A stretch of DNA of 64,000 nucleotides from positions 1-64,000 of the IMG/VR virus record IMGVR_UViG_3300010413_002638, one strand, 5' to 3'. The stretch comes from a virus. A program made the translations under genes and the position numbers. The notes beneath the pieces were generated by a model. The model did not search any database, was not told the origin of the DNA, and saw only the letters and a list, made by a program, of their open reading frames with translations. This document shows, piece after piece, positions 1 through 64,000 of the stretch. The first letter of the stretch is position 1. Every line of letters starts with the position of its first letter.

Positions 1-1629
1 GGAATCACCGACACCGGTCGTGAACAATTCCAGTGAAACAACATAATCATCGATCCAGGTGCCGGGGCTCGGTGCTACCAGCCAACCAACAATGCTGGCA
101 AAGTAAGCCGTATCACTGGCACAATCGTCGCTCGCCGGATCTGTCTCGCAGCTCAGTGGCGTGGAGGCGCTCACTTCACCGGAGGTCGGCAAGGTAGTCC
201 GATTGTCGCTGAAACCTCGGTATGCCCGTTTGTAGGGATAGGGGATGTTCAGCTCTTCGACGAACCGCAGCGTCTTCAAGTTCGAGAAGCTCGCCATGAT
301 AAAGAGCGTATCGAAGCGATGCTCAGAAGTCGTTGTGATAACAACGTGCGTTGTCCCACCAGGCACGGTAAGTTCAAACGAATCGAACAAGACTTCCCCA
401 GCCACGATGCCAGCACTATCAATGCTGTTTGCGACGGAGGCAACTGTTTGGCCGAGACCGACCGGGATATTGAATTCCACAGTCGTGGTGTCGTTCTCAC
501 CGATCAATTGCATCTTGACGCGATTGTTCTGCGTCGTGATGTTGAACGGACCGGGGTCCAGACCCAGCAAGTAAGACCGAGGAATGTCCCAAGCGTATTG
601 CTGGGTTCCGCATTCCAGAGCCCATGCTTCCGTAGTCATCAACTGCACACGCTCGCCAGCCGTCGTGGAGCGGATCTGTGGGATTACAGTGCCGTCGGCT
701 TGTGTGTACTCAACGAACAAGTAATCTTCGCCAGTCAACAAGGCGTTGGCCGCATCCACAAAGTCGGAGGCCGTCGTATAGGTGGCTTCCAACATCGTGT
801 AGACGTTGGCGGTGCCGCCTTCTACCGCAATCGAAAAATCGCGGTTGTCGGGGACTACCGAGAAAGTGAAGGTGTCGTTCTCATCGAGAACGCCACTTGC
901 CACTTCGACCCGAACGCTCAGACCGTCACCGATGCTGACGTATTCGGAAACACCGTCGTCGTTGTCGTCGATTAGATAACCTTCAGCGACGATTTCACCG
1001 TCGCTGTTGCGGACGATTTGGAAACCTGCACCATCGACGGAGGCAGCTGCGGAAACATCCGGTGCGGACGTGATGATCATCACGTAGGAGTCATCAATAG
1101 AACCAGTGTAGGTACCGGTGACCGTCATGCTGGCGGAAGTAGCGCCGAACGTGTTGGAGACTTCCACGTCGTTGTAATCTGGCGAGCTTACGGAGGCGTC
1201 GTGGAATACCAGTGGTCCAGCGTTGTCACCAACTCCATCACCAACTTCTCGCAGGTTGATGCGGCCATAATCGATACCGGTGAACACCGGGATGCGGCCC
1301 CATCCACTTGCTTTGGCCCCAGAAGTATCGATGCAGATGGCGGCGAGTACGTCGGCTTGGCCTTCTTCGCATTCGATGCCAACCCGCATGACGTAGCATT
1401 CGTTGCCTTCTTCGAGGTATGCCAGGACGGCATACATCAGATAACTTTCTGGGAACGGTTCACCGAACGTATCGATGGCCGTTTGAGAGTTGGCGATTAG
1501 CACTGCTTCGTTCATGGGACCTTTATTGGCCGTACCAATAAAGGCCGGTCGAAGCGGTCCAATGGAATTTGGCAGAACGCTAAGATCAATCTCTCGCGGG
1601 AAGACACCCGGACTGAGGTATACTGCCAT
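1..1629 (-). CDS. Contractile tail sheath protein (partial; runs off the window start)
   Basis: Not in the ORF track because it has no stop in the window. My translation starts MAVYLSPGVFPREIDLS...PAFIGTANKGP...FGEP...AVLAYLEEGNECYVMRV, the typical sheath N-terminus. GGAG SD upstream. Confidence 0.9.
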   Translation of the reverse strand, partial: MAVYLSPGVFPREIDLSVLPNSIGPLRPAFIGTANKGPMNEAVLIANSQTAIDTFGEPFPESYLMYAVLAYLEEGNECYVMRVGIECEEGQADVLAAICIDTSGAKASGWGRIPVFTGIDYGRINLREVGDGVGDNAGPLVFHDASVSSPDYNDVEVSNTFGATSASMTVTGTYTGSIDDSYVMIITSAPDVSAAASVDGAGFQIVRNSDGEIVAEGYLIDDNDDGVSEYVSIGDGLSVRVEVASGVLDENDTFTFSVVPDNRDFSIAVEGGTANVYTMLEATYTTASDFVDAANALLTGEDYLFVEYTQADGTVIPQIRSTTAGERVQLMTTEAWALECGTQQYAWDIPRSYLLGLDPGPFNITTQNNRVKMQLIGENDTTTVEFNIPVGLGQTVASVANSIDSAGIVAGEVLFDSFELTVPGGTTHVVITTTSEHRFDTLFIMASFSNLKTLRFVEELNIPYPYKRAYRGFSDNRTTLPTSGEVSASTPLSCETDPASDDCASDTAYFASIVGWLVAPSPGTWIDDYVVSLELFTTGVGDS

Positions 1630-1669
1630 TGGTGATTACTCCAAATTCGCCAAATTACAGGTTTCAAAT

Positions 1670-1677
1670 TATCTTTG
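1670..1677 (-). promoter_or_regulatory. Putative late-promoter motif CAAAGATA upstream of the tail sheath gene
   Basis: One of about 10 copies of CAAA(A/G/T)(A/T)TA found 15-50 nt upstream of gene starts. Confidence 0.45.
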
Positions 1678-1686
1678 ACGAAACAA

Positions 1687-1941
1687 TCAAGGAGTTATTG
1701 CTGCTTCTTGATCTTCGACAGTTTGGCTGTCGTACAAGATCTTTATCATCCCGCGACGCTTGAGATTTTCGATCTGGTCGCTCCGAAGATGATCGTATGG
1801 CAGCGAAACGTCCTTTCCTGGGTCAAGTCTGACTTGTGATTCTCCAGTATAAAATTCGCTTCCAGGTGCACGTACCTGCAAGGGAATCATTTGTTTGCTA
1901 CTGTTGTACAATCGTACGATCCGCGTCTTACTCTTAGCCAT
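1687..1941 (-). CDS. Small hypothetical protein (probably virion-associated), paralog of 32281..32505
   Basis: GGAGG SD before ATG at 1941. Lies between the gp15-like gene and the sheath gene. Confidence 0.75.
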   Translation of the reverse strand: MAKSKTRIVRLYNSSKQMIPLQVRAPGSEFYTGESQVRLDPGKDVSLPYDHLRSDQIENLKRRGMIKILYDSQTVEDQEAAITP

Positions 1942-1952
1942 GTTGGCCTCCA

Positions 1953-2819
1953 CTAGATATCAGATACACTTTGGATAGGTTCAAACCAAGACGGAGTAGT
2001 ACCCGTGGACGTAGAAGCCACAAGAATCTCTCCTAGCTTCTCCTGTAGCGTCGTCACACGCCCCAGGACCGTCTTCACGATCTTCTCCGGCAACGGCAAC
2101 CAAGCTTCCGCCGTCATATTCACTTCATAGCGAACATTGGCGTGCTGATCAAACCCGGTCTCCTTATCGCTGGCATCCGTCGATCCGCCAAAACGGATCT
2201 GAACGCCTCCTTCGATTTTTCCATCGAACATCCGGAATTCAGCCAAAGGATTGAACCTGGTCAAGGTTTGATATAGTATATACTCCGCATCTCGCTTGCG
2301 TTCAGCCCAAATAATAAGGTTGTAATCGACGAGCCACGGAGTAGGGCGATAGACCTTCGCAGCCTGGTCATACCGCGTGCTCAAATAACGGGCCGTCATA
2401 GCATGATAGGCAGGGCTAAACTTCTCGGGATTAAATTGATGTGTATCCCGGCTGATAGCAGCCACCGGCAAACGAGCACGCCCCTCTTTTAGATCGTCTG
2501 CCCAAATCAACAAACTCTTATCACCGCCCGCTATCTTGACCCGCATGAAGCGGTAATTGTCCTTGGTCGGAACACGCATCCCAGACCAATACTGTTTCAT
2601 AGAATAGTCAAGCGAACGAAAACCGGGAATTAAGAATTCTTCCAGATGATATGGATAAGCAAGCAGATCACTTCCATCAAAAGGATTCCGCCCGCCTTCC
2701 ACATGGCTTAATTGACTGACACCGGGGATCTGATTCAAGCCATGCGGTATCTGTGTCGGAGGCGTATCATGCTTCTGCGGATTTATCGTAAAATCAGCAT
2801 CGAAATTATAAAGTGGCAT
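1953..2819 (-). CDS. Tail completion / sheath terminator protein (T4 gp15-like)
   Basis: RLPVAAISR...PTPWLVDYNLIIW...D..YILYQTLTRFNP matches the gp15 pattern. Located next to the sheath gene. Confidence 0.7.
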   Translation of the reverse strand: MPLYNFDADFTINPQKHDTPPTQIPHGLNQIPGVSQLSHVEGGRNPFDGSDLLAYPYHLEEFLIPGFRSLDYSMKQYWSGMRVPTKDNYRFMRVKIAGGDKSLLIWADDLKEGRARLPVAAISRDTHQFNPEKFSPAYHAMTARYLSTRYDQAAKVYRPTPWLVDYNLIIWAERKRDAEYILYQTLTRFNPLAEFRMFDGKIEGGVQIRFGGSTDASDKETGFDQHANVRYEVNMTAEAWLPLPEKIVKTVLGRVTTLQEKLGEILVASTSTGTTPSWFEPIQSVSDI

Positions 2820-2826
2820 GTAGCAC

Positions 2827-3123
2827 CTACCTCAAAAGCGACATCAACATGGAAGGATTCTTGAGACCATCCATAGCCTGGCGAACCTTTTCGTCAATAT
2901 TTCCGTCCTCATCAATCATCTGACCAGTCAATTGTGCCGAAACTTGGGTGCCACTGACCGCCTTGCCACCAAAATGCAATTCCAAGCCGGGCACCTGTTG
3001 TTCAAGCTTCGCTTTGACAGCTAGGGCAATGGCATTGAAGAACCGATGATCAGACGTATTTCTGTTCATTCGCACGATCTTAAATTGATCGGCAAGATTA
3101 GAGGCTTTCACGGTATTGGCCAT
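2827..3123 (-). CDS. Hypothetical protein
   Basis: ORF in the operon. Start placed at MANTVK. Confidence 0.65.
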   Translation of the reverse strand: MANTVKASNLADQFKIVRMNRNTSDHRFFNAIALAVKAKLEQQVPGLELHFGGKAVSGTQVSAQLTGQMIDEDGNIDEKVRQAMDGLKNPSMLMSLLR

Positions 3124-3724
3124 CCGTTCTAATTGGTTCTTCTTCTGGCATGTCCTCTTCCGGTCTGACAGCCACATCGGCGGTAAGGGTCTCGACTTGA
3201 CACGTCAAATAGAGCCAAGTATAACGAAAATTACCACTAGGAGTGGCGTTCAAGATCCGATAATTTTTGGGGCTGACCGCTGCCGCGTTGTAAGGCAACT
3301 GAATAACATCGCCTGTACGCAACATCCTATCGCCCAGCCTCTGATGAATGCCATAATGGCTAAAAATAACTTCTGTTTTGTTGGCAGTATCAGCACCCCA
3401 CTTGGTCAACTCTACTTCAATCGGTTCCGGCTTGAAGAAAGCCTTGACATAAATCGGATTCCAATAAGTCGGGTCCGGATCTTCATCCCATACAGCATCA
3501 AAATCGGCATTGTCGGTCCGCACGAAGACTTTCACTTCCGCTCCGGAGACATTTATCATCTCCTCTGCCAAACTCCTAGCAAGGGCAATGTCTTTATTTT
3601 CAACATCATGAATAGCGAGAGGTGTATGGCGCTGTTCCGCCTCGGAGCGATAACTTTCGAGGATCGTATCAAATAAACTAGCGCTGACTTGACCAGTGTC
3701 TACACCGAATCTATATTGGGTCAT
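3098..3724 (-). CDS. Neck / head-completion protein (T4 gp14-like)
   Basis: EEMINVSGAEV..., WDED, LTKWG...EVIFS and GDVIQLP motifs. GGGAG SD. Context next to gp13- and gp15-like genes. Confidence 0.7.
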   Translation of the reverse strand: MTQYRFGVDTGQVSASLFDTILESYRSEAEQRHTPLAIHDVENKDIALARSLAEEMINVSGAEVKVFVRTDNADFDAVWDEDPDPTYWNPIYVKAFFKPEPIEVELTKWGADTANKTEVIFSHYGIHQRLGDRMLRTGDVIQLPYNAAAVSPKNYRILNATPSGNFRYTWLYLTCQVETLTADVAVRPEEDMPEEEPIRTDGQYRESL

Positions 3725-3775
3725 TATCATTCTCCCACGTATTTTTGGTACCAAGTTTTGTCCGGAGATCAAAAT

Positions 3776-4033
3776 ATGCCAGAGGAATCAATCCCAATGG
3801 ACAAAGTACTCGAAGTCCTAGAATCGAAACTAGGCGTCAGCACCAAATGCAAGAATAGGTTGGCAACCTTCTTGTATTTGTTGATGCGTGATCACACGCC
3901 GACAGGAGTTATACCAAATATCGTCCAAGAAATAGATAAGATCACTAGCTATGAATTTATCACCTTCAGCAACGAGCATTTATTCGCTTTAGCTAAAGAC
4001 TACGCCGATAGAGTTCTAACACCCGAAGATTAA
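3776..4033 (+). CDS. Hypothetical protein (lone + strand gene)
   Basis: GGAG SD before ATG 3776. Fills the gap between minus-strand genes. Confidence 0.6.
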   Translation: MPEESIPMDKVLEVLESKLGVSTKCKNRLATFLYLLMRDHTPTGVIPNIVQEIDKITSYEFITFSNEHLFALAKDYADRVLTPED

Positions 4034-4602
4034 GTGCCACTCTGACCCCACGGCGGAATAGGCGGAAGAACACCACCACCAACAGGAAAAGTACCCTCTT
4101 CTTGATAAGGGTCATCTGGCGGCGGTTCTATGAAGTCCGGAGATGGACAATATCCCATCCCGCTAATATTGCAAGCATCATACGTTTCTTCTACAGGTGC
4201 TTCTTCAGAGGCAAGCTCCCGCAAGATTCGATAATAATCTGGGTATTCCGTACAAGGACAATCAGGATCGATGGGTGGCAATACCAGCCACCTTTGTCGC
4301 ATACCGCCCCTACCGAAGTTATTCCCATATTTCAAATAAGAACCAGGAATTGCTTCCAGCACGTCGGAAACGTTGACGAGCACATTCTTACAACCAGAAG
4401 CCGCCAGCCAACTGGAAAGCTTCACGGAACTGAGCGCCGAAGTCGGTTCGCAGCCCGGCACCATAATCTTATTAGACGGAAGTACTTCCAATTGCCAATG
4501 AATGTCAATATTCAACGGCAACGGTTTGGGTTCGTCCGAGATACGCTCTAATGTTTCTGGTTTGACAGGAAACACAGGTGATGTTGGAATATATTTGGCC
4601 AT
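4030..4602 (-). CDS. Hypothetical Pro-rich protein
   Basis: ORF abuts the stop of the gp13-like gene. Confidence 0.65.
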   Translation of the reverse strand: MAKYIPTSPVFPVKPETLERISDEPKPLPLNIDIHWQLEVLPSNKIMVPGCEPTSALSSVKLSSWLAASGCKNVLVNVSDVLEAIPGSYLKYGNNFGRGGMRQRWLVLPPIDPDCPCTEYPDYYRILRELASEEAPVEETYDACNISGMGYCPSPDFIEPPPDDPYQEEGTFPVGGGVLPPIPPWGQSGT

Positions 4603-4603
4603 T

Positions 4604-5386
4604 TTACCACAACCAGACACCCATAGGCTCACCTAGTTTAATGGCTTTCTCAATGATCTCCTCCTTCATTTGCATCCCTTCTTGGACGAGATCCGAGCCA
4701 TCATAATTAATAGAACCGCCATCAGGAGTAGGCATACCCGTCACTTTACGACGAGCCATCCCGAGAGCACATTTGGCCTCGGCCTCCATCATCTCGTAAC
4801 ACACGGCTCTTGCTTGTGGGCTACGAAAATGATTGACGACAGGAATGTAAAGGACAACAACCGGAAAAGCACCTTTCGGCGTTGGATAAAGGCGAATCAG
4901 TTGATCCTTGGCATCCAAGGCATCATCAGTTACATTCCCCTCGACTTCACCTATGACCTCCCAATGCCCTTCCGTTCCCAGTACTTTCTGAGAGAACTTG
5001 CGGTAGGCTTGCAACAAATGGTAGTCCGTGAGAATATTCTGGATACCAGAAATGTTCCCAATATTGAACAAAAAGGACTCGGCACCAAAGACATCATCTA
5101 TTCTGGTCGTCACCGGGTCCCAGTTAACAGATTGAACCCAATATGCGTCTTTTGGTAGAGGATACGTACATTGAAGTGGGGTGGTCCAAAAAGTAGCTAA
5201 TTTCTGCTCTCGCGGAAAATAGCCGGAGATGAAGTCACCAGATACGCGAAAGATTGTTTCCCATTGGTCTTCCGTGATCTCTACTTCCGTTACCGGGTAG
5301 CCCAGCTTAGAGAGGACATACTTCTTCATCGGTTCGCTGCGAACCTTCAGAACCGAAGGCAACTCAGCTGGAGCCAGAATCGCCAT
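4604..5386 (-). CDS. Neck / head-tail adaptor protein (T4 gp13-like)
   Basis: KKYVLSKLGYPVTEVEITEDQW N-terminal motif and C-terminal K..GMPTPDGGSINYDG motif. Confidence 0.8.
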   Translation of the reverse strand: MAILAPAELPSVLKVRSEPMKKYVLSKLGYPVTEVEITEDQWETIFRVSGDFISGYFPREQKLATFWTTPLQCTYPLPKDAYWVQSVNWDPVTTRIDDVFGAESFLFNIGNISGIQNILTDYHLLQAYRKFSQKVLGTEGHWEVIGEVEGNVTDDALDAKDQLIRLYPTPKGAFPVVVLYIPVVNHFRSPQARAVCYEMMEAEAKCALGMARRKVTGMPTPDGGSINYDGSDLVQEGMQMKEEIIEKAIKLGEPMGVWLW

Positions 5387-5552
5387 GTGTTGTCCCTCGC
5401 TTGATTCTACTCAAAAGTCCAGATTTCGTTGACACCTCCACTGGCTTAGCCTTGCGAAGAATGTCTAGGACTTGCTGCGGAGTCATTTCTTTGCCGTGTT
5501 TCTCAGCAATATAGGTCCGCACCCACAGCAAGTCTTCTTTGGCTATCTTCAC
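5364..5552 (-). CDS. Hypothetical protein
   Basis: Short ORF overlapping both neighbours. Confidence 0.55.
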   Translation of the reverse strand: MKIAKEDLLWVRTYIAEKHGKEMTPQQVLDILRKAKPVEVSTKSGLLSRIKRGTTHGDSGSS

Positions 5553-6109
5553 GGAAAATGATAACCCCGATCACCGAAGATAATGCCCGAATATTCAATC
5601 CGAAAAATGCTGTATGTGATACCAGCTGGAAAAGAGGCCGTAAGAACGCTTTCCAGCGTCGCTTTTAATGTGGCCACTTCTGTGCCAATTGTGGCTACCG
5701 GATTAATTTCGGCAGCGTGAGCACCAGGCCCAGTGACTACTTCACCAGCATGAATCAGAGTACGCTCAGGGTGTGGCTGAATGTTCTGGGCCGATGACTG
5801 ATGAAAACCGGTGATTTCCAACTGTGCAGGTGATTGGCCAATTTGCGGTTTGGCGGCAGTTCCTGCCGTCATACCACCCATACCGCCAAAGCGATAGCCA
5901 GCGGCAGAAGTGTGCTGACCGCCACCGGGCGTGGCGATCTGGATGGTGGATTCGTCCACTAATCCATCGTACGCCATAGTAGCGAGCTTTTGCATATCCC
6001 GCCAGTATTCGAACCGCTTGCTTTTGATTTCACCGGACCCGTGGTCGGGCACTATGCGGATATGTGCGGTGAATGGTACCCACTTCATGGTTACTCTCCC
6101 TACGGGCAT
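5549..6109 (-). CDS. Hypothetical protein (possibly structural)
   Basis: ORF in the structural operon. Confidence 0.65.
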   Translation of the reverse strand: MPVGRVTMKWVPFTAHIRIVPDHGSGEIKSKRFEYWRDMQKLATMAYDGLVDESTIQIATPGGGQHTSAAGYRFGGMGGMTAGTAAKPQIGQSPAQLEITGFHQSSAQNIQPHPERTLIHAGEVVTGPGAHAAEINPVATIGTEVATLKATLESVLTASFPAGITYSIFRIEYSGIIFGDRGYHFP

Positions 6110-6585
6110 CTTCTAGGCAGCGCGAACTCTTTGACGTTTTGCTTGCACGGCCCTAAAATCGTTTTTGTCGGTCTTACTTCCACGTTGGCTAGATATTCGC
6201 GGATGGCTACAATCAGATCGGTAGTATCAATGTTGAATGAATAATCCGGTTCTGCTACCACTTCAAATTCATAAGAGATGGCACCAACATCGCCTTCCAC
6301 CGATGCCTCGATGTATAATGTATAATTGGTGTTCTCATCGAATCCGTTGGTATCATTGCAGATCACTTCACCAGCATAAAAGCCAACGGTATTAATTTCA
6401 TCTACCCGTGTCATGGAACCGGGTAAGTTGTCTGGCGGATAAACCTGCGTCCCATTCAGGTCATAAATACGATATGTTGGTTCCGCATCAGCATTTTCGA
6501 CGCTTCCACTAGAGGAATTATGCGTCGTTATACTGAATACCAACCGTTTGTTTATGGTGATCTGGTCGGGGCATCCCATCAGCAT
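6100..6585 (-). CDS. Hypothetical beta-rich (Ig-like) protein
   Basis: Alternating hydrophobic beta pattern (TYRIYD, GFYAGEV, YTLYIEASV). Confidence 0.6.
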   Translation of the reverse strand: MLMGCPDQITINKRLVFSITTHNSSSGSVENADAEPTYRIYDLNGTQVYPPDNLPGSMTRVDEINTVGFYAGEVICNDTNGFDENTNYTLYIEASVEGDVGAISYEFEVVAEPDYSFNIDTTDLIVAIREYLANVEVRPTKTILGPCKQNVKEFALPRRCP

Positions 6586-6594
6586 TATCCTCTA

Positions 6595-8748
6595 TTAAGA
6601 TATTTGCTGGTGAGGATTCGCCAATGCAGCAAGAAGTTCAGGGAATTTACCCTTGGTCACACCCCAACCAGGCACTTCATCAGATAGAGTCCAGCCCTGA
6701 CAAGACCGCTTACTGCGGAACTGATCCTGACTCCAACGACTCTGGGTTAAATTATTTTTATGTCTAATATCAATATTCGGCACTGAGGACATCCATCTTT
6801 CAGCAGTATACTTATCAACACCACGCGGGTATTGATGGCAACCAGGCTCAAACCCCATGGCCCTCGTAAACCCATCCTTAGCAACTCTTCGCACTCTAGT
6901 CTTGTAGTGCTCCAACAACAAATTACGATAAGCACAACAACCAGAAGTCTGCTTCGTGTAATAGAAAACAGCCTTACCCTCGTATGCGTCCACCTTCCAG
7001 GTGTTCTCGTTGTAGTAGAAGATATTGTCCTGCGGTGGTACGAATTCAAAATGCGAAGGATGATAGAGAATATCATGTTCCGTCAGAAAGACGATATCAG
7101 CCGTGCTTTCCTCCAAACCCCTCAAGATCTGCTGAAACATCGTCAAATGACCGCGTTCTCCGTTGAATAAAAAGTTCTTGCCAAAAAACATCGGCTTCAA
7201 TGAGACACTAATAATTTCCATGCCCGAAGCGGCTGTAGAGAGTTGGCGCTGCACAGCCACCATTATCAGATCATCAATGTTATTGTCAGTGTAGTAAACA
7301 CAACCTTTAACTGTCCCAAGTTGCTTGATAGGAGTGGCGGTTGGTACTTTTTCCATCTCGCCCGTTTCTGGGTTCGGCATAGCCTCAATACGGGAATCTG
7401 GCAGCACCGCCGCTTCATCCTCAGATACTTCGATAACCTCATCAAGATCCAACATAGGAGCAGCAATAATTACCGTCTGCGACTGAATAGCGTCTAAATC
7501 ACAAGGCGGTAAAATCTGCTCCTCTTGCTCAACTTGCGCCACTTCCTTAGGTTGTGGAGGTTGTATGACTTGTGCTGGCTGCTCAGGCTCTTCTTCCTCT
7601 TCATCCAAGTTAGGTGGCGGCTCATCCATAGCCAATTCTTCTGGTGGAATTACTTCATATTCTTCTGCGTTGGTCAGATCCGGTTCTTCCTCAACAAAAG
7701 GATTTGGTTGTTCTTCAACAACAGCTTCGTCGATTGCGACCGATTCGAAGAATGAAGATGAAGCTTCGTCTTTGATTTCTGGTACAACAGCATGTTCTGT
7801 CGAGCCTGATTTGCCGAAAGTGCTGGTTCGCTCCAGGTTGGCTATTTGTTCCTCTTCCCAGCCAGGAATTGGTGCGAACTTTCGCAGCATCCAATGTAAT
7901 GGATATTTCTGAAGATGCCAAGAATCATTGAACCAGAGTTCGCGAGAACGATTTCTGGCGGCTTGGATACCTGGATTAGGATAAGGAAAACCAAATCCCG
8001 GTTGGGTGCGGAAGAGGTGCGAAAACCAAGTTGTCTTATTGACGAGCAATTGCCCACCAGACAGCCAGGTCTTACAGGCCAGTTCCGTTCCCATTTGACC
8101 CCAGGAGCCGTGGGCTTCATCCATACCTTCTATTTCCCAGTACCGTTCCCTATGCAGCATCCAGCAAGCACCGAGTAGGCTCATGGTCGGAGCGAAATCA
8201 CCTTTTGATTCTTCTCGTTTTTCGAATTCCTTCCAGTATTGGAAGTGCAATTCGCTGTCGAATCGCATGAAGTCACTGCGGCAATTGCGGCGTGGTTTCC
8301 AGACTATAAATCGCTCGAATTCTGCGGCTTTTAAGCATTTTTCGCATTTGACTGGCTTGGGACCTTGATACACGCGATTCTTGCATGACTGACACTCCCA
8401 ATCGAAAGCATGCAGGTTATACATGCGTGGTATTACAGTCCAATCATATTCGAACGTTTTCATGAGTTTGACGTCAAAGCCTTCGTCAAATGCACAATGT
8501 GCATCGCATTTCATGATGAATTTGGCTGTTGACATTTTAGCAGCTTCGTTGGTCGCCGCCCGCTGCCCGATAGATTGGCTATGGTAGATGATGGAGACAC
8601 GGGGGTGATCACGAATTGGCGGCTCTGGCCAATTCCCATCACATACTATGATGATTTCCGTTTCGCCCTGCATATTATCGAGTATATCTTGGACGGTCTG
8701 AGCAAGGAACATCTCGTTGCGAGCGGGGATCAATATAGAAAGATCCAT
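6595..8748 (-). CDS. Two-domain glycosyltransferase: GT2 + acidic linker + second GT-A-like domain
   Basis: LSILIPARNE, KCDAHC (ppGalNAc-T-like DxH) and WGQMGTE motifs, a Zn-ribbon insertion, and a C-terminal domain with EHDILY. Confidence 0.85.
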   Translation of the reverse strand: MDLSILIPARNEMFLAQTVQDILDNMQGETEIIIVCDGNWPEPPIRDHPRVSIIYHSQSIGQRAATNEAAKMSTAKFIMKCDAHCAFDEGFDVKLMKTFEYDWTVIPRMYNLHAFDWECQSCKNRVYQGPKPVKCEKCLKAAEFERFIVWKPRRNCRSDFMRFDSELHFQYWKEFEKREESKGDFAPTMSLLGACWMLHRERYWEIEGMDEAHGSWGQMGTELACKTWLSGGQLLVNKTTWFSHLFRTQPGFGFPYPNPGIQAARNRSRELWFNDSWHLQKYPLHWMLRKFAPIPGWEEEQIANLERTSTFGKSGSTEHAVVPEIKDEASSSFFESVAIDEAVVEEQPNPFVEEEPDLTNAEEYEVIPPEELAMDEPPPNLDEEEEEPEQPAQVIQPPQPKEVAQVEQEEQILPPCDLDAIQSQTVIIAAPMLDLDEVIEVSEDEAAVLPDSRIEAMPNPETGEMEKVPTATPIKQLGTVKGCVYYTDNNIDDLIMVAVQRQLSTAASGMEIISVSLKPMFFGKNFLFNGERGHLTMFQQILRGLEESTADIVFLTEHDILYHPSHFEFVPPQDNIFYYNENTWKVDAYEGKAVFYYTKQTSGCCAYRNLLLEHYKTRVRRVAKDGFTRAMGFEPGCHQYPRGVDKYTAERWMSSVPNIDIRHKNNLTQSRWSQDQFRSKRSCQGWTLSDEVPGWGVTKGKFPELLAALANPHQQIS

Positions 8749-9063
8749 TTATACCTCTTCGGTTGGTTCTTGTGGGGCCGGTTTGTAGCAGAACCGACGA
8801 TCGACTTGCCTTTCCACTTGATGAGCTGTCTCTTGGCCCACAATGGAACGGTATGATTTGAGCTTTTCTACCATCGCTTTAGCCATAGATACGGCCAAGC
8901 GGCATTTCATCTTGACTTCTTCGTCTTCCGAAGCTCGCCAGATCTCTCGCAATGTCTCACAAATCGTGTGGTGACCAGCATAACGAGCGAAGTTCATTTC
9001 TTCTTCCGTTGCTGGTTTAAGCATCTCCTCTTCATCAACTGGCTGGTGTTTCGGGTATGGCAT
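8749..9063 (-). CDS. Hypothetical protein
   Basis: ORF coupled to the neighbouring GT genes. Confidence 0.65.
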   Translation of the reverse strand: MPYPKHQPVDEEEMLKPATEEEMNFARYAGHHTICETLREIWRASEDEEVKMKCRLAVSMAKAMVEKLKSYRSIVGQETAHQVERQVDRRFCYKPAPQEPTEEV

Positions 9064-9838
9064 CGTCCGGACTCTCTAGCATTGGTTGAGGAACCTGCTC
9101 ACGACTGGTACCATGAAAAAGACCAAAGGGATTTTCCTCGCCATTTTCCTGGAACTTACCCGTGGGATAGACATAAATTTTAGGGCCAAATTCTTCTTTT
9201 TGAGCTAGCCCTCTTTTTACGTACCGATGATACTTCAAGAAGAAATCACGCTCCTCTGACATGAATTGGCCGCCAACATGAAAACAAGATTGGCAAAATT
9301 TAGGATTAAACCCGTCTAGCGCCACGAATAGTGATTTTTTCATAGCGAACGTGTTGGTATGAAAACCACCTTCCAATTTTCTTCTGCGATATCTGGCTTT
9401 ACTCAAACCAAACTTGAAGATTACATCCAAGTCTTGCGTGATATCTCCTCTCGCATCTAAAATGCCAAAATGGCGAGGAAATACCATCTTGTCGCCAGTA
9501 AATTCTCGCACAGCCAATATCGCATCTCGCGTCAAGATATGATCTATATCCGTAAAGAATAAATATTCGCCCTGTGCGATTTTGGCACCAATATTCCTAG
9601 CAAGCCCCTGTGTCCAAGGACGAAAATCACCGGTAGGATAGATATTTAGATTATGGACACCAGGATCACCTATCGATTGTTTTAGCGGTGGGTTACTACC
9701 ATCATCCATAAAGATAATTTCGACGTCGTCGGGTAATCTCATCTTGCGGTAATGACGAAGTTGCCGCTTCACTATCCGATGACTGTTCAAAATAGCTATC
9801 ACCACCGAGACTTTTGTCGGCTTAAACACTATCCCCAT
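9035..9838 (-). CDS. Glycosyltransferase family 2
   Basis: VSVVIAILN, IIFMDDGS, ARNIGA and FFTDID motifs. Confidence 0.85.
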   Translation of the reverse strand: MGIVFKPTKVSVVIAILNSHRIVKRQLRHYRKMRLPDDVEIIFMDDGSNPPLKQSIGDPGVHNLNIYPTGDFRPWTQGLARNIGAKIAQGEYLFFTDIDHILTRDAILAVREFTGDKMVFPRHFGILDARGDITQDLDVIFKFGLSKARYRRRKLEGGFHTNTFAMKKSLFVALDGFNPKFCQSCFHVGGQFMSEERDFFLKYHRYVKRGLAQKEEFGPKIYVYPTGKFQENGEENPFGLFHGTSREQVPQPMLESPDDAIPETPAS

Positions 9839-9842
9839 AATA

Positions 9843-10439
9843 TCACCTGCTGACCCATAGCCAGGAATGTTGTCTGTCTCTATCGCGATGGGCGAGATAC
9901 CAGGGAACGATATTGTTGCCGCGAGTGTATGCTTCCACAGCATACACTACACCGCCTTGATAGTGATGAAAGAACCCATGCCCAGAGACTATGCCATCCA
10001 CACGAACCTTAGGAGCCCAATGAATAATATCCATTATCGCTGGATTGAATTCGTGCTTGCCATTGATATACACAAAATCTAACGATCGATCTGGTACGTC
10101 AACCACCGCTTCAAGGCTATCTTTTTGTATGAACGTAGCATTGTATAATGCCAAACGCTCTGTAGCTTGCGTTTGCAGGCGATCCATTTTCGTTGGAGTA
10201 TGACCACCAAATGGCGCATAAGGATCTATACACAATAACTCAACGTCTGGGTTGTTCCGACAAATGACTTCCGCGAAAGCACCCTCCCACACGCCAATTA
10301 TCGCACCCTTTTTGTAGCCTAATTCGCCCCATAGCTGAGCTATTTCTTCGCGTGTCCCAGCCCAGCCAGTGAATGGTAAATTATCATTCCGTTTGATACG
10401 GAGCTTTGTACAAATAGCGCTATCTATTGACGTCATCAT
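9843..10439 (-). CDS. Class I SAM methyltransferase (Methyltransf_24-like), possibly catalytically degenerate
   Basis: Clear paralog of 11125..11712 with key acidic residues substituted. Confidence 0.75.
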   Translation of the reverse strand: MMTSIDSAICTKLRIKRNDNLPFTGWAGTREEIAQLWGELGYKKGAIIGVWEGAFAEVICRNNPDVELLCIDPYAPFGGHTPTKMDRLQTQATERLALYNATFIQKDSLEAVVDVPDRSLDFVYINGKHEFNPAIMDIIHWAPKVRVDGIVSGHGFFHHYQGGVVYAVEAYTRGNNIVPWYLAHRDRDRQHSWLWVSR

Positions 10440-11125
10440 GTTATCCTGAATTCTGCGGGCGGAAATCGTCTGGAAAAAGGACAATTCGGCAGCTTTGGAT
10501 AACCGTATCGCTGCCAGGCTTCGGCTTCTGTTTGTCTACTGCCGGTATAGTATTTTCGTGAACGGGCATAATAATGGATAATTGGCGAACTCAAAACAAC
10601 CGCTGTCTTCCAATTATTCTCATACAATCTCGAAAATAGCCAATCATCGCCACCAAACGTCACCAGCTCGTCCGGAATAAGTGAGAAAGTTTCTTTCCGC
10701 AAACTAAAATCCCAACCTTGCACGACCGGCTCCGGAAGCACTTCGTACCACAATGGTATCGTCTTTGTGAAATCTGGGTGATTGGTGCTATGGATCACGC
10801 AACCTACTGTTGGCTCAGCCTCAAAAACAGCAACAGTGTCTGCCACAAAATTCGGTGGTACCCATAGATCATTGTTCAAGAAACCGAGATATTTATCATC
10901 GGTCGTTAAATAATGTTGATTCCAGATTCTATTCAGGCCGATATGCTGGTCGTTTTGTACAAATTCGAATTGGTTATTCAAGCCAGCAAAGTATTCTTTT
11001 GTACCAGGTTCTATAGAGGCTTGATCGTAAATAGTCGCACGATATGGTGCTGTTTGATTTTTCAAACAGTCTACCAGCTGGCGTGTATAGTCGAGACCGT
11101 TGATATTCACGATAACGATATGCAT
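10436..11125 (-). CDS. Glycosyltransferase family 2
   Basis: IVIVNIN, IYDQAS, GFLNND and FGGDDW motifs. Start overlaps the upstream stop (TAATG). Confidence 0.8.
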   Translation of the reverse strand: MHIVIVNINGLDYTRQLVDCLKNQTAPYRATIYDQASIEPGTKEYFAGLNNQFEFVQNDQHIGLNRIWNQHYLTTDDKYLGFLNNDLWVPPNFVADTVAVFEAEPTVGCVIHSTNHPDFTKTIPLWYEVLPEPVVQGWDFSLRKETFSLIPDELVTFGGDDWLFSRLYENNWKTAVVLSSPIIHYYARSRKYYTGSRQTEAEAWQRYGYPKLPNCPFSRRFPPAEFRIT

Positions 11126-11712
11126 TACAATTTCACCCACAACCAAGATGGTTCTCTATCCAGTTGTGTGATATACCAGGTGTTGATATTATGTGCTCGC
11201 GTATAAGTATCAACGGCCAACGTCACGCCGCCCTGATAGTACCAACAATAATCATGTCCAGCGACGATACCACCGCGACGCACTTTAGGAACCCAATGCA
11301 ATATATCCATCATCACTGGGTCAAATTCATGCATAGCATCGATATAGACAAAATCCAAAGAATTGTCTGGAATATCATAAGAAGCTTCTATGCTTCTCTT
11401 GCGGATGATAGTAGTCTTGTAATGAGAGAGCTTCTCTTTGGCAACCTGATATATGCCCTCCATCGATTCAGCACTGTGTTTTCTGTATGGAGTCCAAGGA
11501 TCGATACAGAACAATTCGAGTTCGGGATTTTTAGCACAAAGTAACTGAGAATAATGGCCGTATCTTACGCCGATCTCAGCACCTTTCTTATATCCCAATT
11601 CCGCAAAAAGCTCAGCCAAAGCCTCTCTGGTTGCTGTTTTCCCGGTATGCGGAAGATTATCGTCCCTGTGGACTTGGAACTTGCGGAAAATCGCTCTATC
11701 GATAGAGTTCAT
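11125..11712 (-). CDS. Class I SAM methyltransferase (Methyltransf_24-like)
   Basis: GAEIGV.YG, CIDPW, LDFVYIDAMH and GGIVAGHDY motifs. Confidence 0.85.
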   Translation of the reverse strand: MNSIDRAIFRKFQVHRDDNLPHTGKTATREALAELFAELGYKKGAEIGVRYGHYSQLLCAKNPELELFCIDPWTPYRKHSAESMEGIYQVAKEKLSHYKTTIIRKRSIEASYDIPDNSLDFVYIDAMHEFDPVMMDILHWVPKVRRGGIVAGHDYCWYYQGGVTLAVDTYTRAHNINTWYITQLDREPSWLWVKL

Positions 11713-11724
11713 TGTTGCTTCCTG

Positions 11725-12390
11725 TTACCCGTGTATTCTAGCCCACAATTCTGGTGCAGGACCCCAATGTGGTAAAGTGTCTGCAATTATATCTGACTCC
11801 AGCACCCTTCGCATGCCACCAGTGCTTTGCCGGTGATTAAATGTAAGCGTCGGCGGATCTGTCTCATAGACGACCAATTTTGGTTGTGGAAGACCCAATT
11901 GTTTTTCCTTTCTGCCGGGCTCCCCCCAGCCGCCGCATTCTTCCCGAGATAAGAAGTGTGGGAATTTAGCATACTTTTGGCACAATGTTTGCACCAACAA
12001 TTCTGTAGGTGCGATACACATACACATACTAGCTCGTCGCCGCAGAAAGTATCTGTCTCGATTGACCTGATAACGATGCGTGTTGTAACCGAAGGCATCC
12101 AGAGGTGGGCGAAATCTGAAATGTTCGGGAGTATACAGGCTATCGTCTTCTGCACAGCCAATATACGGAGTATCAACCAAAAAAGCTCCCATCAAGATCT
12201 GTTTGTAGATGTTATAGGTTCCGGGCACCAGTCCTTTGGCATGAATGTTATGCCCGAAATCTATCGGTTGATGGGAAATGCTGATTATCGGTGCACCATC
12301 AATTGAATCAATAATATTTTGTCTAACGTTTTGGGCAAAATGATCGCTGATTCGATTGGCGGTGTAATATAGAATTGTAATGTCATTCAT
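11725..12390 (-). CDS. Putative GT-A fold glycosyltransferase
   Basis: ITILYYT and CAEDDSLY motifs. Homologous to the C-terminal domain of 6595..8748. Confidence 0.65.
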   Translation of the reverse strand: MNDITILYYTANRISDHFAQNVRQNIIDSIDGAPIISISHQPIDFGHNIHAKGLVPGTYNIYKQILMGAFLVDTPYIGCAEDDSLYTPEHFRFRPPLDAFGYNTHRYQVNRDRYFLRRRASMCMCIAPTELLVQTLCQKYAKFPHFLSREECGGWGEPGRKEKQLGLPQPKLVVYETDPPTLTFNHRQSTGGMRRVLESDIIADTLPHWGPAPELWARIHG

Positions 12391-13315
12391 AGGGATATGG
12401 ATGCTTTGTCTCGTATTCGATTTTCTCTTCGCGCCAATTTTCCGGCCATCCAGGAACTGGCCAAAAATGATCGATGAACCATTCCATCTTCCTAGTTTGG
12501 CCGGGCCACTTGTTATTCATCCAGTACCAGGTGGAACGAGTTTGTGTCTCACGCATCTGCCGTATTGATAATCTATATCCGCGACGGTTCTCTCGTTTAT
12601 GCCAATGAGCGTACCAAGTATGCTTGTTGCGAATGAGTTTGCCGCCAGAAAGCCACGTCTTGAAACCTAACTCTTGGGCTTCTTGGTGAATATTGGTGAA
12701 TTGATAATCCATCCCACCAATATTGTAGAAATGCTCTCGGTGCATGAACCAACAAGATCCTTGCCAGGTTTGGATCTCATCAATAAGAATATCTTTCCTT
12801 TTGCGTTCCATCCAATAATATTCGCTGGGTCGCAAACTTTTGCCATTTCCGTGTTCCCCTAGCCATTTCTTCCCGTGCAGACCATCACCAAATTGGTTGT
12901 CTGGAAGATAGGGATATGTGACGAAGAGATACTCGATGGGTCCATAATTCCGTGACCATTCTTCAGCGTTAAGGCTCCAGCGACTAGGAACGCAAAGCCA
13001 ATTTGGTTCGCACCGTCCTTCTTTCTGGAGATCTTCGTCGAAGCCCTCTGCGAACATGCAATGGGCATCGGTTTTCATCAAGTATTTGCCGGTGGCGATA
13101 GCGGCTGCTGAATTAATAGCGTGCCGCATACCCATAGCTTCGGAACGGTGGATGATAGTAAGATTAGGGCGATCTTGTAAAATAGGGTCGCACCAATATC
13201 CATCTAGTACGACTATTACTTCAATTTCACCAGTGGCTTTATTAAAGAGGTCATCGACGGTCTTTGTCAGCCATTCCTCGTTACGTGATGGGACGATGAT
13301 CGAAACTTTAGCCAT
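12383..13315 (-). CDS. Glycosyltransferase family 2 (DAHC type)
   Basis: VSIIVPSRNE, VVLDG, KTDAHC, EAQELGFKTWLSGG and AHWH motifs. Confidence 0.85.
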   Translation of the reverse strand: MAKVSIIVPSRNEEWLTKTVDDLFNKATGEIEVIVVLDGYWCDPILQDRPNLTIIHRSEAMGMRHAINSAAAIATGKYLMKTDAHCMFAEGFDEDLQKEGRCEPNWLCVPSRWSLNAEEWSRNYGPIEYLFVTYPYLPDNQFGDGLHGKKWLGEHGNGKSLRPSEYYWMERKRKDILIDEIQTWQGSCWFMHREHFYNIGGMDYQFTNIHQEAQELGFKTWLSGGKLIRNKHTWYAHWHKRENRRGYRLSIRQMRETQTRSTWYWMNNKWPGQTRKMEWFIDHFWPVPGWPENWREEKIEYETKHPYPYE

Positions 13316-16300
13316 TGACAATAATTCCTCCGAACACTCTGGTCATAATATGGCCACCTCTGCCTTTATATAGTACCACTGGAAACGCCGACAACGGTGA
13401 TATAGATGGCGAAACCGATGGCGAAACCGAAGGCGAGACGCTGGCACTCGGACTCAGAGAGGCCGAAGGAGATACGGACGGCGATTCCGACGGACTAATC
13501 GAAGCCGATGGCGAAACACTCGGCGAAGCACTCGGAGAAATACTCGCTGAGGGTGACAGAGACGGGCTGGCACTGGGGCTCTCACTAGGGCTGGCACTAG
13601 GGCTGTACGAAGGGCTCTCGGAGGGACTCGCACTTGGGCTTTCACTCGGGCTAGCACTCGGGCTAGCCGACGGGCTCCAAGATGGGCTAATACTCGGGCT
13701 CTCACTAGGGCTAACACTCGGCGAAGCACTCGCACTAGGGCTAACGGACGGACTTACAGACGGGCTCGCAGACGGGCTTCGGGATGGGCTGACACTCGGG
13801 CTTGCAGAAGGGCTCAAACTAGCAGAAGGACTCAGCGAAGGACTCGCTGAAGGCGAACGACTAGGACTAGCCGAAGGCGAAACACTGGGACTAACCGAGG
13901 GGCTCAAACTAGCTGACGGGCTCAGCGACGGACTGGCAGAAGGACTTCGGCTGGGACTAGCTGAAGGACTAGCGGAGGGACTTCGTGAAGGACTAACACT
14001 GGCACTAGGACTGAGCGAAGGGCTAGCCGAAGGACTTCTGGACGGGCTTCTGGACGGACTGATACTCGGGCTTGCAGAAGGACTCAAACTAGCCGACGGA
14101 CTCAACGATGGGCTCGCCGAAGGGCTCCGCGAAGGGCTCGCCGAAGGACTCCGCGAAGGACTGACAGAAGGGCTCACTGATGGACTAGCCGAAGGACTTC
14201 GAGAAGCTGACGGTGATAAACTCGGACTAGCACTAGGACTAACCGACGGACTAACACTAGCCGAAGGACTAAAACCAACCGATGGACTGACTGAGGGAGA
14301 CACCGAAGGCGAAGCAGAAGCCGAAGGACTAACACTCGGACTCGCCGATGGTGAAAGACTCGCAGAAGGACTCAACGACGGACTCGCCGAAGGGCTTCTA
14401 GATGGGCTCGCCGACGGGCTAATACTCGGACTCGCCGATGGTGAAAGACTCGCAGAAGGACTCAAGCTGGGACTAGCCGAAGGACTCCGCGAAGGACTCA
14501 CCGAAGGACTAACCGATGGTGATCGGCTGGGACTAGCACTGGGGCTAATACTTGGACTAACTGATGGAGAAAGGCTAGGACTAGCTGATGGCGAGAGGCT
14601 TGCCGATGGGCTTAAACTTGGGCTAGCGCTAGGGCTGGCACTAGGGCTCAGGCTAGGACTAGCCGAAGGACTCAAACTGGCACTCGGACTCAGCGATGGC
14701 GATGCTGAAGGGCTCACTGATGGCGAAGCCGAGGGGCTAACCGAAGGGCTGAGCGAGGCACTTCCAGGGATCGATGGGCTAACTGATGGGCTTTCTGACG
14801 GACTCGCTGATGGTGATTCGCTCGGGCTCGCAGAAGGACTCACTGATGGTGATGCACTCGGGCTTGCCGAGGGGCTAGCCGATGGTGAAATTATACCGCC
14901 AGCACCAATAGCAAGCAGCCAACCCTTATATGCCGTACTATCCGCCGCCCCATATGATAAAGTAAATCCATCAACATTAAAGCTAGACGTTGTAGCATAA
15001 GTCAGATCATTGCCTGTTGCCTCATCCCTGATGTCAATAACGCGCTCATTGCTTTCACTGTCAGTCTCAGTAGGATCAGCACCATCAACATCACGAATTC
15101 CAATAGCTGAATCTTGAATATTATCGGTAGCACCGATACCGAGAGTAAGGCCATCTGTGACAGTATCGGTTGAAGTGGCCGAGCATGCTGCACACATCAC
15201 CAAGGCTGGTGTGGAACCAAGACTACTATAATCCTTGGGTCCGGTGGCAGTTTCTGTGGTCAATGTCTCCAGATTAAACTGGCCGCCACCAAGATTTAGT
15301 GTTAAATAATAAGTATAATCACCACCGGAACCTCCGTCTCTAGTTGTTAACGTAAAACCATTTGTAGCAAACGCGGTTAATTCGCCAGTCCATACAATAG
15401 CGTCGTTGAGCATATCGCCACAACAACTGTCAGTCTCCACACGCTCGTTTGATACAGTAGCCAGAGCAGCATCGACACTCGACCACATCAATTGGCGTTG
15501 TGTCCTACTGCCATCATTTACAGCAACGCCGAACGTGCCAGTTTGCTGGCTGACAACAGGACCAGCGGAGGTATAACCGTTGCAGATAAAAAAGACGACA
15601 TCAGGCTCATAAGACAATGTCGTTACTGATGATGAGCTATTTTGTACAGTGTTAGCTTGTATGTAACCAACATTAGCCGATAAATCTGATCCGCCTATCA
15701 GAATGACAGTTGCTATACGAGCTGGAGGACTACCAGTAGTTGTTGTGGTAATCCTAATTCCGTCCGTAATATTAGCAATAGTATAGGTCGTACTGCCAGA
15801 ATCTAACCCATGCCCGACGACCGTAATATTCTGAGTGCGATACGTGTTAGTTGTGGCTAAACCACTGTCTGCACCAGACGCCATACAATGCTGATTAGTG
15901 CCATCCCAAAAACCAATCGACACCAACGAGCCAGCTACTGGATTGGCAGCACCAGATGCATGGCTGATTAAAATAATCGCAGCCTTAGGAGTCCCAAAAT
16001 CCGTCCGCGTAAAATCGGCAGTTCCGGAATTACTGGCAGATAATGCATCGCGGACTACGGCAAATCGAACATCAACGACAGGCAGCGTACTTGGGCTTGC
16101 CGAAGGACTAGCCGACGGAGACAAACTTGCACTCGGGCTCAACGATGGACTAGCCGACGGTGAAGCTGATGGACTTTCGCTCGGGCTTACCGATGGGCTA
16201 GCCGAGGGAGATAGACTTGCACTCGGGCTCAATGATGGACTAGCACTAGGGCTTTCGCTCGGACTTATGCTTGGGCTTGCCGATGGACTTCCGCTAGGAC

Positions 16301-19300
16301 TCTCCGATGGGCTAAGCGAAGGAGACAAGCTCGCACTTGGGCTAAGCGATGGGCTAGCACTGGGGCTTTCGCTAGGGCTCGCTGACGGACTGGCGCTTGG
16401 GCTTAGTGAAGCGCTGCCGGGTATCGAAGGACTAACCGAGGGACTTTCTGAAGGACTAGCGCTCGGACTCTCCGACGGACTTACCGAAGGTGAAAGGCTT
16501 GGGCTTTCTGACGGACTCGCCGAAGGTGATAGACTCGGGCTTTCACTCGGACTCGCCGATGGGCTAAGACTGGCACTCGGGCTCAGCGATGGTGAAGCGG
16601 ATGGGCTCTCGCTTGGGCTTGCTGATGGACTAACAGAAGGCGACAAACTTGGGCTTGGTTCGCCAAAATCCCAGTTCGTATTTCCGCCGCCATCCGTGTT
16701 CGTGCCGCCATAAGCAACACTGCGAGAATCAATAGTGTTGCCGAACGAAGCATCCGAATTAGTAATGGTCGTATAAGTAGCCGAACCTGTCCCACCACAG
16801 GCAACTTCCGCATAAGTGAAAGTGCACCCATTACCAAATCCGGAACTGCCAGAGATCGTAAAGTTACCAGTCGTCGTAATACGACCAGGTGTTACAGCAC
16901 TGGCAGTTATAGCCGTGCCAATACCCATAGCGAACGTGGTAGCATTAATATCAAACGTATCAAGATTTATAGTGCCACTAGAAGCTGCAACCGAAACAGT
17001 GGTACCACGCATATTACCAGTAAAGGTGGTGGTACTAGTAAGAGGAGAATTAAAAACAACAATGCCTAAGCTTATGAATCCACCCGAACCGACACCAAGG
17101 GCATCGATGTTACTATCACTGCCAATAAACGAAACTGTATTGGCTGCATTATCGAAATTGAGAAGGCCAGCTGATTCAGAAAGTGTGAAATCGCCTGCAA
17201 ATTCTACATCAGCGTTGACATCAATTGTATAAGTTTGTGAAGTATTATCAGCATCAAACTCAATATCACCAGTAAACCGGGTAGCCTGATTAATCGTAAA
17301 CGTCTTACCAGCACCACCTTCATGGTGGCAATAAATCAAACCCGTAGCTGCGAGGGTTACTGGATTCGCAGTACCCGTTATGGTAATATCTTGCTTAAGT
17401 TGGATATCGGCAGCAGAAATTGCGCCGCCACTTGTCACCGACAGTGTACAGCCACGCAAATAAATCGCGGCATTCGGTAGTTCTATTAGTCCAGCGGCAC
17501 CTATTGTCAGAGTACCGCCCTGCGATAAGAAAGCACCACTGCCGTACGTCGTGTTTCCAGAAAACGCACCATTGATCGTGTTCGCAACGCCGTTCGTAAA
17601 GATGAAGAGCGACGTGCCATTGAGCACAAAAGTGGCACCAGGGTCCAACGTGAAGTTATGCAAAACTTCAACGCGCTCACCACCAGTCTGCGTAATATCG
17701 CCACTGATCGTCAGATCATAAAAATCAGTGTCGAATCGCGGGAAGATATTACCAGTGCCAGTGAACTCGACGTGCGACGTGCCCCACGTCCAATTGGTGC
17801 TAGTAAAGCCGTTACTATTCCATGATCCGGCAACGTTGATCTTCGCGTCGCCAAGATCAATTGCGCCACTGGCACCCTGGAATAAGACATTACCAGCGAC
17901 ATTATACGTCTCGGTAGTATCGCCGAAATCGATAACTCCGGCATTAGTTGTTTCGACAGTAAGACTGTCAGTAGTATATCCGCCAGTGAAAGTGAGGGTG
18001 CCAGCGCTCTTGTCAATGCTGATATCTTCGACGGTCAAATCAAATAGATCGACGTTTTGGCTGTTAGCACCTTCGAAATAGATGGTGCCACTACCCTTGG
18101 TCCACGCTATAGTGCCAAGAGTTTGTGAAAGCGTGAGATCGCCGTTGAAGATAAGATCAGCTGTACCGGTACTAACAGTATAAGATCCACCAGAAACGTT
18201 CGCGTCAAACGAAACATTACCAGTAAATGTTGATGTGCCAGTAAACGCGCAAGTATACGGTGTTCCGCTTTGTGCAGTGAAGCTCCAATTTCCACCAAAA
18301 ATGCCACCAGCAACAGTCGCTTCTCGATAAGCATTATATCCATGATTCCAGGTGCCACCAGCCGTATTATCATATGTCGCATTAAAGCCATAGCTCTGAC
18401 CGGTATGACTCAGCACACCAGTCGCGGTCAAAGCCAATGTACCACCAGTTTCCATATTGAAACTGGAAGTGCCAGTCACCGTGCCAGCAATATTTGCATT
18501 TCCATTAACACGCAAAGAAAGAGATATCGTAAAAATCTTGCTGACGTTTACAGTTATGTTATTGCAATATCCGACTGTTACCCCAGTAAGAATTGTATCA
18601 CCAGCAATAATGAGATTACCAAGGCGTTTGGTAGTAGTGGTAGTGATGGTTTTACTTGCCCCGCTCATGGTCAACGACCACAGCGTGCTCGTTGTCCACG
18701 TCGTCTGGTCTTTATTATCGAAGTTACCACCAACAGTGAAACTAGCGTTACCACAATCAACGGTTCCTACACCATCAAATATAGCATCATTCGTTATATC
18801 GACCGTATAGCCACTATCAGCGAAATCTAGCACACCATCATAAGTTGCTAGAACCGTCAACGACTTCATCGCCGCATTCGTATTGAGCGTGCAATTCGCA
18901 GTCGTATAGCTCCCATCAAAATAAACGTCATCATCTGCTGTCGGGACACCAGCATTGAAACCGCCAGTACCGCCACTCGTCGCGGCCCAGTTCGTATCCG
19001 TGTTCCAGCTACCATCCGTATCACCAACCCAATAACGATCACCACTAGGTGGCGTGGAGGGGCTGGCAGATGGTGAGGCGGAAGGGCTTAGCGAGGCTGA
19101 TGGACTCAACGAGGGACTAGCTGAAGGTGATACACTCGGACTCTCCGATGGCGAAGCCGACGGACTCAGCGAAGCGCTCTCCGCAGCTGACGGGCTAGCA
19201 CTCGGGCTCTCCGATGGACTAACCGACGGACTCAAACTAGCTGATGGACTAAGCGATGGCGACTCACTCGGACTGGCACTTGGACTCGCCGACGGACTCG

Positions 19301-20600
19301 CAGAAGGACTCGCCGAAGGCGAAAGACTGGCACTTGGACTCAGCGATGGACTCTCGCTGGGACTCGCTGAAGGACTAAGACTAGCCGATGGGCTCAGCGA
19401 CGGACTCTCGGAAGGCGAAACACTCGGGCTAGCTGATGGACTCTCGCTGGGACTAGCACTCGGACTAAGACTGGCACTCGGACTAAGCGACGGACTCTCA
19501 GAAGGACTAGCACTTGGGCTCAGTGATGGGCTTAAACTCGCTGATGGGCTCAACGACGGACTAGCACTCGGACTAGCACTTGGGCTCTCTGATGGGCTTA
19601 CCGAAGGGCTAGCACTCGGACTAAGACTAGCGCTCGGGCTCAGCGATGGACTCTCTGAAGGACTCGCTGAAGGACTCTCTGAAGGACTCGCCGAAGGGCT
19701 AAGCGACGGGCTCTCGGACGGCGAAGCACTCGGACTCAAACTAGCCGAAGGACTGAGGCTAGGACTCTCACTCGGGCTCGCCGACGGCGACAAACTAGCA
19801 CTCGGACTAAGACTAGGGCTCTCACTCGGGCTTGCCGAAGGGCTCTCAGATGGACTAGCTGACGGACTCTCCGAAGGGCTTGCCGAAGGGCTCTCGGAAG
19901 GACTCGCCGAAGGACTCAACGACGCACTAGGACTAAGCGAAGGACTCTCCGAAGGGCTCGCCGAAGGACTCTCGGACGGACTCGCCGAAGGACTAGCAGA
20001 TGGACTCTGCGAAGGACTAGCCGAAGGACTCCGCGAAGGACTAGCAGATGGGCTCAACGACGCACTCTCATGCGCCGGAGTCGTCAAATTCGGGTAACTG
20101 ATACTGGTGGTAACACTCGTAGTACCAATCTGCAACACACGAAAGCGAAACAACTGACCGTCAGTAACAGTGCCAGTAGCCTGAATACAAAGGTCGAATT
20201 CATTATTCTTGTTTTTATCGACAGTGGACGAAAAAGTCCCACTCTCAAGATACTGACCTTGGTTGTCACAAGTAGACAACAAATAAGGACCAGCCGGAGA
20301 AGGAGGACTATCACCTCCCTCTGTAGCCAAACCATTATGCCAATTCCATTCAGCACCAGAACCAAGAGTTACCCAATTATTATCATTCTTATCATATTGG
20401 ACAGTCCACGCACCGCTACCGTTAGCACCACCAGTCTCCGTCATAGCCATTCGCAAACGAAGAACATGACTAATATTAGTCATGGTAAACGTCGCTTGCT
20501 CACCGGCAAAGGCATCCGTTGGGTCAACTGGCTCAACGTTGGCGTTTAATTCGCCAAACCACTGCCAGTTGGTCATAGATGGGGTAAATGTACTAGCCAT
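13308..20600 (-). CDS. Giant (2430 aa) Ser/Pro-repeat fibre- or adhesin-like protein
   Basis: Three SPSX repeat tracts separate beta-rich domains. One is a beta-helix-like passenger region running from RYWVG...W....NW to DGGGNTNWDF. Confidence 0.8.
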   Translation of the reverse strand: MASTFTPSMTNWQWFGELNANVEPVDPTDAFAGEQATFTMTNISHVLRLRMAMTETGGANGSGAWTVQYDKNDNNWVTLGSGAEWNWHNGLATEGGDSPPSPAGPYLLSTCDNQGQYLESGTFSSTVDKNKNNEFDLCIQATGTVTDGQLFRFRVLQIGTTSVTTSISYPNLTTPAHESASLSPSASPSRSPSASPSQSPSASPSASPSESPSASPSESPSLSPSASLSPSASPSESPSASPSESPSASPSESPSASPSESPSLSPSASLSPSASPSESPSLSPSASLSPSASPSESPSLSPSASPSESPSASPSESPSLSPSASLSPSASPSVSPSESPSASPSASPSLSPSASLSPSLSPSASPSESPSLSPSASLSPSASPSESPSASPSVSPSESPSLSPSASLSPSASPSESPSLSPSASLSPSASPSASPSASPSASPSESPSLSPSASLSPSVSPSESPSASPSAAESASLSPSASPSESPSVSPSASPSLSPSASLSPSASPSASPSTPPSGDRYWVGDTDGSWNTDTNWAATSGGTGGFNAGVPTADDDVYFDGSYTTANCTLNTNAAMKSLTVLATYDGVLDFADSGYTVDITNDAIFDGVGTVDCGNASFTVGGNFDNKDQTTWTTSTLWSLTMSGASKTITTTTTKRLGNLIIAGDTILTGVTVGYCNNITVNVSKIFTISLSLRVNGNANIAGTVTGTSSFNMETGGTLALTATGVLSHTGQSYGFNATYDNTAGGTWNHGYNAYREATVAGGIFGGNWSFTAQSGTPYTCAFTGTSTFTGNVSFDANVSGGSYTVSTGTADLIFNGDLTLSQTLGTIAWTKGSGTIYFEGANSQNVDLFDLTVEDISIDKSAGTLTFTGGYTTDSLTVETTNAGVIDFGDTTETYNVAGNVLFQGASGAIDLGDAKINVAGSWNSNGFTSTNWTWGTSHVEFTGTGNIFPRFDTDFYDLTISGDITQTGGERVEVLHNFTLDPGATFVLNGTSLFIFTNGVANTINGAFSGNTTYGSGAFLSQGGTLTIGAAGLIELPNAAIYLRGCTLSVTSGGAISAADIQLKQDITITGTANPVTLAATGLIYCHHEGGAGKTFTINQATRFTGDIEFDADNTSQTYTIDVNADVEFAGDFTLSESAGLLNFDNAANTVSFIGSDSNIDALGVGSGGFISLGIVVFNSPLTSTTTFTGNMRGTTVSVAASSGTINLDTFDINATTFAMGIGTAITASAVTPGRITTTGNFTISGSSGFGNGCTFTYAEVACGGTGSATYTTITNSDASFGNTIDSRSVAYGGTNTDGGGNTNWDFGEPSPSLSPSVSPSASPSESPSASPSLSPSASLSPSASPSESPSLSPSASPSESPSLSPSVSPSESPSASPSESPSVSPSIPGSASLSPSASPSASPSESPSASPSLSPSASLSPSLSPSESPSGSPSASPSISPSESPSASPSLSPSASLSPSASPSVSPSESPSASPSASPSLSPSASLSPSASPSASPSTLPVVDVRFAVVRDALSASNSGTADFTRTDFGTPKAAIILISHASGAANPVAGSLVSIGFWDGTNQHCMASGADSGLATTNTYRTQNITVVGHGLDSGSTTYTIANITDGIRITTTTTGSPPARIATVILIGGSDLSANVGYIQANTVQNSSSSVTTLSYEPDVVFFICNGYTSAGPVVSQQTGTFGVAVNDGSRTQRQLMWSSVDAALATVSNERVETDSCCGDMLNDAIVWTGELTAFATNGFTLTTRDGGSGGDYTYYLTLNLGGGQFNLETLTTETATGPKDYSSLGSTPALVMCAACSATSTDTVTDGLTLGIGATDNIQDSAIGIRDVDGADPTETDSESNERVIDIRDEATGNDLTYATTSSFNVDGFTLSYGAADSTAYKGWLLAIGAGGIISPSASPSASPSASPSVSPSASPSESPSASPSESPSVSPSIPGSASLSPSVSPSASPSVSPSASPSLSPSASLSPSASPSLSPSASPSASPSLSPSASLSPSASPSLSPSVSPSISPSASPSRSPSVSPSVSPSRSPSASPSLSPSASLSPSASPSISPSASPSRSPSASPSLSPSASLSPSASPSVSPSASASPSVSPSVSPSVGFSPSASVSPSVSPSASPSLSPSASRSPSASPSVSPSVSPSRSPSASPSRSPSASPSLSPSASLSPSASPSISPSRSPSRSPSASPSLSPSASVSPSRSPSASPSASPSRSPSASPSLSPSASLSPSVSPSVSPSASPSRSPSASPSLSPSASLSPSASPSVSPSRSPSASPSVSPSVSPSASASPSVSPSESPSISPSWSPSASPSASPSESPSASPSESPSYSPSASPSESPSASPSLSPSASISPSASPSVSPSASISPSESPSVSPSASLSPSASVSPSVSPSVSPSISPLSAFPVVLYKGRGGHIMTRVFGGIIVNG
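13395..14888 (-). repeat. SPSX coding repeat tract 3 (about 500 aa; X = A/V/L/R/I/E)
   Basis: 12-nt degenerate units with varied synonymous codons. Confidence 0.95.
16090..16659 (-). repeat. SPSX coding repeat tract 2 (about 190 aa)
   Basis: Direct reading of the ORF. Confidence 0.95.
19056..20067 (-). repeat. SPSX coding repeat tract 1 (about 340 aa; X mostly A/E/L)
   Basis: Direct reading of the ORF. Confidence 0.95.
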
Positions 20601-20637
20601 TAATCACCCAGTATTCAATTAACCAAAGACACCAAGA

Positions 20638-20910
20638 CTATTCTTGTGTCCGCATCGTGCAGTCTTCGGGAAGTTCCGACACATTCAAAATAGGCCACAT
20701 CACGCAGCTCACCGGTTTGTTCGGTCCATGCAATTTGCATCTCATCACCGGCACACCATCCCACGTCTCTGCAATCAAGTTCTCAGCAGCACACTCCGGG
20801 CGTGCCTCAATACAGCACTTGCCACACTTATTGCACTCGCCAACCGGAACGCCGTTGACTGATTTTATTTGCCAACTTTCAGTATCAATTTCGAATTGCA
20901 CAACCGCCAT
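20638..20910 (-). CDS. YkgJ/CxxCxxCC-type cysteine cluster protein
   Basis: CNKCGKCC...C...RCKLH...KPVSCVMWP motif. Confidence 0.65.
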   Translation of the reverse strand: MAVVQFEIDTESWQIKSVNGVPVGECNKCGKCCIEARPECAAENLIAETWDGVPVMRCKLHGPNKPVSCVMWPILNVSELPEDCTMRTQE

Positions 20911-20990
20911 GCTTTGTACTCCGATAGCAGTAGAGGTGAATATGGAAAGACCATAATATCTTTGGCTATTCCATATAAAGAATTGGTAAT

Positions 20991-21626
20991 CTAGGTGATG
21001 ATAGTGTCGTCAGCGGCTACGAGTTCGATAGGGTGCCGCCAACGAAAAAGCTTGCCCAGAATGGGCTGAGGTTTGCCAAGAGATACATCACCAATAAGAA
21101 TACTCAGATCTTCTTCATAAATAAATGCCATCTGAGTAAGGCATCTGTCGTCTACCGGAATCTGCCATCCAACAATATGAATCACCTGCGTCGGACCGCC
21201 CTGTTCCATTGCTGTCCGACGGCGATAAAAGAATCGCCATCCAGGAAACAGCTCGCGAACAAAAACCACCTTTCCCGGTTTGGTCAATAGACAGAATTGC
21301 CGCAACTTTTCGCGAGATATTTCTTCACTTGATCGTTCTTTGTCGTCTTGGTATTGTCCGAAGCTCGAGCCGTCTTCATATACAGCCGACCAAGTCAATT
21401 TACCCTTATACATAGCATTGGTTGCCCCAGGAATAGGACTAGGAGTGAAGGTGGTGGTTCCTAGACTGCCGAAATCCAGATCAACCGGATGTTCAATCAC
21501 GTCATTGCCAACAACATTTGATTTCACACAATTAGATGGAAGACATTGAGATCTGAATTTCTCCACATCTTCCGGAGAGGATTTTATCTTACCAATCCAA
21601 TTGGTGACAAAGACTTTCCTCGGCAT
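20991..21626 (-). CDS. Hypothetical protein
   Basis: Long ORF in the operon. Confidence 0.7.
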   Translation of the reverse strand: MPRKVFVTNWIGKIKSSPEDVEKFRSQCLPSNCVKSNVVGNDVIEHPVDLDFGSLGTTTFTPSPIPGATNAMYKGKLTWSAVYEDGSSFGQYQDDKERSSEEISREKLRQFCLLTKPGKVVFVRELFPGWRFFYRRRTAMEQGGPTQVIHIVGWQIPVDDRCLTQMAFIYEEDLSILIGDVSLGKPQPILGKLFRWRHPIELVAADDTIIT

Positions 21627-21629
21627 TTC

Positions 21630-22181
21630 TCATGATTCATCGTAAAGCCAAGTGAACGTCTCCTGGTTAGTCACACCAGGACTCGCGTTTGTAGCTACTG
21701 TCAGTTGGTACACGACATAATTACCAAAATCAGTGTTAGAGGAACTAGTAGAACCAGTTACACTCATTGGGCTGCCGACCGTGTAACTGGTAAAGTTCAC
21801 AGGAGCACCAGTAAGACCGGTGTGATTGGTTGTGTTTAATACTGTTCCTGTGACGCCTTGAGTACCAGTAGCTTGTCTGTATGAACTAGCCTGAGCTACA
21901 TTGCAACCAACACCGGTCCCCCATCCAGCAGCTCCATCTCCGTACCAACGAATATTATTGATGGTGCCAGATGGGCCAGTAGCACCTGTGGCTAATCTTG
22001 TGGATACCCAATAGCTATAGTTTGTGCCAGAAGGAGGAATTTTGATGGGATTGGTACTACTAGATGCTACTGCTTGATGTTGGTCTACGGCATTGGCGAC
22101 GGTATTGGCGCTGGTGATGATGGTCCCAGAAGTGGACCCAGAGGCACCGACCCATCTTTTGATATTGACAGTAGCAGCCAT
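21630..22181 (-). CDS. Ser/Thr/Gly-rich putative virion structural protein
   Basis: Composition, GGAG SD, and upstream CAAAGATATAAATA. Confidence 0.65.
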   Translation of the reverse strand: MAATVNIKRWVGASGSTSGTIITSANTVANAVDQHQAVASSSTNPIKIPPSGTNYSYWVSTRLATGATGPSGTINNIRWYGDGAAGWGTGVGCNVAQASSYRQATGTQGVTGTVLNTTNHTGLTGAPVNFTSYTVGSPMSVTGSTSSSNTDFGNYVVYQLTVATNASPGVTNQETFTWLYDES

Positions 22182-22200
22182 TCTCTTCTCCGGACATTAC

Positions 22201-22214
22201 TATTTATATCTTTG
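22201..22214 (-). promoter_or_regulatory. Putative late promoter (CAAAGATATAAATA; contains the T4-late-like TATAAATA)
   Basis: Motif lies just downstream of a terminator and upstream of the fibre/GT/neck operon. Confidence 0.5.
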
Positions 22215-22233
22215 CCACTTTATGTCCGGATAC

Positions 22234-22267
22234 AAAAACAGCCCACATTTTCATATGGGCTGCTTTT
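22234..22267 (-). terminator. Rho-independent terminator
   Basis: CAGCCCA...TGGGCTG stem followed by TTTTT on the minus strand. Confidence 0.75.
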
Positions 22268-22313
22268 GGCGGTTGTCCGACTGAAATTAGTCGGATTGGT
22301 TGATTTGTCTGGT

Positions 22314-22712
22314 TTACAGATCCGGCGTCAGTGCCTGAGCACCGGCGTGCAGATCGCCAGTCAAACCAGCGGTCGTGTTCGTGATGAACTTGTCGTGACC
22401 GATCTGGAAGGCAAAGTCCACCGCCGTCAGATTCGTCTGAGCGTTGGCGAACGACACCTGATCCTTCAAACCGACCACAATCGGGAAACCACGTGTGGCA
22501 TTGTGCCGGGCCTCGCCCATGTACGGGCTCAGATCGACAGTCGTGGTATCTCGTGACTTCACCTCCACCAAGATCTCATCCGCAGGAATGCTCATGACCA
22601 GCGGACGAAGTCGCTTGATGAGGGCTGCTACCGACTCATGCCGGTGTGCTTGTCGGAACGATCGGATGTTCCGAAACACCTGGATGTCGGTGTTTGCTGG
22701 TTGTGCAGCCAT
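22314..22712 (-). CDS. Hypothetical protein (probably highly expressed)
   Basis: Has its own promoter motif, SD and terminator. C-ending codon bias resembles the sheath gene. Confidence 0.7.
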   Translation of the reverse strand: MAAQPANTDIQVFRNIRSFRQAHRHESVAALIKRLRPLVMSIPADEILVEVKSRDTTTVDLSPYMGEARHNATRGFPIVVGLKDQVSFANAQTNLTAVDFAFQIGHDKFITNTTAGLTGDLHAGAQALTPDL

Positions 22713-22795
22713 GAGCTTCGTCTCCAGGACTAGTGATTGGAAGATTGTCCAAACTACAAATTATATTTGCTGAAGACTACACTCTCTAGAGAGCA

Positions 22796-23245
22796 CTACC
22801 CACAACAACGACGAGCCCGCAAGCGGGGGTAAGGAGGAAGAATCTTATGGACTACTCGGCACCGCTTCCGAGGCTCGCAACAAGGATCGCAAGGATCACA
22901 TTTTGGCTCGCAGCACTTCTGGACCGGCTTGCAGCACTTCTGAACCGGCTTGCAGCACTTCTGAACCGGCTCACAGCACTTCTGAACCGGCTCACAGCAC
23001 TTCGGCTCGCACTTCGGTTCGCAGCAAGGATCACAACACCGCCGCACCAATACGCTCCGCAAAAAATCGCGAATTGGCGTACAACGTTGCGGACAACACT
23101 GCCCACAACACTCGACGCTCACTTCCACTTTCGCCTCAGGGGCCTGTCCCTCGGACGCTTTCGCCTCGGTCGGTTCCTGAGCAAAGGACACACTAGCCAA
23201 TACCATACCACAAACAAAAACCAAAATCAAACACACGTACTTCAT
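22796..23245 (-). CDS. Secreted Cys-rich repeat protein
   Basis: Signal peptide ending in SFA-Q, CC(E/K)PVQK repeats, GGAGG SD. Confidence 0.75.
   Translation of the reverse strand: MKYVCLILVFVCGMVLASVSFAQEPTEAKASEGQAPEAKVEVSVECCGQCCPQRCTPIRDFLRSVLVRRCCDPCCEPKCEPKCCEPVQKCCEPVQKCCKPVQKCCKPVQKCCEPKCDPCDPCCEPRKRCRVVHKILPPYPRLRARRCCG
22910..23003. repeat. 21-bp tandem repeat (about 4.5 copies) encoding CC(E/K)PVQK
   Basis: Unit gcagcacttctgaaccggctt with few variants. Confidence 0.9.
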
Positions 23246-23270
23246 AATAGAAGTCCTCCATTAGAAAAAT

Positions 23271-24254
23271 CTACACGGCCTCCCAACGGGCCAAATCGGC
23301 ATCAATCATTTCCGAGACTAATCCCTCAAACGAAATCGCTGGCTTCCATCCCAAATCATTACTTGCCTTTGAGAAATCAGCACAAAGAATCTCCACATCT
23401 GCTGGCCGACAAAACTGAGGGTCAACCCGAACATGGTCCCGGTAATCCAACCCAGCTCTCTCGAAAGCAGCAGTTACGAAGTCCAGAATACTGTGAGAAA
23501 CACCAGTGCCAATAACGTAGTCCTCAGGAGTATTCTGTTGCAGCATCAGCCACATTGCCCTGACATAATCCTTGGCATGCCCCCAGTCCCGCTTGGCCTG
23601 CAAATTACCCAAGTACAAGAAATCCTGGTGCCCGAATTTAATCTTTGCCACCCCATCGGTAATCTTGCGGGTGACGAATTCTAGCCCGCGACGCGGTGAT
23701 TCATGATTAAATAGAATCCCCGACACACAGAACATATTGTAGCTCTGCCGGTAATTTACCGTAATATAGTGGCCATAGACCTTAGCAACACCATAGGGAC
23801 TGCGTGGTCGGAAAGGAGTAGTCTCGTCTTGTGGCGACTTTAGCACCTCTCCAAACATCTCCGAAGATGACGCCTGATAAAAACGAATAGATCTATCAAC
23901 CGCTCTAATGGCTTCCAATATCCTCGTCACACCGAGAGCCGTAACATCCGCTGTCGAGACCGGCACCTCCCAGCTAGCATGCACAAACGACTGAGCCGCC
24001 AAATTATACACTTCCTTCGGTTTTATCAACTCAATCAGACGTGTCAGCGAAGCTTGGTCAGTCAAATCCGATACATGCAAAGTAATCCGGTCCAACAAAT
24101 GTTGAATGCGTGAAATATTCGGCGTACTAGCACGCCGAATTACACCATGGACATCGTAGTTCTTTTCCAACAGCAACTCCGCCAGATAAGAACCATCTTG
24201 ACCAGTGATGCCAGTAATCAACGCACGTTTCTTCTCGTCCATATTCATCTCCAT
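23271..24254 (-). CDS. gmd: GDP-mannose 4,6-dehydratase
   Basis: ALITGITGQDGSYLAE, QASSSEMFG, PRSPYGVAK, FNHESPRRG and RDWGHA motifs. Confidence 0.97.
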   Translation of the reverse strand: MEMNMDEKKRALITGITGQDGSYLAELLLEKNYDVHGVIRRASTPNISRIQHLLDRITLHVSDLTDQASLTRLIELIKPKEVYNLAAQSFVHASWEVPVSTADVTALGVTRILEAIRAVDRSIRFYQASSSEMFGEVLKSPQDETTPFRPRSPYGVAKVYGHYITVNYRQSYNMFCVSGILFNHESPRRGLEFVTRKITDGVAKIKFGHQDFLYLGNLQAKRDWGHAKDYVRAMWLMLQQNTPEDYVIGTGVSHSILDFVTAAFERAGLDYRDHVRVDPQFCRPADVEILCADFSKASNDLGWKPAISFEGLVSEMIDADLARWEAV

Positions 24255-24271
24255 GGACGTTATTTACTAGA

Positions 24272-24592
24272 TCATGCCCGGCGAGAAAAGGTACGCAGAT
24301 TTTTCTCCCAGTTCAACAACATCTCACGGAAATCAAATTGGCGTGATCCGGTCGAAGGTTGAACCTTATACTGTACCTTGGGCATAGTACGTTTCAGACG
24401 ATAAAGCCTCAAAGGGCCATTATCGAAGGAGTGATAAATGAAAATGTCTTTGTGCAGCACCACTGGAACCACAATGTACTGCGGATCGTCGATATGACGA
24501 GTAGAATCCAACACGCCTCTACCAGCTAATACAGCAGTACTCTCGTTCAATTCCTTGAATGCCAAGAAAGTAATTATTGGGCTTTTAGACAT
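24272..24592 (-). CDS. Hypothetical protein
   Basis: ORF overlapping the upstream gene. Confidence 0.6.
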   Translation of the reverse strand: MSKSPIITFLAFKELNESTAVLAGRGVLDSTRHIDDPQYIVVPVVLHKDIFIYHSFDNGPLRLYRLKRTMPKVQYKVQPSTGSRQFDFREMLLNWEKNLRTFSRRA

Positions 24593-25436
24593 CTTCTGTT
24601 ATAGTATCTGCTATTTTATTGAGCACTTGCTCGATCATCGTATCCGCTGTACTCATGAACTCATCATAGGTCTGAAAGAGACCACTAGGAATCCATTCAG
24701 TGACCGTCTTTATCCGATTATCACGCCGGAAAGCTCTACCAAGCCCCGCTTGAACCAGCGCTTCTCGTACTTGAAGTAAATTGTTGCCAACAGCTGCTTC
24801 TATGCTGGGGATGTATTCAGTATATGACATTCCTCCACGAATACCCAGCTGCGGAATAGTCTTATCTGCTTCCTTTCGCAACACATAAACTGCCCTATCT
24901 CTTTGCCCTCCCGCCAAACTAATCGGCGTCGGCATAATAGCAACAAAGTCCTGGGCAGGATCGTCATACATCATATAGTTATAACTGGCGTTCTTGAAGA
25001 CCGTCCTAATATCGTCCGGGACAGGAAAGAGTTCATTTTCCATTTCGCTGAAACGGGCAGCATATTCCTGCACCCACTCAGGAGCATCTTCCAAAGACGG
25101 CCTACGACGACCGCCTGTTCCGGTAGTGGGCGGTCTTCGACGACGATTTTCGCCATTGGATTTAATTTGCTGCAACAACTGTTGTAGCAATTGACCGTGC
25201 TCGGGGTCCTTGCTCACCATGTTGTACAATTGTTGCTGGATCGTATTTGGGGCAAGTTGACCACGTTCTATGTCAAGCCAAGCTTGTAACGGGTCAGTCA
25301 CACTAGCATCAAGAATATATTGCGTTCCATTGAGATTCGCGGCGAGCGTGGTCTGTCCATACTCATCGACGACCGACACATTCGCCTCGGCCAACATCAT
25401 TTTGATGGCGATTTTGAATTGTTCCGAGATCAGCAT
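24585..25436 (-). CDS. Hypothetical protein (possible internal head protein)
   Basis: AAGGAG SD and N-terminal LISE/LAE motifs. Confidence 0.7.
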   Translation of the reverse strand: MLISEQFKIAIKMMLAEANVSVVDEYGQTTLAANLNGTQYILDASVTDPLQAWLDIERGQLAPNTIQQQLYNMVSKDPEHGQLLQQLLQQIKSNGENRRRRPPTTGTGGRRRPSLEDAPEWVQEYAARFSEMENELFPVPDDIRTVFKNASYNYMMYDDPAQDFVAIMPTPISLAGGQRDRAVYVLRKEADKTIPQLGIRGGMSYTEYIPSIEAAVGNNLLQVREALVQAGLGRAFRRDNRIKTVTEWIPSGLFQTYDEFMSTADTMIEQVLNKIADTITEDV

Positions 25437-25482
25437 GATTAGCTCCTTGGATGATACGGTAAATTTGCCAAGGAGTAATTTC

Positions 25483-27600
25483 TTACTGCAGGCTTACCTC
25501 GCCGTCGATAGCTCGCTTGAGGTAGTCGATAGAAATGATCTTCACGCCGTATTCATCGGCCTTTTTTGTCTTATTGGACGCGCTCATCGGGTCTTTCTGC
25601 ACAAGGTAACTCAACCCCTTTGAAACACCACTCTTGAGCGTCCCGCCCAATTCCTCAATTTCATCCTGAAAGGCTCGCGTTCCCGTCAGGCAGAAGGAGA
25701 GGCCCGAGAAAGGCTTTTCTTTGCCTTCCTCTGGCGTTTCGGCGGCTACGGGGCTCGGAGCCGGTTGACCAGCTTGAACGCCCTTCCGAATCATTTCCTG
25801 AATCAGAGAACGGTTCTCGTTGATACCAGCCCTAATCGCATCCCGGATCGTATCGCCCAGACCGGGGATCTGAATGGTAGCCAGTTTTTGGTCATCCAAC
25901 CAATCAGCCAACGTATCCAACTGACCCTTGGCACCCTTCTGCAAAATCTGGACACGGCGACGACCCAAAAGATCAATACCCAACGAGCCCAAGAACGTAT
26001 GCAACGGCAGATTCTTCTTGGACTGGATATTATTGACGATTTCCGTGGCCCGCGAGGTTCCAATGCGGACCCCGCCGTCCAGCACCACATTCTCCATTTG
26101 GGTAACCGTCAACATGTACAGGTCAGAAGCATCGTTGATGATACCATTATCCCACAACGCCTTAAGAATCGTGTCGCCCAGACCAAGAATTCCTACGCCC
26201 TTCTTCGAACCGCCCACCCAATGTGAAATCTTGGCGAACTTAGCAGCCGGGCAAGAATCAGGACTCGAACAATAAGTCACCGCACCCTTCTTGCCACGAT
26301 AGTTGCGAGTGGTCGGTTCACCGCAAGACGGACAGCGTGCGGGCTCCGCGATAGGTGCGCGTTGCGCACCCTTGTTCACGCGACGAATCACCTTGGGAAT
26401 AATATCGCCAGCCAGGACGACTTCGACTTCATCACCAACCGCAACCTTCAACCGTGCAATTTCGTCCCAGTTATTCAAGAGGGCGTGCGTCACATTCACA
26501 CCGCCAATCCGCACTTCCTCGAAAACAGCCGTCGGGATCACGGCCCCGGTATGTCCTACCGTCAATAACACGTCTTTGATCGTCGTCGTGTTGCTCTTGT
26601 GCGGGAATTTGATAGCTCGAGCGTACTTGGGACGTAGCCGTGTCTTGATGTCGTCCGTCACAAAGACACTCTGGTCAGCCAGCGAGTTCAAACAGACTAC
26701 CACACCATCAATCTCGAAAGGCAGTTCGTCACGACCAGCGGCAACTGTATCGTAGAATTCTTGTACTTCTTCGACGTTCTTACACGGCTTGTAGGGCACC
26801 GGCTGGAAGCCCAAATTGCGAAGCGAGACAAATTTGTTTTGCTCGGTGTCAAATTCCAAACTTTCGTGGCCGTCCCAGAACTCGACATTGAATACGATAA
26901 AACGAATTAAGTCGGAATCCTTGCCATCATCACGACCGAGCAGGCCGTTCCCGACATTCCGAGGATTGCTGATTTGCTTGGTGTCAATCTGATCGAAAGG
27001 AACGCCGAATTCTCGCTCGCAAATTGCCTGAAAATCGGCCTTAGGGAGGATAGCTTCTCCGCGAACACTCAGACTAACCGGCTTCGGCAAAGTCATAGGC
27101 AAGTGTCGGAAAGCGGCAGCGTTGACGGTAATATCCTCACCGATCTCACCGTTGCCTCGAGTGGCTACCCGGACCAACTTGCCGTCCACGTAATCGGCCA
27201 GAATTGAGCCACCATCGACTTTCAGGGAGGCCATCACGACCGGCTGGGAACCGAGCTTCTCGCAAATCGCCTGATACCATGGCTCGTAGCCGAGGATTCC
27301 ATCGTCGGTATTGTCCAACGAACCCATCGGAATGCGGTGGGTTACTTTATTGCGGAGTTCGTCGGCATTATAGGGAGAGCCAACCCTGGTAATGCGGAGA
27401 TCGCTTGGGTCGAGTTCCTTGAGAGCCGGTCGCAGAAGATCGTACTCGGCATCCGTGAGGATAGGTTCAAGACCAGGGCGATAATAGGCTGTGTCAGCCT
27501 TGTCGATGAGTTGGCGGAGTTCGTCAACATCCAGGGAGCCGATGCTTTCGGCGAAACCGTCCTGGCGTGCGGTCTTGATAATGTCTTGAACTGATCGCAT
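25483..27600 (-). CDS. ligA: NAD-dependent DNA ligase
   Basis: DAEYD, HRIPMGSL, KVDG, TRGNG..GEDIT, RGE, NPRN, IDGVV, a Zn finger and a BRCT domain. Confidence 0.97.
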   Translation of the reverse strand: MRSVQDIIKTARQDGFAESIGSLDVDELRQLIDKADTAYYRPGLEPILTDAEYDLLRPALKELDPSDLRITRVGSPYNADELRNKVTHRIPMGSLDNTDDGILGYEPWYQAICEKLGSQPVVMASLKVDGGSILADYVDGKLVRVATRGNGEIGEDITVNAAAFRHLPMTLPKPVSLSVRGEAILPKADFQAICEREFGVPFDQIDTKQISNPRNVGNGLLGRDDGKDSDLIRFIVFNVEFWDGHESLEFDTEQNKFVSLRNLGFQPVPYKPCKNVEEVQEFYDTVAAGRDELPFEIDGVVVCLNSLADQSVFVTDDIKTRLRPKYARAIKFPHKSNTTTIKDVLLTVGHTGAVIPTAVFEEVRIGGVNVTHALLNNWDEIARLKVAVGDEVEVVLAGDIIPKVIRRVNKGAQRAPIAEPARCPSCGEPTTRNYRGKKGAVTYCSSPDSCPAAKFAKISHWVGGSKKGVGILGLGDTILKALWDNGIINDASDLYMLTVTQMENVVLDGGVRIGTSRATEIVNNIQSKKNLPLHTFLGSLGIDLLGRRRVQILQKGAKGQLDTLADWLDDQKLATIQIPGLGDTIRDAIRAGINENRSLIQEMIRKGVQAGQPAPSPVAAETPEEGKEKPFSGLSFCLTGTRAFQDEIEELGGTLKSGVSKGLSYLVQKDPMSASNKTKKADEYGVKIISIDYLKRAIDGEVSLQ

Positions 27601-27674
27601 TGAGGTCCCCTTTGATGCTTAGTACCTGTCGGTAAAATACTTTCCGACATACTGTTGCAAAAGGGGATTCGGCG

Positions 27675-29024
27675 TTAATATCCGTATTCGTCGTAGTCGT
27701 CGTCGTAATCGTCCCTGAACTCGTTATAATCCTCGGCGTCAAATAAGTCCTCGCCAGTATGCTCTTCGAGCTGATCCATCAACTCCATCATGGCCTGTTT
27801 TGCCTCAGCCGGGTCCGCCCCTCGGTGAACTGCCTCGATAGCTTGCGACAGTAATTTATGGATATAATCGGGCTCTTGTCGAGCCAATTGTGCTACAATA
27901 GTCACCAGGTCATGCCCCTTGGGCACGATAGACAAGAATGTGCGCCAAATCTGTGGCCCAATTTGAATCAACCAGGGTTCATCCTCCAGACGATCAGCCT
28001 CACCGTAAACCACATCTAACTCGCCCGGTGAAAGCCCCTCCAGCCCATGGTGCGAAAGCAATTCCATCACACCCTTCACTAACTCTTGTACTAGAACAGG
28101 AAAGTTGACAGCTTTGGCTACTACAACGGGCTCGTCATTCTCGTCGTACTGGACTCCGGACCAGCCCACAGCAGCACCTTTCAGGGCCAGTCTGGTGAGA
28201 TTCACAAAATCTATGATCCAATAGAAATGTGTTGATCCACTGGCGAACCTTTGATATAGTTGTAGCAACCGTGGTTCTATTTGGTCTAGATCGTCCTTGA
28301 CAATGTGATGGATTGTTGCCATGTTGTGCACGGCGGCACCCTGTGTCATGGCGTTCATGGTGATGCGTTTGTTGATTTGTGGTCGCAGCGTTTCTTTGTC
28401 GAATTGTGGAAGATCGACATCTTGGACCTCGTCGTCCGCCTCGCCTTCGTCTTGTGGCTCTGGCTGCGGGTTTGTGGTTAACATAGCCCGCAGCATCTCG
28501 GGTGGAACCTTCCATGCTTCACTGACAGCTTTCACAGCTAATTGTTCAAGTTGTCGTGCGTGGGGCTGTTCCAACCGCATCATGGCTTGTAATGCTTGCA
28601 TAGCAAATTGTGGGGCCATTTGCGTAGCTTGTTGAGGTGGCATATTCCGTAGTTCCGGAAAGACCTCGCGTAGTTTCTCCAGGCTCTGCATAAAAGACTT
28701 GTCGGCTGATTCATACCCGTACATCGCCATCAAGGGATGCTTACCATATGGGTGTTCGGAGCCGCGAATATTCTGCCAGAAATTAACAGTCGATGGATGG
28801 GCAGAAGTGCGGAAATCTTCGATTAATATGCTTGCTTTGGGCTGCGGTTGTTTGGCTGGCCGAGGCGGATTGAACGGCTTGAATTTGGGTCGTTCTTTTG
28901 GTTTAGATGGCGTGGTGCCGGGTTTCGGCGGAGCTGCCGGTGGAGCGATAACCGGCTTGCCTTCGAATATATCGGCATCTTCGGATATGAGGGACGCGAT
29001 TTTGCGGATAGACTTTTCGTCCAT
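27675..29024 (-). CDS. Hypothetical phage protein (possible head protein)
   Basis: GGGAG SD, Pro-rich N-terminus, and NFPVLVQELVKGVMELL segment. Confidence 0.75.
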   Translation of the reverse strand: MDEKSIRKIASLISEDADIFEGKPVIAPPAAPPKPGTTPSKPKERPKFKPFNPPRPAKQPQPKASILIEDFRTSAHPSTVNFWQNIRGSEHPYGKHPLMAMYGYESADKSFMQSLEKLREVFPELRNMPPQQATQMAPQFAMQALQAMMRLEQPHARQLEQLAVKAVSEAWKVPPEMLRAMLTTNPQPEPQDEGEADDEVQDVDLPQFDKETLRPQINKRITMNAMTQGAAVHNMATIHHIVKDDLDQIEPRLLQLYQRFASGSTHFYWIIDFVNLTRLALKGAAVGWSGVQYDENDEPVVVAKAVNFPVLVQELVKGVMELLSHHGLEGLSPGELDVVYGEADRLEDEPWLIQIGPQIWRTFLSIVPKGHDLVTIVAQLARQEPDYIHKLLSQAIEAVHRGADPAEAKQAMMELMDQLEEHTGEDLFDAEDYNEFRDDYDDDYDEYGY

Positions 29025-29056
29025 AGTTATTTCTCCCACACATATCTTTGATACAA

Positions 29057-29084
29057 CAAGAGCGGAGCAATTGCTCCGCTCTTG
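29057..29084. terminator. Perfect 28-bp palindrome, probable terminator of the tRNA-like RNA
   Basis: CAAGAGCGGAGCAATTGCTCCGCTCTTG. Confidence 0.65.
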
Positions 29085-29092
29085 AATAAGAA

Positions 29093-29207
29093 TGGCTGCC
29101 GAGCAGGATTTGCACCCCTGACCTCCGAGCTTTCGCCCGACGCTCTAGACTACCTCTAATGGGCATTGCCCACTAGCTGGCTCCCCGAGGGGCTGAGCTA
29201 CGGCAGG
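29093..29207 (-). ncRNA. tRNA-like structured RNA with an expanded D-loop and a GAAA loop in place of the anticodon
   Basis: Acceptor CTGCCG/CGGCAG-CCA, TA-GCTC..GAGC D stem, TCGGGC-GAAA-GCTCGG, AGGTC variable loop, and GG-TGCAAAT-CC T arm. Confidence 0.65.
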
Positions 29208-29252
29208 TAGTGGCCCAATAAAGAACCACCACACTTCCATTGTATAAATGTA

Positions 29253-29861
29253 TTACGCCGGGGGTTCGGGCTCAGGCGGAGTATCTTCGGTCGTAAACTC
29301 CGAAGTAACCGCTAGGCCCAAGGCACCGGGAGTAGCGGGCGGAATCGTATCCACCAGCGTCTCGGTGAGCGTGCTAGCCTCTTCAGATTTGTTCCCGGCA
29401 TCGTCGATATACACAAACGAAACCTGAACCTCAGCACCTTGTTCACCGGACAAGTCGATGACTTCCGTCTGTTCTTTGGTGGTTGGAATGATTTGTGGAT
29501 CACCACCACCGATGACAACCGTCACTTCACCGCCAACAATATCATTGGGCTCCGGAGGAAGTTCCGGCAATACGATCTTGAAACCTAACATGTTCGCCAT
29601 TTGCGACTCTCCTATAACTGTGATCTTCAGCGAACCTGGAGTGGGGACCGGGAAAAAACGTCTAAGAGTTTTATTTAGTTGTCCTATAGCTACAGTCAGA
29701 TCTCGAAGATGTTTATCCCGAGTGCTGGCCGAATCCATAACAGCAAAAATGACATCGCCCCGAAACTTATCCAACGTGGAATTCACCAGCGTTGTGGACT
29801 CGCGCAAGACACGAGTCAGTTCCGTAGTCAGAGCGTTGATTGCATCAGCTTCGCCAAACAT
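29253..29861 (-). CDS. Hypothetical protein with a C-terminal Ig/FN3-like domain
   Basis: YIDDAGNKSE...DTIPPATPG motif. Possible internal start at 29600. Confidence 0.65.
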   Translation of the reverse strand: MFGEADAINALTTELTRVLRESTTLVNSTLDKFRGDVIFAVMDSASTRDKHLRDLTVAIGQLNKTLRRFFPVPTPGSLKITVIGESQMANMLGFKIVLPELPPEPNDIVGGEVTVVIGGGDPQIIPTTKEQTEVIDLSGEQGAEVQVSFVYIDDAGNKSEEASTLTETLVDTIPPATPGALGLAVTSEFTTEDTPPEPEPPA

Positions 29862-29870
29862 GATTATCTA

Positions 29871-30290
29871 CTAAACATTGGGTTTAATGCGAACAGATGC
29901 CTTAGCAGCCGATATCTTCTTTACTTCTTCCGCCATCACTCCCTTCTCGATCAGCTTTTGGCGGATGGCAGGAGATTTCTCCAACTTCTCTTCATTGATG
30001 ACCAACACTTCTTTAGCCAGCCCCGTCTCCAACAACTTGGCCCGTAATTCCTGAGCCTGTGCCAATTTATCCTCGTTGAAAGTGAAAGCGACTTTCTCGC
30101 TGCCAGCTCGGGGGGCGGTAATATCGACCTTGCCGTAGCCTTCAACAACGATGTTCAATATTCTCCCATTAGCTAATACGCGCAGCTCTTCTTTCTTCGC
30201 CTCCAATTGCTCAGAAAGCTCGTTGTATTCGTTCTGTAATTTGATCGCTTCCCGTGCCAATTCTTGTTGGGCAGTTGCAGCAACAGACAT
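29871..30290 (-). CDS. Hypothetical protein
   Basis: GGAGG SD and an internal NEDKL/NEEKL duplication. Confidence 0.75.
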   Translation of the reverse strand: MSVAATAQQELAREAIKLQNEYNELSEQLEAKKEELRVLANGRILNIVVEGYGKVDITAPRAGSEKVAFTFNEDKLAQAQELRAKLLETGLAKEVLVINEEKLEKSPAIRQKLIEKGVMAEEVKKISAAKASVRIKPNV

Positions 30291-30312
30291 TTATGTCCTC
30301 CGTAGATAGCGT

Positions 30313-30621
30313 ATGAAGATTATAACCCAAGAAAGACGTGTCACCAGCTGCTTTCTGCAAGCTATCCCGCCACAGATAGAGCACTTTGACGCTTATATTT
30401 ACGCGATAGTGCCCAGGAAACCAGAAAAGGTAGTCCCCGAAGCAGAGTTCGGAAAAGAAGTCAGAATAGACCCATGTCGATTCGATTGGGAAACCAAGAC
30501 CATCCATATGCAAATCCCGCTAGACTTCAACGACGGGATCAACAATTTCGATGATCTGGACCCGAAATTCTACGAATCAATAGAAGTAGCATTTATATTA
30601 CTAATGCAGAATTGCGTCTAG
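30313..30621 (+). CDS. Hypothetical protein
   Basis: ORF fills the gap between convergent and divergent genes. Confidence 0.6.
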   Translation: MKIITQERRVTSCFLQAIPPQIEHFDAYIYAIVPRKPEKVVPEAEFGKEVRIDPCRFDWETKTIHMQIPLDFNDGINNFDDLDPKFYESIEVAFILLMQNCV

Positions 30622-31415
30622 CGACCAACACGTGGCATAATGCGATAATATTTCAGAGGACGAGGGCCATACAGACTTTGTTCGCCTGGTCCAGCTATCC
30701 CAGAAGCCGCCAAATGCCAAAAGGCCGTAGTGAGCACAACTTCGCCATGTTGTGCTAGATATAGAGCTATCAACCTCTCGAACATATGCGGTGTCCAGAA
30801 CCCAATATCACGTAAGCGCAGTTTGCTAGCCACCCGATATAGCTTCAACCCCAAAATGTCAAACATCTCACGCGAACAAGCAAATTGGTGTGAATAGATC
30901 AGCCTAGGTTGTAAATCCATCGCAAAATCATAAATGGCCGGATCATAACGCTTGATGAAATCCCAAACATGAATCTTATTGTCGAACGCATGTCTATGAA
31001 ACGGATCATGTTCAGGAGTGCATAAAGCATCATCTGGAACCAACCAGTCTTCCCATACACCCTTAAATCTCACCGGCGCTGTCAAACCAACAGCCGCATT
31101 CCGAATACCATCATTAATATTATCCCACGTGTCGTTCACATCGAAATGGCGTTCGATATCCGTGTGCATAATCGCCACAGAATCATCACCAATCAACTGA
31201 TCTGCATGCTCCCAAACCGTCAAAATGACGGAAGTCTCAAACAAGCACGAATTCCACGAAGCGTATGTTGGAAAGAAATCATTGGATTCAAACAGATCAA
31301 CACCAGACACCTTGGTCGTCCCGCAAGAGATACGGATAGGAGTCACATTATCGGCAAAGGCATCTGATGTCAGACTATCAGTGGATTGTGGATGACAAAG
31401 AATAATAGCTTTCAT
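30618..31415 (-). CDS. Hypothetical protein, possibly a glycosyltransferase
   Basis: HTD and ...FERL motifs resemble DUF4422-like GTs. Coupled to a GT gene. Confidence 0.5.
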   Translation of the reverse strand: MKAIILCHPQSTDSLTSDAFADNVTPIRISCGTTKVSGVDLFESNDFFPTYASWNSCLFETSVILTVWEHADQLIGDDSVAIMHTDIERHFDVNDTWDNINDGIRNAAVGLTAPVRFKGVWEDWLVPDDALCTPEHDPFHRHAFDNKIHVWDFIKRYDPAIYDFAMDLQPRLIYSHQFACSREMFDILGLKLYRVASKLRLRDIGFWTPHMFERLIALYLAQHGEVVLTTAFWHLAASGIAGPGEQSLYGPRPLKYYRIMPRVGR

Positions 31416-32251
31416 TTTATTCCACGCTCCTTATCTGACTTCAATGCTGCCTTACTGATACCCAGAGACTTGACGGTGACACAACATCCATCTTCGGCTT
31501 CTAACGACACAGGAATATAACTCGTCAATTCATCCTCTGCCCAGTGCATGTGAGTACCCAGCAATTCCGGAAAACTGCGTTTCCACTTATTGTGTAATAA
31601 TCGCATGAAATTCCAATATCTCGAATCACCAAGCATACTGGCAGAGTATTTCCCGAAATGAACTACCGGCAGATCAGCCGCGTATACATTATAGCCAGCG
31701 GCTCGAGCTGCCATACAGATATCAGCCCCATAGAAATGGAACCCATTAAAGTGAGGGTCGAATCGGAGACCAGTGGATTTATTCAGGACAAACACGCATT
31801 CATCAGCACAGTGGATCTTAGTGAGTTCCTTTATCCCATTCCAATAGGGCGGCTCCTTCAACAAGGAATCATCATTCCAGACCGAGCCAACCGCTACCGT
31901 ATCGACATGCAAGGCACCGCCCCATCCACCAATATCTGCTCTACCATAATTCAGTGAAATACCAGCTACTCCAATAATGGCCCATTTTTCTGCTTGTTCA
32001 ATATACGCTTGCAGGCGATCAAACCAATTGTTTAGGAGCATAATATCTTGATGAGCAATTACTATATTGTCGGTCTTCGCGACATTCAGCCCTACATTCA
32101 GAGCCAAGCTAGCTGAATATAAGTTGGAATCGTTTATGATTGGAATAATTTCTACGTCGTGTTGCTGCCGCTGTTCATAGACCGATCGCAGCAAGCATCT
32201 GTCGAAGATCTCTGGGTTGGAGACACAGCAAACGACGGAGAATTTAGCCAT
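31412..32251 (-). CDS. Glycosyltransferase-like protein (Glyco_tranf_2_5 type)
   Basis: SAS.ALN.G, IAHQD, GVAG, ADEC and FHFYGADIC motifs. Confidence 0.8.
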   Translation of the reverse strand: MAKFSVVCCVSNPEIFDRCLLRSVYEQRQQHDVEIIPIINDSNLYSASLALNVGLNVAKTDNIVIAHQDIMLLNNWFDRLQAYIEQAEKWAIIGVAGISLNYGRADIGGWGGALHVDTVAVGSVWNDDSLLKEPPYWNGIKELTKIHCADECVFVLNKSTGLRFDPHFNGFHFYGADICMAARAAGYNVYAADLPVVHFGKYSASMLGDSRYWNFMRLLHNKWKRSFPELLGTHMHWAEDELTSYIPVSLEAEDGCCVTVKSLGISKAALKSDKERGIK

Positions 32252-32280
32252 CAGCAAAATTACTGTAAAGGAGAATCAAT

Positions 32281-32505
32281 ATGGCAACGACGACAATCAC
32301 CAACACTTCGAACCAGGTGATTCCTATTCTGGTTGGATCGACCACGCTAGCCAAAGCTGATGCCTCTTCTTCGATTGCACCGCTCACCGCCGAGCAAACG
32401 AGAATAGCACCCGGTGCTCAACTCGTCATTGAGACATCGCGAGTTGATCTGGGACAGCTGGAACAATTGCGCCGAAAGAGTCTGATCACGTTCACTACCT
32501 TCTAG
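32281..32505 (+). CDS. Small hypothetical protein, paralog of 1687..1941
   Basis: AAGGAG SD and shared N.S.Q.IP..V...Q.R..PG...Q.E.L.R pattern. Confidence 0.75.
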   Translation: MATTTITNTSNQVIPILVGSTTLAKADASSSIAPLTAEQTRIAPGAQLVIETSRVDLGQLEQLRRKSLITFTTF

Positions 32506-32981
32506 TCTCTTTCGAACAGCACAAATCTGTCGTCCAGATATTTACGAAGTATTGGCAACACTTGCTTCTTGCGAAGATTGCCATTCTCACAACCAACTAA
32601 GGGTATGCCCACTGGTTTGACCAGACGCATACCCTTATTCTTAAATATATCCACCCAAACGACTAGTTGTGATGTGGACTTGCGTATCAACTCCAAGTCC
32701 GAATCTTGCTGCCAAGACATCCATGGCTGACCCGCTAATGGTTTAGTCGGAAAAAGAAATAAGCGGCCAGACTTATATGGTAGAACTGCCGTTTCATCGC
32801 GAAATTTCTTGCATTTAGCCCCATACCATCCGGCTAATTCTGGGTATTTGTCGGACGCAGCTCGAGCTATACCGGCACCCATGGGATTGCTGCCGTCTTT
32901 CTTCCAGCCGATATTTGTAGTAATGACGATCCAGCCACCTTCTGCATGATGAGTCCATATATCGCCAATCTTTTCTATCAT
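32502..32981 (-). CDS. Macrodomain (ADP-ribose binding/hydrolase) protein
   Basis: GDIW, IVITTN, MGAGIA, FPTK and IPLVGCENGNL motifs. Confidence 0.75.
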   Translation of the reverse strand: MIEKIGDIWTHHAEGGWIVITTNIGWKKDGSNPMGAGIARAASDKYPELAGWYGAKCKKFRDETAVLPYKSGRLFLFPTKPLAGQPWMSWQQDSDLELIRKSTSQLVVWVDIFKNKGMRLVKPVGIPLVGCENGNLRKKQVLPILRKYLDDRFVLFERD

Positions 32982-33616
32982 TTCACAAAGCTCTCCATAT
33001 CAATGAAAAAATCGGCATAATATTGCGATATAATACCCCGCTCCACTCCCAATATCCTGTGCAACCACTCCGGCGAATACTTGGCCCAGTAACCAGATGG
33101 CCTGCCGTCCAAACTAGATTCGTTTATCTTGGGTGTTTGGCGAAACTTTTCTTCATCAAAATCCACACCTATCTGTGTCAACACGTTGACGCAATCATCA
33201 ACCAAATTCTCAGTCCGCCCAACGAAATCGATCCCATTTGGTACAGAATCGATGTACATGTTATAGAGATACGTGAGCCAACCACTGGGCTTGTATTCAA
33301 AGACCCGACGGAGAAAATCCAAAAAATCATTAGATGCACAATTGTAATCAAGCGGATGTTCAACGTGCCAACCATGTTGCACTCGATGTACCCAACGAGA
33401 CTGGTACCAAGTCAGGGGATGGCGAACAAAAGCAAAAACAAACTTGCCGTCAAAAAAATCCTGTGGCTTCAATTCCATAATGTACGGAAAATGACTATGT
33501 TGCTCGCCAAGCTCTTCAAATGGAATATTATTTGTAGACATGGCATGGCGAAACCAAGTTCCGCCAGTCTTGGGAATATGAAGAAAAACTGCATTATTGT
33601 TTATCAATAGAGCCAT
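32978..33616 (-). CDS. Sulfotransferase (Sulfotransfer_2-like)
   Basis: FLHIPKTGGT (5'-PSB), FAFVRHP..WYQS (3'-PB) and DFVGRTENL motifs. Confidence 0.85.
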   Translation of the reverse strand: MALLINNNAVFLHIPKTGGTWFRHAMSTNNIPFEELGEQHSHFPYIMELKPQDFFDGKFVFAFVRHPLTWYQSRWVHRVQHGWHVEHPLDYNCASNDFLDFLRRVFEYKPSGWLTYLYNMYIDSVPNGIDFVGRTENLVDDCVNVLTQIGVDFDEEKFRQTPKINESSLDGRPSGYWAKYSPEWLHRILGVERGIISQYYADFFIDMESFVK

Positions 33617-33797
33617 GCGTGGTCAATGCTTCGCACATATGTCTAGCTATAGCACCGCAAACATCTTCACCGGGCAACTGATCCTTGATCTCAATACTAT
33701 TGAACGCTTTCCCGTTGAAATCGAATGCGAGATGGATAGAACAAACAGAGACTAGCCTATTACGAAGTAATTCATAGACATCATCGAACTGGGTCAT
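33594..33797 (-). CDS. Hypothetical protein
   Basis: Short coupled ORF. Confidence 0.55.
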   Translation of the reverse strand: MTQFDDVYELLRNRLVSVCSIHLAFDFNGKAFNSIEIKDQLPGEDVCGAIARHMCEALTTHGSIDKQ

Positions 33798-34738
33798 GAC
33801 AACATTCCTTGTGCCTCATCCGTGAAGCCAAGAGCACTAAACAAACCAGCTATCCGATGATGATATGTATGATTATTCAGCACATGTTGACGCTGTTGCT
33901 CAGCCACAGCTATTCGTGCCTCATCGTTTCTGATATAGTGATGACATTTTTGCACGTAATTTGCCTGGTCCCGTCCCATCTCGATACTAGGGATAATATT
34001 ATTCAGACGTGGTACCGGATCGTGCACTGCCAAACAACCACATAAAACCACTTTAAACACGCGCTCTGGAATATCTATACCATACTGTTGCGTATGACGC
34101 TCCGAAACGCAAGGCGCAACCTTACCACTGTTGAAAAAAGGAGTCACCTGGTCTTCCGATAGCCCACCTGAACACAACCCCTGGGGCCAATCACCCCAAC
34201 CATGTACCCTGAAGGAGACAGGACGCTTTAACATTGGAAACAGATAACGATCGATGGTCATAGCCTTATAGGCCCAACGACCGCCTAGATAGACAATATC
34301 CAACGGTCGATTCTTCCGGTCAACGTTGAGATGATAAATGACTCTGTCGGCAGCTGTCGGCATAGGTACCCAAGGAATCGATGCTTTGCCCGGCCAGTAG
34401 CTCCACAGCAGCTCGTCGGCTGGATAACCATAGCCAAACACGGCATTCGGTTTCTTGTCCAAAGTCCACCGAATGTTCGCTTCGGACTCGTTGATACCAT
34501 CGATGTTGACAGGCCCCCATGGGTTAACATGGATAGCAACTTTAGCTCTTCTGTTAGTAGGAATGGGTTGTTTGTGACCAGAACAGCCAATATACAGATC
34601 CGGATCAAATTGATGCCATGAAGATTCTTGCCCATCCCAACGCTCAGCCACATGTCCACGGTCTCGTAGACAATTGACCCAACCATCACTGATATAGCCA
34701 AAAGCGCCGCCGGGTCTGTGGCAAATCAAGACTTTCAT
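33794..34738 (-). CDS. GT-B glycosyltransferase (CgeB / Glyco_trans_1_2-like)
   Basis: DIVYLGG, VHGWGDW, ERVFK and HTYHHR motifs. Confidence 0.8.
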   Translation of the reverse strand: MKVLICHRPGGAFGYISDGWVNCLRDRGHVAERWDGQESSWHQFDPDLYIGCSGHKQPIPTNRRAKVAIHVNPWGPVNIDGINESEANIRWTLDKKPNAVFGYGYPADELLWSYWPGKASIPWVPMPTAADRVIYHLNVDRKNRPLDIVYLGGRWAYKAMTIDRYLFPMLKRPVSFRVHGWGDWPQGLCSGGLSEDQVTPFFNSGKVAPCVSERHTQQYGIDIPERVFKVVLCGCLAVHDPVPRLNNIIPSIEMGRDQANYVQKCHHYIRNDEARIAVAEQQRQHVLNNHTYHHRIAGLFSALGFTDEAQGMLS

Positions 34739-34965
34739 CAGTTTCCTACATCCACTGGCTCTGGTATTTGGGATTTAGTCGCAACGACTCTCAGTTGGCT
34801 CGGCTTAGCATACACTTTATAGTCGAACCCAACATTAATTACCAGCAAACCAGCTTCTTCGCTAATCACCCTGCCAGTGATGCCTTTGTTTCTGCAAAAG
34901 ACAGCCGCCAATTGGTCTGCTGTTTCGTTGAAAGCCACAATATCGCCAAAATTTATTGAGTCCAT
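34738..34965 (-). CDS. Hypothetical protein (SH3/KOW-like)
   Basis: Short coupled ORF. Confidence 0.5.
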   Translation of the reverse strand: MDSINFGDIVAFNETADQLAAVFCRNKGITGRVISEEAGLLVINVGFDYKVYAKPSQLRVVATKSQIPEPVDVGN

Positions 34966-36908
34966 TTTTGTATTTCCTCTTGCCACCCACATTCAAAAAG
35001 TCGTTGTTTTTGTAATTTGATTCTGTCCGGAATCGCTAGTTGGCAGAGCTTAGCTTCACGTTCCTTATTTTGTCGGTGGTGATCATTCCAATGTGCGACT
35101 CGCCCATGCCACATATGCAAAAAATCGAATACTCGACTTTCCACCCAATCACATCCCATAGAAAGTCTAGCATAAAAGTCGCAATCTTCGCAGCCATAAC
35201 CCCAATAATCCTCACAGAAGCCGCCTACCGCCCAATAGGTTGATCTCCGGCACGCCAATGAGCCTCCCTCAAAATACCCAACAATCCTTTCACAATTCAC
35301 GTTCTTGGTGACTTCTCTAGATTCACATATCAAATCGGTCGATGGCTGATCAGCATATAAAACTGTCTTGCCCATGTGGCAACCATCATGATTCTCTAGG
35401 ATATTAGCCACATTGGTCGTGTAATTGCCTTGAACGAGCATATCGGCATCATGGAGTATTATTTTGTCGGTCAGTGCTTTAGATACACCGTAGTTGAAAG
35501 CCAATGACTTGTTGAACAGCTCCGTGCGTTTGTCTGGCACCAAGTAATAGTAAATCGGCTTTATTTCTTCCAAGTTGATCTTGGTTGTTGTATCTTGCTC
35601 AACTAGGACAGTATGGATTACCGGGTATTGCTGAGCACGTATATTGTTGATAACCGATCTGATGCAAGCTTCTCGGCCAACATTTCGGAAAGGAACAACG
35701 TAAGTTACTTCCGGCATCCGCGATGATTCTGTCGGCCCACATCTTGTTGGTGTTCGCTTCTTAAAGAGGTCTTTGGCGTTCCTCAGATGGTCCGATTTAT
35801 GGTCTATCACCGATGTATCTGAATGCAAATGGAAATAAGCGTCAGAGCCAGCGGCATCCCAAAAGCCTGGTTGTTGTAAGCTGAACTCCCAGACTCGTTG
35901 GCTCCAATCTACGTGTTCCATGCCATAAAGACCATACTCCTCATTGAAGTACCCGCAAGTAGTCAACATATCTCGGTCGAATGCCAGCACCGCCCCGTGT
36001 GGCCGCTCATGGACTACTAATAAGTCCATATCTTTTACTCTGGTCAGAGTGCCACGGTCAGCACCATATACGCCCTCTTGGCGATACATGAAGTGATGCA
36101 TGCCGGTTCTTTGCATGGCTGCTACGTAAAAATGCTCCCATCCTTGTTGCAAGATCTCGATGTCATCATTCAGCATGAGACCATATTTGAAGCGTGATAG
36201 GCACCGTATCAATCTGTTGTGATTTCCAGCTACTCCTATTCGTTGTTGATTCTTGATGACTACAATACCACCCTGTGCAGTCAATTGGTCTAGGTATTCC
36301 AGCAGCTGTGGGTTGGTGCTACCGTCGTCGCTTATAAAGATTGTTGTCTTATGAACGTCAGTATTGGCGAGAACCGAATCAACCAATCTCTTTAGGCAAG
36401 ATAATCTGTTGTAAGAGAGGATGCCTACTCCGATGTTGTTGCTAATCGGGATCGTCGATTTGTCCAGATTCGCTCGAAGTAGAGCGGTGGCGTCGGCGTT
36501 TATACGACGTCCAACTATGCGAGTGCGTTTAGTTGGTGAAACATTTTGTCGTTGAACTTGTCGCGACCTGACTATCTTTTTGGCTCTATCAACTCGTTGT
36601 CTGCCGACTTTTCGGTCTTGGAGCGGAGGTGGAGGTGTTGGGGGTGGTGGGGGAGCAGCAGCTTTCTTGGTTGCTTTGTTCAGTTGTAGCTTGCTGCGAA
36701 TTTTGCCCGTTCGCGGGAATTTGGCTGCTGGTTTGGTAACTTGTGGTGTCGCACGAGTTTCGTTTACTCTGCGAATGTAGCCTCTGCTGATGTATTTGTC
36801 GAAGTATTCGTCCAGTACCACTTTTTGTTTGGCTCGGACTGTCACCTGCATGCCATTTTGGCCTATTAGGAAGACTGAGTAGGTATTAGGATTAATATAC
36901 TCAGGCAT
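34953..36908 (-). CDS. Bifunctional glycosyltransferase (GT2 + GT2/GT7-like) with a basic N-terminal extension
   Basis: First domain has ILSYNR, SDDGS and LNDD. Second domain has VVPFRN, VEQD, FNKS, HDAD and GGFCEDYWGYGCED. GGGAG SD before MPEY. Confidence 0.85.
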   Translation of the reverse strand: MPEYINPNTYSVFLIGQNGMQVTVRAKQKVVLDEYFDKYISRGYIRRVNETRATPQVTKPAAKFPRTGKIRSKLQLNKATKKAAAPPPPPTPPPPLQDRKVGRQRVDRAKKIVRSRQVQRQNVSPTKRTRIVGRRINADATALLRANLDKSTIPISNNIGVGILSYNRLSCLKRLVDSVLANTDVHKTTIFISDDGSTNPQLLEYLDQLTAQGGIVVIKNQQRIGVAGNHNRLIRCLSRFKYGLMLNDDIEILQQGWEHFYVAAMQRTGMHHFMYRQEGVYGADRGTLTRVKDMDLLVVHERPHGAVLAFDRDMLTTCGYFNEEYGLYGMEHVDWSQRVWEFSLQQPGFWDAAGSDAYFHLHSDTSVIDHKSDHLRNAKDLFKKRTPTRCGPTESSRMPEVTYVVPFRNVGREACIRSVINNIRAQQYPVIHTVLVEQDTTTKINLEEIKPIYYYLVPDKRTELFNKSLAFNYGVSKALTDKIILHDADMLVQGNYTTNVANILENHDGCHMGKTVLYADQPSTDLICESREVTKNVNCERIVGYFEGGSLACRRSTYWAVGGFCEDYWGYGCEDCDFYARLSMGCDWVESRVFDFLHMWHGRVAHWNDHHRQNKEREAKLCQLAIPDRIKLQKQRLFECGWQEEIQKWTQ

Positions 36909-36918
36909 CACTGGCTCC

Positions 36919-37551
36919 CTACCTGACCACTTGTACGTATAATGGCTGGTAGTTCCTAACAGATTCATATAATCGAAATCTGCTCGGCTTCAATACCAGA
37001 TCGCCTTCGTAGGTGCCGCGACCCTTCATAATGAATTCAATAGCTCTTTCATCAATGATTTCGGTCGTCAACACCTCTTGCGTTGGATAAATCCTGCCAA
37101 ATATATCCTTCACCATTCCCGGAGAGGCCATTTTATTCAACGATACTTGTACATCTACCAGTATTAGTTCTCCGTCATTTAAGGCGAAGAAGAACTGGGC
37201 TTGTTCTATTTTTATCAGACGCATTGTCTCGTAAAATGTAACCACGTCTTTTCGCACGAACTCGTTGGCAGCGATGGTGAGTTCGGAAGGGTCTTTGGCT
37301 ACAACGTCTATTTTGTTGCCCGCCCAATCCCCGCACATAACGACGACTTGGTCGTTCTTAGGTTGTCTATATATGAGAACAGCCAAACCAGTGTGACCGT
37401 AATGGCGAATGACGTAGCAGAAGATATCTTTTATATTAGGAGTACCCTCGAAGGGTAATAGAGTAGGATATTTCAATATCTGTGGTAGTTCAGACGTACC
37501 AGACGATCGCGTTTTGGGTGGGGTCGTGGTGCTGAATCGCGTATTTGCCAT
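36919..37551 (-). CDS. Hypothetical protein (start uncertain)
   Basis: ORF in the operon. Confidence 0.65.
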   Translation of the reverse strand: MANTRFSTTTPPKTRSSGTSELPQILKYPTLLPFEGTPNIKDIFCYVIRHYGHTGLAVLIYRQPKNDQVVVMCGDWAGNKIDVVAKDPSELTIAANEFVRKDVVTFYETMRLIKIEQAQFFFALNDGELILVDVQVSLNKMASPGMVKDIFGRIYPTQEVLTTEIIDERAIEFIMKGRGTYEGDLVLKPSRFRLYESVRNYQPLYVQVVR

Positions 37552-37789
37552 TGCGAGCCCGTTTTACTTCTGACAATTTCAACTTGATAGTCTCTTTGTC
37601 ATGGTCGGCTTCCGCCATTGTGAATAACAGGTAAGGTATACCAGCCATGAGCACGCACAGCTCATCGGTGGTTCGATCATAATTAACTACCAAGCCGTGC
37701 CAGGTGCTAAACCACTTGGACCAAACAAAATAATCTCCATAACATGGTGTATACTCTGCTCTGGGTTTATATTGAGCCAAGACCGGCAT
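37490..37789 (-). CDS. Hypothetical protein
   Basis: ORF in the operon. Confidence 0.6.
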   Translation of the reverse strand: MPVLAQYKPRAEYTPCYGDYFVWSKWFSTWHGLVVNYDRTTDELCVLMAGIPYLLFTMAEADHDKETIKLKLSEVKRARNGKYAIQHHDPTQNAIVWYV

Positions 37790-37796
37790 GGACTGA

Positions 37797-38309
37797 CTAG
37801 TTGTTTTCGATTCTGGTGAGTTTGTGCTCATAGATATCATATTTGTAAATGTATCCGTCATCTAGATTCCAACAAATATGTACTCCATCCCTATACCCAC
37901 CGAGCCACTGTGATATTAATGGATCAACCCATGTTTTACCGAGACTACCGGCACCGACGGCGGCGAACTTCATTGTCTTTCCATTTACTTCGACGCTCGC
38001 CGTGTCAGCGTATTTATCCTCCGACTCAATACGATTTCTTATAATATCCAGACCTTCTATCAACATATCTCGCTTGCTCTTGCTCTTAGTCGGAGCGGAG
38101 ACTCGGTACCGTTGTTCTGTTCCCGTCGTTTCGTCTTGGGCGGATACGATAGTACCAATAGGAATAGTGCGTTGCGTTGGATTTTTCTTGGGGTCCAGTT
38201 GTGCGACCAGGCGTTTGATGTCCTCGACCGTGTGCACCTCAACCGGTTTCAGGATGTTCGGACTCAATCGTTGTTGCTGCCTCGCCAAGGCTTTGTCCAA
38301 TTGTTCCAT
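37797..38309 (-). CDS. Hypothetical protein
   Basis: GGAG SD. Confidence 0.7.
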   Translation of the reverse strand: MEQLDKALARQQQRLSPNILKPVEVHTVEDIKRLVAQLDPKKNPTQRTIPIGTIVSAQDETTGTEQRYRVSAPTKSKSKRDMLIEGLDIIRNRIESEDKYADTASVEVNGKTMKFAAVGAGSLGKTWVDPLISQWLGGYRDGVHICWNLDDGYIYKYDIYEHKLTRIENN

Positions 38310-38700
38310 CTTCGTTCTCCGAGATTCGCAGCATTATATCTAGCGAACTAACACGCCCGCGACGAATTAATTCATACGCCACATGCAACCAATTTGCCAA
38401 TCGATGCAACACAAAAACAGCCACCAACCAATTTATGAAAGTATTATCAAATATTGGAGGAGCAAACAAACCAAAGAAGGCAGCAACCCATACGCTACTG
38501 CAATACCCACAGCTCCATAAATCGTCCACAAACACTTTGAATGACCGCAAAATGCCGCCCGACGGTGGTCTATCCAAGGGGTAGGTCCACTGTTTCCATT
38601 TATTTTGGAATGGACCTATAAGCTTAGACGAGGTCAGGATTTCTGTTGTTGCTTCCACCGCGATGGCTAACAGCAGCAGAATAAGAATGGTCTCTAGCAT
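38239..38700 (-). CDS. Membrane protein (DUF1360-like)
   Basis: Hydrophobic helices and a CGYCSSVWVA motif. Confidence 0.6.
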   Translation of the reverse strand: MLETILILLLLAIAVEATTEILTSSKLIGPFQNKWKQWTYPLDRPPSGGILRSFKVFVDDLWSCGYCSSVWVAAFFGLFAPPIFDNTFINWLVAVFVLHRLANWLHVAYELIRRGRVSSLDIMLRISENEDGTIGQSLGEAATTIESEHPETG

Positions 38701-38945
38701 TACAGGATATATCGACAGTTAGCATTGGAACACTGATTACGTTCTCGATTAGCAATATTTACCAGCATAGTGGGATAGCCGCACTTTGGGCATGTTTGGC
38801 GGGGAATCACGTATTGGCGATTTATTTCCACTTTCTGTCGTTGTGGGTTACGTGCTATCCGCTGAACCGCCACTTTCTTTGTGGGAGCAGCCTTGGGTAC
38901 TACTTGTTTGCGAATGCTACGACTACCACCACCACAACAACCCAT
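38700..38945 (-). CDS. Small basic Zn-ribbon protein
   Basis: MGCCGGG N-terminus and CPKC...C...C motif. Confidence 0.65.
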   Translation of the reverse strand: MGCCGGGSRSIRKQVVPKAAPTKKVAVQRIARNPQRQKVEINRQYVIPRQTCPKCGYPTMLVNIANRERNQCSNANCRYIL

Positions 38946-38947
38946 GA

Positions 38948-39118
38948 CTATGTCCTATTATCAGCACTGAATGCCGGTCGGGGAGCAGCACTGGTAGCAA
39001 GCAGCTTTCTTTTGACCGGCACTGGTATGTTTTTAGGTCTAGTTGGTCGTGGACTACCGGCGTTGTATTTCAACACTCGTAATGGTGCCGTACCTTTAGA
39101 ACAACTTCCGCAGCCCAT
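38948..39118 (-). CDS. Small basic 56-aa protein (below the ORF-track cutoff)
   Basis: GGGAGG SD. Translation MGCGSCSKGTAPLRVLKYNAGSPRPTRPKNIPVPVKRKLLATSAAPRPAFSADNRT fills the gap exactly. Confidence 0.6.
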   Translation of the reverse strand: MGCGSCSKGTAPLRVLKYNAGSPRPTRPKNIPVPVKRKLLATSAAPRPAFSADNRT

Positions 39119-39131
39119 AACTGCCTCCCAT

Positions 39132-39800
39132 CTAGATTTGTATAAATATAGACTCCGGATCTACATGGGCTTCGAAGTCTCTCCACCGGCAGAAAACAAC
39201 TGGTGGTAAATTCAGTTCTACCATCACCTTGTTTTCTTTCTTCTTGGTCCGAGAAACGTTCATTGAGACAGGACCAAGCCAGCAATAAGCATCGAAATGG
39301 AGGTGAGGAAACCACACTTCTGAACATTTTCGACGATCAGTATATTCAGCTTCACTATCCATTGGCCGCAGGATATTCGATTGGAATGTTTGAAACGGAA
39401 CAGCTACCCAATCCCAATTTGGGTGTGGCTTGAAGAACACCATCGGGTATCGTTCAATGTTAGTGCGTTCCGTGAGGATCTTGGCATCATAAGTCGCCTG
39501 GTGCCACCATTCAGTGAACACGGCCTTTTCGGGATTCGTCATGAGGCCATCTAGGCTGAAGTCTTTGCCCTTTTTTGCCTCTATGGCGAAAATAATGTCC
39601 CCGTCAATTGGTATAACATCTGCGACGCCTTCTACTACTTTGACGTCCTCGCCTCGTCCTTCGACACGCCGCCTGCGGAATGGGCGGTTGGACCAATCTG
39701 TCATTAACCTGGCTACGCGACGTTCGTGATTCTTGGCGGTACGAACGTTGGATTTTCCGACTTTGGAGAACTTTTCTTTTTGTTCGTCTGTTAGGTCCAT
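39132..39800 (-). CDS. Holliday junction resolvase-like PD-(D/E)XK nuclease
   Basis: GK...K.HER.VA, ADVI and IEAKK motifs. Confidence 0.7.
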   Translation of the reverse strand: MDLTDEQKEKFSKVGKSNVRTAKNHERRVARLMTDWSNRPFRRRRVEGRGEDVKVVEGVADVIPIDGDIIFAIEAKKGKDFSLDGLMTNPEKAVFTEWWHQATYDAKILTERTNIERYPMVFFKPHPNWDWVAVPFQTFQSNILRPMDSEAEYTDRRKCSEVWFPHLHFDAYCWLGPVSMNVSRTKKKENKVMVELNLPPVVFCRWRDFEAHVDPESIFIQI

Positions 39801-39982
39801 GATTCCAGTAACTCTAGCATGAGTTCGAGAGCATTTATCCGCTCAGAAGGGACGCCTCGCGCGTACAGATGATCGACAAGGCCAGCAGCACGCTCATACA
39901 CCTCTTCTATTCCCATTTCCCTGCCACGCTCATGGGATAGAAGCATAATCCGCTTTATGAGCAAGCTCTCTATATTTACCAT
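39791..39982 (-). CDS. Hypothetical protein
   Basis: Short coupled ORF. Confidence 0.55.
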   Translation of the reverse strand: MVNIESLLIKRIMLLSHERGREMGIEEVYERAAGLVDHLYARGVPSERINALELMLELLESWT

Positions 39983-39993
39983 ACGGCCAAATA

Positions 39994-40272
39994 CTATGCG
40001 AACCCACCGGCAGCTGTTCGCAGGTAAGTCACAATTGTATTTTGATCCATATAGTGGACGACATAATCGTCCGCTGATTCCAGCTCGAGATAAGTCTTGA
40101 CGGTGGGACTGCCGGATGTGTTGGCGATAGCGGAATCTTCGATTACACGGTGTTCGTGTGATCCAGAGAGTTGAGAAGCTATGTTGCCAGAGATATTATC
40201 CTTGGATACCACATTTCCGACGGCATCAACTTTCAGGAAACCGACTCTAGCAACATGGATATTAATCGCCAT
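39994..40272 (-). CDS. Hypothetical protein (possible virion protein)
   Basis: AGGAG SD and CAAAAATA motif upstream. Confidence 0.7.
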   Translation of the reverse strand: MAINIHVARVGFLKVDAVGNVVSKDNISGNIASQLSGSHEHRVIEDSAIANTSGSPTVKTYLELESADDYVVHYMDQNTIVTYLRTAAGGFA

Positions 40273-40298
40273 TGGAATTCTCCTGGATTATTTTTGAT

Positions 40299-41135
40299 CT
40301 ACTCCAAGTTCATAAATGGAATAGTCAAATCAGTATATTCACTCTGGAAGCCAACTACCTTATATTTATTGATCAGACGATCAACTTCGCCTTTTACGTA
40401 ATTGACTTTCCTAGACATCACTTTTTGAATATAAATCCTATTGGCCAATAGCCTCGGACATAGCGACAAATCAATTAATAACATATTCCTCTGAAATAGC
40501 CGCCGCCCATGCGTTTCTATGAATTCTTGGAGGCCGCCGTTTTCTAAAATGGCGGTACTCTTAACCGGCCCGATACCATAATACCCATCAATAGAATCCG
40601 CTTTGTCTCCGACCAATGCTTTTTGCATGATCGGATTGTTGACGGGGACGGCCATTTCTTCTTGCTTTTTGGGGTCATAGACCTTCGAGCTAGAAAACCA
40701 AAATGGTATCTGCACCATATCCGAGTCTGTGGAGATTATCACGGATTGATGTGGGTGGCGAACCAAAGTCGCAGCATAGATGAGGTCGTCGGCCTCCATT
40801 TGTTTGCGGCTATACTGCCGCACGCCCATCACTTTGAAGAATGCTTTGGCCACCTGTGTCGTTCTGGCGAGATCTTCCGAAATATCTTCGACGTATGTGC
40901 TAGTAGATCTGTCTTTGTACGTCTCAAGCACCATTCGTCGCCAAACAGTGTGACGAGGGGCGTCCCAGAAAATATGCACAGACTCTGGGCGATATTTGTT
41001 CATCCAGGAAGTGAGCTGTCGTAAGAATATCACGAAGTAATGATATTTTATGGTATGACGGCGATCAGCTTTGACAGCGTAAATCGCCCGATACAGCGCG
41101 TTCCGGGCATCTATGAATAGGGCTGGCTTTGTCAT
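40299..41135 (-). CDS. 5'-3' exonuclease / flap endonuclease (T4 RNase H-like)
   Basis: FIDARN, FWD, YK, EADDLI, STDSD and GDKADSIDG.YGIG motifs. Confidence 0.9.
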   Translation of the reverse strand: MTKPALFIDARNALYRAIYAVKADRRHTIKYHYFVIFLRQLTSWMNKYRPESVHIFWDAPRHTVWRRMVLETYKDRSTSTYVEDISEDLARTTQVAKAFFKVMGVRQYSRKQMEADDLIYAATLVRHPHQSVIISTDSDMVQIPFWFSSSKVYDPKKQEEMAVPVNNPIMQKALVGDKADSIDGYYGIGPVKSTAILENGGLQEFIETHGRRLFQRNMLLIDLSLCPRLLANRIYIQKVMSRKVNYVKGEVDRLINKYKVVGFQSEYTDLTIPFMNLE

Positions 41136-41148
41136 AGCGTTAAGATAA

Positions 41149-41182
41149 TTGGCGGGGAAGGGGCACGTCCCTTCCCCGCCAA
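41149..41182 (-). terminator. Strong hairpin / terminator downstream of the SSB gene
   Basis: TTGGCGGGGAAGGG...CCCTTCCCCGCCAA, a 14-bp stem. Confidence 0.7.
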
Positions 41183-41203
41183 CTTGTTGCGCAGAAGACT
41201 GCG

Positions 41204-42391
41204 CTAGTCATCGTCATCTTCCAGTTGGTTCAACAATGCATCAATTTCAGACGATCCAACGTCATCATCATCGTCAGCATCGTCAGCATCGTCATCGTCA
41301 GCATCATCACTGTCAGACTCGTCATCTTCTGGACTATCGAAGTCTTCATCATCAGTCACTGGCTTCTGATCTGGAAGATCATCGTCGTCATCGACGATAG
41401 CATCGTCGTCATCGTCAACGACTTCATCGTCTTTAGGCTTATCCTTCTTGGGCTTATCCTTCTTAGCCTTGTCCTTGGCCTTCTCTTCCTTATCCTTCTT
41501 GACCTTATCCTTGGCTTTATCCTTGGATTTACCCTTGTCCTTTTTGGCTTCCTTTTCGTCGTCATCGCCTACGGTTTCATCGTCATCGAATCCACCGTCG
41601 TCATCGTCGTCATCGTCTCCGTCACTCATGATCCGGAAGGCCCGCTGAATCTTCTCTTCAGTAGGAACTTCGATCTTATCCCACAAATTGTGGCGAAGCG
41701 TCAGCAACTTGGCGATATTCTTCTCGTTCGGTTCACCCTTCTTGCCGATCATCGGAATCGGGATACCATCCGTGGTAATGAACTTGCTGGTCTTGTAGCT
41801 ATTATTCTTTCCTTGCTTCAAGGATTCCAGCTGGAACAAAAAGGCAGCATTTTCGTCGAAGAAGACACCGTGAGCCTGTGGCTCGTCCTCGTCGCCCTTG
41901 TCGTCCCGCAGCAACGCAGCTGTCCAGATATCGAAACAGGTCTTCGGGGCATTGTAGAACTTCACCCGCCCGCGAAGATCTTCCGGGTTGCCTTCCCACT
42001 TGGTAAAGTAAACGTTCACCATATAGTAAGTGGTTGGCATCCATTGCTTCACGATAGCCCGACGTGTTTCCTCGTCGGTCTCATCTTTAAGCAAATCGAA
42101 TCCTTCCGTACAGATGGGGCAATCACTGTTGTCCCACACCCGTGGACAGGGCGTCGGCTTGTTGTGAATCCAATGGTCGGCGTGTGCAATAAAGAATTGA
42201 TCCATTGTATTTTCAACGGTACCACTCTTCAGCACATCGCCTTTCATTAACGGCGGGAGGACAAAGAACCGATATTTGAGCGGTTCTGTGGCCGATTTGG
42301 CGTTGTCCGGACGAAACTGGTCGGGATCGTTGAATTTCCCGCCCATCGACTGCTTCAATCTCTTTCTGATGGCTTCAACATCGTATGGCAT
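41204..42391 (-). CDS. Single-stranded DNA-binding protein (T4 gp32-like) with a long K/D tail
   Basis: RFFVLP, H...CP....CPIC Zn site, YYMVNVY, YKTSKF, and an acidic C-terminus. Confidence 0.75.
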   Translation of the reverse strand: MPYDVEAIRKRLKQSMGGKFNDPDQFRPDNAKSATEPLKYRFFVLPPLMKGDVLKSGTVENTMDQFFIAHADHWIHNKPTPCPRVWDNSDCPICTEGFDLLKDETDEETRRAIVKQWMPTTYYMVNVYFTKWEGNPEDLRGRVKFYNAPKTCFDIWTAALLRDDKGDEDEPQAHGVFFDENAAFLFQLESLKQGKNNSYKTSKFITTDGIPIPMIGKKGEPNEKNIAKLLTLRHNLWDKIEVPTEEKIQRAFRIMSDGDDDDDDDGGFDDDETVGDDDEKEAKKDKGKSKDKAKDKVKKDKEEKAKDKAKKDKPKKDKPKDDEVVDDDDDAIVDDDDDLPDQKPVTDDEDFDSPEDDESDSDDADDDDADDADDDDDVGSSEIDALLNQLEDDDD

Positions 42392-42420
42392 ACTTTCAAC
42401 TCCTGAAACAAAATCAACAA

Positions 42421-42951
42421 TCAACTCTTATCCTGCTCTTGCCGCTTGAAACCAGCCAAAGAGCGAGATAACTCAGCTTTCATCTTAAGCGCCTCCAGCA
42501 TGTGGAAGAGCTTACCAGCTTTCATCTGAAATTCTTGCAGCTTTCTGTCAGCTTTCACCAGTGCTTCATCAGCTTCAATCAAATGTTTTACTTGTTCAGC
42601 GGTAAATCTCACCTTGTTATCGCGGGCTGATTCTTGAACAGCCCTGATAGCTTCTGCTCTACGTACCTTCACAGCACGCTCAGCGACAGCTACCATATTT
42701 CGGCACTCCGAGTAAGCAGCGGACCAAAAAGCGTATTGCGACGGCAAGTCCTGGATTTGTTCCTCTAGCAGGTCATAATCCAAGTCCAAATCCGGCAAAA
42801 TATCGACCTCGATAGTGCGATTCTTCTTCGTTTCCGGGTTGACCGCGTTCAGTTTCACCTTGAAGCGGAACAACGTCGATTCCACTAGCTCCTTAGGGAT
42901 ATTGTCGGATATCCACTTTGGAAGAACAGTATTGTCAGGAATCTTCGTCAT
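42421..42951 (-). CDS. Possible recombination mediator (UvsY-like)
   Basis: Helical protein with LEEQ...PSQYAFW, adjacent to the SSB gene. Confidence 0.45.
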   Translation of the reverse strand: MTKIPDNTVLPKWISDNIPKELVESTLFRFKVKLNAVNPETKKNRTIEVDILPDLDLDYDLLEEQIQDLPSQYAFWSAAYSECRNMVAVAERAVKVRRAEAIRAVQESARDNKVRFTAEQVKHLIEADEALVKADRKLQEFQMKAGKLFHMLEALKMKAELSRSLAGFKRQEQDKS

Positions 42952-43216
42952 GCGGCTTCCACTTGTCTATCTGAAACCCTTGGTTCTCGTCTAATACACG
43001 TTCATTTCGTGGCTGTTGCATGGCATTATCAGGCGGCTGCAACGCTTGCCATGCGGACCTACTAAACGTAGTCTCCGACTGTTGTTGAACCCTAGCTATC
43101 TTAGCCTCAACTTGCACTTTTTGGGCATGTTTGAATTGAGATTCCTTGGCACGCCGCTCTTTCTTACGAGCGCGTTTACGACGCCTCTCAATTTTTTTCG
43201 GTGAATTTTTCGACAT
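42935..43216 (-). CDS. Basic hypothetical protein
   Basis: K/R-rich N-terminus. Coupled ORF. Confidence 0.55.
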   Translation of the reverse strand: MSKNSPKKIERRRKRARKKERRAKESQFKHAQKVQVEAKIARVQQQSETTFSRSAWQALQPPDNAMQQPRNERVLDENQGFQIDKWKPHDEDS

Positions 43217-43217
43217 A

Positions 43218-44411
43218 CTATCTATATATACGATACAATTTCCACTTCTTCCACTTCTTACCGATGCTTACCTTCACCGGGAAAGTCGGATTATCATCCA
43301 ATATTCCCTCAAATGGACGCAACATAATATTGGCAACTTGTTCGATAACCCAATTCATATGTTTCGTATTGGGAGCACAAGAAACAACCAAAGAGTCGTG
43401 AATTTCTGCGACTATTCGCGGACCAAGTTTCTCCCAAATCCGTCTAATTACTAGTTGCATAGCATGGGCAACCGAGCCCTGCATGGCACCGTTCAAGGCA
43501 GCAAGCTCGTTCTTAGCCTGACTACTTCGGAATTTTCTACCCAAAATAGTTTCCACATAGCCGTCATCTGCCTTCAGGGCACGCTTGCAATTACGTATCC
43601 ATTGTCCTAGTCTCGGATAGATCGTAGCCAATGGTATACTGCCAAAGTCCATCGAGTTAATAGATTTCAACAAAAATCTTTTGCTTTCCTCACGGGTCAT
43701 TTCACCCACAGCATCGGCATTAATCACATTCATCATATAGGTATATGGATCAGAATCAACGAATGATCTCGTGAGATCTTCATCATTCGACAGCAAAGAT
43801 GCAACTCTAATATCGGCACATATCCAATCAAAATGCAATAAATAATAATTATCGTGACAATTAGTAGGCCATATCATCACCTCATCAGCCAGCCCCTGAA
43901 TATTGAAGCCGGTGGTTTTGCTACGACCCGAGAAAGTACGTTGCGAATAAATAGGATTTACCGGCATATAATTATACATAAGGCCGGTTCGTTCCAAATC
44001 TTCATAGACAATAGCGGCGTTTGCCAAAACTTTCTGATATTGACGCGGAGTTTGCTTGGCCATCTTGTCTAAAATCTTGGCCAATATAGCAGAATCTTTT
44101 TCTAAGTCAACGGTCGGTTCTATAATAGGGAAGTGCAGATCGTAGACATTGTACGGCTTCACATCTAGCGGAATATCGAATGCTTTGACGCTCGTTTTGA
44201 AGTCAGAAGTGACAACCGAAATGCCGCGATTACTAGCAGCTATGATCGTCTTACGAACATCACTAATAGATTGAAAAACATCAGCTAATAATCGGCCAGC
44301 ACCAGGCCGATAGTGCTCACGTATGATAGTCTCGTTGCCGATTTTTATACCGGTACAGCGGGGCTTGCCGGTGTGCTTATCATAGAGAGTGTAAACATAG
44401 ATAGCTCGCAT
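43218..44411 (-). CDS. Minimal family A DNA polymerase domain
   Basis: SGR...FNIQ, motif A FDWICADIR, motif B REESK, YVETILGR, QGSVAH and motif C EIHDSLV. Confidence 0.75.
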   Translation of the reverse strand: MRAIYVYTLYDKHTGKPRCTGIKIGNETIIREHYRPGAGRLLADVFQSISDVRKTIIAASNRGISVVTSDFKTSVKAFDIPLDVKPYNVYDLHFPIIEPTVDLEKDSAILAKILDKMAKQTPRQYQKVLANAAIVYEDLERTGLMYNYMPVNPIYSQRTFSGRSKTTGFNIQGLADEVMIWPTNCHDNYYLLHFDWICADIRVASLLSNDEDLTRSFVDSDPYTYMMNVINADAVGEMTREESKRFLLKSINSMDFGSIPLATIYPRLGQWIRNCKRALKADDGYVETILGRKFRSSQAKNELAALNGAMQGSVAHAMQLVIRRIWEKLGPRIVAEIHDSLVVSCAPNTKHMNWVIEQVANIMLRPFEGILDDNPTFPVKVSIGKKWKKWKLYRIYR

Positions 44412-44463
44412 ACGTCATGCCTCGACTGACCAAATACAAACAGGCATGACAGCGGCAAAAATC

Positions 44464-44919
44464 TCATTCTTTGGTCGGCTTGGTGGCCTTCTCGACAGCC
44501 TTTTCCATCGACTTGTCGTTCTGCACAAAATGTGTTGGCTTCGACGACCCACCATGCGTACCAGCTCTCTGCAATTTTTGCTTCATGTCGTCCACTTCAC
44601 CAGGTACTCGATATTGAGCGTATGGATCGTTATTGGTGAGTGTATGCAAATGCATATCGCGACGAGCACCATCCTTATCTAGCCAGCCATAACCGCGAAT
44701 ATAGCTGCGAACTTCTGTGCCATAAACGCTAATCTCGCAATTGGTGCCACCGCAGCGAGGACACTTTTTGGCTTCCGCCAATTCTTCCTCGGTGGGCTCC
44801 ATAGCGTGAGACGTTTCGAAGAGAACGTGCTCCTCGAACTCTTCTTGCGTTATTTGTTCGCCAAATTTCTTGGCCGCTTTTTCTTCGCAATCCTTGCAGA
44901 GATAATTATACCTCGGCAT
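44464..44919 (-). CDS. FmdB-like zinc-ribbon protein
   Basis: MPRYNYLCKDC...CPRCGG motif. Confidence 0.7.
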   Translation of the reverse strand: MPRYNYLCKDCEEKAAKKFGEQITQEEFEEHVLFETSHAMEPTEEELAEAKKCPRCGGTNCEISVYGTEVRSYIRGYGWLDKDGARRDMHLHTLTNNDPYAQYRVPGEVDDMKQKLQRAGTHGGSSKPTHFVQNDKSMEKAVEKATKPTKE

Positions 44920-45343
44920 ATAGTTCCCACTCGACTTTACTTGGCAGTTTACAGATAATGTTCCGTTCGGACACAATAACTACCTTGTTCCCAGCATATG
45001 GTGGCGCATCGGGTTCCATGGCCATCACCACGTTCTTCTCCCCGAAAACCACCATATCGCCAATCTCCACGCACGGCTTTAGGCGACCACCTGCACCATC
45101 CGCGACACCAGGGCCAACACCGACCACCACGCCCTCATTCCGGTACTTGGCCGCATCCGGCATGGCAATACTACTCTCATTTTTGGCCTGCAAAATGGCG
45201 ACGAAATCATTCAGGCATTGTACTTCACGAATCTGCAGCGGCCCGACCGCTGTATCTGTGTCTTCCAAGAGGACGGAAGGAGCCCGCATTTCGGCAGGTT
45301 GGCTTTCTTCTTTGGACAATTTTTCGCTCTTCGGGATAGCCAT
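44906..45343 (-). CDS. groES: Co-chaperonin GroES-like protein
   Basis: LND.VAI, IAMPDAAK, GVVVGVGPG, VEIGDMVVF and VSERNII motifs. Confidence 0.8.
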   Translation of the reverse strand: MAIPKSEKLSKEESQPAEMRAPSVLLEDTDTAVGPLQIREVQCLNDFVAILQAKNESSIAMPDAAKYRNEGVVVGVGPGVADGAGGRLKPCVEIGDMVVFGEKNVVMAMEPDAPPYAGNKVVIVSERNIICKLPSKVEWELYAEV

Positions 45344-45394
45344 AGTAATTCCCTATTATTAGGTGATTGGGGCAAACACGTATGATTATGTACG

Positions 45395-45604
45395 TCAGAT
45401 CTTGCAAGTAGCCAGCATATCGTCTAATGTGGCAGCTGGCTCTTTCAGAAAGACCACTTTCGTCTTGCGTTTGGGGATAGTTGGAGTGTTGGGGACTTGT
45501 ACTTTCATTGCCGAGCCGTCGGGTTGCACCGCAAATCCAGTCCGCCGCATTGTCTCAGCAATAGTATCAGCCACATCGACTTCAATGACAACGCGAAGTT
45601 TCAT
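45395..45604 (-). CDS. Hypothetical protein
   Basis: Coupled to the helicase stop. Confidence 0.6.
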   Translation of the reverse strand: MKLRVVIEVDVADTIAETMRRTGFAVQPDGSAMKVQVPNTPTIPKRKTKVVFLKEPAATLDDMLATCKI

Positions 45605-46938
45605 ATGTCCTCCCGCACCACCATGGTATTGTAATTTATGACACAGTCGATCCGCTCAGCACGCGGACCGTTCCTGTTTTTGGCTATGTACATCGTAATG
45701 CGAGGAGGTTCCGCACGACGTTGGGTTCTGTTCTGATTAAGACTAACCACATAATCCAAAGCAAACTGCTTCCCAAAGCTCTCCGCCGCCTTGTTGAGGT
45801 CGGCCACTTCTTCGCCGGAAGCCCCACTCCTATTCGTCTGCGTAGCCGTGAAAACAAGAACATTTTCATTTTTTGCTAAACCACGCAGCTCGTTAGCAAC
45901 ATGTTTTTGGCGCGTGTAATCGTCCTTGTTATAGCCCTGGTTTCGACTAACCATCAAATCCATGTAATCAAGAATGACAACATCTGGACGAAAAGATTTG
46001 GTCCTTCGCAAGTTGTCTAACAAAGCATACACATGAGCGACACTACACTCATCAGGAGCCCATTCGAAAATAGCAAACCGCTTGTTGTAAGTCTGCTTCA
46101 TCTTACTAACAATGCGGCGGATAAAATCCTGATGCTCCATAATGGCATTTATGGGTGTATCCGTAGCCGCTCCCAAGCACCGCATAGCAGTCTTCAGCGT
46201 ATCCAACTCAAAAGTGATTAACAACACATTTTGGCCGGGAGTACCATCTGGTCCGATACCAGTCAAAGAAGAGATTGCATTGTTGCACAACAGGATCGAC
46301 TTGCCAACATTAGTCCCCGCCAACCAACATACCACCTCCTTAGGCGATGGGCCACCATTGTTCAACATGCGGTCTAATCGCGGGAAACCGGTAGTGCGAT
46401 GCTCAATTACGTCCGGTTCAAACAAAGCCTCAAAATTCTCAAAGAACCAGAAGCCCTGCTGGCCAACATCAGCGATACGATTGGCCTGTTTGATGATTTC
46501 TTCGAGTTGATCATAGTCGCCACGTGCGTAAGCTTCTTGGGCTTCATCGCTGTAAAGTAATCCATAGGCTCTATCGCGTGCCCACCGCAATAATGTATCC
46601 TTGATAAGCGGTACGTCGCGTGGGTCGGAATTGCGATCGACTACAGTTATGACGTTTTCATAAGGATCGTCCTCGGTAAAAGATCGCAATAATCGATCGC
46701 GGAGCATAGGCCGCGTCGGAACGACGCCGTATTTCTCATAAGAGTTGAGAATCTCCGCCATTACCCATTGGCATTCCATTCTCGCAAACATGGATGGCTG
46801 CAAGAATCTGCCAACACTAGTGAAGAATTCTGGATGATCGAAAGCTAGAGAAACAATCGATTCTTCTTCGTAAGGGGCGAATGGTTGGTTAGACTCAACA
46901 TCCGTCTCAGAGAGCCTGCTAAGCGTATCTGTTATCAT
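45601..46938 (-). CDS. Replicative DNA helicase (DnaB / T4 gp41-like)
   Basis: TTGF..LD, Walker A AGTNVGKS, ILDYMDL, TATQTNR and KNRNG motifs. Confidence 0.9.
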   Translation of the reverse strand: MITDTLSRLSETDVESNQPFAPYEEESIVSLAFDHPEFFTSVGRFLQPSMFARMECQWVMAEILNSYEKYGVVPTRPMLRDRLLRSFTEDDPYENVITVVDRNSDPRDVPLIKDTLLRWARDRAYGLLYSDEAQEAYARGDYDQLEEIIKQANRIADVGQQGFWFFENFEALFEPDVIEHRTTGFPRLDRMLNNGGPSPKEVVCWLAGTNVGKSILLCNNAISSLTGIGPDGTPGQNVLLITFELDTLKTAMRCLGAATDTPINAIMEHQDFIRRIVSKMKQTYNKRFAIFEWAPDECSVAHVYALLDNLRRTKSFRPDVVILDYMDLMVSRNQGYNKDDYTRQKHVANELRGLAKNENVLVFTATQTNRSGASGEEVADLNKAAESFGKQFALDYVVSLNQNRTQRRAEPPRITMYIAKNRNGPRAERIDCVINYNTMVVREDI

Positions 46939-47276
46939 TATTCAGTAGTATCCGGGCACAGACCCGTTCGTTGTAGTTGTATTCTTTCCAGTGCACGTTG
47001 GGCATTTGCTTCCGCTAGAGCCAAAGCATCACAATGTGTGATAAGCTCGCTTTCGGTGTAATACAGCGTCTTAGCATGTACGGCAGTAATCCGATCTCCG
47101 TAATAAGCCACCGCTGTTGGTTGAGCGCGACCGGCCCTGACGGTGTACAGCCATTGTCCCTGGCTCGAGCCCCACATCGCACCGCTTATAATGACCGCCT
47201 CTAGATGCCCAATGGCGGCTGATTCGCGCAAATAAACGGGATCGCCAATATCGTATTTAGGGGCATCCATTATCAT
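46938..47276 (-). CDS. Hypothetical protein
   Basis: Coupled ORF. Confidence 0.65.
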   Translation of the reverse strand: MIMDAPKYDIGDPVYLRESAAIGHLEAVIISGAMWGSSQGQWLYTVRAGRAQPTAVAYYGDRITAVHAKTLYYTESELITHCDALALAEANAQRALERIQLQRTGLCPDTTE

Positions 47277-48391
47277 TCCTCTTCCAACTCATCCAATATA
47301 TCGTCAACACTACGAGAGGCGTCCCCTTCGTCATCCTTCTGACAATGGAACACCATACTGTAGGTTTGTTGTTCGATTTGCTTATATAGTTCTTCATTCT
47401 CCCTCAGAGCAGCGGAAGCGTTGGCTTCGCCATTCCCTAACACCTTACCGTCAAACCGATAGAAGCTTCCCTTCTTTTTTACTATATTGAGTTCCTCCGC
47501 TACGCTCAGTAGAGAAGCTACTTCGTCGATGCCAAAGACAGGCATAGCTGGTTTGCCAAAACAGATATTATAGGTCCCGGTGGCGAAAGGGGCAGCAGCT
47601 TTGTTTTTAACCATCTTGATGCGAGTGGTAATCCCCACTGGCTCATCGCTGCTTTTGATAATGGATGCTCGCGAGACTTCGGCCCGCACGGTAGCATAAT
47701 ATTTGAGGGCTCGCCCGCCAGGCGTGGTTTCTGGATTACCGAAAACCACGCCCACTTTCTCGCGGATCTGGTTGATGAAAATGACGGTGGCCCGAGCATT
47801 AGAAGCCACACCCTTCAACTTCCGCAGGCCCTGACTCATCATGCGAGCCTGGGCTCCGATGTGGGAATCACCTATCTCACCCTCTAGTTCTGCCCTCGGC
47901 ACCAGAGCGGCTACCGAGTCTACCACTACCAGATCTATCCCGCCAGATTTGAGTAAGTCCTCAACGATATTTAATGCTTCTTCACCACAATCTGGTTGGG
48001 AAATGAAGAGCTTCTCCATATCCACGCCGTTTTTACTCGCCCATTCTGGATCAAGGGCGTGTTCAGCGTCGATGAAGGCGGCTGTGCCATGTCTGTCTTT
48101 TTTCTTGAAGAAATGCCGTTGGCAGGCAGCGATAAATCGCAGAGTGGTAGTCGTCTTACCGGAGCTTTCGGTACCATATAATTCCATTATTCGTCCCAGC
48201 GGTACTCCGCCGCAACCAAAAGCCTTATCGATAGTGATTATACCAGTCGGAAACGAGTCAATGTCTACGATAGCATGGCGGCCTCTGATGATGGACCCGG
48301 CACCGTAGCGTTTATTCAGATATTCCATTAGTTTCTCGGGATCGTTCGTTGGCACCTCTTTGTCTGTCTTTTTGTCCGTTTTCTTTGCCAC
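47273..48391 (-). CDS. recA: Recombinase RecA
   Basis: GTESSGKTT, FIDAEHALD, DSVAALVP, QARMMSQ, FINQIR and ETTPGGRALK motifs. GTG start after a GGGAGG SD. Confidence 0.97.
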   Translation of the reverse strand: MAKKTDKKTDKEVPTNDPEKLMEYLNKRYGAGSIIRGRHAIVDIDSFPTGIITIDKAFGCGGVPLGRIMELYGTESSGKTTTTLRFIAACQRHFFKKKDRHGTAAFIDAEHALDPEWASKNGVDMEKLFISQPDCGEEALNIVEDLLKSGGIDLVVVDSVAALVPRAELEGEIGDSHIGAQARMMSQGLRKLKGVASNARATVIFINQIREKVGVVFGNPETTPGGRALKYYATVRAEVSRASIIKSSDEPVGITTRIKMVKNKAAAPFATGTYNICFGKPAMPVFGIDEVASLLSVAEELNIVKKKGSFYRFDGKVLGNGEANASAALRENEELYKQIEQQTYSMVFHCQKDDEGDASRSVDDILDELEEE

Positions 48392-48650
48392 GCGATAACC
48401 TCCCAAGTCTACTCGTCAGGCGTGATATATCATAACCAGCTATTTTTAACACGTCTGAGACTGGCACTTTGATAACAACATTACTGCGCACCAACAACAG
48501 GTCTTCCTTGACTATCGCTGCCACCGACCAAAAGCCTTTCGGATCTATTTCCGCACCAGGTGGAGCTGATAAATAATCTATATTTTTGGTAGATAATAAT
48601 CGAACCTGGTCGAACCTGGATATCTTGATTTGGTCGTCCATTTCGCTCAA
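48312..48650 (-). CDS. Hypothetical protein
   Basis: ORF upstream of recA, overlapping it. Confidence 0.6.
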   Translation of the reverse strand: MSEMDDQIKISRFDQVRLLSTKNIDYLSAPPGAEIDPKGFWSVAAIVKEDLLLVRSNVVIKVPVSDVLKIAGYDISRLTSRLGRLSRGKENGQKDRQRGANERSRETNGISE

Positions 48651-48680
48651 AATTAAATTTAGAATAATTGGAGGAATACC

Positions 48681-49247
48681 ATGACGCTCAATAAAAAAGA
48701 AAAATTGCTCTTGGAAGCTGTACAGAGTATGTTACAGCAAGATGCAATGCTTGGGCTCTCTATTCACAAAACGGAAGAGCCCCAATCTTCGACCGAGCGT
48801 GGCTACGAATATCTACATAACCAGATAGATGAAATGTTTGCGCTGAAAGCAGCCGAGCTGATACACGCCGACGGCGTATGCCAGGCATTTCACAAAGTCC
48901 ACAGCTACAAGTATCTGGACGATCCCTCATTCAAGACCGCCATGGAAAAAGAAATGGTGGCCCAAGGGATTCCAGCAGAAGAGCGGAACAAAGCCGCTGA
49001 ATGGATTCCGCAAATAATCCAAGAACTCAGGGAAGAACAATCTGAATGGGCCGAGAAAGACCACGGCTTCCATCCAGATATGAAAGAAATTAAAGAAATG
49101 AGCCAGCCCGACCAGCCGCTGGACTTCGCTGTCGAAGACGTCGAAGGCTGGCCCACCACCGCTAACGTCGAATGGGACAAAGGCAACGCCAGCCCCAGCC
49201 GCACCCCAGACGAAGCACAAAATACCAAAAATCGCCAAACAAAATGA
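48681..49247 (+). CDS. Hypothetical protein
   Basis: GGAGG SD and CAAAATTA upstream. Confidence 0.75.
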   Translation: MTLNKKEKLLLEAVQSMLQQDAMLGLSIHKTEEPQSSTERGYEYLHNQIDEMFALKAAELIHADGVCQAFHKVHSYKYLDDPSFKTAMEKEMVAQGIPAEERNKAAEWIPQIIQELREEQSEWAEKDHGFHPDMKEIKEMSQPDQPLDFAVEDVEGWPTTANVEWDKGNASPSRTPDEAQNTKNRQTK

Positions 49248-49522
49248 GCGCCTATTGCGTCATAAGTGAATTCTTCCGCCAACTAAAAGAAATGGAAGAA
49301 CTTCTTCCGCAAGTTCAAGACATTGAACTCCGCGAGAAACTGGCCGCCATCCACGCTCATATGCACAAAGTAGTCCGTATTGGCGAAAGAGCAGCAATGG
49401 ATCTGGAACGAGGAGTCAAGCACGACTGCATGGTCATCCCCAGACCAGTGTTGGAGCGTCAAAACGACCTGTACAAACTCGATTACGACGTTGAAACCTA
49501 TGAAGCTCAGCCAGATCAATGA
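49244..49522 (+). CDS. Hypothetical protein
   Basis: ATG overlaps the previous stop. Confidence 0.6.
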   Translation: MSAYCVISEFFRQLKEMEELLPQVQDIELREKLAAIHAHMHKVVRIGERAAMDLERGVKHDCMVIPRPVLERQNDLYKLDYDVETYEAQPDQ

Positions 49523-49529
49523 AAATCTG

Positions 49530-49742
49530 ATGATGCAACAGCTTCGCGGTGCTCTCTCCGCCAACGGACCATACTTCATGCGGCCCAACGTCCAACTAAG
49601 CAACAGCTATTCAGCTAATAGCGGATTCGATGCCGGTGCAAGAAATTCCGGCCTAACTATGCTACCCACCGGTATCCCCAGCAAACCCAGACATAGACAA
49701 TATCTGGGCCTCGAGCGGCGACCCGGCACCCTCCGGTTATGA
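49530..49742 (+). CDS. Hypothetical protein
   Basis: Fills the gap before the methyltransferase gene. Confidence 0.45.
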   Translation: MMQQLRGALSANGPYFMRPNVQLSNSYSANSGFDAGARNSGLTMLPTGIPSKPRHRQYLGLERRPGTLRL

Positions 49743-50278
49743 TGGAACACTTCTATCAGCTACCCCATATGGGTGAAGACTATTTCACCTACCCACACCT
49801 CTATCGCGACATGGTTCAAGAGTTCGGTGACGGCAGCCATTTCGTAGAACTTGGCGGCTTCAAGGGCAAATCGACAGCCTATATGGCCGTCGAAATAATC
49901 AACTCTGGCAAGCGCATTCGCTTCGATTGCATAGACTTATTCATCGATTGTCCGCAAGGTAGCGGTGAATTCATCAAATCCTGTTTTTTGAATAATATCC
50001 AACCAGTAAAACACGTAGTCAATTTGTTTATCGGAGATTCAGCGGGAGCTGCTCGCTGTTACGTAGACGAATCGATCCATTTCATTTTTCTAGATGCCGA
50101 CCACACCTACGAAGGCGTCGGCAGAGATATAACGTGCTGGCTACCAAAAATCGCTGTCGGTGGGATCTTAGCTGGCCACGATTATGAATGGACAGGTGTT
50201 AGACAAGCAGTGTCAGAATTGCTACCACAAGCAACAAACTACAAACGAGACCCACACTGTTGGTTCGTCAGGAAGTAG
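49739..50278 (+). CDS. Class I SAM methyltransferase (Methyltransf_24-like)
   Basis: FVELGGFKGKS, CIDLF, FIFLDADHTY and GGILAGHDY motifs. Confidence 0.85.
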   Translation: MMEHFYQLPHMGEDYFTYPHLYRDMVQEFGDGSHFVELGGFKGKSTAYMAVEIINSGKRIRFDCIDLFIDCPQGSGEFIKSCFLNNIQPVKHVVNLFIGDSAGAARCYVDESIHFIFLDADHTYEGVGRDITCWLPKIAVGGILAGHDYEWTGVRQAVSELLPQATNYKRDPHCWFVRK

Positions 50279-51047
50279 AAATAATACCACTGCCACCACA
50301 CTTTGGACACACTTGTGTGTTTCGGCCCATTCTCACATCACCATCACCATGGCAGATCGGGCAAGTGGCAGTAGTATTGGCATAACCAGACCTAGCGAAA
50401 TCCGGCGTCTGGTCGTGCATGGAATCAGCCGCCATCTTTTTGAACCGCTGTTGTAGCTTTCTGTCGTCTTCCGTCTTTTGGATACTGATTCTGGTCGTAC
50501 CTGTGCCATCTACCCGTTGTTGCGGTACAGCAAGCGGCTGACCTTCCCGGCCTTCTACAACAGCCATCTTCACTTTTCCCTTAAGAGCATCGGCAGGGAG
50601 TTCACCTTTCACGCTGGTCGTGTCATGGCTAGCATATGATTGTACGTTCCCGAGTGTAGTATTCCCTCCGACACTAGACATTGGTCGTGATCGATCAACT
50701 ACGTCTGTGGATACCCAATCGCCGTCTTCTTCCTGTGCCACCGGCTGCGGTTGGGGCTTCGGTTGGGGCTCCGGCGTTGATGCTTCTTGTACCGGTTCGG
50801 GAGTTTGCTTTTCCGCGATTGCTATCCCACCAGACTCTGAGATATTCAAGCCCAGTGCTTTGGCTTGTTCGATAACTTCCTGGATTTTCTTTTGCTTATC
50901 CAAGAACGCGGCTTTGGCACTCTTGATACTGGCTTCTTCCGCATGTTCATCGCAAATATCGACTGTATGCTTAAGTCCATCATCAAGCGTAATGGTCAGC
51001 TGCGTATTTAAATTCTTGGAAGTACCGCAGTAGATACATTGCGACAT
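50268..51047 (-). CDS. Hypothetical protein with a DnaJ-type Zn finger
   Basis: N-terminal CIYC...C..H and C-terminal CPICHGDG...CPKCGGSG. Confidence 0.7.
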   Translation of the reverse strand: MSQCIYCGTSKNLNTQLTITLDDGLKHTVDICDEHAEEASIKSAKAAFLDKQKKIQEVIEQAKALGLNISESGGIAIAEKQTPEPVQEASTPEPQPKPQPQPVAQEEDGDWVSTDVVDRSRPMSSVGGNTTLGNVQSYASHDTTSVKGELPADALKGKVKMAVVEGREGQPLAVPQQRVDGTGTTRISIQKTEDDRKLQQRFKKMAADSMHDQTPDFARSGYANTTATCPICHGDGDVRMGRNTQVCPKCGGSGIISTS

Positions 51048-51074
51048 TTTCAATATTCTCCGAAGGACAAGCTA

Positions 51075-51482
51075 ATGGCAAAAGTATCTATCATCGAAGT
51101 TGATCTAGGTTTCAGTGTATCCGATCTAATCAATGAAGACGTAGCCGGTCTGGTTGGCGAAGCACAAAAGGAATTAGAAACCGCCATTTCGACAGCCAAA
51201 AAAGCCAACGCACTACGAGAGCAAAAGGAAAGAGAAGCCCAAGAGTCAGTTGACAAAATTAGTGCAGTCATGGCCACGGCATACGACAATATCAAAACAG
51301 CCGGGGAAGAAGGAGTCCCAGCCGACCAAATCATGGCAGTCATAGATGGAGCAATCCCCAACATATCCGCCTTCACCTTACGAATGAAGAAAATCCTACG
51401 CGACAACGGCAACGAATATGCCATCATCAAAAAGAAAAAAGGCGGAGTCCCGCATTATATATTTATACCCTTCAATCAATAA
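51075..51482 (+). CDS. Hypothetical protein
   Basis: AAGGA SD. Confidence 0.7.
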   Translation: MAKVSIIEVDLGFSVSDLINEDVAGLVGEAQKELETAISTAKKANALREQKEREAQESVDKISAVMATAYDNIKTAGEEGVPADQIMAVIDGAIPNISAFTLRMKKILRDNGNEYAIIKKKKGGVPHYIFIPFNQ

Positions 51483-51709
51483 AAACCGTGATTTGCCAAC
51501 ACTTCATAAATACGGTCTATCGTTCTCTGACTCACACCATTAATAGTAAGTAATTGTTTCTTGGTGCGAGCGAGCAGCATGCCCAGATTATGAATTCCAT
51601 TACTATCCAAAATGCCTGCGATAGTAGCACTCAGACCAGCATCCTGACAAGGTATATCTAGCTTAGCTTCTAATTCTTCCCGAGAGAATTGTGAGTAGTG
51701 TTTTGCCAT
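51476..51709 (-). CDS. Stand-alone RNA polymerase alpha-CTD-like protein
   Basis: GLS....IL.SNGIHNLG.LL..T..QLL.I.GV....I..I..VL pattern. Confidence 0.65.
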   Translation of the reverse strand: MAKHYSQFSREELEAKLDIPCQDAGLSATIAGILDSNGIHNLGMLLARTKKQLLTINGVSQRTIDRIYEVLANHGFY

Positions 51710-52479
51710 TTGGTGCGTAAGACCTTAACCAATTCACACATCACTCTTATCTGATCCTCGAAAGCCGCCTTGCGGCTTCCATCGCGAAAATTAACCGGTG
51801 ATGGGTGATAAATCGCAAAGACGCCCACGCCAAATTTCTCGCTCTTGGTAATCTTCTTCAGCGACGGGCCAAAATCAACACCAGGGCATAATTGCGTAAA
51901 CGATACCGCCCCCAGCGCTATAATTAGTTTTGGCCGCAGCAAATTGATCTCCATACACAAGAAAGGCTCGCAACGATCCATATGACGCTGCGTCGGCCTC
52001 TGATTTCCTTCCGTATAGCAACGCACCGTATTACAGATATAGAACCAATCCCTCGAAACACCGTGCTTCTTTATTTCCGTATCGAAATTATTACCAGCCG
52101 CCCCCACAAAAGGCTCATTCTTCTCCAATTCGTTCCAACCCGGATTCTGCCCCACGATAACAAAAGGTGAGGGATTCATATTACTCAGCACATGTGGGTC
52201 GCGGATTTCATTTTTGCGTTCCGCACCTTTGATGCCAAGCTCGCACATACTACACGCTGTGCAAGTAGTAGAAAGCTGACGAAGCATACGCAATTTGCGA
52301 TCTCGCCACGCTTCTTTACCGACGTCAAGAACGCTGATGAAATCTGGCACGAATACCTCGGCTGGTGCTGTGCTAGTGAAACCAAACCAATCGAAATTCC
52401 TCAGCTCATCCAGAGGATCACTGGGTTCAGGGGTCTCAATACAAGCGAATCTTTTTCGGTAGGCTTCATATTTTGACAT
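51670..52479 (-). CDS. Uracil-DNA glycosylase family 4
   Basis: C..C..C, GQNPG..E....PFVGAAG, N.VRC, RP......C, IALG and YHPS motifs. Confidence 0.85.
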   Translation of the reverse strand: MSKYEAYRKRFACIETPEPSDPLDELRNFDWFGFTSTAPAEVFVPDFISVLDVGKEAWRDRKLRMLRQLSTTCTACSMCELGIKGAERKNEIRDPHVLSNMNPSPFVIVGQNPGWNELEKNEPFVGAAGNNFDTEIKKHGVSRDWFYICNTVRCYTEGNQRPTQRHMDRCEPFLCMEINLLRPKLIIALGAVSFTQLCPGVDFGPSLKKITKSEKFGVGVFAIYHPSPVNFRDGSRKAAFEDQIRVMCELVKVLRTKWQNTTHNSLGKN

Positions 52480-53173
52480 GTCGTTTTACGAAAGCATCAT
52501 ATTCTTCGCGAGTATCAATACCAGCATGTAGTATGGAACGAGTGAGCACTTTAATTCGATAGCCAGCTTGCAACCAGGTTAATTGTTCTAGCGACTCGCC
52601 GGAATACGTGGTTTTATCGAGCGTGGCCGTTGCCATCAATGTTTCGTACGTGAAAGCATAAATCCCCATATGCTTCAAAGCCGCTTCCGGCTGGTCATAT
52701 GGAATAGGGCAGCGACTAAAGTACATCGCCAGATCGTCATGATCCAAGACTGCTTTTACCACGTCTGGAGACTGGTATTCTTCCGACGTGGCCGATGCAG
52801 CTAGTGTCGCCACCTCCACGTCATGCCTCGTGCAAGCATACGCCAAATCCAACACGTGCAGCGGGTCTAATTCTGGTTCGTCGCCCTGCCAATTAACTAT
52901 GATAGTATCATTATCAATATCCATATCTCCCGCCAATGCCGCTCTCACGCGCTCAGTGCCAGAAGAACAATTACCGGTCATGATGACTTCGGCAGACTTC
53001 CTAACCACATCGCGAATTTGTTGGTTATCCGTAGCCACCACCACACGACCAAACCTCTCTTTGGCGGCCTGGACGGTATGCAAAATAAGCGGTTGCCCGG
53101 TTTCACTCAACAATAATTTGTTGGGTAATCGGGAAGATTCTAGCCTAGCAGGAATTACTACAACAACTCTCAT
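52466..53173 (-). CDS. kdsB: 3-deoxy-manno-octulosonate cytidylyltransferase (CMP-Kdo synthetase)
   Basis: IPARLESSRLPNKLL, VATD, SGTER, NWQGDEP, YFSR.PIP, HMGIYAF, ESLEQL and GIDT motifs. Confidence 0.9.
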   Translation of the reverse strand: MRVVVVIPARLESSRLPNKLLLSETGQPLILHTVQAAKERFGRVVVATDNQQIRDVVRKSAEVIMTGNCSSGTERVRAALAGDMDIDNDTIIVNWQGDEPELDPLHVLDLAYACTRHDVEVATLAASATSEEYQSPDVVKAVLDHDDLAMYFSRCPIPYDQPEAALKHMGIYAFTYETLMATATLDKTTYSGESLEQLTWLQAGYRIKVLTRSILHAGIDTREEYDAFVKRHVKI

Positions 53174-54117
53174 GGCTTGATAATTTTCATAGTGGCTGGC
53201 TTGAATTCGCGTTGAGCATATTTCAGAAGCCGCATAATGCAGGAACCGACATCCATGCACCAATCCCATTGGGCATAGCTACCAACGCAATAAATACCAG
53301 CACGCTCCACATTGTCCAATTTGGGAGTATGACCCATAGGCAAAGCATTTTCGATGGAAGTACCATCGATAATCTCAAAACGAGACGTAAACGCCATCAA
53401 ATAAACACCAGGAGTCGGAATCTCCTCATGACAGTAGAACAAATATCTATTCTTGGATATATTAGCCACCTTGAAGAAAGAAATAGGAGCATCAACAACC
53501 AATAATTGATTAAAGCCTTCAAAATCAAGAGAGTCGGTCTCCACGTGCAAATAATGTAGTGTCTTCGACGGCAGTTCCACGTTAACGTTCATCAACTTAC
53601 ACAACGCATCCAGCGGTATGGTGCTCACAGCATTATCAAAGTCAATTCTATTCCCATCACGTATGAAGAAATGATCACCTACTGCTGTTACTGCTCCCTT
53701 GGCAGCCTCTTCCTTCAAGTCTGACAAAAATTCATTCACCAACGATTGATATAAGCCGTTGACTCGAATATCATAAACAAACAAATTCATCCTGTTACTA
53801 TGATAAATCTCGCTCTGGGGCGGAACCACTGTTCCAAACATTTTGCTAAGCCAATCAGAGCATAACCCCGAACTATAGTCGGATATTATCTGCCCGGCTA
53901 TTGACCAAGCTCGCTTGTATACGTATACAGGCAACGACTTGCCATATAAGTCTTTGATGAATGGATCTAACTGTTCGTCCCGGATGATAAAGTTATCATC
54001 CAGTGCCGGGTTAAACGAGAAGAATCTACTACGATAAAACGGGATGACCTTCCAGGAAGGTCCTAGAATCTTCCGTGCCAATAATCCAACTATTCCAGAC
54101 CCAAAGATTACGTTCAT
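53170..54117 (-). CDS. Putative FAD-dependent oxidoreductase/mutase-like protein
   Basis: IFGSGIVGL dinucleotide-binding motif, STIPL, and G.YAQW. Confidence 0.55.
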   Translation of the reverse strand: MNVIFGSGIVGLLARKILGPSWKVIPFYRSRFFSFNPALDDNFIIRDEQLDPFIKDLYGKSLPVYVYKRAWSIAGQIISDYSSGLCSDWLSKMFGTVVPPQSEIYHSNRMNLFVYDIRVNGLYQSLVNEFLSDLKEEAAKGAVTAVGDHFFIRDGNRIDFDNAVSTIPLDALCKLMNVNVELPSKTLHYLHVETDSLDFEGFNQLLVVDAPISFFKVANISKNRYLFYCHEEIPTPGVYLMAFTSRFEIIDGTSIENALPMGHTPKLDNVERAGIYCVGSYAQWDWCMDVGSCIMRLLKYAQREFKPATMKIIKP

Positions 54118-54851
54118 TCTTCTGCTAAATCACTGTCATCGAAGTTGGCTGACTCTTCCTGCTCCTCCACTGGTCCCGCCGCGTCAATAAGCTTCTGCCA
54201 GGCTTCTTCGTTGGCGTCTTCGGCCATATCATCTGACGCCTGCTGTAGTGCATTACCAACGAAATCTGTACTGCTTGCCTTTTTCTTGGGGACCTTCTTA
54301 GGAGCCTTTTTGGCGGCTTTCTTAGCTGGCTTTTTCTTGGTACTCTTCGGCTTTTCCTCTTGCTCTTCTTTAGGCTCGAGAACGTCAATCAGGTCTTGGT
54401 CCACCTCGGGCTCAGAATCGCTCGGAAGGGCTTCCGATGGCTCCTCGAGGGCCTCCGCCAAGTCATTTACATCGATTCTATCGCCAATGGGTTCCCCGGA
54501 GGGTGTTATCGGTTCATTAAAGTCATGCAACAAGGGGTCCAATTCTGACGCCGGAACCCTCCCGGATTCAATGGGATTATTAAATGGATCGTTGATGACC
54601 GGCTCAGGAGGAATACAATGCTCGCAAGAATAATGTACCGGCTGAAAAGGCGGGTCCATCAACTTCACATGCACGACCAATCCCTGCCCGCAATTGGGGC
54701 AAACCGTCGATAATTTACTCGGCTTGACAATATTCCCAAAAGCATTTTCCATTGTGTTGTGGTCAGCGATCGGCGTGTCGAATTCGATCGGACGACCAAA
54801 TATTTCAACGCCATTGATAACCATCGGAACCAAATCGTATGGATTGTACAT
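54114..54851 (-). CDS. Hypothetical acidic protein with a Zn ribbon
   Basis: CPNC...CEHC motif and low-complexity tail. Confidence 0.7.
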   Translation of the reverse strand: MYNPYDLVPMVINGVEIFGRPIEFDTPIADHNTMENAFGNIVKPSKLSTVCPNCGQGLVVHVKLMDPPFQPVHYSCEHCIPPEPVINDPFNNPIESGRVPASELDPLLHDFNEPITPSGEPIGDRIDVNDLAEALEEPSEALPSDSEPEVDQDLIDVLEPKEEQEEKPKSTKKKPAKKAAKKAPKKVPKKKASSTDFVGNALQQASDDMAEDANEEAWQKLIDAAGPVEEQEESANFDDSDLAEE

Positions 54852-54858
54852 TTCTCAC

Positions 54859-55413
54859 CTATGATTGCGTGGACCACTTGCCAGCTGACTTGCGAATCTG
54901 CTCAGCCTTCTTACGTAGCCCCAAAAAGGAATCTTCTGACAAACTGAACTCCAAAAATCGATCATCAGTATGTATCGACGCTGGTTTTACATAATTTGTG
55001 TTGCCACACGAACAAGCCTTGTCCGCATCAAATGTCTTCTTTTGGCACTTAGTGCAAATATTCGGTTGCCCAGCCATTCTGACATCGACCTTGGTCGCAG
55101 TGCAATAATAATAGCTGTAATTCGCCCCAAATTTTTCACCAGTGAGTTCACAAATATGTGGAGCACGTTGCCGTCGTGTTCCCGACATCACGAGCTTATA
55201 ATTATTGATTATTTGCTGACTCAGTGTTGAAAAACACGCCGTGCAGATGTCCAACGAAAACACAATTTGTGAGTGATACAGCGTATCCAAGCCAGGCATA
55301 CGACCGTCAGTCACTGTAATATGCCGGAAATCAAACGAATAATAGATAAAATCATTGCGATAAGAAGCACCACAATGATCGCAAGCTATCCCACTTCTGT
55401 CACTGGTTTGCAT
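54859..55413 (-). CDS. Hypothetical Cys-rich protein
   Basis: Multiple CxxC pairs and a GGAG SD. Confidence 0.7.
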   Translation of the reverse strand: MQTSDRSGIACDHCGASYRNDFIYYSFDFRHITVTDGRMPGLDTLYHSQIVFSLDICTACFSTLSQQIINNYKLVMSGTRRQRAPHICELTGEKFGANYSYYYCTATKVDVRMAGQPNICTKCQKKTFDADKACSCGNTNYVKPASIHTDDRFLEFSLSEDSFLGLRKKAEQIRKSAGKWSTQS

Positions 55414-55427
55414 AAATAGTCTCCATA

Positions 55428-58172
55428 CTATTTATTCAACTTCTCCATCCTCTCCGCCTCATAGGCTTCTCTCCAACCACGATGGAGTAGTTTAATAATT
55501 ACCTCACCTCGCACCAAAGTGAAGGTATTGCGCATCTCATCATATTCGACAAAGAGCTGCACACCAGTACCAGGTTGCTGGATCATCTCTAAATCCTGCA
55601 TCAACAGAGCCTTGCCAAAAAGCATCACCAGAGTGCTTTGGATGCCGTCACTAATCACCAGTCTACCGTATGGCTTGTTGTTCTTTGATTCCGCCATTTC
55701 AAAACCTATGATAACGCCCTCCAATTTGGCCTCACCATTCTTAACGGAATTCACTTTCGCATCTTCAATAGTGCAACCGCCCTCTATCTCATACACATCC
55801 AAAGGAGAGTGTAAATAATATCCAAGATATTCCTTCTCGAACTCAAGCATTTGTTCAATAGTGAAGTCCTCTGGAAACAAGGACATTACTTTCTCGGGAG
55901 AATCATCAGGGACCGGCTTCCAATTCTCCATTTTGGTCGGAACCTTGCGGCGATTTGGATATGCTTTGAAATATTCATCAATTTGGCGTTGACGTTCTTG
56001 TTCGATAGCTTCGTCCGTCCAATCATCCAGCAGCAACAATTTTCGCCTTATCTCCTGGCGGAGCTTGGTGATGTCCTTGCCACTGCAATATTTGTACCTG
56101 TAATACTCCCAAGTCGCCTGAGCATTTTCGTATCCTGGAAACTGCCTGAATGACCCCAATTTGATGAAACGCTCAAAAACCGACTTGTCCTTCCCTGCCG
56201 AGTCAACCATATCATCCAAAGAAGTAAATTGCCGTTGGCTGGTCCATTTTTTAGCGGCAACATCGCCCAACCCCTTGATGCCAATCAAACCCTGGTTCAC
56301 CACATCGCCCGTAACCGTGAAATTGGCGGTCATATTCTCCACATTGATCGTGTCGAACTTCACGCCACGAGCACGTTGCTTCGGTTGGAACTTGCCACAA
56401 TACGTGATATCCGTCGGTTCCCAGTTCTCAGACCGTGCCACGCCCATATAACGAACGAGTTTGTCCGGATGGCAATCGCTCATCACCGCCGCCCAGAACT
56501 CTGGCGCGAAATGAGCCTTCAACCATAAACATCGATGAGCCACCAGGCAATAACTGACAGCATGGCTGCGGTTAAACGCATATCGCCCAAACGTCTCCAT
56601 CTTCGTCCACCACTGCTCCGCTTCCTGCTCACCCAAAACACGCGAAGCACCGCGTACCCATTTCTCCTTGATGGGCTTGAGCTTGTGCGTCCATTTCTTG
56701 GCTACAGCCTTACGAGCCTCCTGAGCCTCCGGAGCCGTAAAACCAGCCACAAGCTGCCAAATAGCCTGCAACTGCTCCTGATAAACAATGACTCCATAAG
56801 TGTCTTTCAAGACACTAAGAATATCCGGATGTAATTTCTTCTGCCAACGGCCTGATGTATCATCGCGGTTTGCCACCGCATCCGGAATAGAGGCCATAGG
56901 ACCAGGATGCCCCATGGCATTAAAGAGCATCAGATCCTCAAAATTCCGTACACCATTCTGCAAGATACTCTTGGCCAGATTCGTATCGAATTGAAAAACG
57001 CCATCTGTCTTCTGGGCGTTTGCCAGTGCAAGCGCGTACTCGTCATTTAGGTCAATATATCGTTTATTCCCGTCGCCGTCGAAGAAATGACCAGCTCGGC
57101 TTTGTGTAGGATCAATATCATCCCATCCGTCCATGTTCTTGCCAAAAGAGATACCACGATTCCGCTCGATCAATTTGCAACATTCGAAGATATACTTGAG
57201 CGTCTTGAGACCGAGAATGTCCCACTTAACATAACCAAACTTGGACAGCTGTGTGTTACGGCCTTCCGTCCACATGCTGATCCAATAGCCACCCTTCTTG
57301 CTCTTAGCCAGCGGAATATTGCCGTAGAGAGAGCGATCGGCAATAATCAGGGCACCAGCGTGCATACCCATATTGCGAACGCGACCTACCAACTTGACCG
57401 CATAATCAACGATCTTAGGGTGCTTCTTGGCGAATTTGAGGAGATCTTCATGGTCTCGCAGAAGTTTACCAATAGTAATTCCATCTGTGTCAGCAGATCC
57501 GCATTTAGGGCACTTGGTAGCGTTATGCGAATGCCCACATTCAGTCTCTTCACCGGTATCTGCATTGACGACACGGCCCTTACAATTAGACTTGCCTCCA
57601 TCCTTTAGATCATCCACTTCATCCGGCAGATTGGTCGTAAGTGATAAAATCTCCTGTTTATCCAGCCAGCCGGTGGCGGCACAGACATCGATAAGAGCAG
57701 ATCGGAATTTGTAGGTTGTCCATGTGCCCACACTGCAGACAGCACCATAACCGTCTTTGATGTGCGCACCGAATTTCCGCATCGCATATTCTTTAATAGG
57801 ATCACGGGCTTCCGGTAGACAATCTATATCAATATCCGGTTGGTCTGGATCTTTGATGAGATCAGGCGGGATAAAGCCCTGGTCGCGCTTGAAATCTGAT
57901 ACCACAGAAGCCCGCACGCTATTGAGCATGGGCGTGGTGCGAGCAGCAATCGGGTCTCCTTCGACCATTCCCAACAACCACGGCAACAAAAGAAAGTTGG
58001 GATTAGAAGAGAATTTCTTGCCGTCGTTGTAGAGATTCGTCCAGTAAGTGATAGCACCTTGCTTCTCAACTTCCTGGATTTCGAATTTCAGCCGTTCTTG
58101 ATACTCTTGGCCGTTCTTGCGATTTGCTTTGTTTGCTATCTCTTTGATTTCTTGCCAAGAGACTTCAGCCAC
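55428..58172 (-). CDS. dnaE: DNA polymerase III alpha subunit, C-terminal (catalytic) part
   Basis: PDIDID, HAGALII, KWDILGL, GVFQF, TYGVIVYQEQ, YAFNRSHA..Y, IKGLG, EKEYLGYY and an OB fold. Confidence 0.92.
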   Translation of the reverse strand: MAEVSWQEIKEIANKANRKNGQEYQERLKFEIQEVEKQGAITYWTNLYNDGKKFSSNPNFLLLPWLLGMVEGDPIAARTTPMLNSVRASVVSDFKRDQGFIPPDLIKDPDQPDIDIDCLPEARDPIKEYAMRKFGAHIKDGYGAVCSVGTWTTYKFRSALIDVCAATGWLDKQEILSLTTNLPDEVDDLKDGGKSNCKGRVVNADTGEETECGHSHNATKCPKCGSADTDGITIGKLLRDHEDLLKFAKKHPKIVDYAVKLVGRVRNMGMHAGALIIADRSLYGNIPLAKSKKGGYWISMWTEGRNTQLSKFGYVKWDILGLKTLKYIFECCKLIERNRGISFGKNMDGWDDIDPTQSRAGHFFDGDGNKRYIDLNDEYALALANAQKTDGVFQFDTNLAKSILQNGVRNFEDLMLFNAMGHPGPMASIPDAVANRDDTSGRWQKKLHPDILSVLKDTYGVIVYQEQLQAIWQLVAGFTAPEAQEARKAVAKKWTHKLKPIKEKWVRGASRVLGEQEAEQWWTKMETFGRYAFNRSHAVSYCLVAHRCLWLKAHFAPEFWAAVMSDCHPDKLVRYMGVARSENWEPTDITYCGKFQPKQRARGVKFDTINVENMTANFTVTGDVVNQGLIGIKGLGDVAAKKWTSQRQFTSLDDMVDSAGKDKSVFERFIKLGSFRQFPGYENAQATWEYYRYKYCSGKDITKLRQEIRRKLLLLDDWTDEAIEQERQRQIDEYFKAYPNRRKVPTKMENWKPVPDDSPEKVMSLFPEDFTIEQMLEFEKEYLGYYLHSPLDVYEIEGGCTIEDAKVNSVKNGEAKLEGVIIGFEMAESKNNKPYGRLVISDGIQSTLVMLFGKALLMQDLEMIQQPGTGVQLFVEYDEMRNTFTLVRGEVIIKLLHRGWREAYEAERMEKLNK

Positions 58173-58534
58173 TTTTGATATTCCTCTAACTTGTCAGCAT
58201 GATTACTTTTTACATGCAGCGTCCGCCCACTAGTGCTAGACATAGGTTTGTTGCAAAATGGACAACACAGCTGATCGGTCGGAGCTGGTTCTGGTACTGG
58301 TTCCACCTGTGTGGGTCTGGGAATAGTATCTGGGTCCAATTCCCATGGTTGTATGGCAACCAATCTACCCTGGCGTTTTTCCATAGGTGCAGAATAGAGA
58401 CAATAACCAGCCTCCACTGCCCTATTTAGCAGCTCCTGATACTCTGAGTTATTCTTTAGTTTGTGCTGCGATATAATGCGGCTCGGTGGTTTAACCAGAA
58501 TGAAAGCAGTATGCTTGAAGTCAATCTTGTTCAT
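58136..58534 (-). CDS. Hypothetical protein with a C2H2 Zn finger
   Basis: CPFC...LHVKSNH motif. Confidence 0.65.
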   Translation of the reverse strand: MNKIDFKHTAFILVKPPSRIISQHKLKNNSEYQELLNRAVEAGYCLYSAPMEKRQGRLVAIQPWELDPDTIPRPTQVEPVPEPAPTDQLCCPFCNKPMSSTSGRTLHVKSNHADKLEEYQKWLKSLGKKSKR

Positions 58535-58976
58535 CCGGCAAATGGTCCACAGTCTGTGAATCGTATTGTTGCTGAGATAGACAAATCCTGCTCGCTAGCG
58601 ACCGGCAGACAGCAAGATTTTCGTTATTGGGCGAATCAACTACAAATCCGACATCTTCGAAGAACCCCACCCATCGTACGAACTCATCTATCTCCTGCTT
58701 GTATCCTTTCACATCGCCCCTCAAATAATTTAATACTGTCTCGTCGGGGAAGTGCATAATTATTTTAAGTTTTCGACAGGCCGGATTAACAGCGGCCAAA
58801 GCCAATTTAGCAGCCTGGATCTTAGCCCTATCGATCTCGGAACCACCTAGCCCAAAACCCAACAACCGACACCGCACCTGGTCATTAGAGCTAAACATTA
58901 GAAGAATACCACACGAACTCAATTGCATGACCTCGTTGGCATTCCTGATAGAAATCGCACAGAAAATATCGATCAT
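58521..58976 (-). CDS. Hypothetical protein, degenerate RNase H-like fold
   Basis: Secondary-structure pattern resembles RNase HI but lacks the catalytic acidic residues. Confidence 0.45.
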   Translation of the reverse strand: MIDIFCAISIRNANEVMQLSSCGILLMFSSNDQVRCRLLGFGLGGSEIDRAKIQAAKLALAAVNPACRKLKIIMHFPDETVLNYLRGDVKGYKQEIDEFVRWVGFFEDVGFVVDSPNNENLAVCRSLASRICLSQQQYDSQTVDHLPDEQD

Positions 58977-59467
58977 AGTAGATTATTCTTGAGATCTCGG
59001 ATCTCTGGGTAAGTCGATTTGGTATACGATTGTAGGGCACGCAACGCCTCAGCAATCCCCCGCAAAACAGCATTTTTTGCCGCTCGCTTGTCAGGTAGAC
59101 CCCGCGACCTACCCACCAACACCAACAATTGATCGGCGTGAGCCTTCACGTTGTCCGGGAATGTCTCATCCTTGGCTTGGGCCTTTATCATCCGTTCATC
59201 AAAAGAACGCTGTAGCCAAATAGCCAAAGATTCAATCACGTGGAAAGACAAATCAGCACATTCTTTCTCCACCCTGGCGAGGCAAGTTTTTCTATTACCC
59301 TCATTCTCCAAGGCGTTATACAAGTCATCCACCACATCAAGTAATTTCACCAGGAACACTGACAACTGGGGGCTTGGACCGCCCTGCAGCAGAACATGTG
59401 TATAGATGGAATGCTTCAATTCAGCAAGAGATTCGGTGGCCGACGGGCCAATAGGTGTCTGCATCAT
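58973..59467 (-). CDS. Hypothetical helical protein
   Basis: Coupled ORF. Confidence 0.65.
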   Translation of the reverse strand: MMQTPIGPSATESLAELKHSIYTHVLLQGGPSPQLSVFLVKLLDVVDDLYNALENEGNRKTCLARVEKECADLSFHVIESLAIWLQRSFDERMIKAQAKDETFPDNVKAHADQLLVLVGRSRGLPDKRAAKNAVLRGIAEALRALQSYTKSTYPEIRDLKNNLL

Positions 59468-60885
59468 TACTCACTCGGCATTTTGACGTTCAACATGTAT
59501 CCACCACGGCTCGACGCCAGGAACCGGTCAAACGAAAGACCCCACAACAATGGGTCCAAGACGTGAATCCCCAGCAGAAAACAAACCAGCGAACCGCCAG
59601 CACTTCCACGTGGACTGAAAGGCCAACCTCGTTTCTTTCCGTACTTAATAAGATCCTTGGTGATAAGGAAGTAGCTAGCGAACCCTTTATCAATAAACCG
59701 GTTCAATTCAATACTAGCCTGTTCCCTATAAGTCACCTCGCGGCCATCGATGAGAAATTTGGTCTTACATTTCTCCAATCCACGCCACCGCAATTCCTTA
59801 ATGACCAGTTTACACAACTCATTATCAGCATCAGATATCTCGGGATATTTGGGAGCAGTATCAACACCAAATTTCTCACAGCGATCGGCAACCATTAGGG
59901 TATTATCGCACAATTGATCAAAAGTTCGGTTGTCTATGCCGTTACTGTAATTGCCGTTACGGAACGTGGCCCATAATTCTGCCCGCGACTTCATGAATTG
60001 TTCATCACTATTGACATGGAATAGATCCGGCGAATCGATGGTTGTTTCCTGGGCGACAGCCATCATCAGTTTCTGCAATATGAAGTCAGCTCGATTGAGA
60101 TAATGACAATCATTGGTGAGTACAACAGGAATCTTGAAGAAATCAGCGATAGATATCAACTCACGAAATACCTTATCATCCTCTGGGATGCCAGGCATTT
60201 GAACTTCAAGATAATAGTCCTGGCCGAATGCTTTCTTGAACTTCTTGATGTATTCGACAGCCGCGTCTAATCTGGCCTTCTTTTTCCGCTCGACCAGAAC
60301 CTTTCCTTCTTTGTCGGTGAGCTGTTTATAGCGAAGCTCATGAGACACTGGCCCATTTAGACACCCAGACAACACTATGAGTCCTTCGCGAAACTCGCAA
60401 AGTTTATCGAACCAGATCCTATTGTATTGTGTACTACCCATACCGAATAGACCGGTCTCATAAGCTTGGGTTGTCAATCTTACGAGATTATGAAATCCGG
60501 TTTCATTCTTGCAAAGGACCGTCAAATGTCTATTGCGCCTGATACGGCTGGAAGTGTCTGGATTTTCTTCCTGCCATTCTTTCGAGCGAAATTTGATTCC
60601 TTTTGCCACCAGTTCTTGTCGTAATGGTTCGAAGTCATTGAAGTAAATTTCGCAACCTGGGATGTACTTCAAGCCGTGCTTCTTGAAGGCGAGATACATG
60701 TCAGGCACGGAAGCCATATGGCCGTGCTCTGTAGCACTCATAGCGGAGTAGCCGCGAGCTGCACATTGCTCGGCATACTGTTCTGGCGTAGCCACGCCGT
60801 CCAGAGCTGAAAAGACGGTGTGATTGTGCAGGTGCACGAAATCAGAAGGGCCGGTATATTCTTCAGGACTGAATTCTTCTGACAT
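59467..60885 (-). CDS. dnaE: DNA polymerase III alpha subunit, N-terminal (PHP) part
   Basis: FVHLHNHT.FS.LDG, TEHG, GCEIY, HLTVL, SGCL.G, TNDCHY, GFASYF, RGSAGGSLV and FDRFL motifs. Confidence 0.92.
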   Translation of the reverse strand: MSEEFSPEEYTGPSDFVHLHNHTVFSALDGVATPEQYAEQCAARGYSAMSATEHGHMASVPDMYLAFKKHGLKYIPGCEIYFNDFEPLRQELVAKGIKFRSKEWQEENPDTSSRIRRNRHLTVLCKNETGFHNLVRLTTQAYETGLFGMGSTQYNRIWFDKLCEFREGLIVLSGCLNGPVSHELRYKQLTDKEGKVLVERKKKARLDAAVEYIKKFKKAFGQDYYLEVQMPGIPEDDKVFRELISIADFFKIPVVLTNDCHYLNRADFILQKLMMAVAQETTIDSPDLFHVNSDEQFMKSRAELWATFRNGNYSNGIDNRTFDQLCDNTLMVADRCEKFGVDTAPKYPEISDADNELCKLVIKELRWRGLEKCKTKFLIDGREVTYREQASIELNRFIDKGFASYFLITKDLIKYGKKRGWPFSPRGSAGGSLVCFLLGIHVLDPLLWGLSFDRFLASSRGGYMLNVKMPSE

Positions 60886-61528
60886 TAGCCACTATTTCGT
60901 CGTTGATGTTGTACAATGACTGACTTCTAAACACTGTCTGGCACACTCGCTCGATCAACTCATTATCTAGGTCAGTCGTATCCGGGTAATTAGGCGTCGT
61001 TGGTTGTCTTCCCAAGCGGCGTATAAATCCTTCAAATATCGCTGCCGCGCTAGGCATATTAAAATTACAAGTTTGCCAAAATCTGCATAAGTAATTATAT
61101 AGCCTATTTCTGCCACCTTTCTTCAATAACCTGTCGAAGTTATCAACAATAGATTTTACGTGGATCTCTTCTATTTTGGCGGGATCGATCAACTCGATAA
61201 AGTAAGACCTGGCGTAATCGTTGGTGAGATCTGTTTGAAAGATCGTTCGCCTGGACTCTATTACGGCTTGGGTAATTAATTGGCGAACGTTTTCTGCTGA
61301 AAGCCCACATGATAACCCAACGGAAAACGCCTTACTCATATCGCGTAGGCCACGCAACGAATGCCTTTGATCGGTCTTTGCTTGCAACCAATTATCGAGA
61401 TTCGGCACCACCATCTTATGCAACGTATTATCAAATAGTTCTGGTAGATTCGCACTGTCGCGGAAATAAAATAGCTCTCCATCGATCTCGAAAACAGTCA
61501 CCGTTTTCTCAACATATCTAATAATCAT
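60863..61528 (-). CDS. Hypothetical protein
   Basis: ORF upstream of the dnaE N-terminal part. Confidence 0.65.
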   Translation of the reverse strand: MIIRYVEKTVTVFEIDGELFYFRDSANLPELFDNTLHKMVVPNLDNWLQAKTDQRHSLRGLRDMSKAFSVGLSCGLSAENVRQLITQAVIESRRTIFQTDLTNDYARSYFIELIDPAKIEEIHVKSIVDNFDRLLKKGGRNRLYNYLCRFWQTCNFNMPSAAAIFEGFIRRLGRQPTTPNYPDTTDLDNELIERVCQTVFRSQSLYNINDEIVANVRRIQS

Positions 61529-62486
61529 GTTATCTAACAATCGAAGAAGAGAAATAAGCGTCGTTGTCGTTTGCGGCGACCAATACCACGATTATCTCCG
61601 AACAGCTATAGACAGCATTCGAAGACAAACCATTCAGCCAGATGAGATAATAATAGTATACGACAACACCGAGCCAAGTATGACCTCCTACCCATATCTA
61701 CAAACACACAATGACAACCCTCTCGCCAGCCGCAGGGACGGATTTGCCGCTACCAGCAAAGAAACAGTCTTTTTCCTAGACGCCGACGACTATATCAGCG
61801 ATGATTATATCGGTTCTGGTCTGGCCCTCAAAACCGACAACAACATAGTCTACTCAGACGTCCGCCTCTTCGGAACAATGAACAAAACATTACGTTATTC
61901 ACCCAAATTCATGTCCCAAGAAAACTATCTGCATGTAGCCAGTCTCATCAGTCGCGACGCAATCGACATAGCAGACGCCTTCAACCCAATACCACCAGTC
62001 GATTGCCATGAAGACTGGGTATTCTGGCGGCGATTATTAAAAGCCGGATGCCCAACTATCAAACAACCTGGCATCCACTACCACCGAGAACATGAACACA
62101 ACCGTTCCAAGAAAATCGTGCAACACGAATTTCCCATAGCCAAGGGAATCTGGTGTGATACTATTGGCTTCGTTCGCGCGGACGGCCAAGAACACGAAGA
62201 GCAAGTCTTACAACAATGGCCACCAGAACAGAGAGAATTATACACCATAGATAACCCGGATATCAGAGCAATCAACAAAATCCTCCAGAGAACAAACGCT
62301 GACTATTTGTTATTCTATAGCACAAAAGACCTACAAATGATTAGAATGATGGCAGATCTAGACTACGGTGTGGCAATTGTCCAAGCCCGTGATTTACCAA
62401 TGTGGTATGGAACACTCATCGTCGTTGACCTACTCAAAGCTCAATCACCGTCTTACACGTTTAACGGCAAATCGATACTGGTCTAA
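61527..62486 (+). CDS. Glycosyltransferase family 2
   Basis: ISVVV, AIDSI..QT, FLDADD and EDW motifs. Confidence 0.8.
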   Translation: MLSNNRRREISVVVVCGDQYHDYLRTAIDSIRRQTIQPDEIIIVYDNTEPSMTSYPYLQTHNDNPLASRRDGFAATSKETVFFLDADDYISDDYIGSGLALKTDNNIVYSDVRLFGTMNKTLRYSPKFMSQENYLHVASLISRDAIDIADAFNPIPPVDCHEDWVFWRRLLKAGCPTIKQPGIHYHREHEHNRSKKIVQHEFPIAKGIWCDTIGFVRADGQEHEEQVLQQWPPEQRELYTIDNPDIRAINKILQRTNADYLLFYSTKDLQMIRMMADLDYGVAIVQARDLPMWYGTLIVVDLLKAQSPSYTFNGKSILV

Positions 62487-63232
62487 TGGTAAACAAGATT
62501 TCCATATTGATGGCTATCTATAACTGTGCAGATTATCTGCCAGCGTCCATTGAAAGCATATTAGGCCAAACAGTAGGAGATTTCGAATTTATCATCATAG
62601 ACGACGGCTCAGACGAATCGGTAATGGAGATATTAGAATGGTACAACGACAGGCGTATCAAAATTATCAGAGTCGATGAGAATGTCGGCTTGACCCGTTG
62701 CCTAAACATCGCCTTAGACGTAGCTACTGGCAATATATTCGCACGTCATGACGGGGATGATATTGCATTACCAGACAGACTGGCAATAGAATTACCATTA
62801 CTTACTGGGCGTACCGGTCTAGTGAGCTGCTGGGCGGAGCCCATCAACGAAAATGGAGAGATAATCAAAGACGACTGGACAGAGCAAGAATTGCAAAGAG
62901 AAGCTGATGAAGTAGAAAAGTTGATGTCCCAAACAAACTGCGTGTTGGCCCCAGGAGCAATATTCACCAGAGAAGTGTTCGAACGAATAGGATATTTCGA
63001 TCCAGAAGTCAGATATGCACAAGATTATAATTACTGGTTGCGATTGATGAACGAGTTTACCATCAACATCGTGCCAGAGGTATTAGTGCAAAAGAGAGTC
63101 CATAAAGAATCAGTGTGGGGCCAAGAAGAAGAGCACGACCAAGATTGGCGACAAATAGCCAAAGACAGAGCCACAACAGATCCAACGATTTTTCAAGTAG
63201 AGCATCCCCCATTTCATTGGAGAAGGCATTGA
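62486..63232 (+). CDS. Glycosyltransferase family 2
   Basis: ISILMAIYN, IIIDDGSD, N.GL...LN, HDGDD and QDY.YWLR motifs. Confidence 0.9.
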   Translation: MVNKISILMAIYNCADYLPASIESILGQTVGDFEFIIIDDGSDESVMEILEWYNDRRIKIIRVDENVGLTRCLNIALDVATGNIFARHDGDDIALPDRLAIELPLLTGRTGLVSCWAEPINENGEIIKDDWTEQELQREADEVEKLMSQTNCVLAPGAIFTREVFERIGYFDPEVRYAQDYNYWLRLMNEFTINIVPEVLVQKRVHKESVWGQEEEHDQDWRQIAKDRATTDPTIFQVEHPPFHWRRH

Positions 63233-64000
63233 AACTTTCACATTACGTAGTTCGTACTTTTTCTGGTGAACAAGATATACTTTTTCATACAGTCACAAGA
63301 AAAGTGCTGCTAGCAGATGCCGATGAGAAAACATTGGCAGAGAATTTCTTTTATGCTGGCCAAGAGAAACAAGCTGTCCTGGCGAAACTCGCACAACCAC
63401 CGGATGGTTGGTTTCACTTTCATTTATCTCCGACCTGGGAATGCAACCTTCGCTGTACACATTGCATGGTACGACATAGACTCATCAAAGATGACACCAA
63501 TATTCTAGAGGTCGCACCAGTAATTCGTTTAGCACAACAAAGCAAACAACTATTCGACGTACGTCGAATGTCAGTGAACTTCTTCGGTGGCGAAAGCATG
63601 CTAGCCATCGATAAATGCAACGAAATCGTCGATGCGTTCAACGGGATTGATCTTGAACTGATGCACTTTCAGTTGTTCACGAACCTCACCATGGAACTAA
63701 CCGACAAGCATCTTGAATTCTTCCGGCAAGTCGATAGTATCGGCGTCAGCATAGACGGTCTGGAACAGATACACAATGCTCAGCGTATGCCGATTTCTCC
63801 CATGAATCCATTCGAAAAAACGATGCAAAATCTCAAAATATTGGTCAAGCAAGGCTGGAAAGAAAAAATCTCGATACAAGCCTGCCTAAGCGACCAACAT
63901 AATACACTAGATAATAGAGTTTCGTTCTACAGAACCATTCTGCAATTTGGCATTCGTCCACATAGGATTATGATTGGAACTATCGCTCCAACCAAGACCA
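63229..64000 (+). CDS. Radical SAM protein (partial; runs off the window end)
   Basis: Not in the ORF track. My translation from TTG 63229 gives SPTWECNLRCTHC (CxxxCxxC), FFGGE, FTN and VSIDG. Confidence 0.85.
   Translation, partial: MKLSHYVVRTFSGEQDILFHTVTRKVLLADADEKTLAENFFYAGQEKQAVLAKLAQPPDGWFHFHLSPTWECNLRCTHCMVRHRLIKDDTNILEVAPVIRLAQQSKQLFDVRRMSVNFFGGESMLAIDKCNEIVDAFNGIDLELMHFQLFTNLTMELTDKHLEFFRQVDSIGVSIDGLEQIHNAQRMPISPMNPFEKTMQNLKILVKQGWKEKISIQACLSDQHNTLDNRVSFYRTILQFGIRPHRIMIGTIAPTKT

Follow-up and report, generated by a model that had tools for sequence, protein, structure and literature searches.

Glycosylation of the general kind considered here is already known, both on the virions of mycobacteriophages and on bacterial serine-rich repeat glycoproteins (SRRPs). 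Mycobacteriophage operons of glycosyltransferase (GT) and O-methyltransferase genes modify capsid and tail tube proteins (PMC11600133), and virion glycosylation has been reported for Che8, Corndog, Myrna and Cluster O phages (Freeman et al. 2023, as cited in PMC11600133 and PMC12619734). As outlined in these reports, the tandem genes lie by structural genes, the phage's own structural proteins are modified in the cytoplasm, short extensions at the C-termini of capsid and tail-tube subunits act as acceptors, and the glycosylation was demonstrated experimentally. SRRPs such as Fap1 and GspB (PMC7661464, PMC5207161) are giant proteins in which hundreds of Ser-x repeats flank binding domains. Their O-glycosylation is cytoplasmic and relies on an adjacent, dedicated cluster of several soluble GTs, with the GT-B pair GtfA/GtfB initiating; export is by accessory Sec. 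The eukaryotic mucin-type GT27 enzymes (polypeptide GalNAc-transferases) act on Ser/Pro-rich tandem repeats and prefer Pro at -3, -1, +1 and +3 of the acceptor (PMC9950641).

The locus described here belongs to a large, uncultured phage known from a metagenomic fragment alone (IMG/VR virus record IMGVR_UViG_3300010413_002638), whose positions 1-64,000 form the window analysed; the full record is 112.8 kb long and about 32% complete. As in the mycobacteriophage-type systems, phage-encoded GTs and methyltransferases adjoin structural genes, whereas here a dedicated giant protein provides the candidate acceptor, about 1000 aa of Ser-Pro-Ser-X (SPSX) repeats, the enzymes are GT27-like and the system is a predicted one. 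In contrast to the SRRPs, the candidate initiators are GT27-like GT-A enzymes, the period-4 repeat contains Pro and the system is found in a phage; the GT4/GT-B type of GtfA/GtfB (PF00534) gave no match in the 112.8-kb record, itself about 32% complete. No paper on a GT27-like cassette with SPSX acceptors was found in our literature search. We propose that the run 5549-20600 on the minus strand (Table 1) probably constitutes a self-contained module by which a large myovirus O-glycosylates protein, with the SPSX tracts serving as acceptors and the product displayed on the virion as a fibre.

Table 1. Features of the locus, in order of transcription (all on the minus strand; coordinates are those of the window)
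Feature	Position	Strand	Remarks
GDP-mannose 4,6-dehydratase (gmd)	23271..24254	-	2.7 kb upstream of giant gene
Two ORFs (183 and 211 aa)	20991..22181	-	
Giant protein, candidate acceptor and fibre	13308..20600	-	2430 codons open; beads-on-a-string layout
N-terminal globular domain, aa 1-183	20052..20600	-	
SPSX tract 1, aa 184-515	19056..20051	-	
Thr/Gly/Asn-rich 804-aa domain, aa 516-1319	16644..19055	-	beta-solenoid-like, by composition only
SPSX tract 2, aa 1320-1500	16101..16643	-	
Predicted triple jelly-roll pseudo-trimer domain, 409 aa, aa 1501-1909	14874..16100	-	
SPSX tract 3, aa 1910-2400	13401..14873	-	
C-terminal tail, 30 aa, non-repeat	13311..13400	-	
GT1, GT27-like (polypeptide GalNAc-transferase-like) GT-A enzyme, 310 aa	12383..13315	-	
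Stand-alone predicted GT-A glycosyltransferase, "A2" family	11725..12390	-	invariant Glu81-x-Asp83
SAM methyltransferase 1	11125..11712	-	Methyltransf_24
GT2-family glycosyltransferase	10436..11125	-	Pfam Glycos_transf_2
SAM methyltransferase 2	9843..10439	-	Methyltransf_24
GT2-family glycosyltransferase	9035..9838	-	Pfam Glycos_transf_2
104-aa ORF	8749..9063	-	kept in a few related cassettes
Fused 717-aa enzyme	6595..8748	-	GT27-like N-domain, acidic linker, A2-type C-domain
GT27-like N-domain of 717-aa enzyme	7819-8748	-	34% identity to GT1
A2-type GT-A C-domain of 717-aa enzyme (predicted)	6595-7341	-	
Two ORFs (161 and 186 aa)	5549..6585	-	close the packed run
Neck and tail genes	1..5386	-	downstream; individual genes below
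gp13-like, weak	4604-5386	-	sole PDB matches are gp13 neck proteins, E 0.3
gp14-like, weak	3098-3772	-	phrog_679, E 0.0016
gp15-like	1953-2819	-	PF16724, 26.6 bits against a cut-off of 25
Tail sheath	1-1629	-	cut by record end

The three Ser/Pro tracts of the giant protein, delimited by a sliding-window count, sum to 1004 aa with 49-50% Ser and 23-24% Pro, and comprise 235 Ser-Pro-Ser-X units in which X is mostly Ala, Glu, Leu or Val. Neither a signal peptide nor a transmembrane (TM) segment was found in the protein, searches returned no relatives of its N-terminal domain, and sequence comparison linked none of its domains to a PHROG or to any known virion protein. The 409-aa domain between the second and third tracts, whose family spans 1725 representative clusters, is predicted (pLDDT 95) to fold as a pseudo-trimeric triple jelly-roll similar to DUF7483 proteins and to C1q/TNF heads of the single-chain kind. 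The domain is fibre-head-like, with sub-domains similar to the tips of tailspikes and tail fibres, although structural Z-scores below 8 are no more than suggestive. Among the upstream ORFs, the 183-aa protein at 21630-22181 is Ser/Thr-rich.

Directly after the giant gene comes a tightly packed series of five GT genes, with six GT domains between them, and two SAM methyltransferase genes. The first GT starts with an ATG (13315) that follows GGAGGA and overlaps the stop of the giant gene by 8 nt, and from the giant gene to 5549 each junction measures -10 to +12 nt. The original prediction of a 2430-aa protein with some 1000 aa of SPSX, about half of them Ser, whose stop overlaps a run of this composition is borne out. 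Its extension of the run into neck and tail genes stood in part: the giant gene does sit upstream of neck, gp15-like and sheath genes on the same strand, and gp15 and the sheath of a T4-type neck module are recognisable, but the gp14 and gp13 matches are weak, and 162 nt lie between the GT run and the neck genes, so that the two need not form one operon.

Pfam Glycos_transf_2 was matched by four genes of the run (ORFs 12383-13321, 10436-11146 and 9035-9943, and the N-terminus of 6595-8748). A profile built from GT1, the N-domain of the 717-aa enzyme and 21 relatives (profile A1, 23 sequences) was compared with the PDB: its 16 best matches are GT27 polypeptide GalNAc-transferases (one titled only "Glycosyl transferase"), with E-values of 8e-18 to 6e-9 over positions 4-257 of 287, whereas the non-GT27 matches cover only positions 3-100, the N-terminal nucleotide-binding half. 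The suggestion that DAHC and E..E-type motifs recall GalNAc-transferases thus gains a full-length alignment that nothing else in the PDB provides. Across the 23 sequences Asp85, His87 and Cys88 never vary, and they line up with the Asp-x-His-Cys of GalNAc-T1 (Asp-x-His, not Asp-x-Asp). In the Gal/GalNAc-T-like motif, which in GT27 consists of acidic residues and then Trp-x-Cys-Gly-Gly, Glu217, Lys221 and Gly226 reach at least 90% conservation. Gly227 is invariant, as is His239, which corresponds to the third metal-binding His; the equivalent GalNAc-T1 segment with its His-x-Phe-Arg aligns with motif and His239, except that Ser replaces the Cys before Gly-Gly. By sequence, GT1 and the 717-aa N-domain are paralogous GT27-like domains. 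GT1 has no C-terminal ricin-type lectin domain (Pfam: Glycos_transf_2 only) and no type II membrane anchor or TM segment was found in it, so we use the label "GT27-like" rather than canonical member; unlike the eukaryotic enzymes, those of the phage have no Golgi to act in. The cluster enzymes scanned contain no TM segments and are soluble. A tblastn search of the GT27-like enzymes against 50,697 phage records gave no match.

The protein at 11725-12390 and the C-terminal third of 6595-8748 are predicted to form a further GT-A family, modelled by AF2 with a pLDDT of 91.2 and containing Glu81-x-Asp83 as an invariant acidic-x-Asp metal motif. This family had no match in the PDB at the sequence level; by Foldseek, its fold matched SpsA, WrtF, B4GALNT1, BoGT6a and PBCV-1 A64R (PDB 2p72/2p6w) at E 1e-6 to 1e-4 and TM about 0.45-0.5. 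The two methyltransferases share 52% identity, match Methyltransf_24 (ORFs 11125-11712 and 9843-10484; 59 and 46 bits), and their profile has a single weak relative in the PDB (6g7d, E 0.0018). The gmd product scores 451.8 bits against TIGR01472, above the equivalog cut-off of 415, and matches PF16363 at E 3.5e-132. In chlorovirus PBCV-1, the A064R GT/GT/methyltransferase protein and a virus-encoded GMD take part in capsid glycosylation. The two viruses have in common soluble GT-A enzymes and a GDP-mannose 4,6-dehydratase, which in PBCV-1, together with a sugar methyltransferase (for which the phage has candidates), lead to methylated 6-deoxyhexose glycans on a virion protein; there, however, the glycans are N-linked to the major capsid protein of a eukaryotic virus, with neither a repeat acceptor nor a GT27-like enzyme.

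The association of these enzymes with Ser/Pro tracts was surveyed in both directions. Among loci with a GT1 relative, a Ser/Pro tract ORF was present within 10 kb in 11 of 12 IMG/VR viral loci and 34 of 73 loci from MAGs; 64 of 67 tract ORFs were on the GT strand, and 44 of 62 lay at most 1 kb from a cluster gene. About half of the MAG loci had no tract within 10 kb; five of these were re-read with wider flanks, and all five hold a Ser-rich tract ORF (624-2248 aa) 5.5-16 kb off. In reverse, 80 viral loci were chosen solely by a periodic Pro-[Ser/Thr]-x-[Ser/Thr] pattern: both GT families occurred in the flanks of all three true SPSX loci and of one of the 77 with other tracts (Pro-Thr, Pro-Ser, Pro-Arg and similar; hypergeometric p ~5e-5). 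The cassette linkage is thus specific to SPSX-type tracts, and the survey came out opposite to a picture in which such GT clusters mostly occur without SPSX proteins. The proteins that carry tracts sort into 40 scaffold groups with no relation to one another, so it is the enzymes, rather than any one protein, that the tract accompanies; judging from the Gly_rich_2, Laminin_G_3, DUF2341 and DUF2460 domains in related loci, the scaffolds appear fibre- or adhesin-like. The cassette, first taken for a phage system, does adjoin phage neck and sheath genes here but is not phage-specific; as it is common in cellular genomes of Patescibacteria (CPR; ultra-small bacteria), it is not in itself a virion system.

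This distribution bears on an alternative in which the tracts are glycosylated but the giant protein is not part of the virion, being released at lysis or acting at the infected cell, for instance in adhesion, as matrix or decoy, or by mimicking a surface fibre of the host. Patescibacteria of about 1 Mb carry the same cassette with giant Ser-tract proteins on the chromosome, presumably as cell-surface fibres, and the phage protein resembles no known virion protein in sequence. We consider this unlikely, since the protein has no signal peptide, its gene lies in the late-type block that directly precedes the neck and sheath genes, and tracts of viral loci are embedded in tail-fibre-type domains. 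It is less likely still that the acceptors lie elsewhere, in capsid or tail proteins or in the Ser/Thr-rich 183-aa protein, and that the SPSX tracts are unmodified flexible linkers, neighbours by chance. In mycobacteriophages it is indeed the C-termini of capsid and tail-tube proteins that accept the sugars (PMC12619734, PMC11600133), and in two MAG cassettes (L037, L039) GT1 is immediately preceded by homologues of 21630-22181 and 20991-21626; but (Pro-Thr)n and (Pro-Ser)n linkers go without the cassette, and the linkage holds over the 40 scaffolds. Moreover, in period-4 SPSX each Ser has Pro at two of the four offsets -3, -1, +1 and +3, a spacing that would fit GT27 acceptor preferences. GalNAc-Ts generally favour Thr, and the candidate acceptor of the phage differs in being all-Ser.

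Synthesis or alteration of a host-envelope polysaccharide or lipid-linked glycan (serotype conversion, receptor masking) would agree with GT2 enzymes and gmd being typical of O-antigen and capsule loci and with the 10 GT2 matches in the 112.8-kb fragment. This role is improbable, as all cluster proteins scanned are devoid of TM segments, no polyprenyl-phosphate transferase, flippase or polymerase was found in the annotation of the run, both key enzymes are GT27-like and the linkage to tract proteins is conserved. Finally, hypermodification of phage DNA, which phage GTs can decorate (Pyle 2024, as cited in PMC12619734) and to which the PHROGs label "DNA methyltransferase" for the methyltransferase family might point, is scarcely credible, given that the full-length match is to GT27 protein glycosyltransferases, that no thymidylate-synthase-like hydroxymethylase was found in the (incomplete) fragment and that tract co-occurrence would be left unexplained.

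In the O-glycosylation module that we favour, the giant protein would be made in the host cytoplasm, where the two soluble GT27-like paralogues (GT1 and the 717-aa N-domain) would add the first sugar to Ser hydroxyls of the SPSX tracts. The glycan could then be lengthened by the other four GT-A domains (two GT2, two A2-type) and its sugars O-methylated by the two SAM methyltransferases, while a 6-deoxyhexose donor would come from the phage GDP-mannose 4,6-dehydratase. This would yield a mucin-like spacer of bottle-brush form, perhaps 250-300 nm in total, which would bear the solenoid-like domain and the C1q-like head and would most probably be presented on the virion, near the neck, as a long flexible fibre. 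Its glycan might serve in shielding, adhesion or mimicry. Further acceptors may be encoded outside the record, which is only about 32% complete. Because the enzyme set adjoins such repeats in many phages and ultra-small bacteria alike, the SPSX repeats are very probably the sugar acceptors of the neighbouring enzymes.

The repeat protein of the original prediction was borne out. Its gene encodes 2430 aa with three Ser-Pro-Ser-X (SPSX) tracts (aa 184-515, 1320-1500 and 1910-2400; 1004 aa summed) composed of 49-50% Ser and 23-24% Pro, and these tracts hold 235 SPSX units in which X is mainly Ala, Glu, Leu or Val. Because the Ser codons are mixed (AGT, TCG, AGC, TCA, TCT) and tandem repeats at the DNA level reach only 65-90% match, the periodicity is kept at the protein level and does not stem from a recent DNA expansion. 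Outside the tracts, this giant protein begins with an N-domain of 183 aa and ends with a tail of 30 aa; a Thr/Gly/Asn-rich domain (804 aa) separates the first tract from the second, and a globular domain (409 aa) the second from the third. No homologue of the N-domain (aa 1-183) was found among longer proteins, which is weak evidence, and it has no similarity to the 183-aa protein encoded upstream. A sequence search of the PDB gave nothing usable for the solenoid-like and globular domains, PHROGs gave no match for any domain, and Atlas look-ups led only to viral clusters without names. Long plus-strand ORFs inside the gene (up to 561 aa) were rejected as genes, being antisense readings of the repeat codons.

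The giant gene leads directly into the glycosyltransferase (GT) and methyltransferase genes. The ATG of the first GT (13315), with GGAGGA ahead of it, overlaps the stop of the giant gene by 8 nt, and the ten junctions from the giant gene down to position 5549 all lie between -10 and +12 nt. The proposed operon holds as a tight run as far as 5549, but its extension into the neck genes is only putative, given the 162-nt gap between them and the end of the run. In a promoter and terminator scan, the number of sites was not above that of shuffled controls. The GDP-mannose 4,6-dehydratase gene, a true member of its family, lies 2.7 kb upstream of the giant gene. Two further proteins are encoded upstream, one of 183 aa that is rich in Ser, Thr and Gly and one of 211 aa. 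Their homologues (50-54% and 29-34% identity, respectively) stand directly upstream of relatives of the first GT (GT1) in two cassettes from metagenome-assembled genomes (MAGs), L037 and L039; the two proteins may thus be alternative acceptors or parts of the cassette that have gone unrecognised. Apart from the cassette with these two homologues, the L037 and L039 contigs have nothing in common with the phage, and a gp15-like query found no match in the MAGs that hold them.

Pfam recognised Glycos_transf_2 in four genes of the run and Methyltransf_24 in two, PHROGs gave no match for the GTs, and we found the cassette only under the generic GT2 models of Pfam. GT1 and the N-domain of the 717-aa enzyme are paralogues (34% identical) and belong to a family that we call A1. 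When the A1 profile (23 sequences) was compared with the PDB, the 16 best matches were GT27 polypeptide GalNAc-transferases, one entry being titled only "Glycosyl transferase"; the best E value was 8e-18 with nearly the whole profile aligned, whereas non-GT27 transferases aligned only over the N-terminal nucleotide-binding half. Among the 23 sequences, Asp85-x-His87-Cys88, an acidic/Gly-Gly segment and His239 are invariant or near-invariant; in the alignment, the segment corresponds to the Gal/GalNAc-T motif and His239 takes the place of the third metal ligand. These columns are exactly the GT27 catalytic signature. As the family has neither the lectin domain nor the membrane anchor of the animal enzymes, we named it "GT27-like". 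The second family, A2, includes a stand-alone ORF and the C-domain of the 717-aa enzyme, with an invariant Glu-x-Asp. It had no match in the PDB by sequence and was placed by predicted fold only (GT-A, pLDDT 91), near SpsA, the fucosyltransferase WrtF, B4GALNT1 and A64R, which glycosylates the PBCV-1 capsid. Both the GT27-like enzymes and the tally of six GT domains on five GT genes in the original prediction are upheld, the former by the full-length profile match and the signature columns, the latter by the Pfam matches together with the A2 fold.

The expected co-occurrence of these GT families with SPSX proteins was found in viral, MAG and reverse-test loci. On the viral side, the forward test used 12 IMG/VR contigs that carry a GT1 relative (identity 35-48%). 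In 11 of these loci, tract proteins encoded on the strand of the cassette flank it, their Ser-x-Ser-Pro-Ser or Ser-Pro-Ser-X tracts being 60-590 aa long; the contig of the twelfth ends 1.9 kb downstream. Besides methyltransferases, the homologous viral cassettes contain a GT1-type enzyme and a fusion of a GT27-like with an A2 enzyme, and sometimes A2 is also present as a stand-alone enzyme. For the cellular set, one genome per prokaryotic species was scanned, giving 73 loci, many of them in Patescibacteria (Woese-, Levy- and Saccharibacteria, WWE3 and others), and a tract ORF lies within 10 kb in 34 of the 73, a figure for which the regular 4-unit pattern overlooks irregular Ser tracts and the 10-kb flank overlooks farther ones (L037 and L039 were so affected). 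Five "negative" loci examined with wider flanks all have a Ser-rich tract ORF (624-2248 aa, 5.5-16 kb off the cluster; four of five on the same strand); on one of their contigs, of 319 kb and read as a whole, there is no other strong tract than this ORF. Over all loci, 64/67 tract ORFs share the strand of the GTs and 44/62 lie within 1 kb of a cluster gene. Loci of at least 15 kb carry both GT27-like paralogue types in 36/42 cases, the fused enzyme in 32/42 and a methyltransferase in 34/42. Once their tracts are masked, the tract proteins sort into 40 groups that are unrelated to one another.

The reverse test started from 80 viral loci among the matches listed, chosen only by a period-4 Pro-[Ser/Thr-like]-x-[Ser/Thr-like] DNA pattern. 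Among the matches listed, 51 loci were Pro-Thr types, 20 other or out-of-frame readings and nine Ser-rich, the latter divided into six dominated by (Pro-Ser)n and three true SPSX loci with varied X. The A1 family was present in the flank of all three true SPSX loci vs 1/77 others, and A2 in these three only (hypergeometric p ~5e-5 for the cassette-SPSX association among these 80 loci of the matches listed). The cassette therefore tracks this sequon and not Pro-rich linkers generally.

Several viral loci encode, directly upstream of GT1, a small protein with a conserved N-domain of ~110 aa and a C-terminal Ser-tract (see table). These tracts end in Ser-Phe-Pro and the last tract of the giant protein in Ala-Phe-Pro, which may be a conserved tract terminator. 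The ~1-Mb MAG holding L037 encodes Ser/Gly/Thr-rich giants of 6468 and 1595 aa, besides a 1334-aa Ser-tract protein near the cassette.

Coordinates of the features described (positions in the window unless a locus or record is named; G000, whole record; L008-L036, fetched loci with GT1 relatives; G001:C2, contig of the MAG holding L037)
Feature	Coordinates	Strand	Remark
Tail sheath	1-1629	-	cut by record end
gp15-like sheath stabiliser	1953-2819	-	
717-aa enzyme	6595-8748	-	GT27-like and A2-type domains
Stand-alone A2	11725-12390		
GT1	12383-13315	-	
Giant protein	13308-20600	-	
Rejected ORFs in giant gene	13315-15000, 15898-16713, 19054-20097	+	
183-aa and 211-aa proteins	20991-22181	-	
NAD-dependent DNA ligase	25483-27600	-	phrog_3869, E 2e-136
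GT2 matches outside run	31412-32257, 34953-36968	-	
GT2 match outside run	61527-64000	+	
GT2 matches outside run	G000 72671-73150, 105643-105969		
406-aa protein	41204-42424	-	
Rejected Ser-rich reading	41208-41645	+	
Small Ser-tract proteins	L008:8615-9619, L009:212-1114, L010:3902-4807, L011:3848-4822, L036:93-1319		
6468-aa protein	G001:C2 44468-63871		
1595-aa protein	G001:C2 30425-35209		

According to PMC9950641, GalNAc-Ts favour acceptors with Pro in positions +1 and +3 and also in -1 or -3. Within the SPSX repeat, Pro stands at +1 and -3 of the first Ser and at -1 and +3 of the second, a spacing that, by analogy, would fit this preference. That the two conserved paralogous initiators correspond to the two Ser contexts is attractive but speculative. 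We consider it likely that the SPSX tracts are glycan acceptors.

That the giant protein is in addition a virion fibre is less certain, and the combined reading is rated as reasonably probable. The protein has no signal peptide, and its gene heads the neck and sheath block, the place of the whisker gene in T4. In related viral loci, the tracts are set in proteins with Gly_rich_2, Laminin_G_3, DUF2341 and DUF2460, domains typical of tail fibres or adhesins. The family of the 409-aa domain counts 1725 representative clusters, most of them of free-standing ~415-aa proteins, and the predicted fold of the domain (pLDDT 95) shows three jelly-rolls in pseudo-trimer packing. In structure it comes closest to single-chain C1q, adiponectin and TNF-family trimers (Z 7.6-7.8 over ~240 residues, suggestive only), its sub-domains match tailspike or fibre tips (Z 5-6.4, likewise suggestive only), and the top viral match is a DUF7483 Caudovirales protein. 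These Z values, no more than suggestive, together with the lack of a PHROG match for any domain, are why the fibre was rated below the tracts as acceptors. The cassette and giant tract proteins are also chromosomal in CPR bacteria, which favours a glycosylated protein outside the virion; we regard this as unlikely. Still less probable is that other proteins are the acceptors and the tracts plain linkers, a view disfavoured by the sequon specificity of the cassette. Synthesis of an envelope polysaccharide is very unlikely, as all the enzymes are soluble (no transmembrane segment was found in those of the run) and the initiators are GT27-like. Glycosylation of DNA is hardly credible, no supporting gene having been found in the 112.8-kb fragment.

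The record is a single linear contig of 112,804 bp, of which the window is the first 64 kb; with an estimated completeness of ~32%, it is a fragment of a probably much larger phage. Nearly all genes of the region are on the minus strand, and the tail sheath and gp15-like sheath stabiliser mark the phage as contractile-tailed. Neither the DNA of the region (megablast, blastn) nor the 717-aa GT (tblastn) matched any of 50,697 phage records, and the sole distant relative at the protein level was LR756511.1, a 595-kb uncultured phage. The fragment has ten GT2 matches in total, which for a phage is an unusually large commitment to glycosylation; among those outside the run are a Glyco_tranf_2_5 gene and a protein of 671 aa that contains two GT2 domains. 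An NAD-dependent DNA ligase gene lies between the sugar and replication genes. A 406-aa protein with a very long Asp/Lys-rich acidic tail may be of the ssDNA-binding type; a second Ser-rich reading was rejected as the antisense of this tail.

The candidate system of a glycosylated giant fibre has two known counterparts. Virion glycosylation by operons of GTs and O-methyltransferases is established for mycobacteriophages (PMC11600133, PMC12619734), and the SRRPs of Gram-positive bacteria are giant Ser-repeat adhesins glycosylated in the cytoplasm by multiple GTs (PMC7661464, PMC5207161). The mode of working proposed for the phage run resembles both. The run differs from them by its GT27-like GT-A initiators, its Pro-containing period-4 sequon and its putative dedicated giant acceptor; no GT-B enzyme was found in the 112.8-kb fragment (~32% complete). 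Our literature search found no paper describing a GT27-like cassette with SPSX repeat proteins, and this variant is so far unpublished. In a broader scheme, which we offer tentatively and consider doubtful as a whole, the GT27-like enzymes would initiate polypeptide O-glycosylation in a prokaryotic system of the mucin type. Patescibacteria (CPR) and further uncultured lineages would share this system with their large phages; its sequon would be period-4 Ser-Pro-Ser-X, and two paralogous initiators would serve the two Ser contexts. The phage would copy the glycosylated giant surface fibre of its host (mimicry or the same adhesion chemistry), and the enzymes that initiate mucin glycosylation in eukaryotes would have in this prokaryotic/viral family their sister or their source.

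If the chemistry is true, a bacterial virus makes a mucin-like glycoprotein with its own relatives of the animal mucin-initiating enzymes, and large environmental phages would join the mycobacteriophages in having virion glycosylation, here on a repeat sequon that is simple and predictable. Glyco-engineering would gain soluble, lectin-free GT27-like enzymes and a defined acceptor, and a function would be given to the widespread cassette that goes with giant Ser-rich proteins in the ultra-small CPR bacteria. Where mucin-type O-glycosylation came from would then become a testable question.
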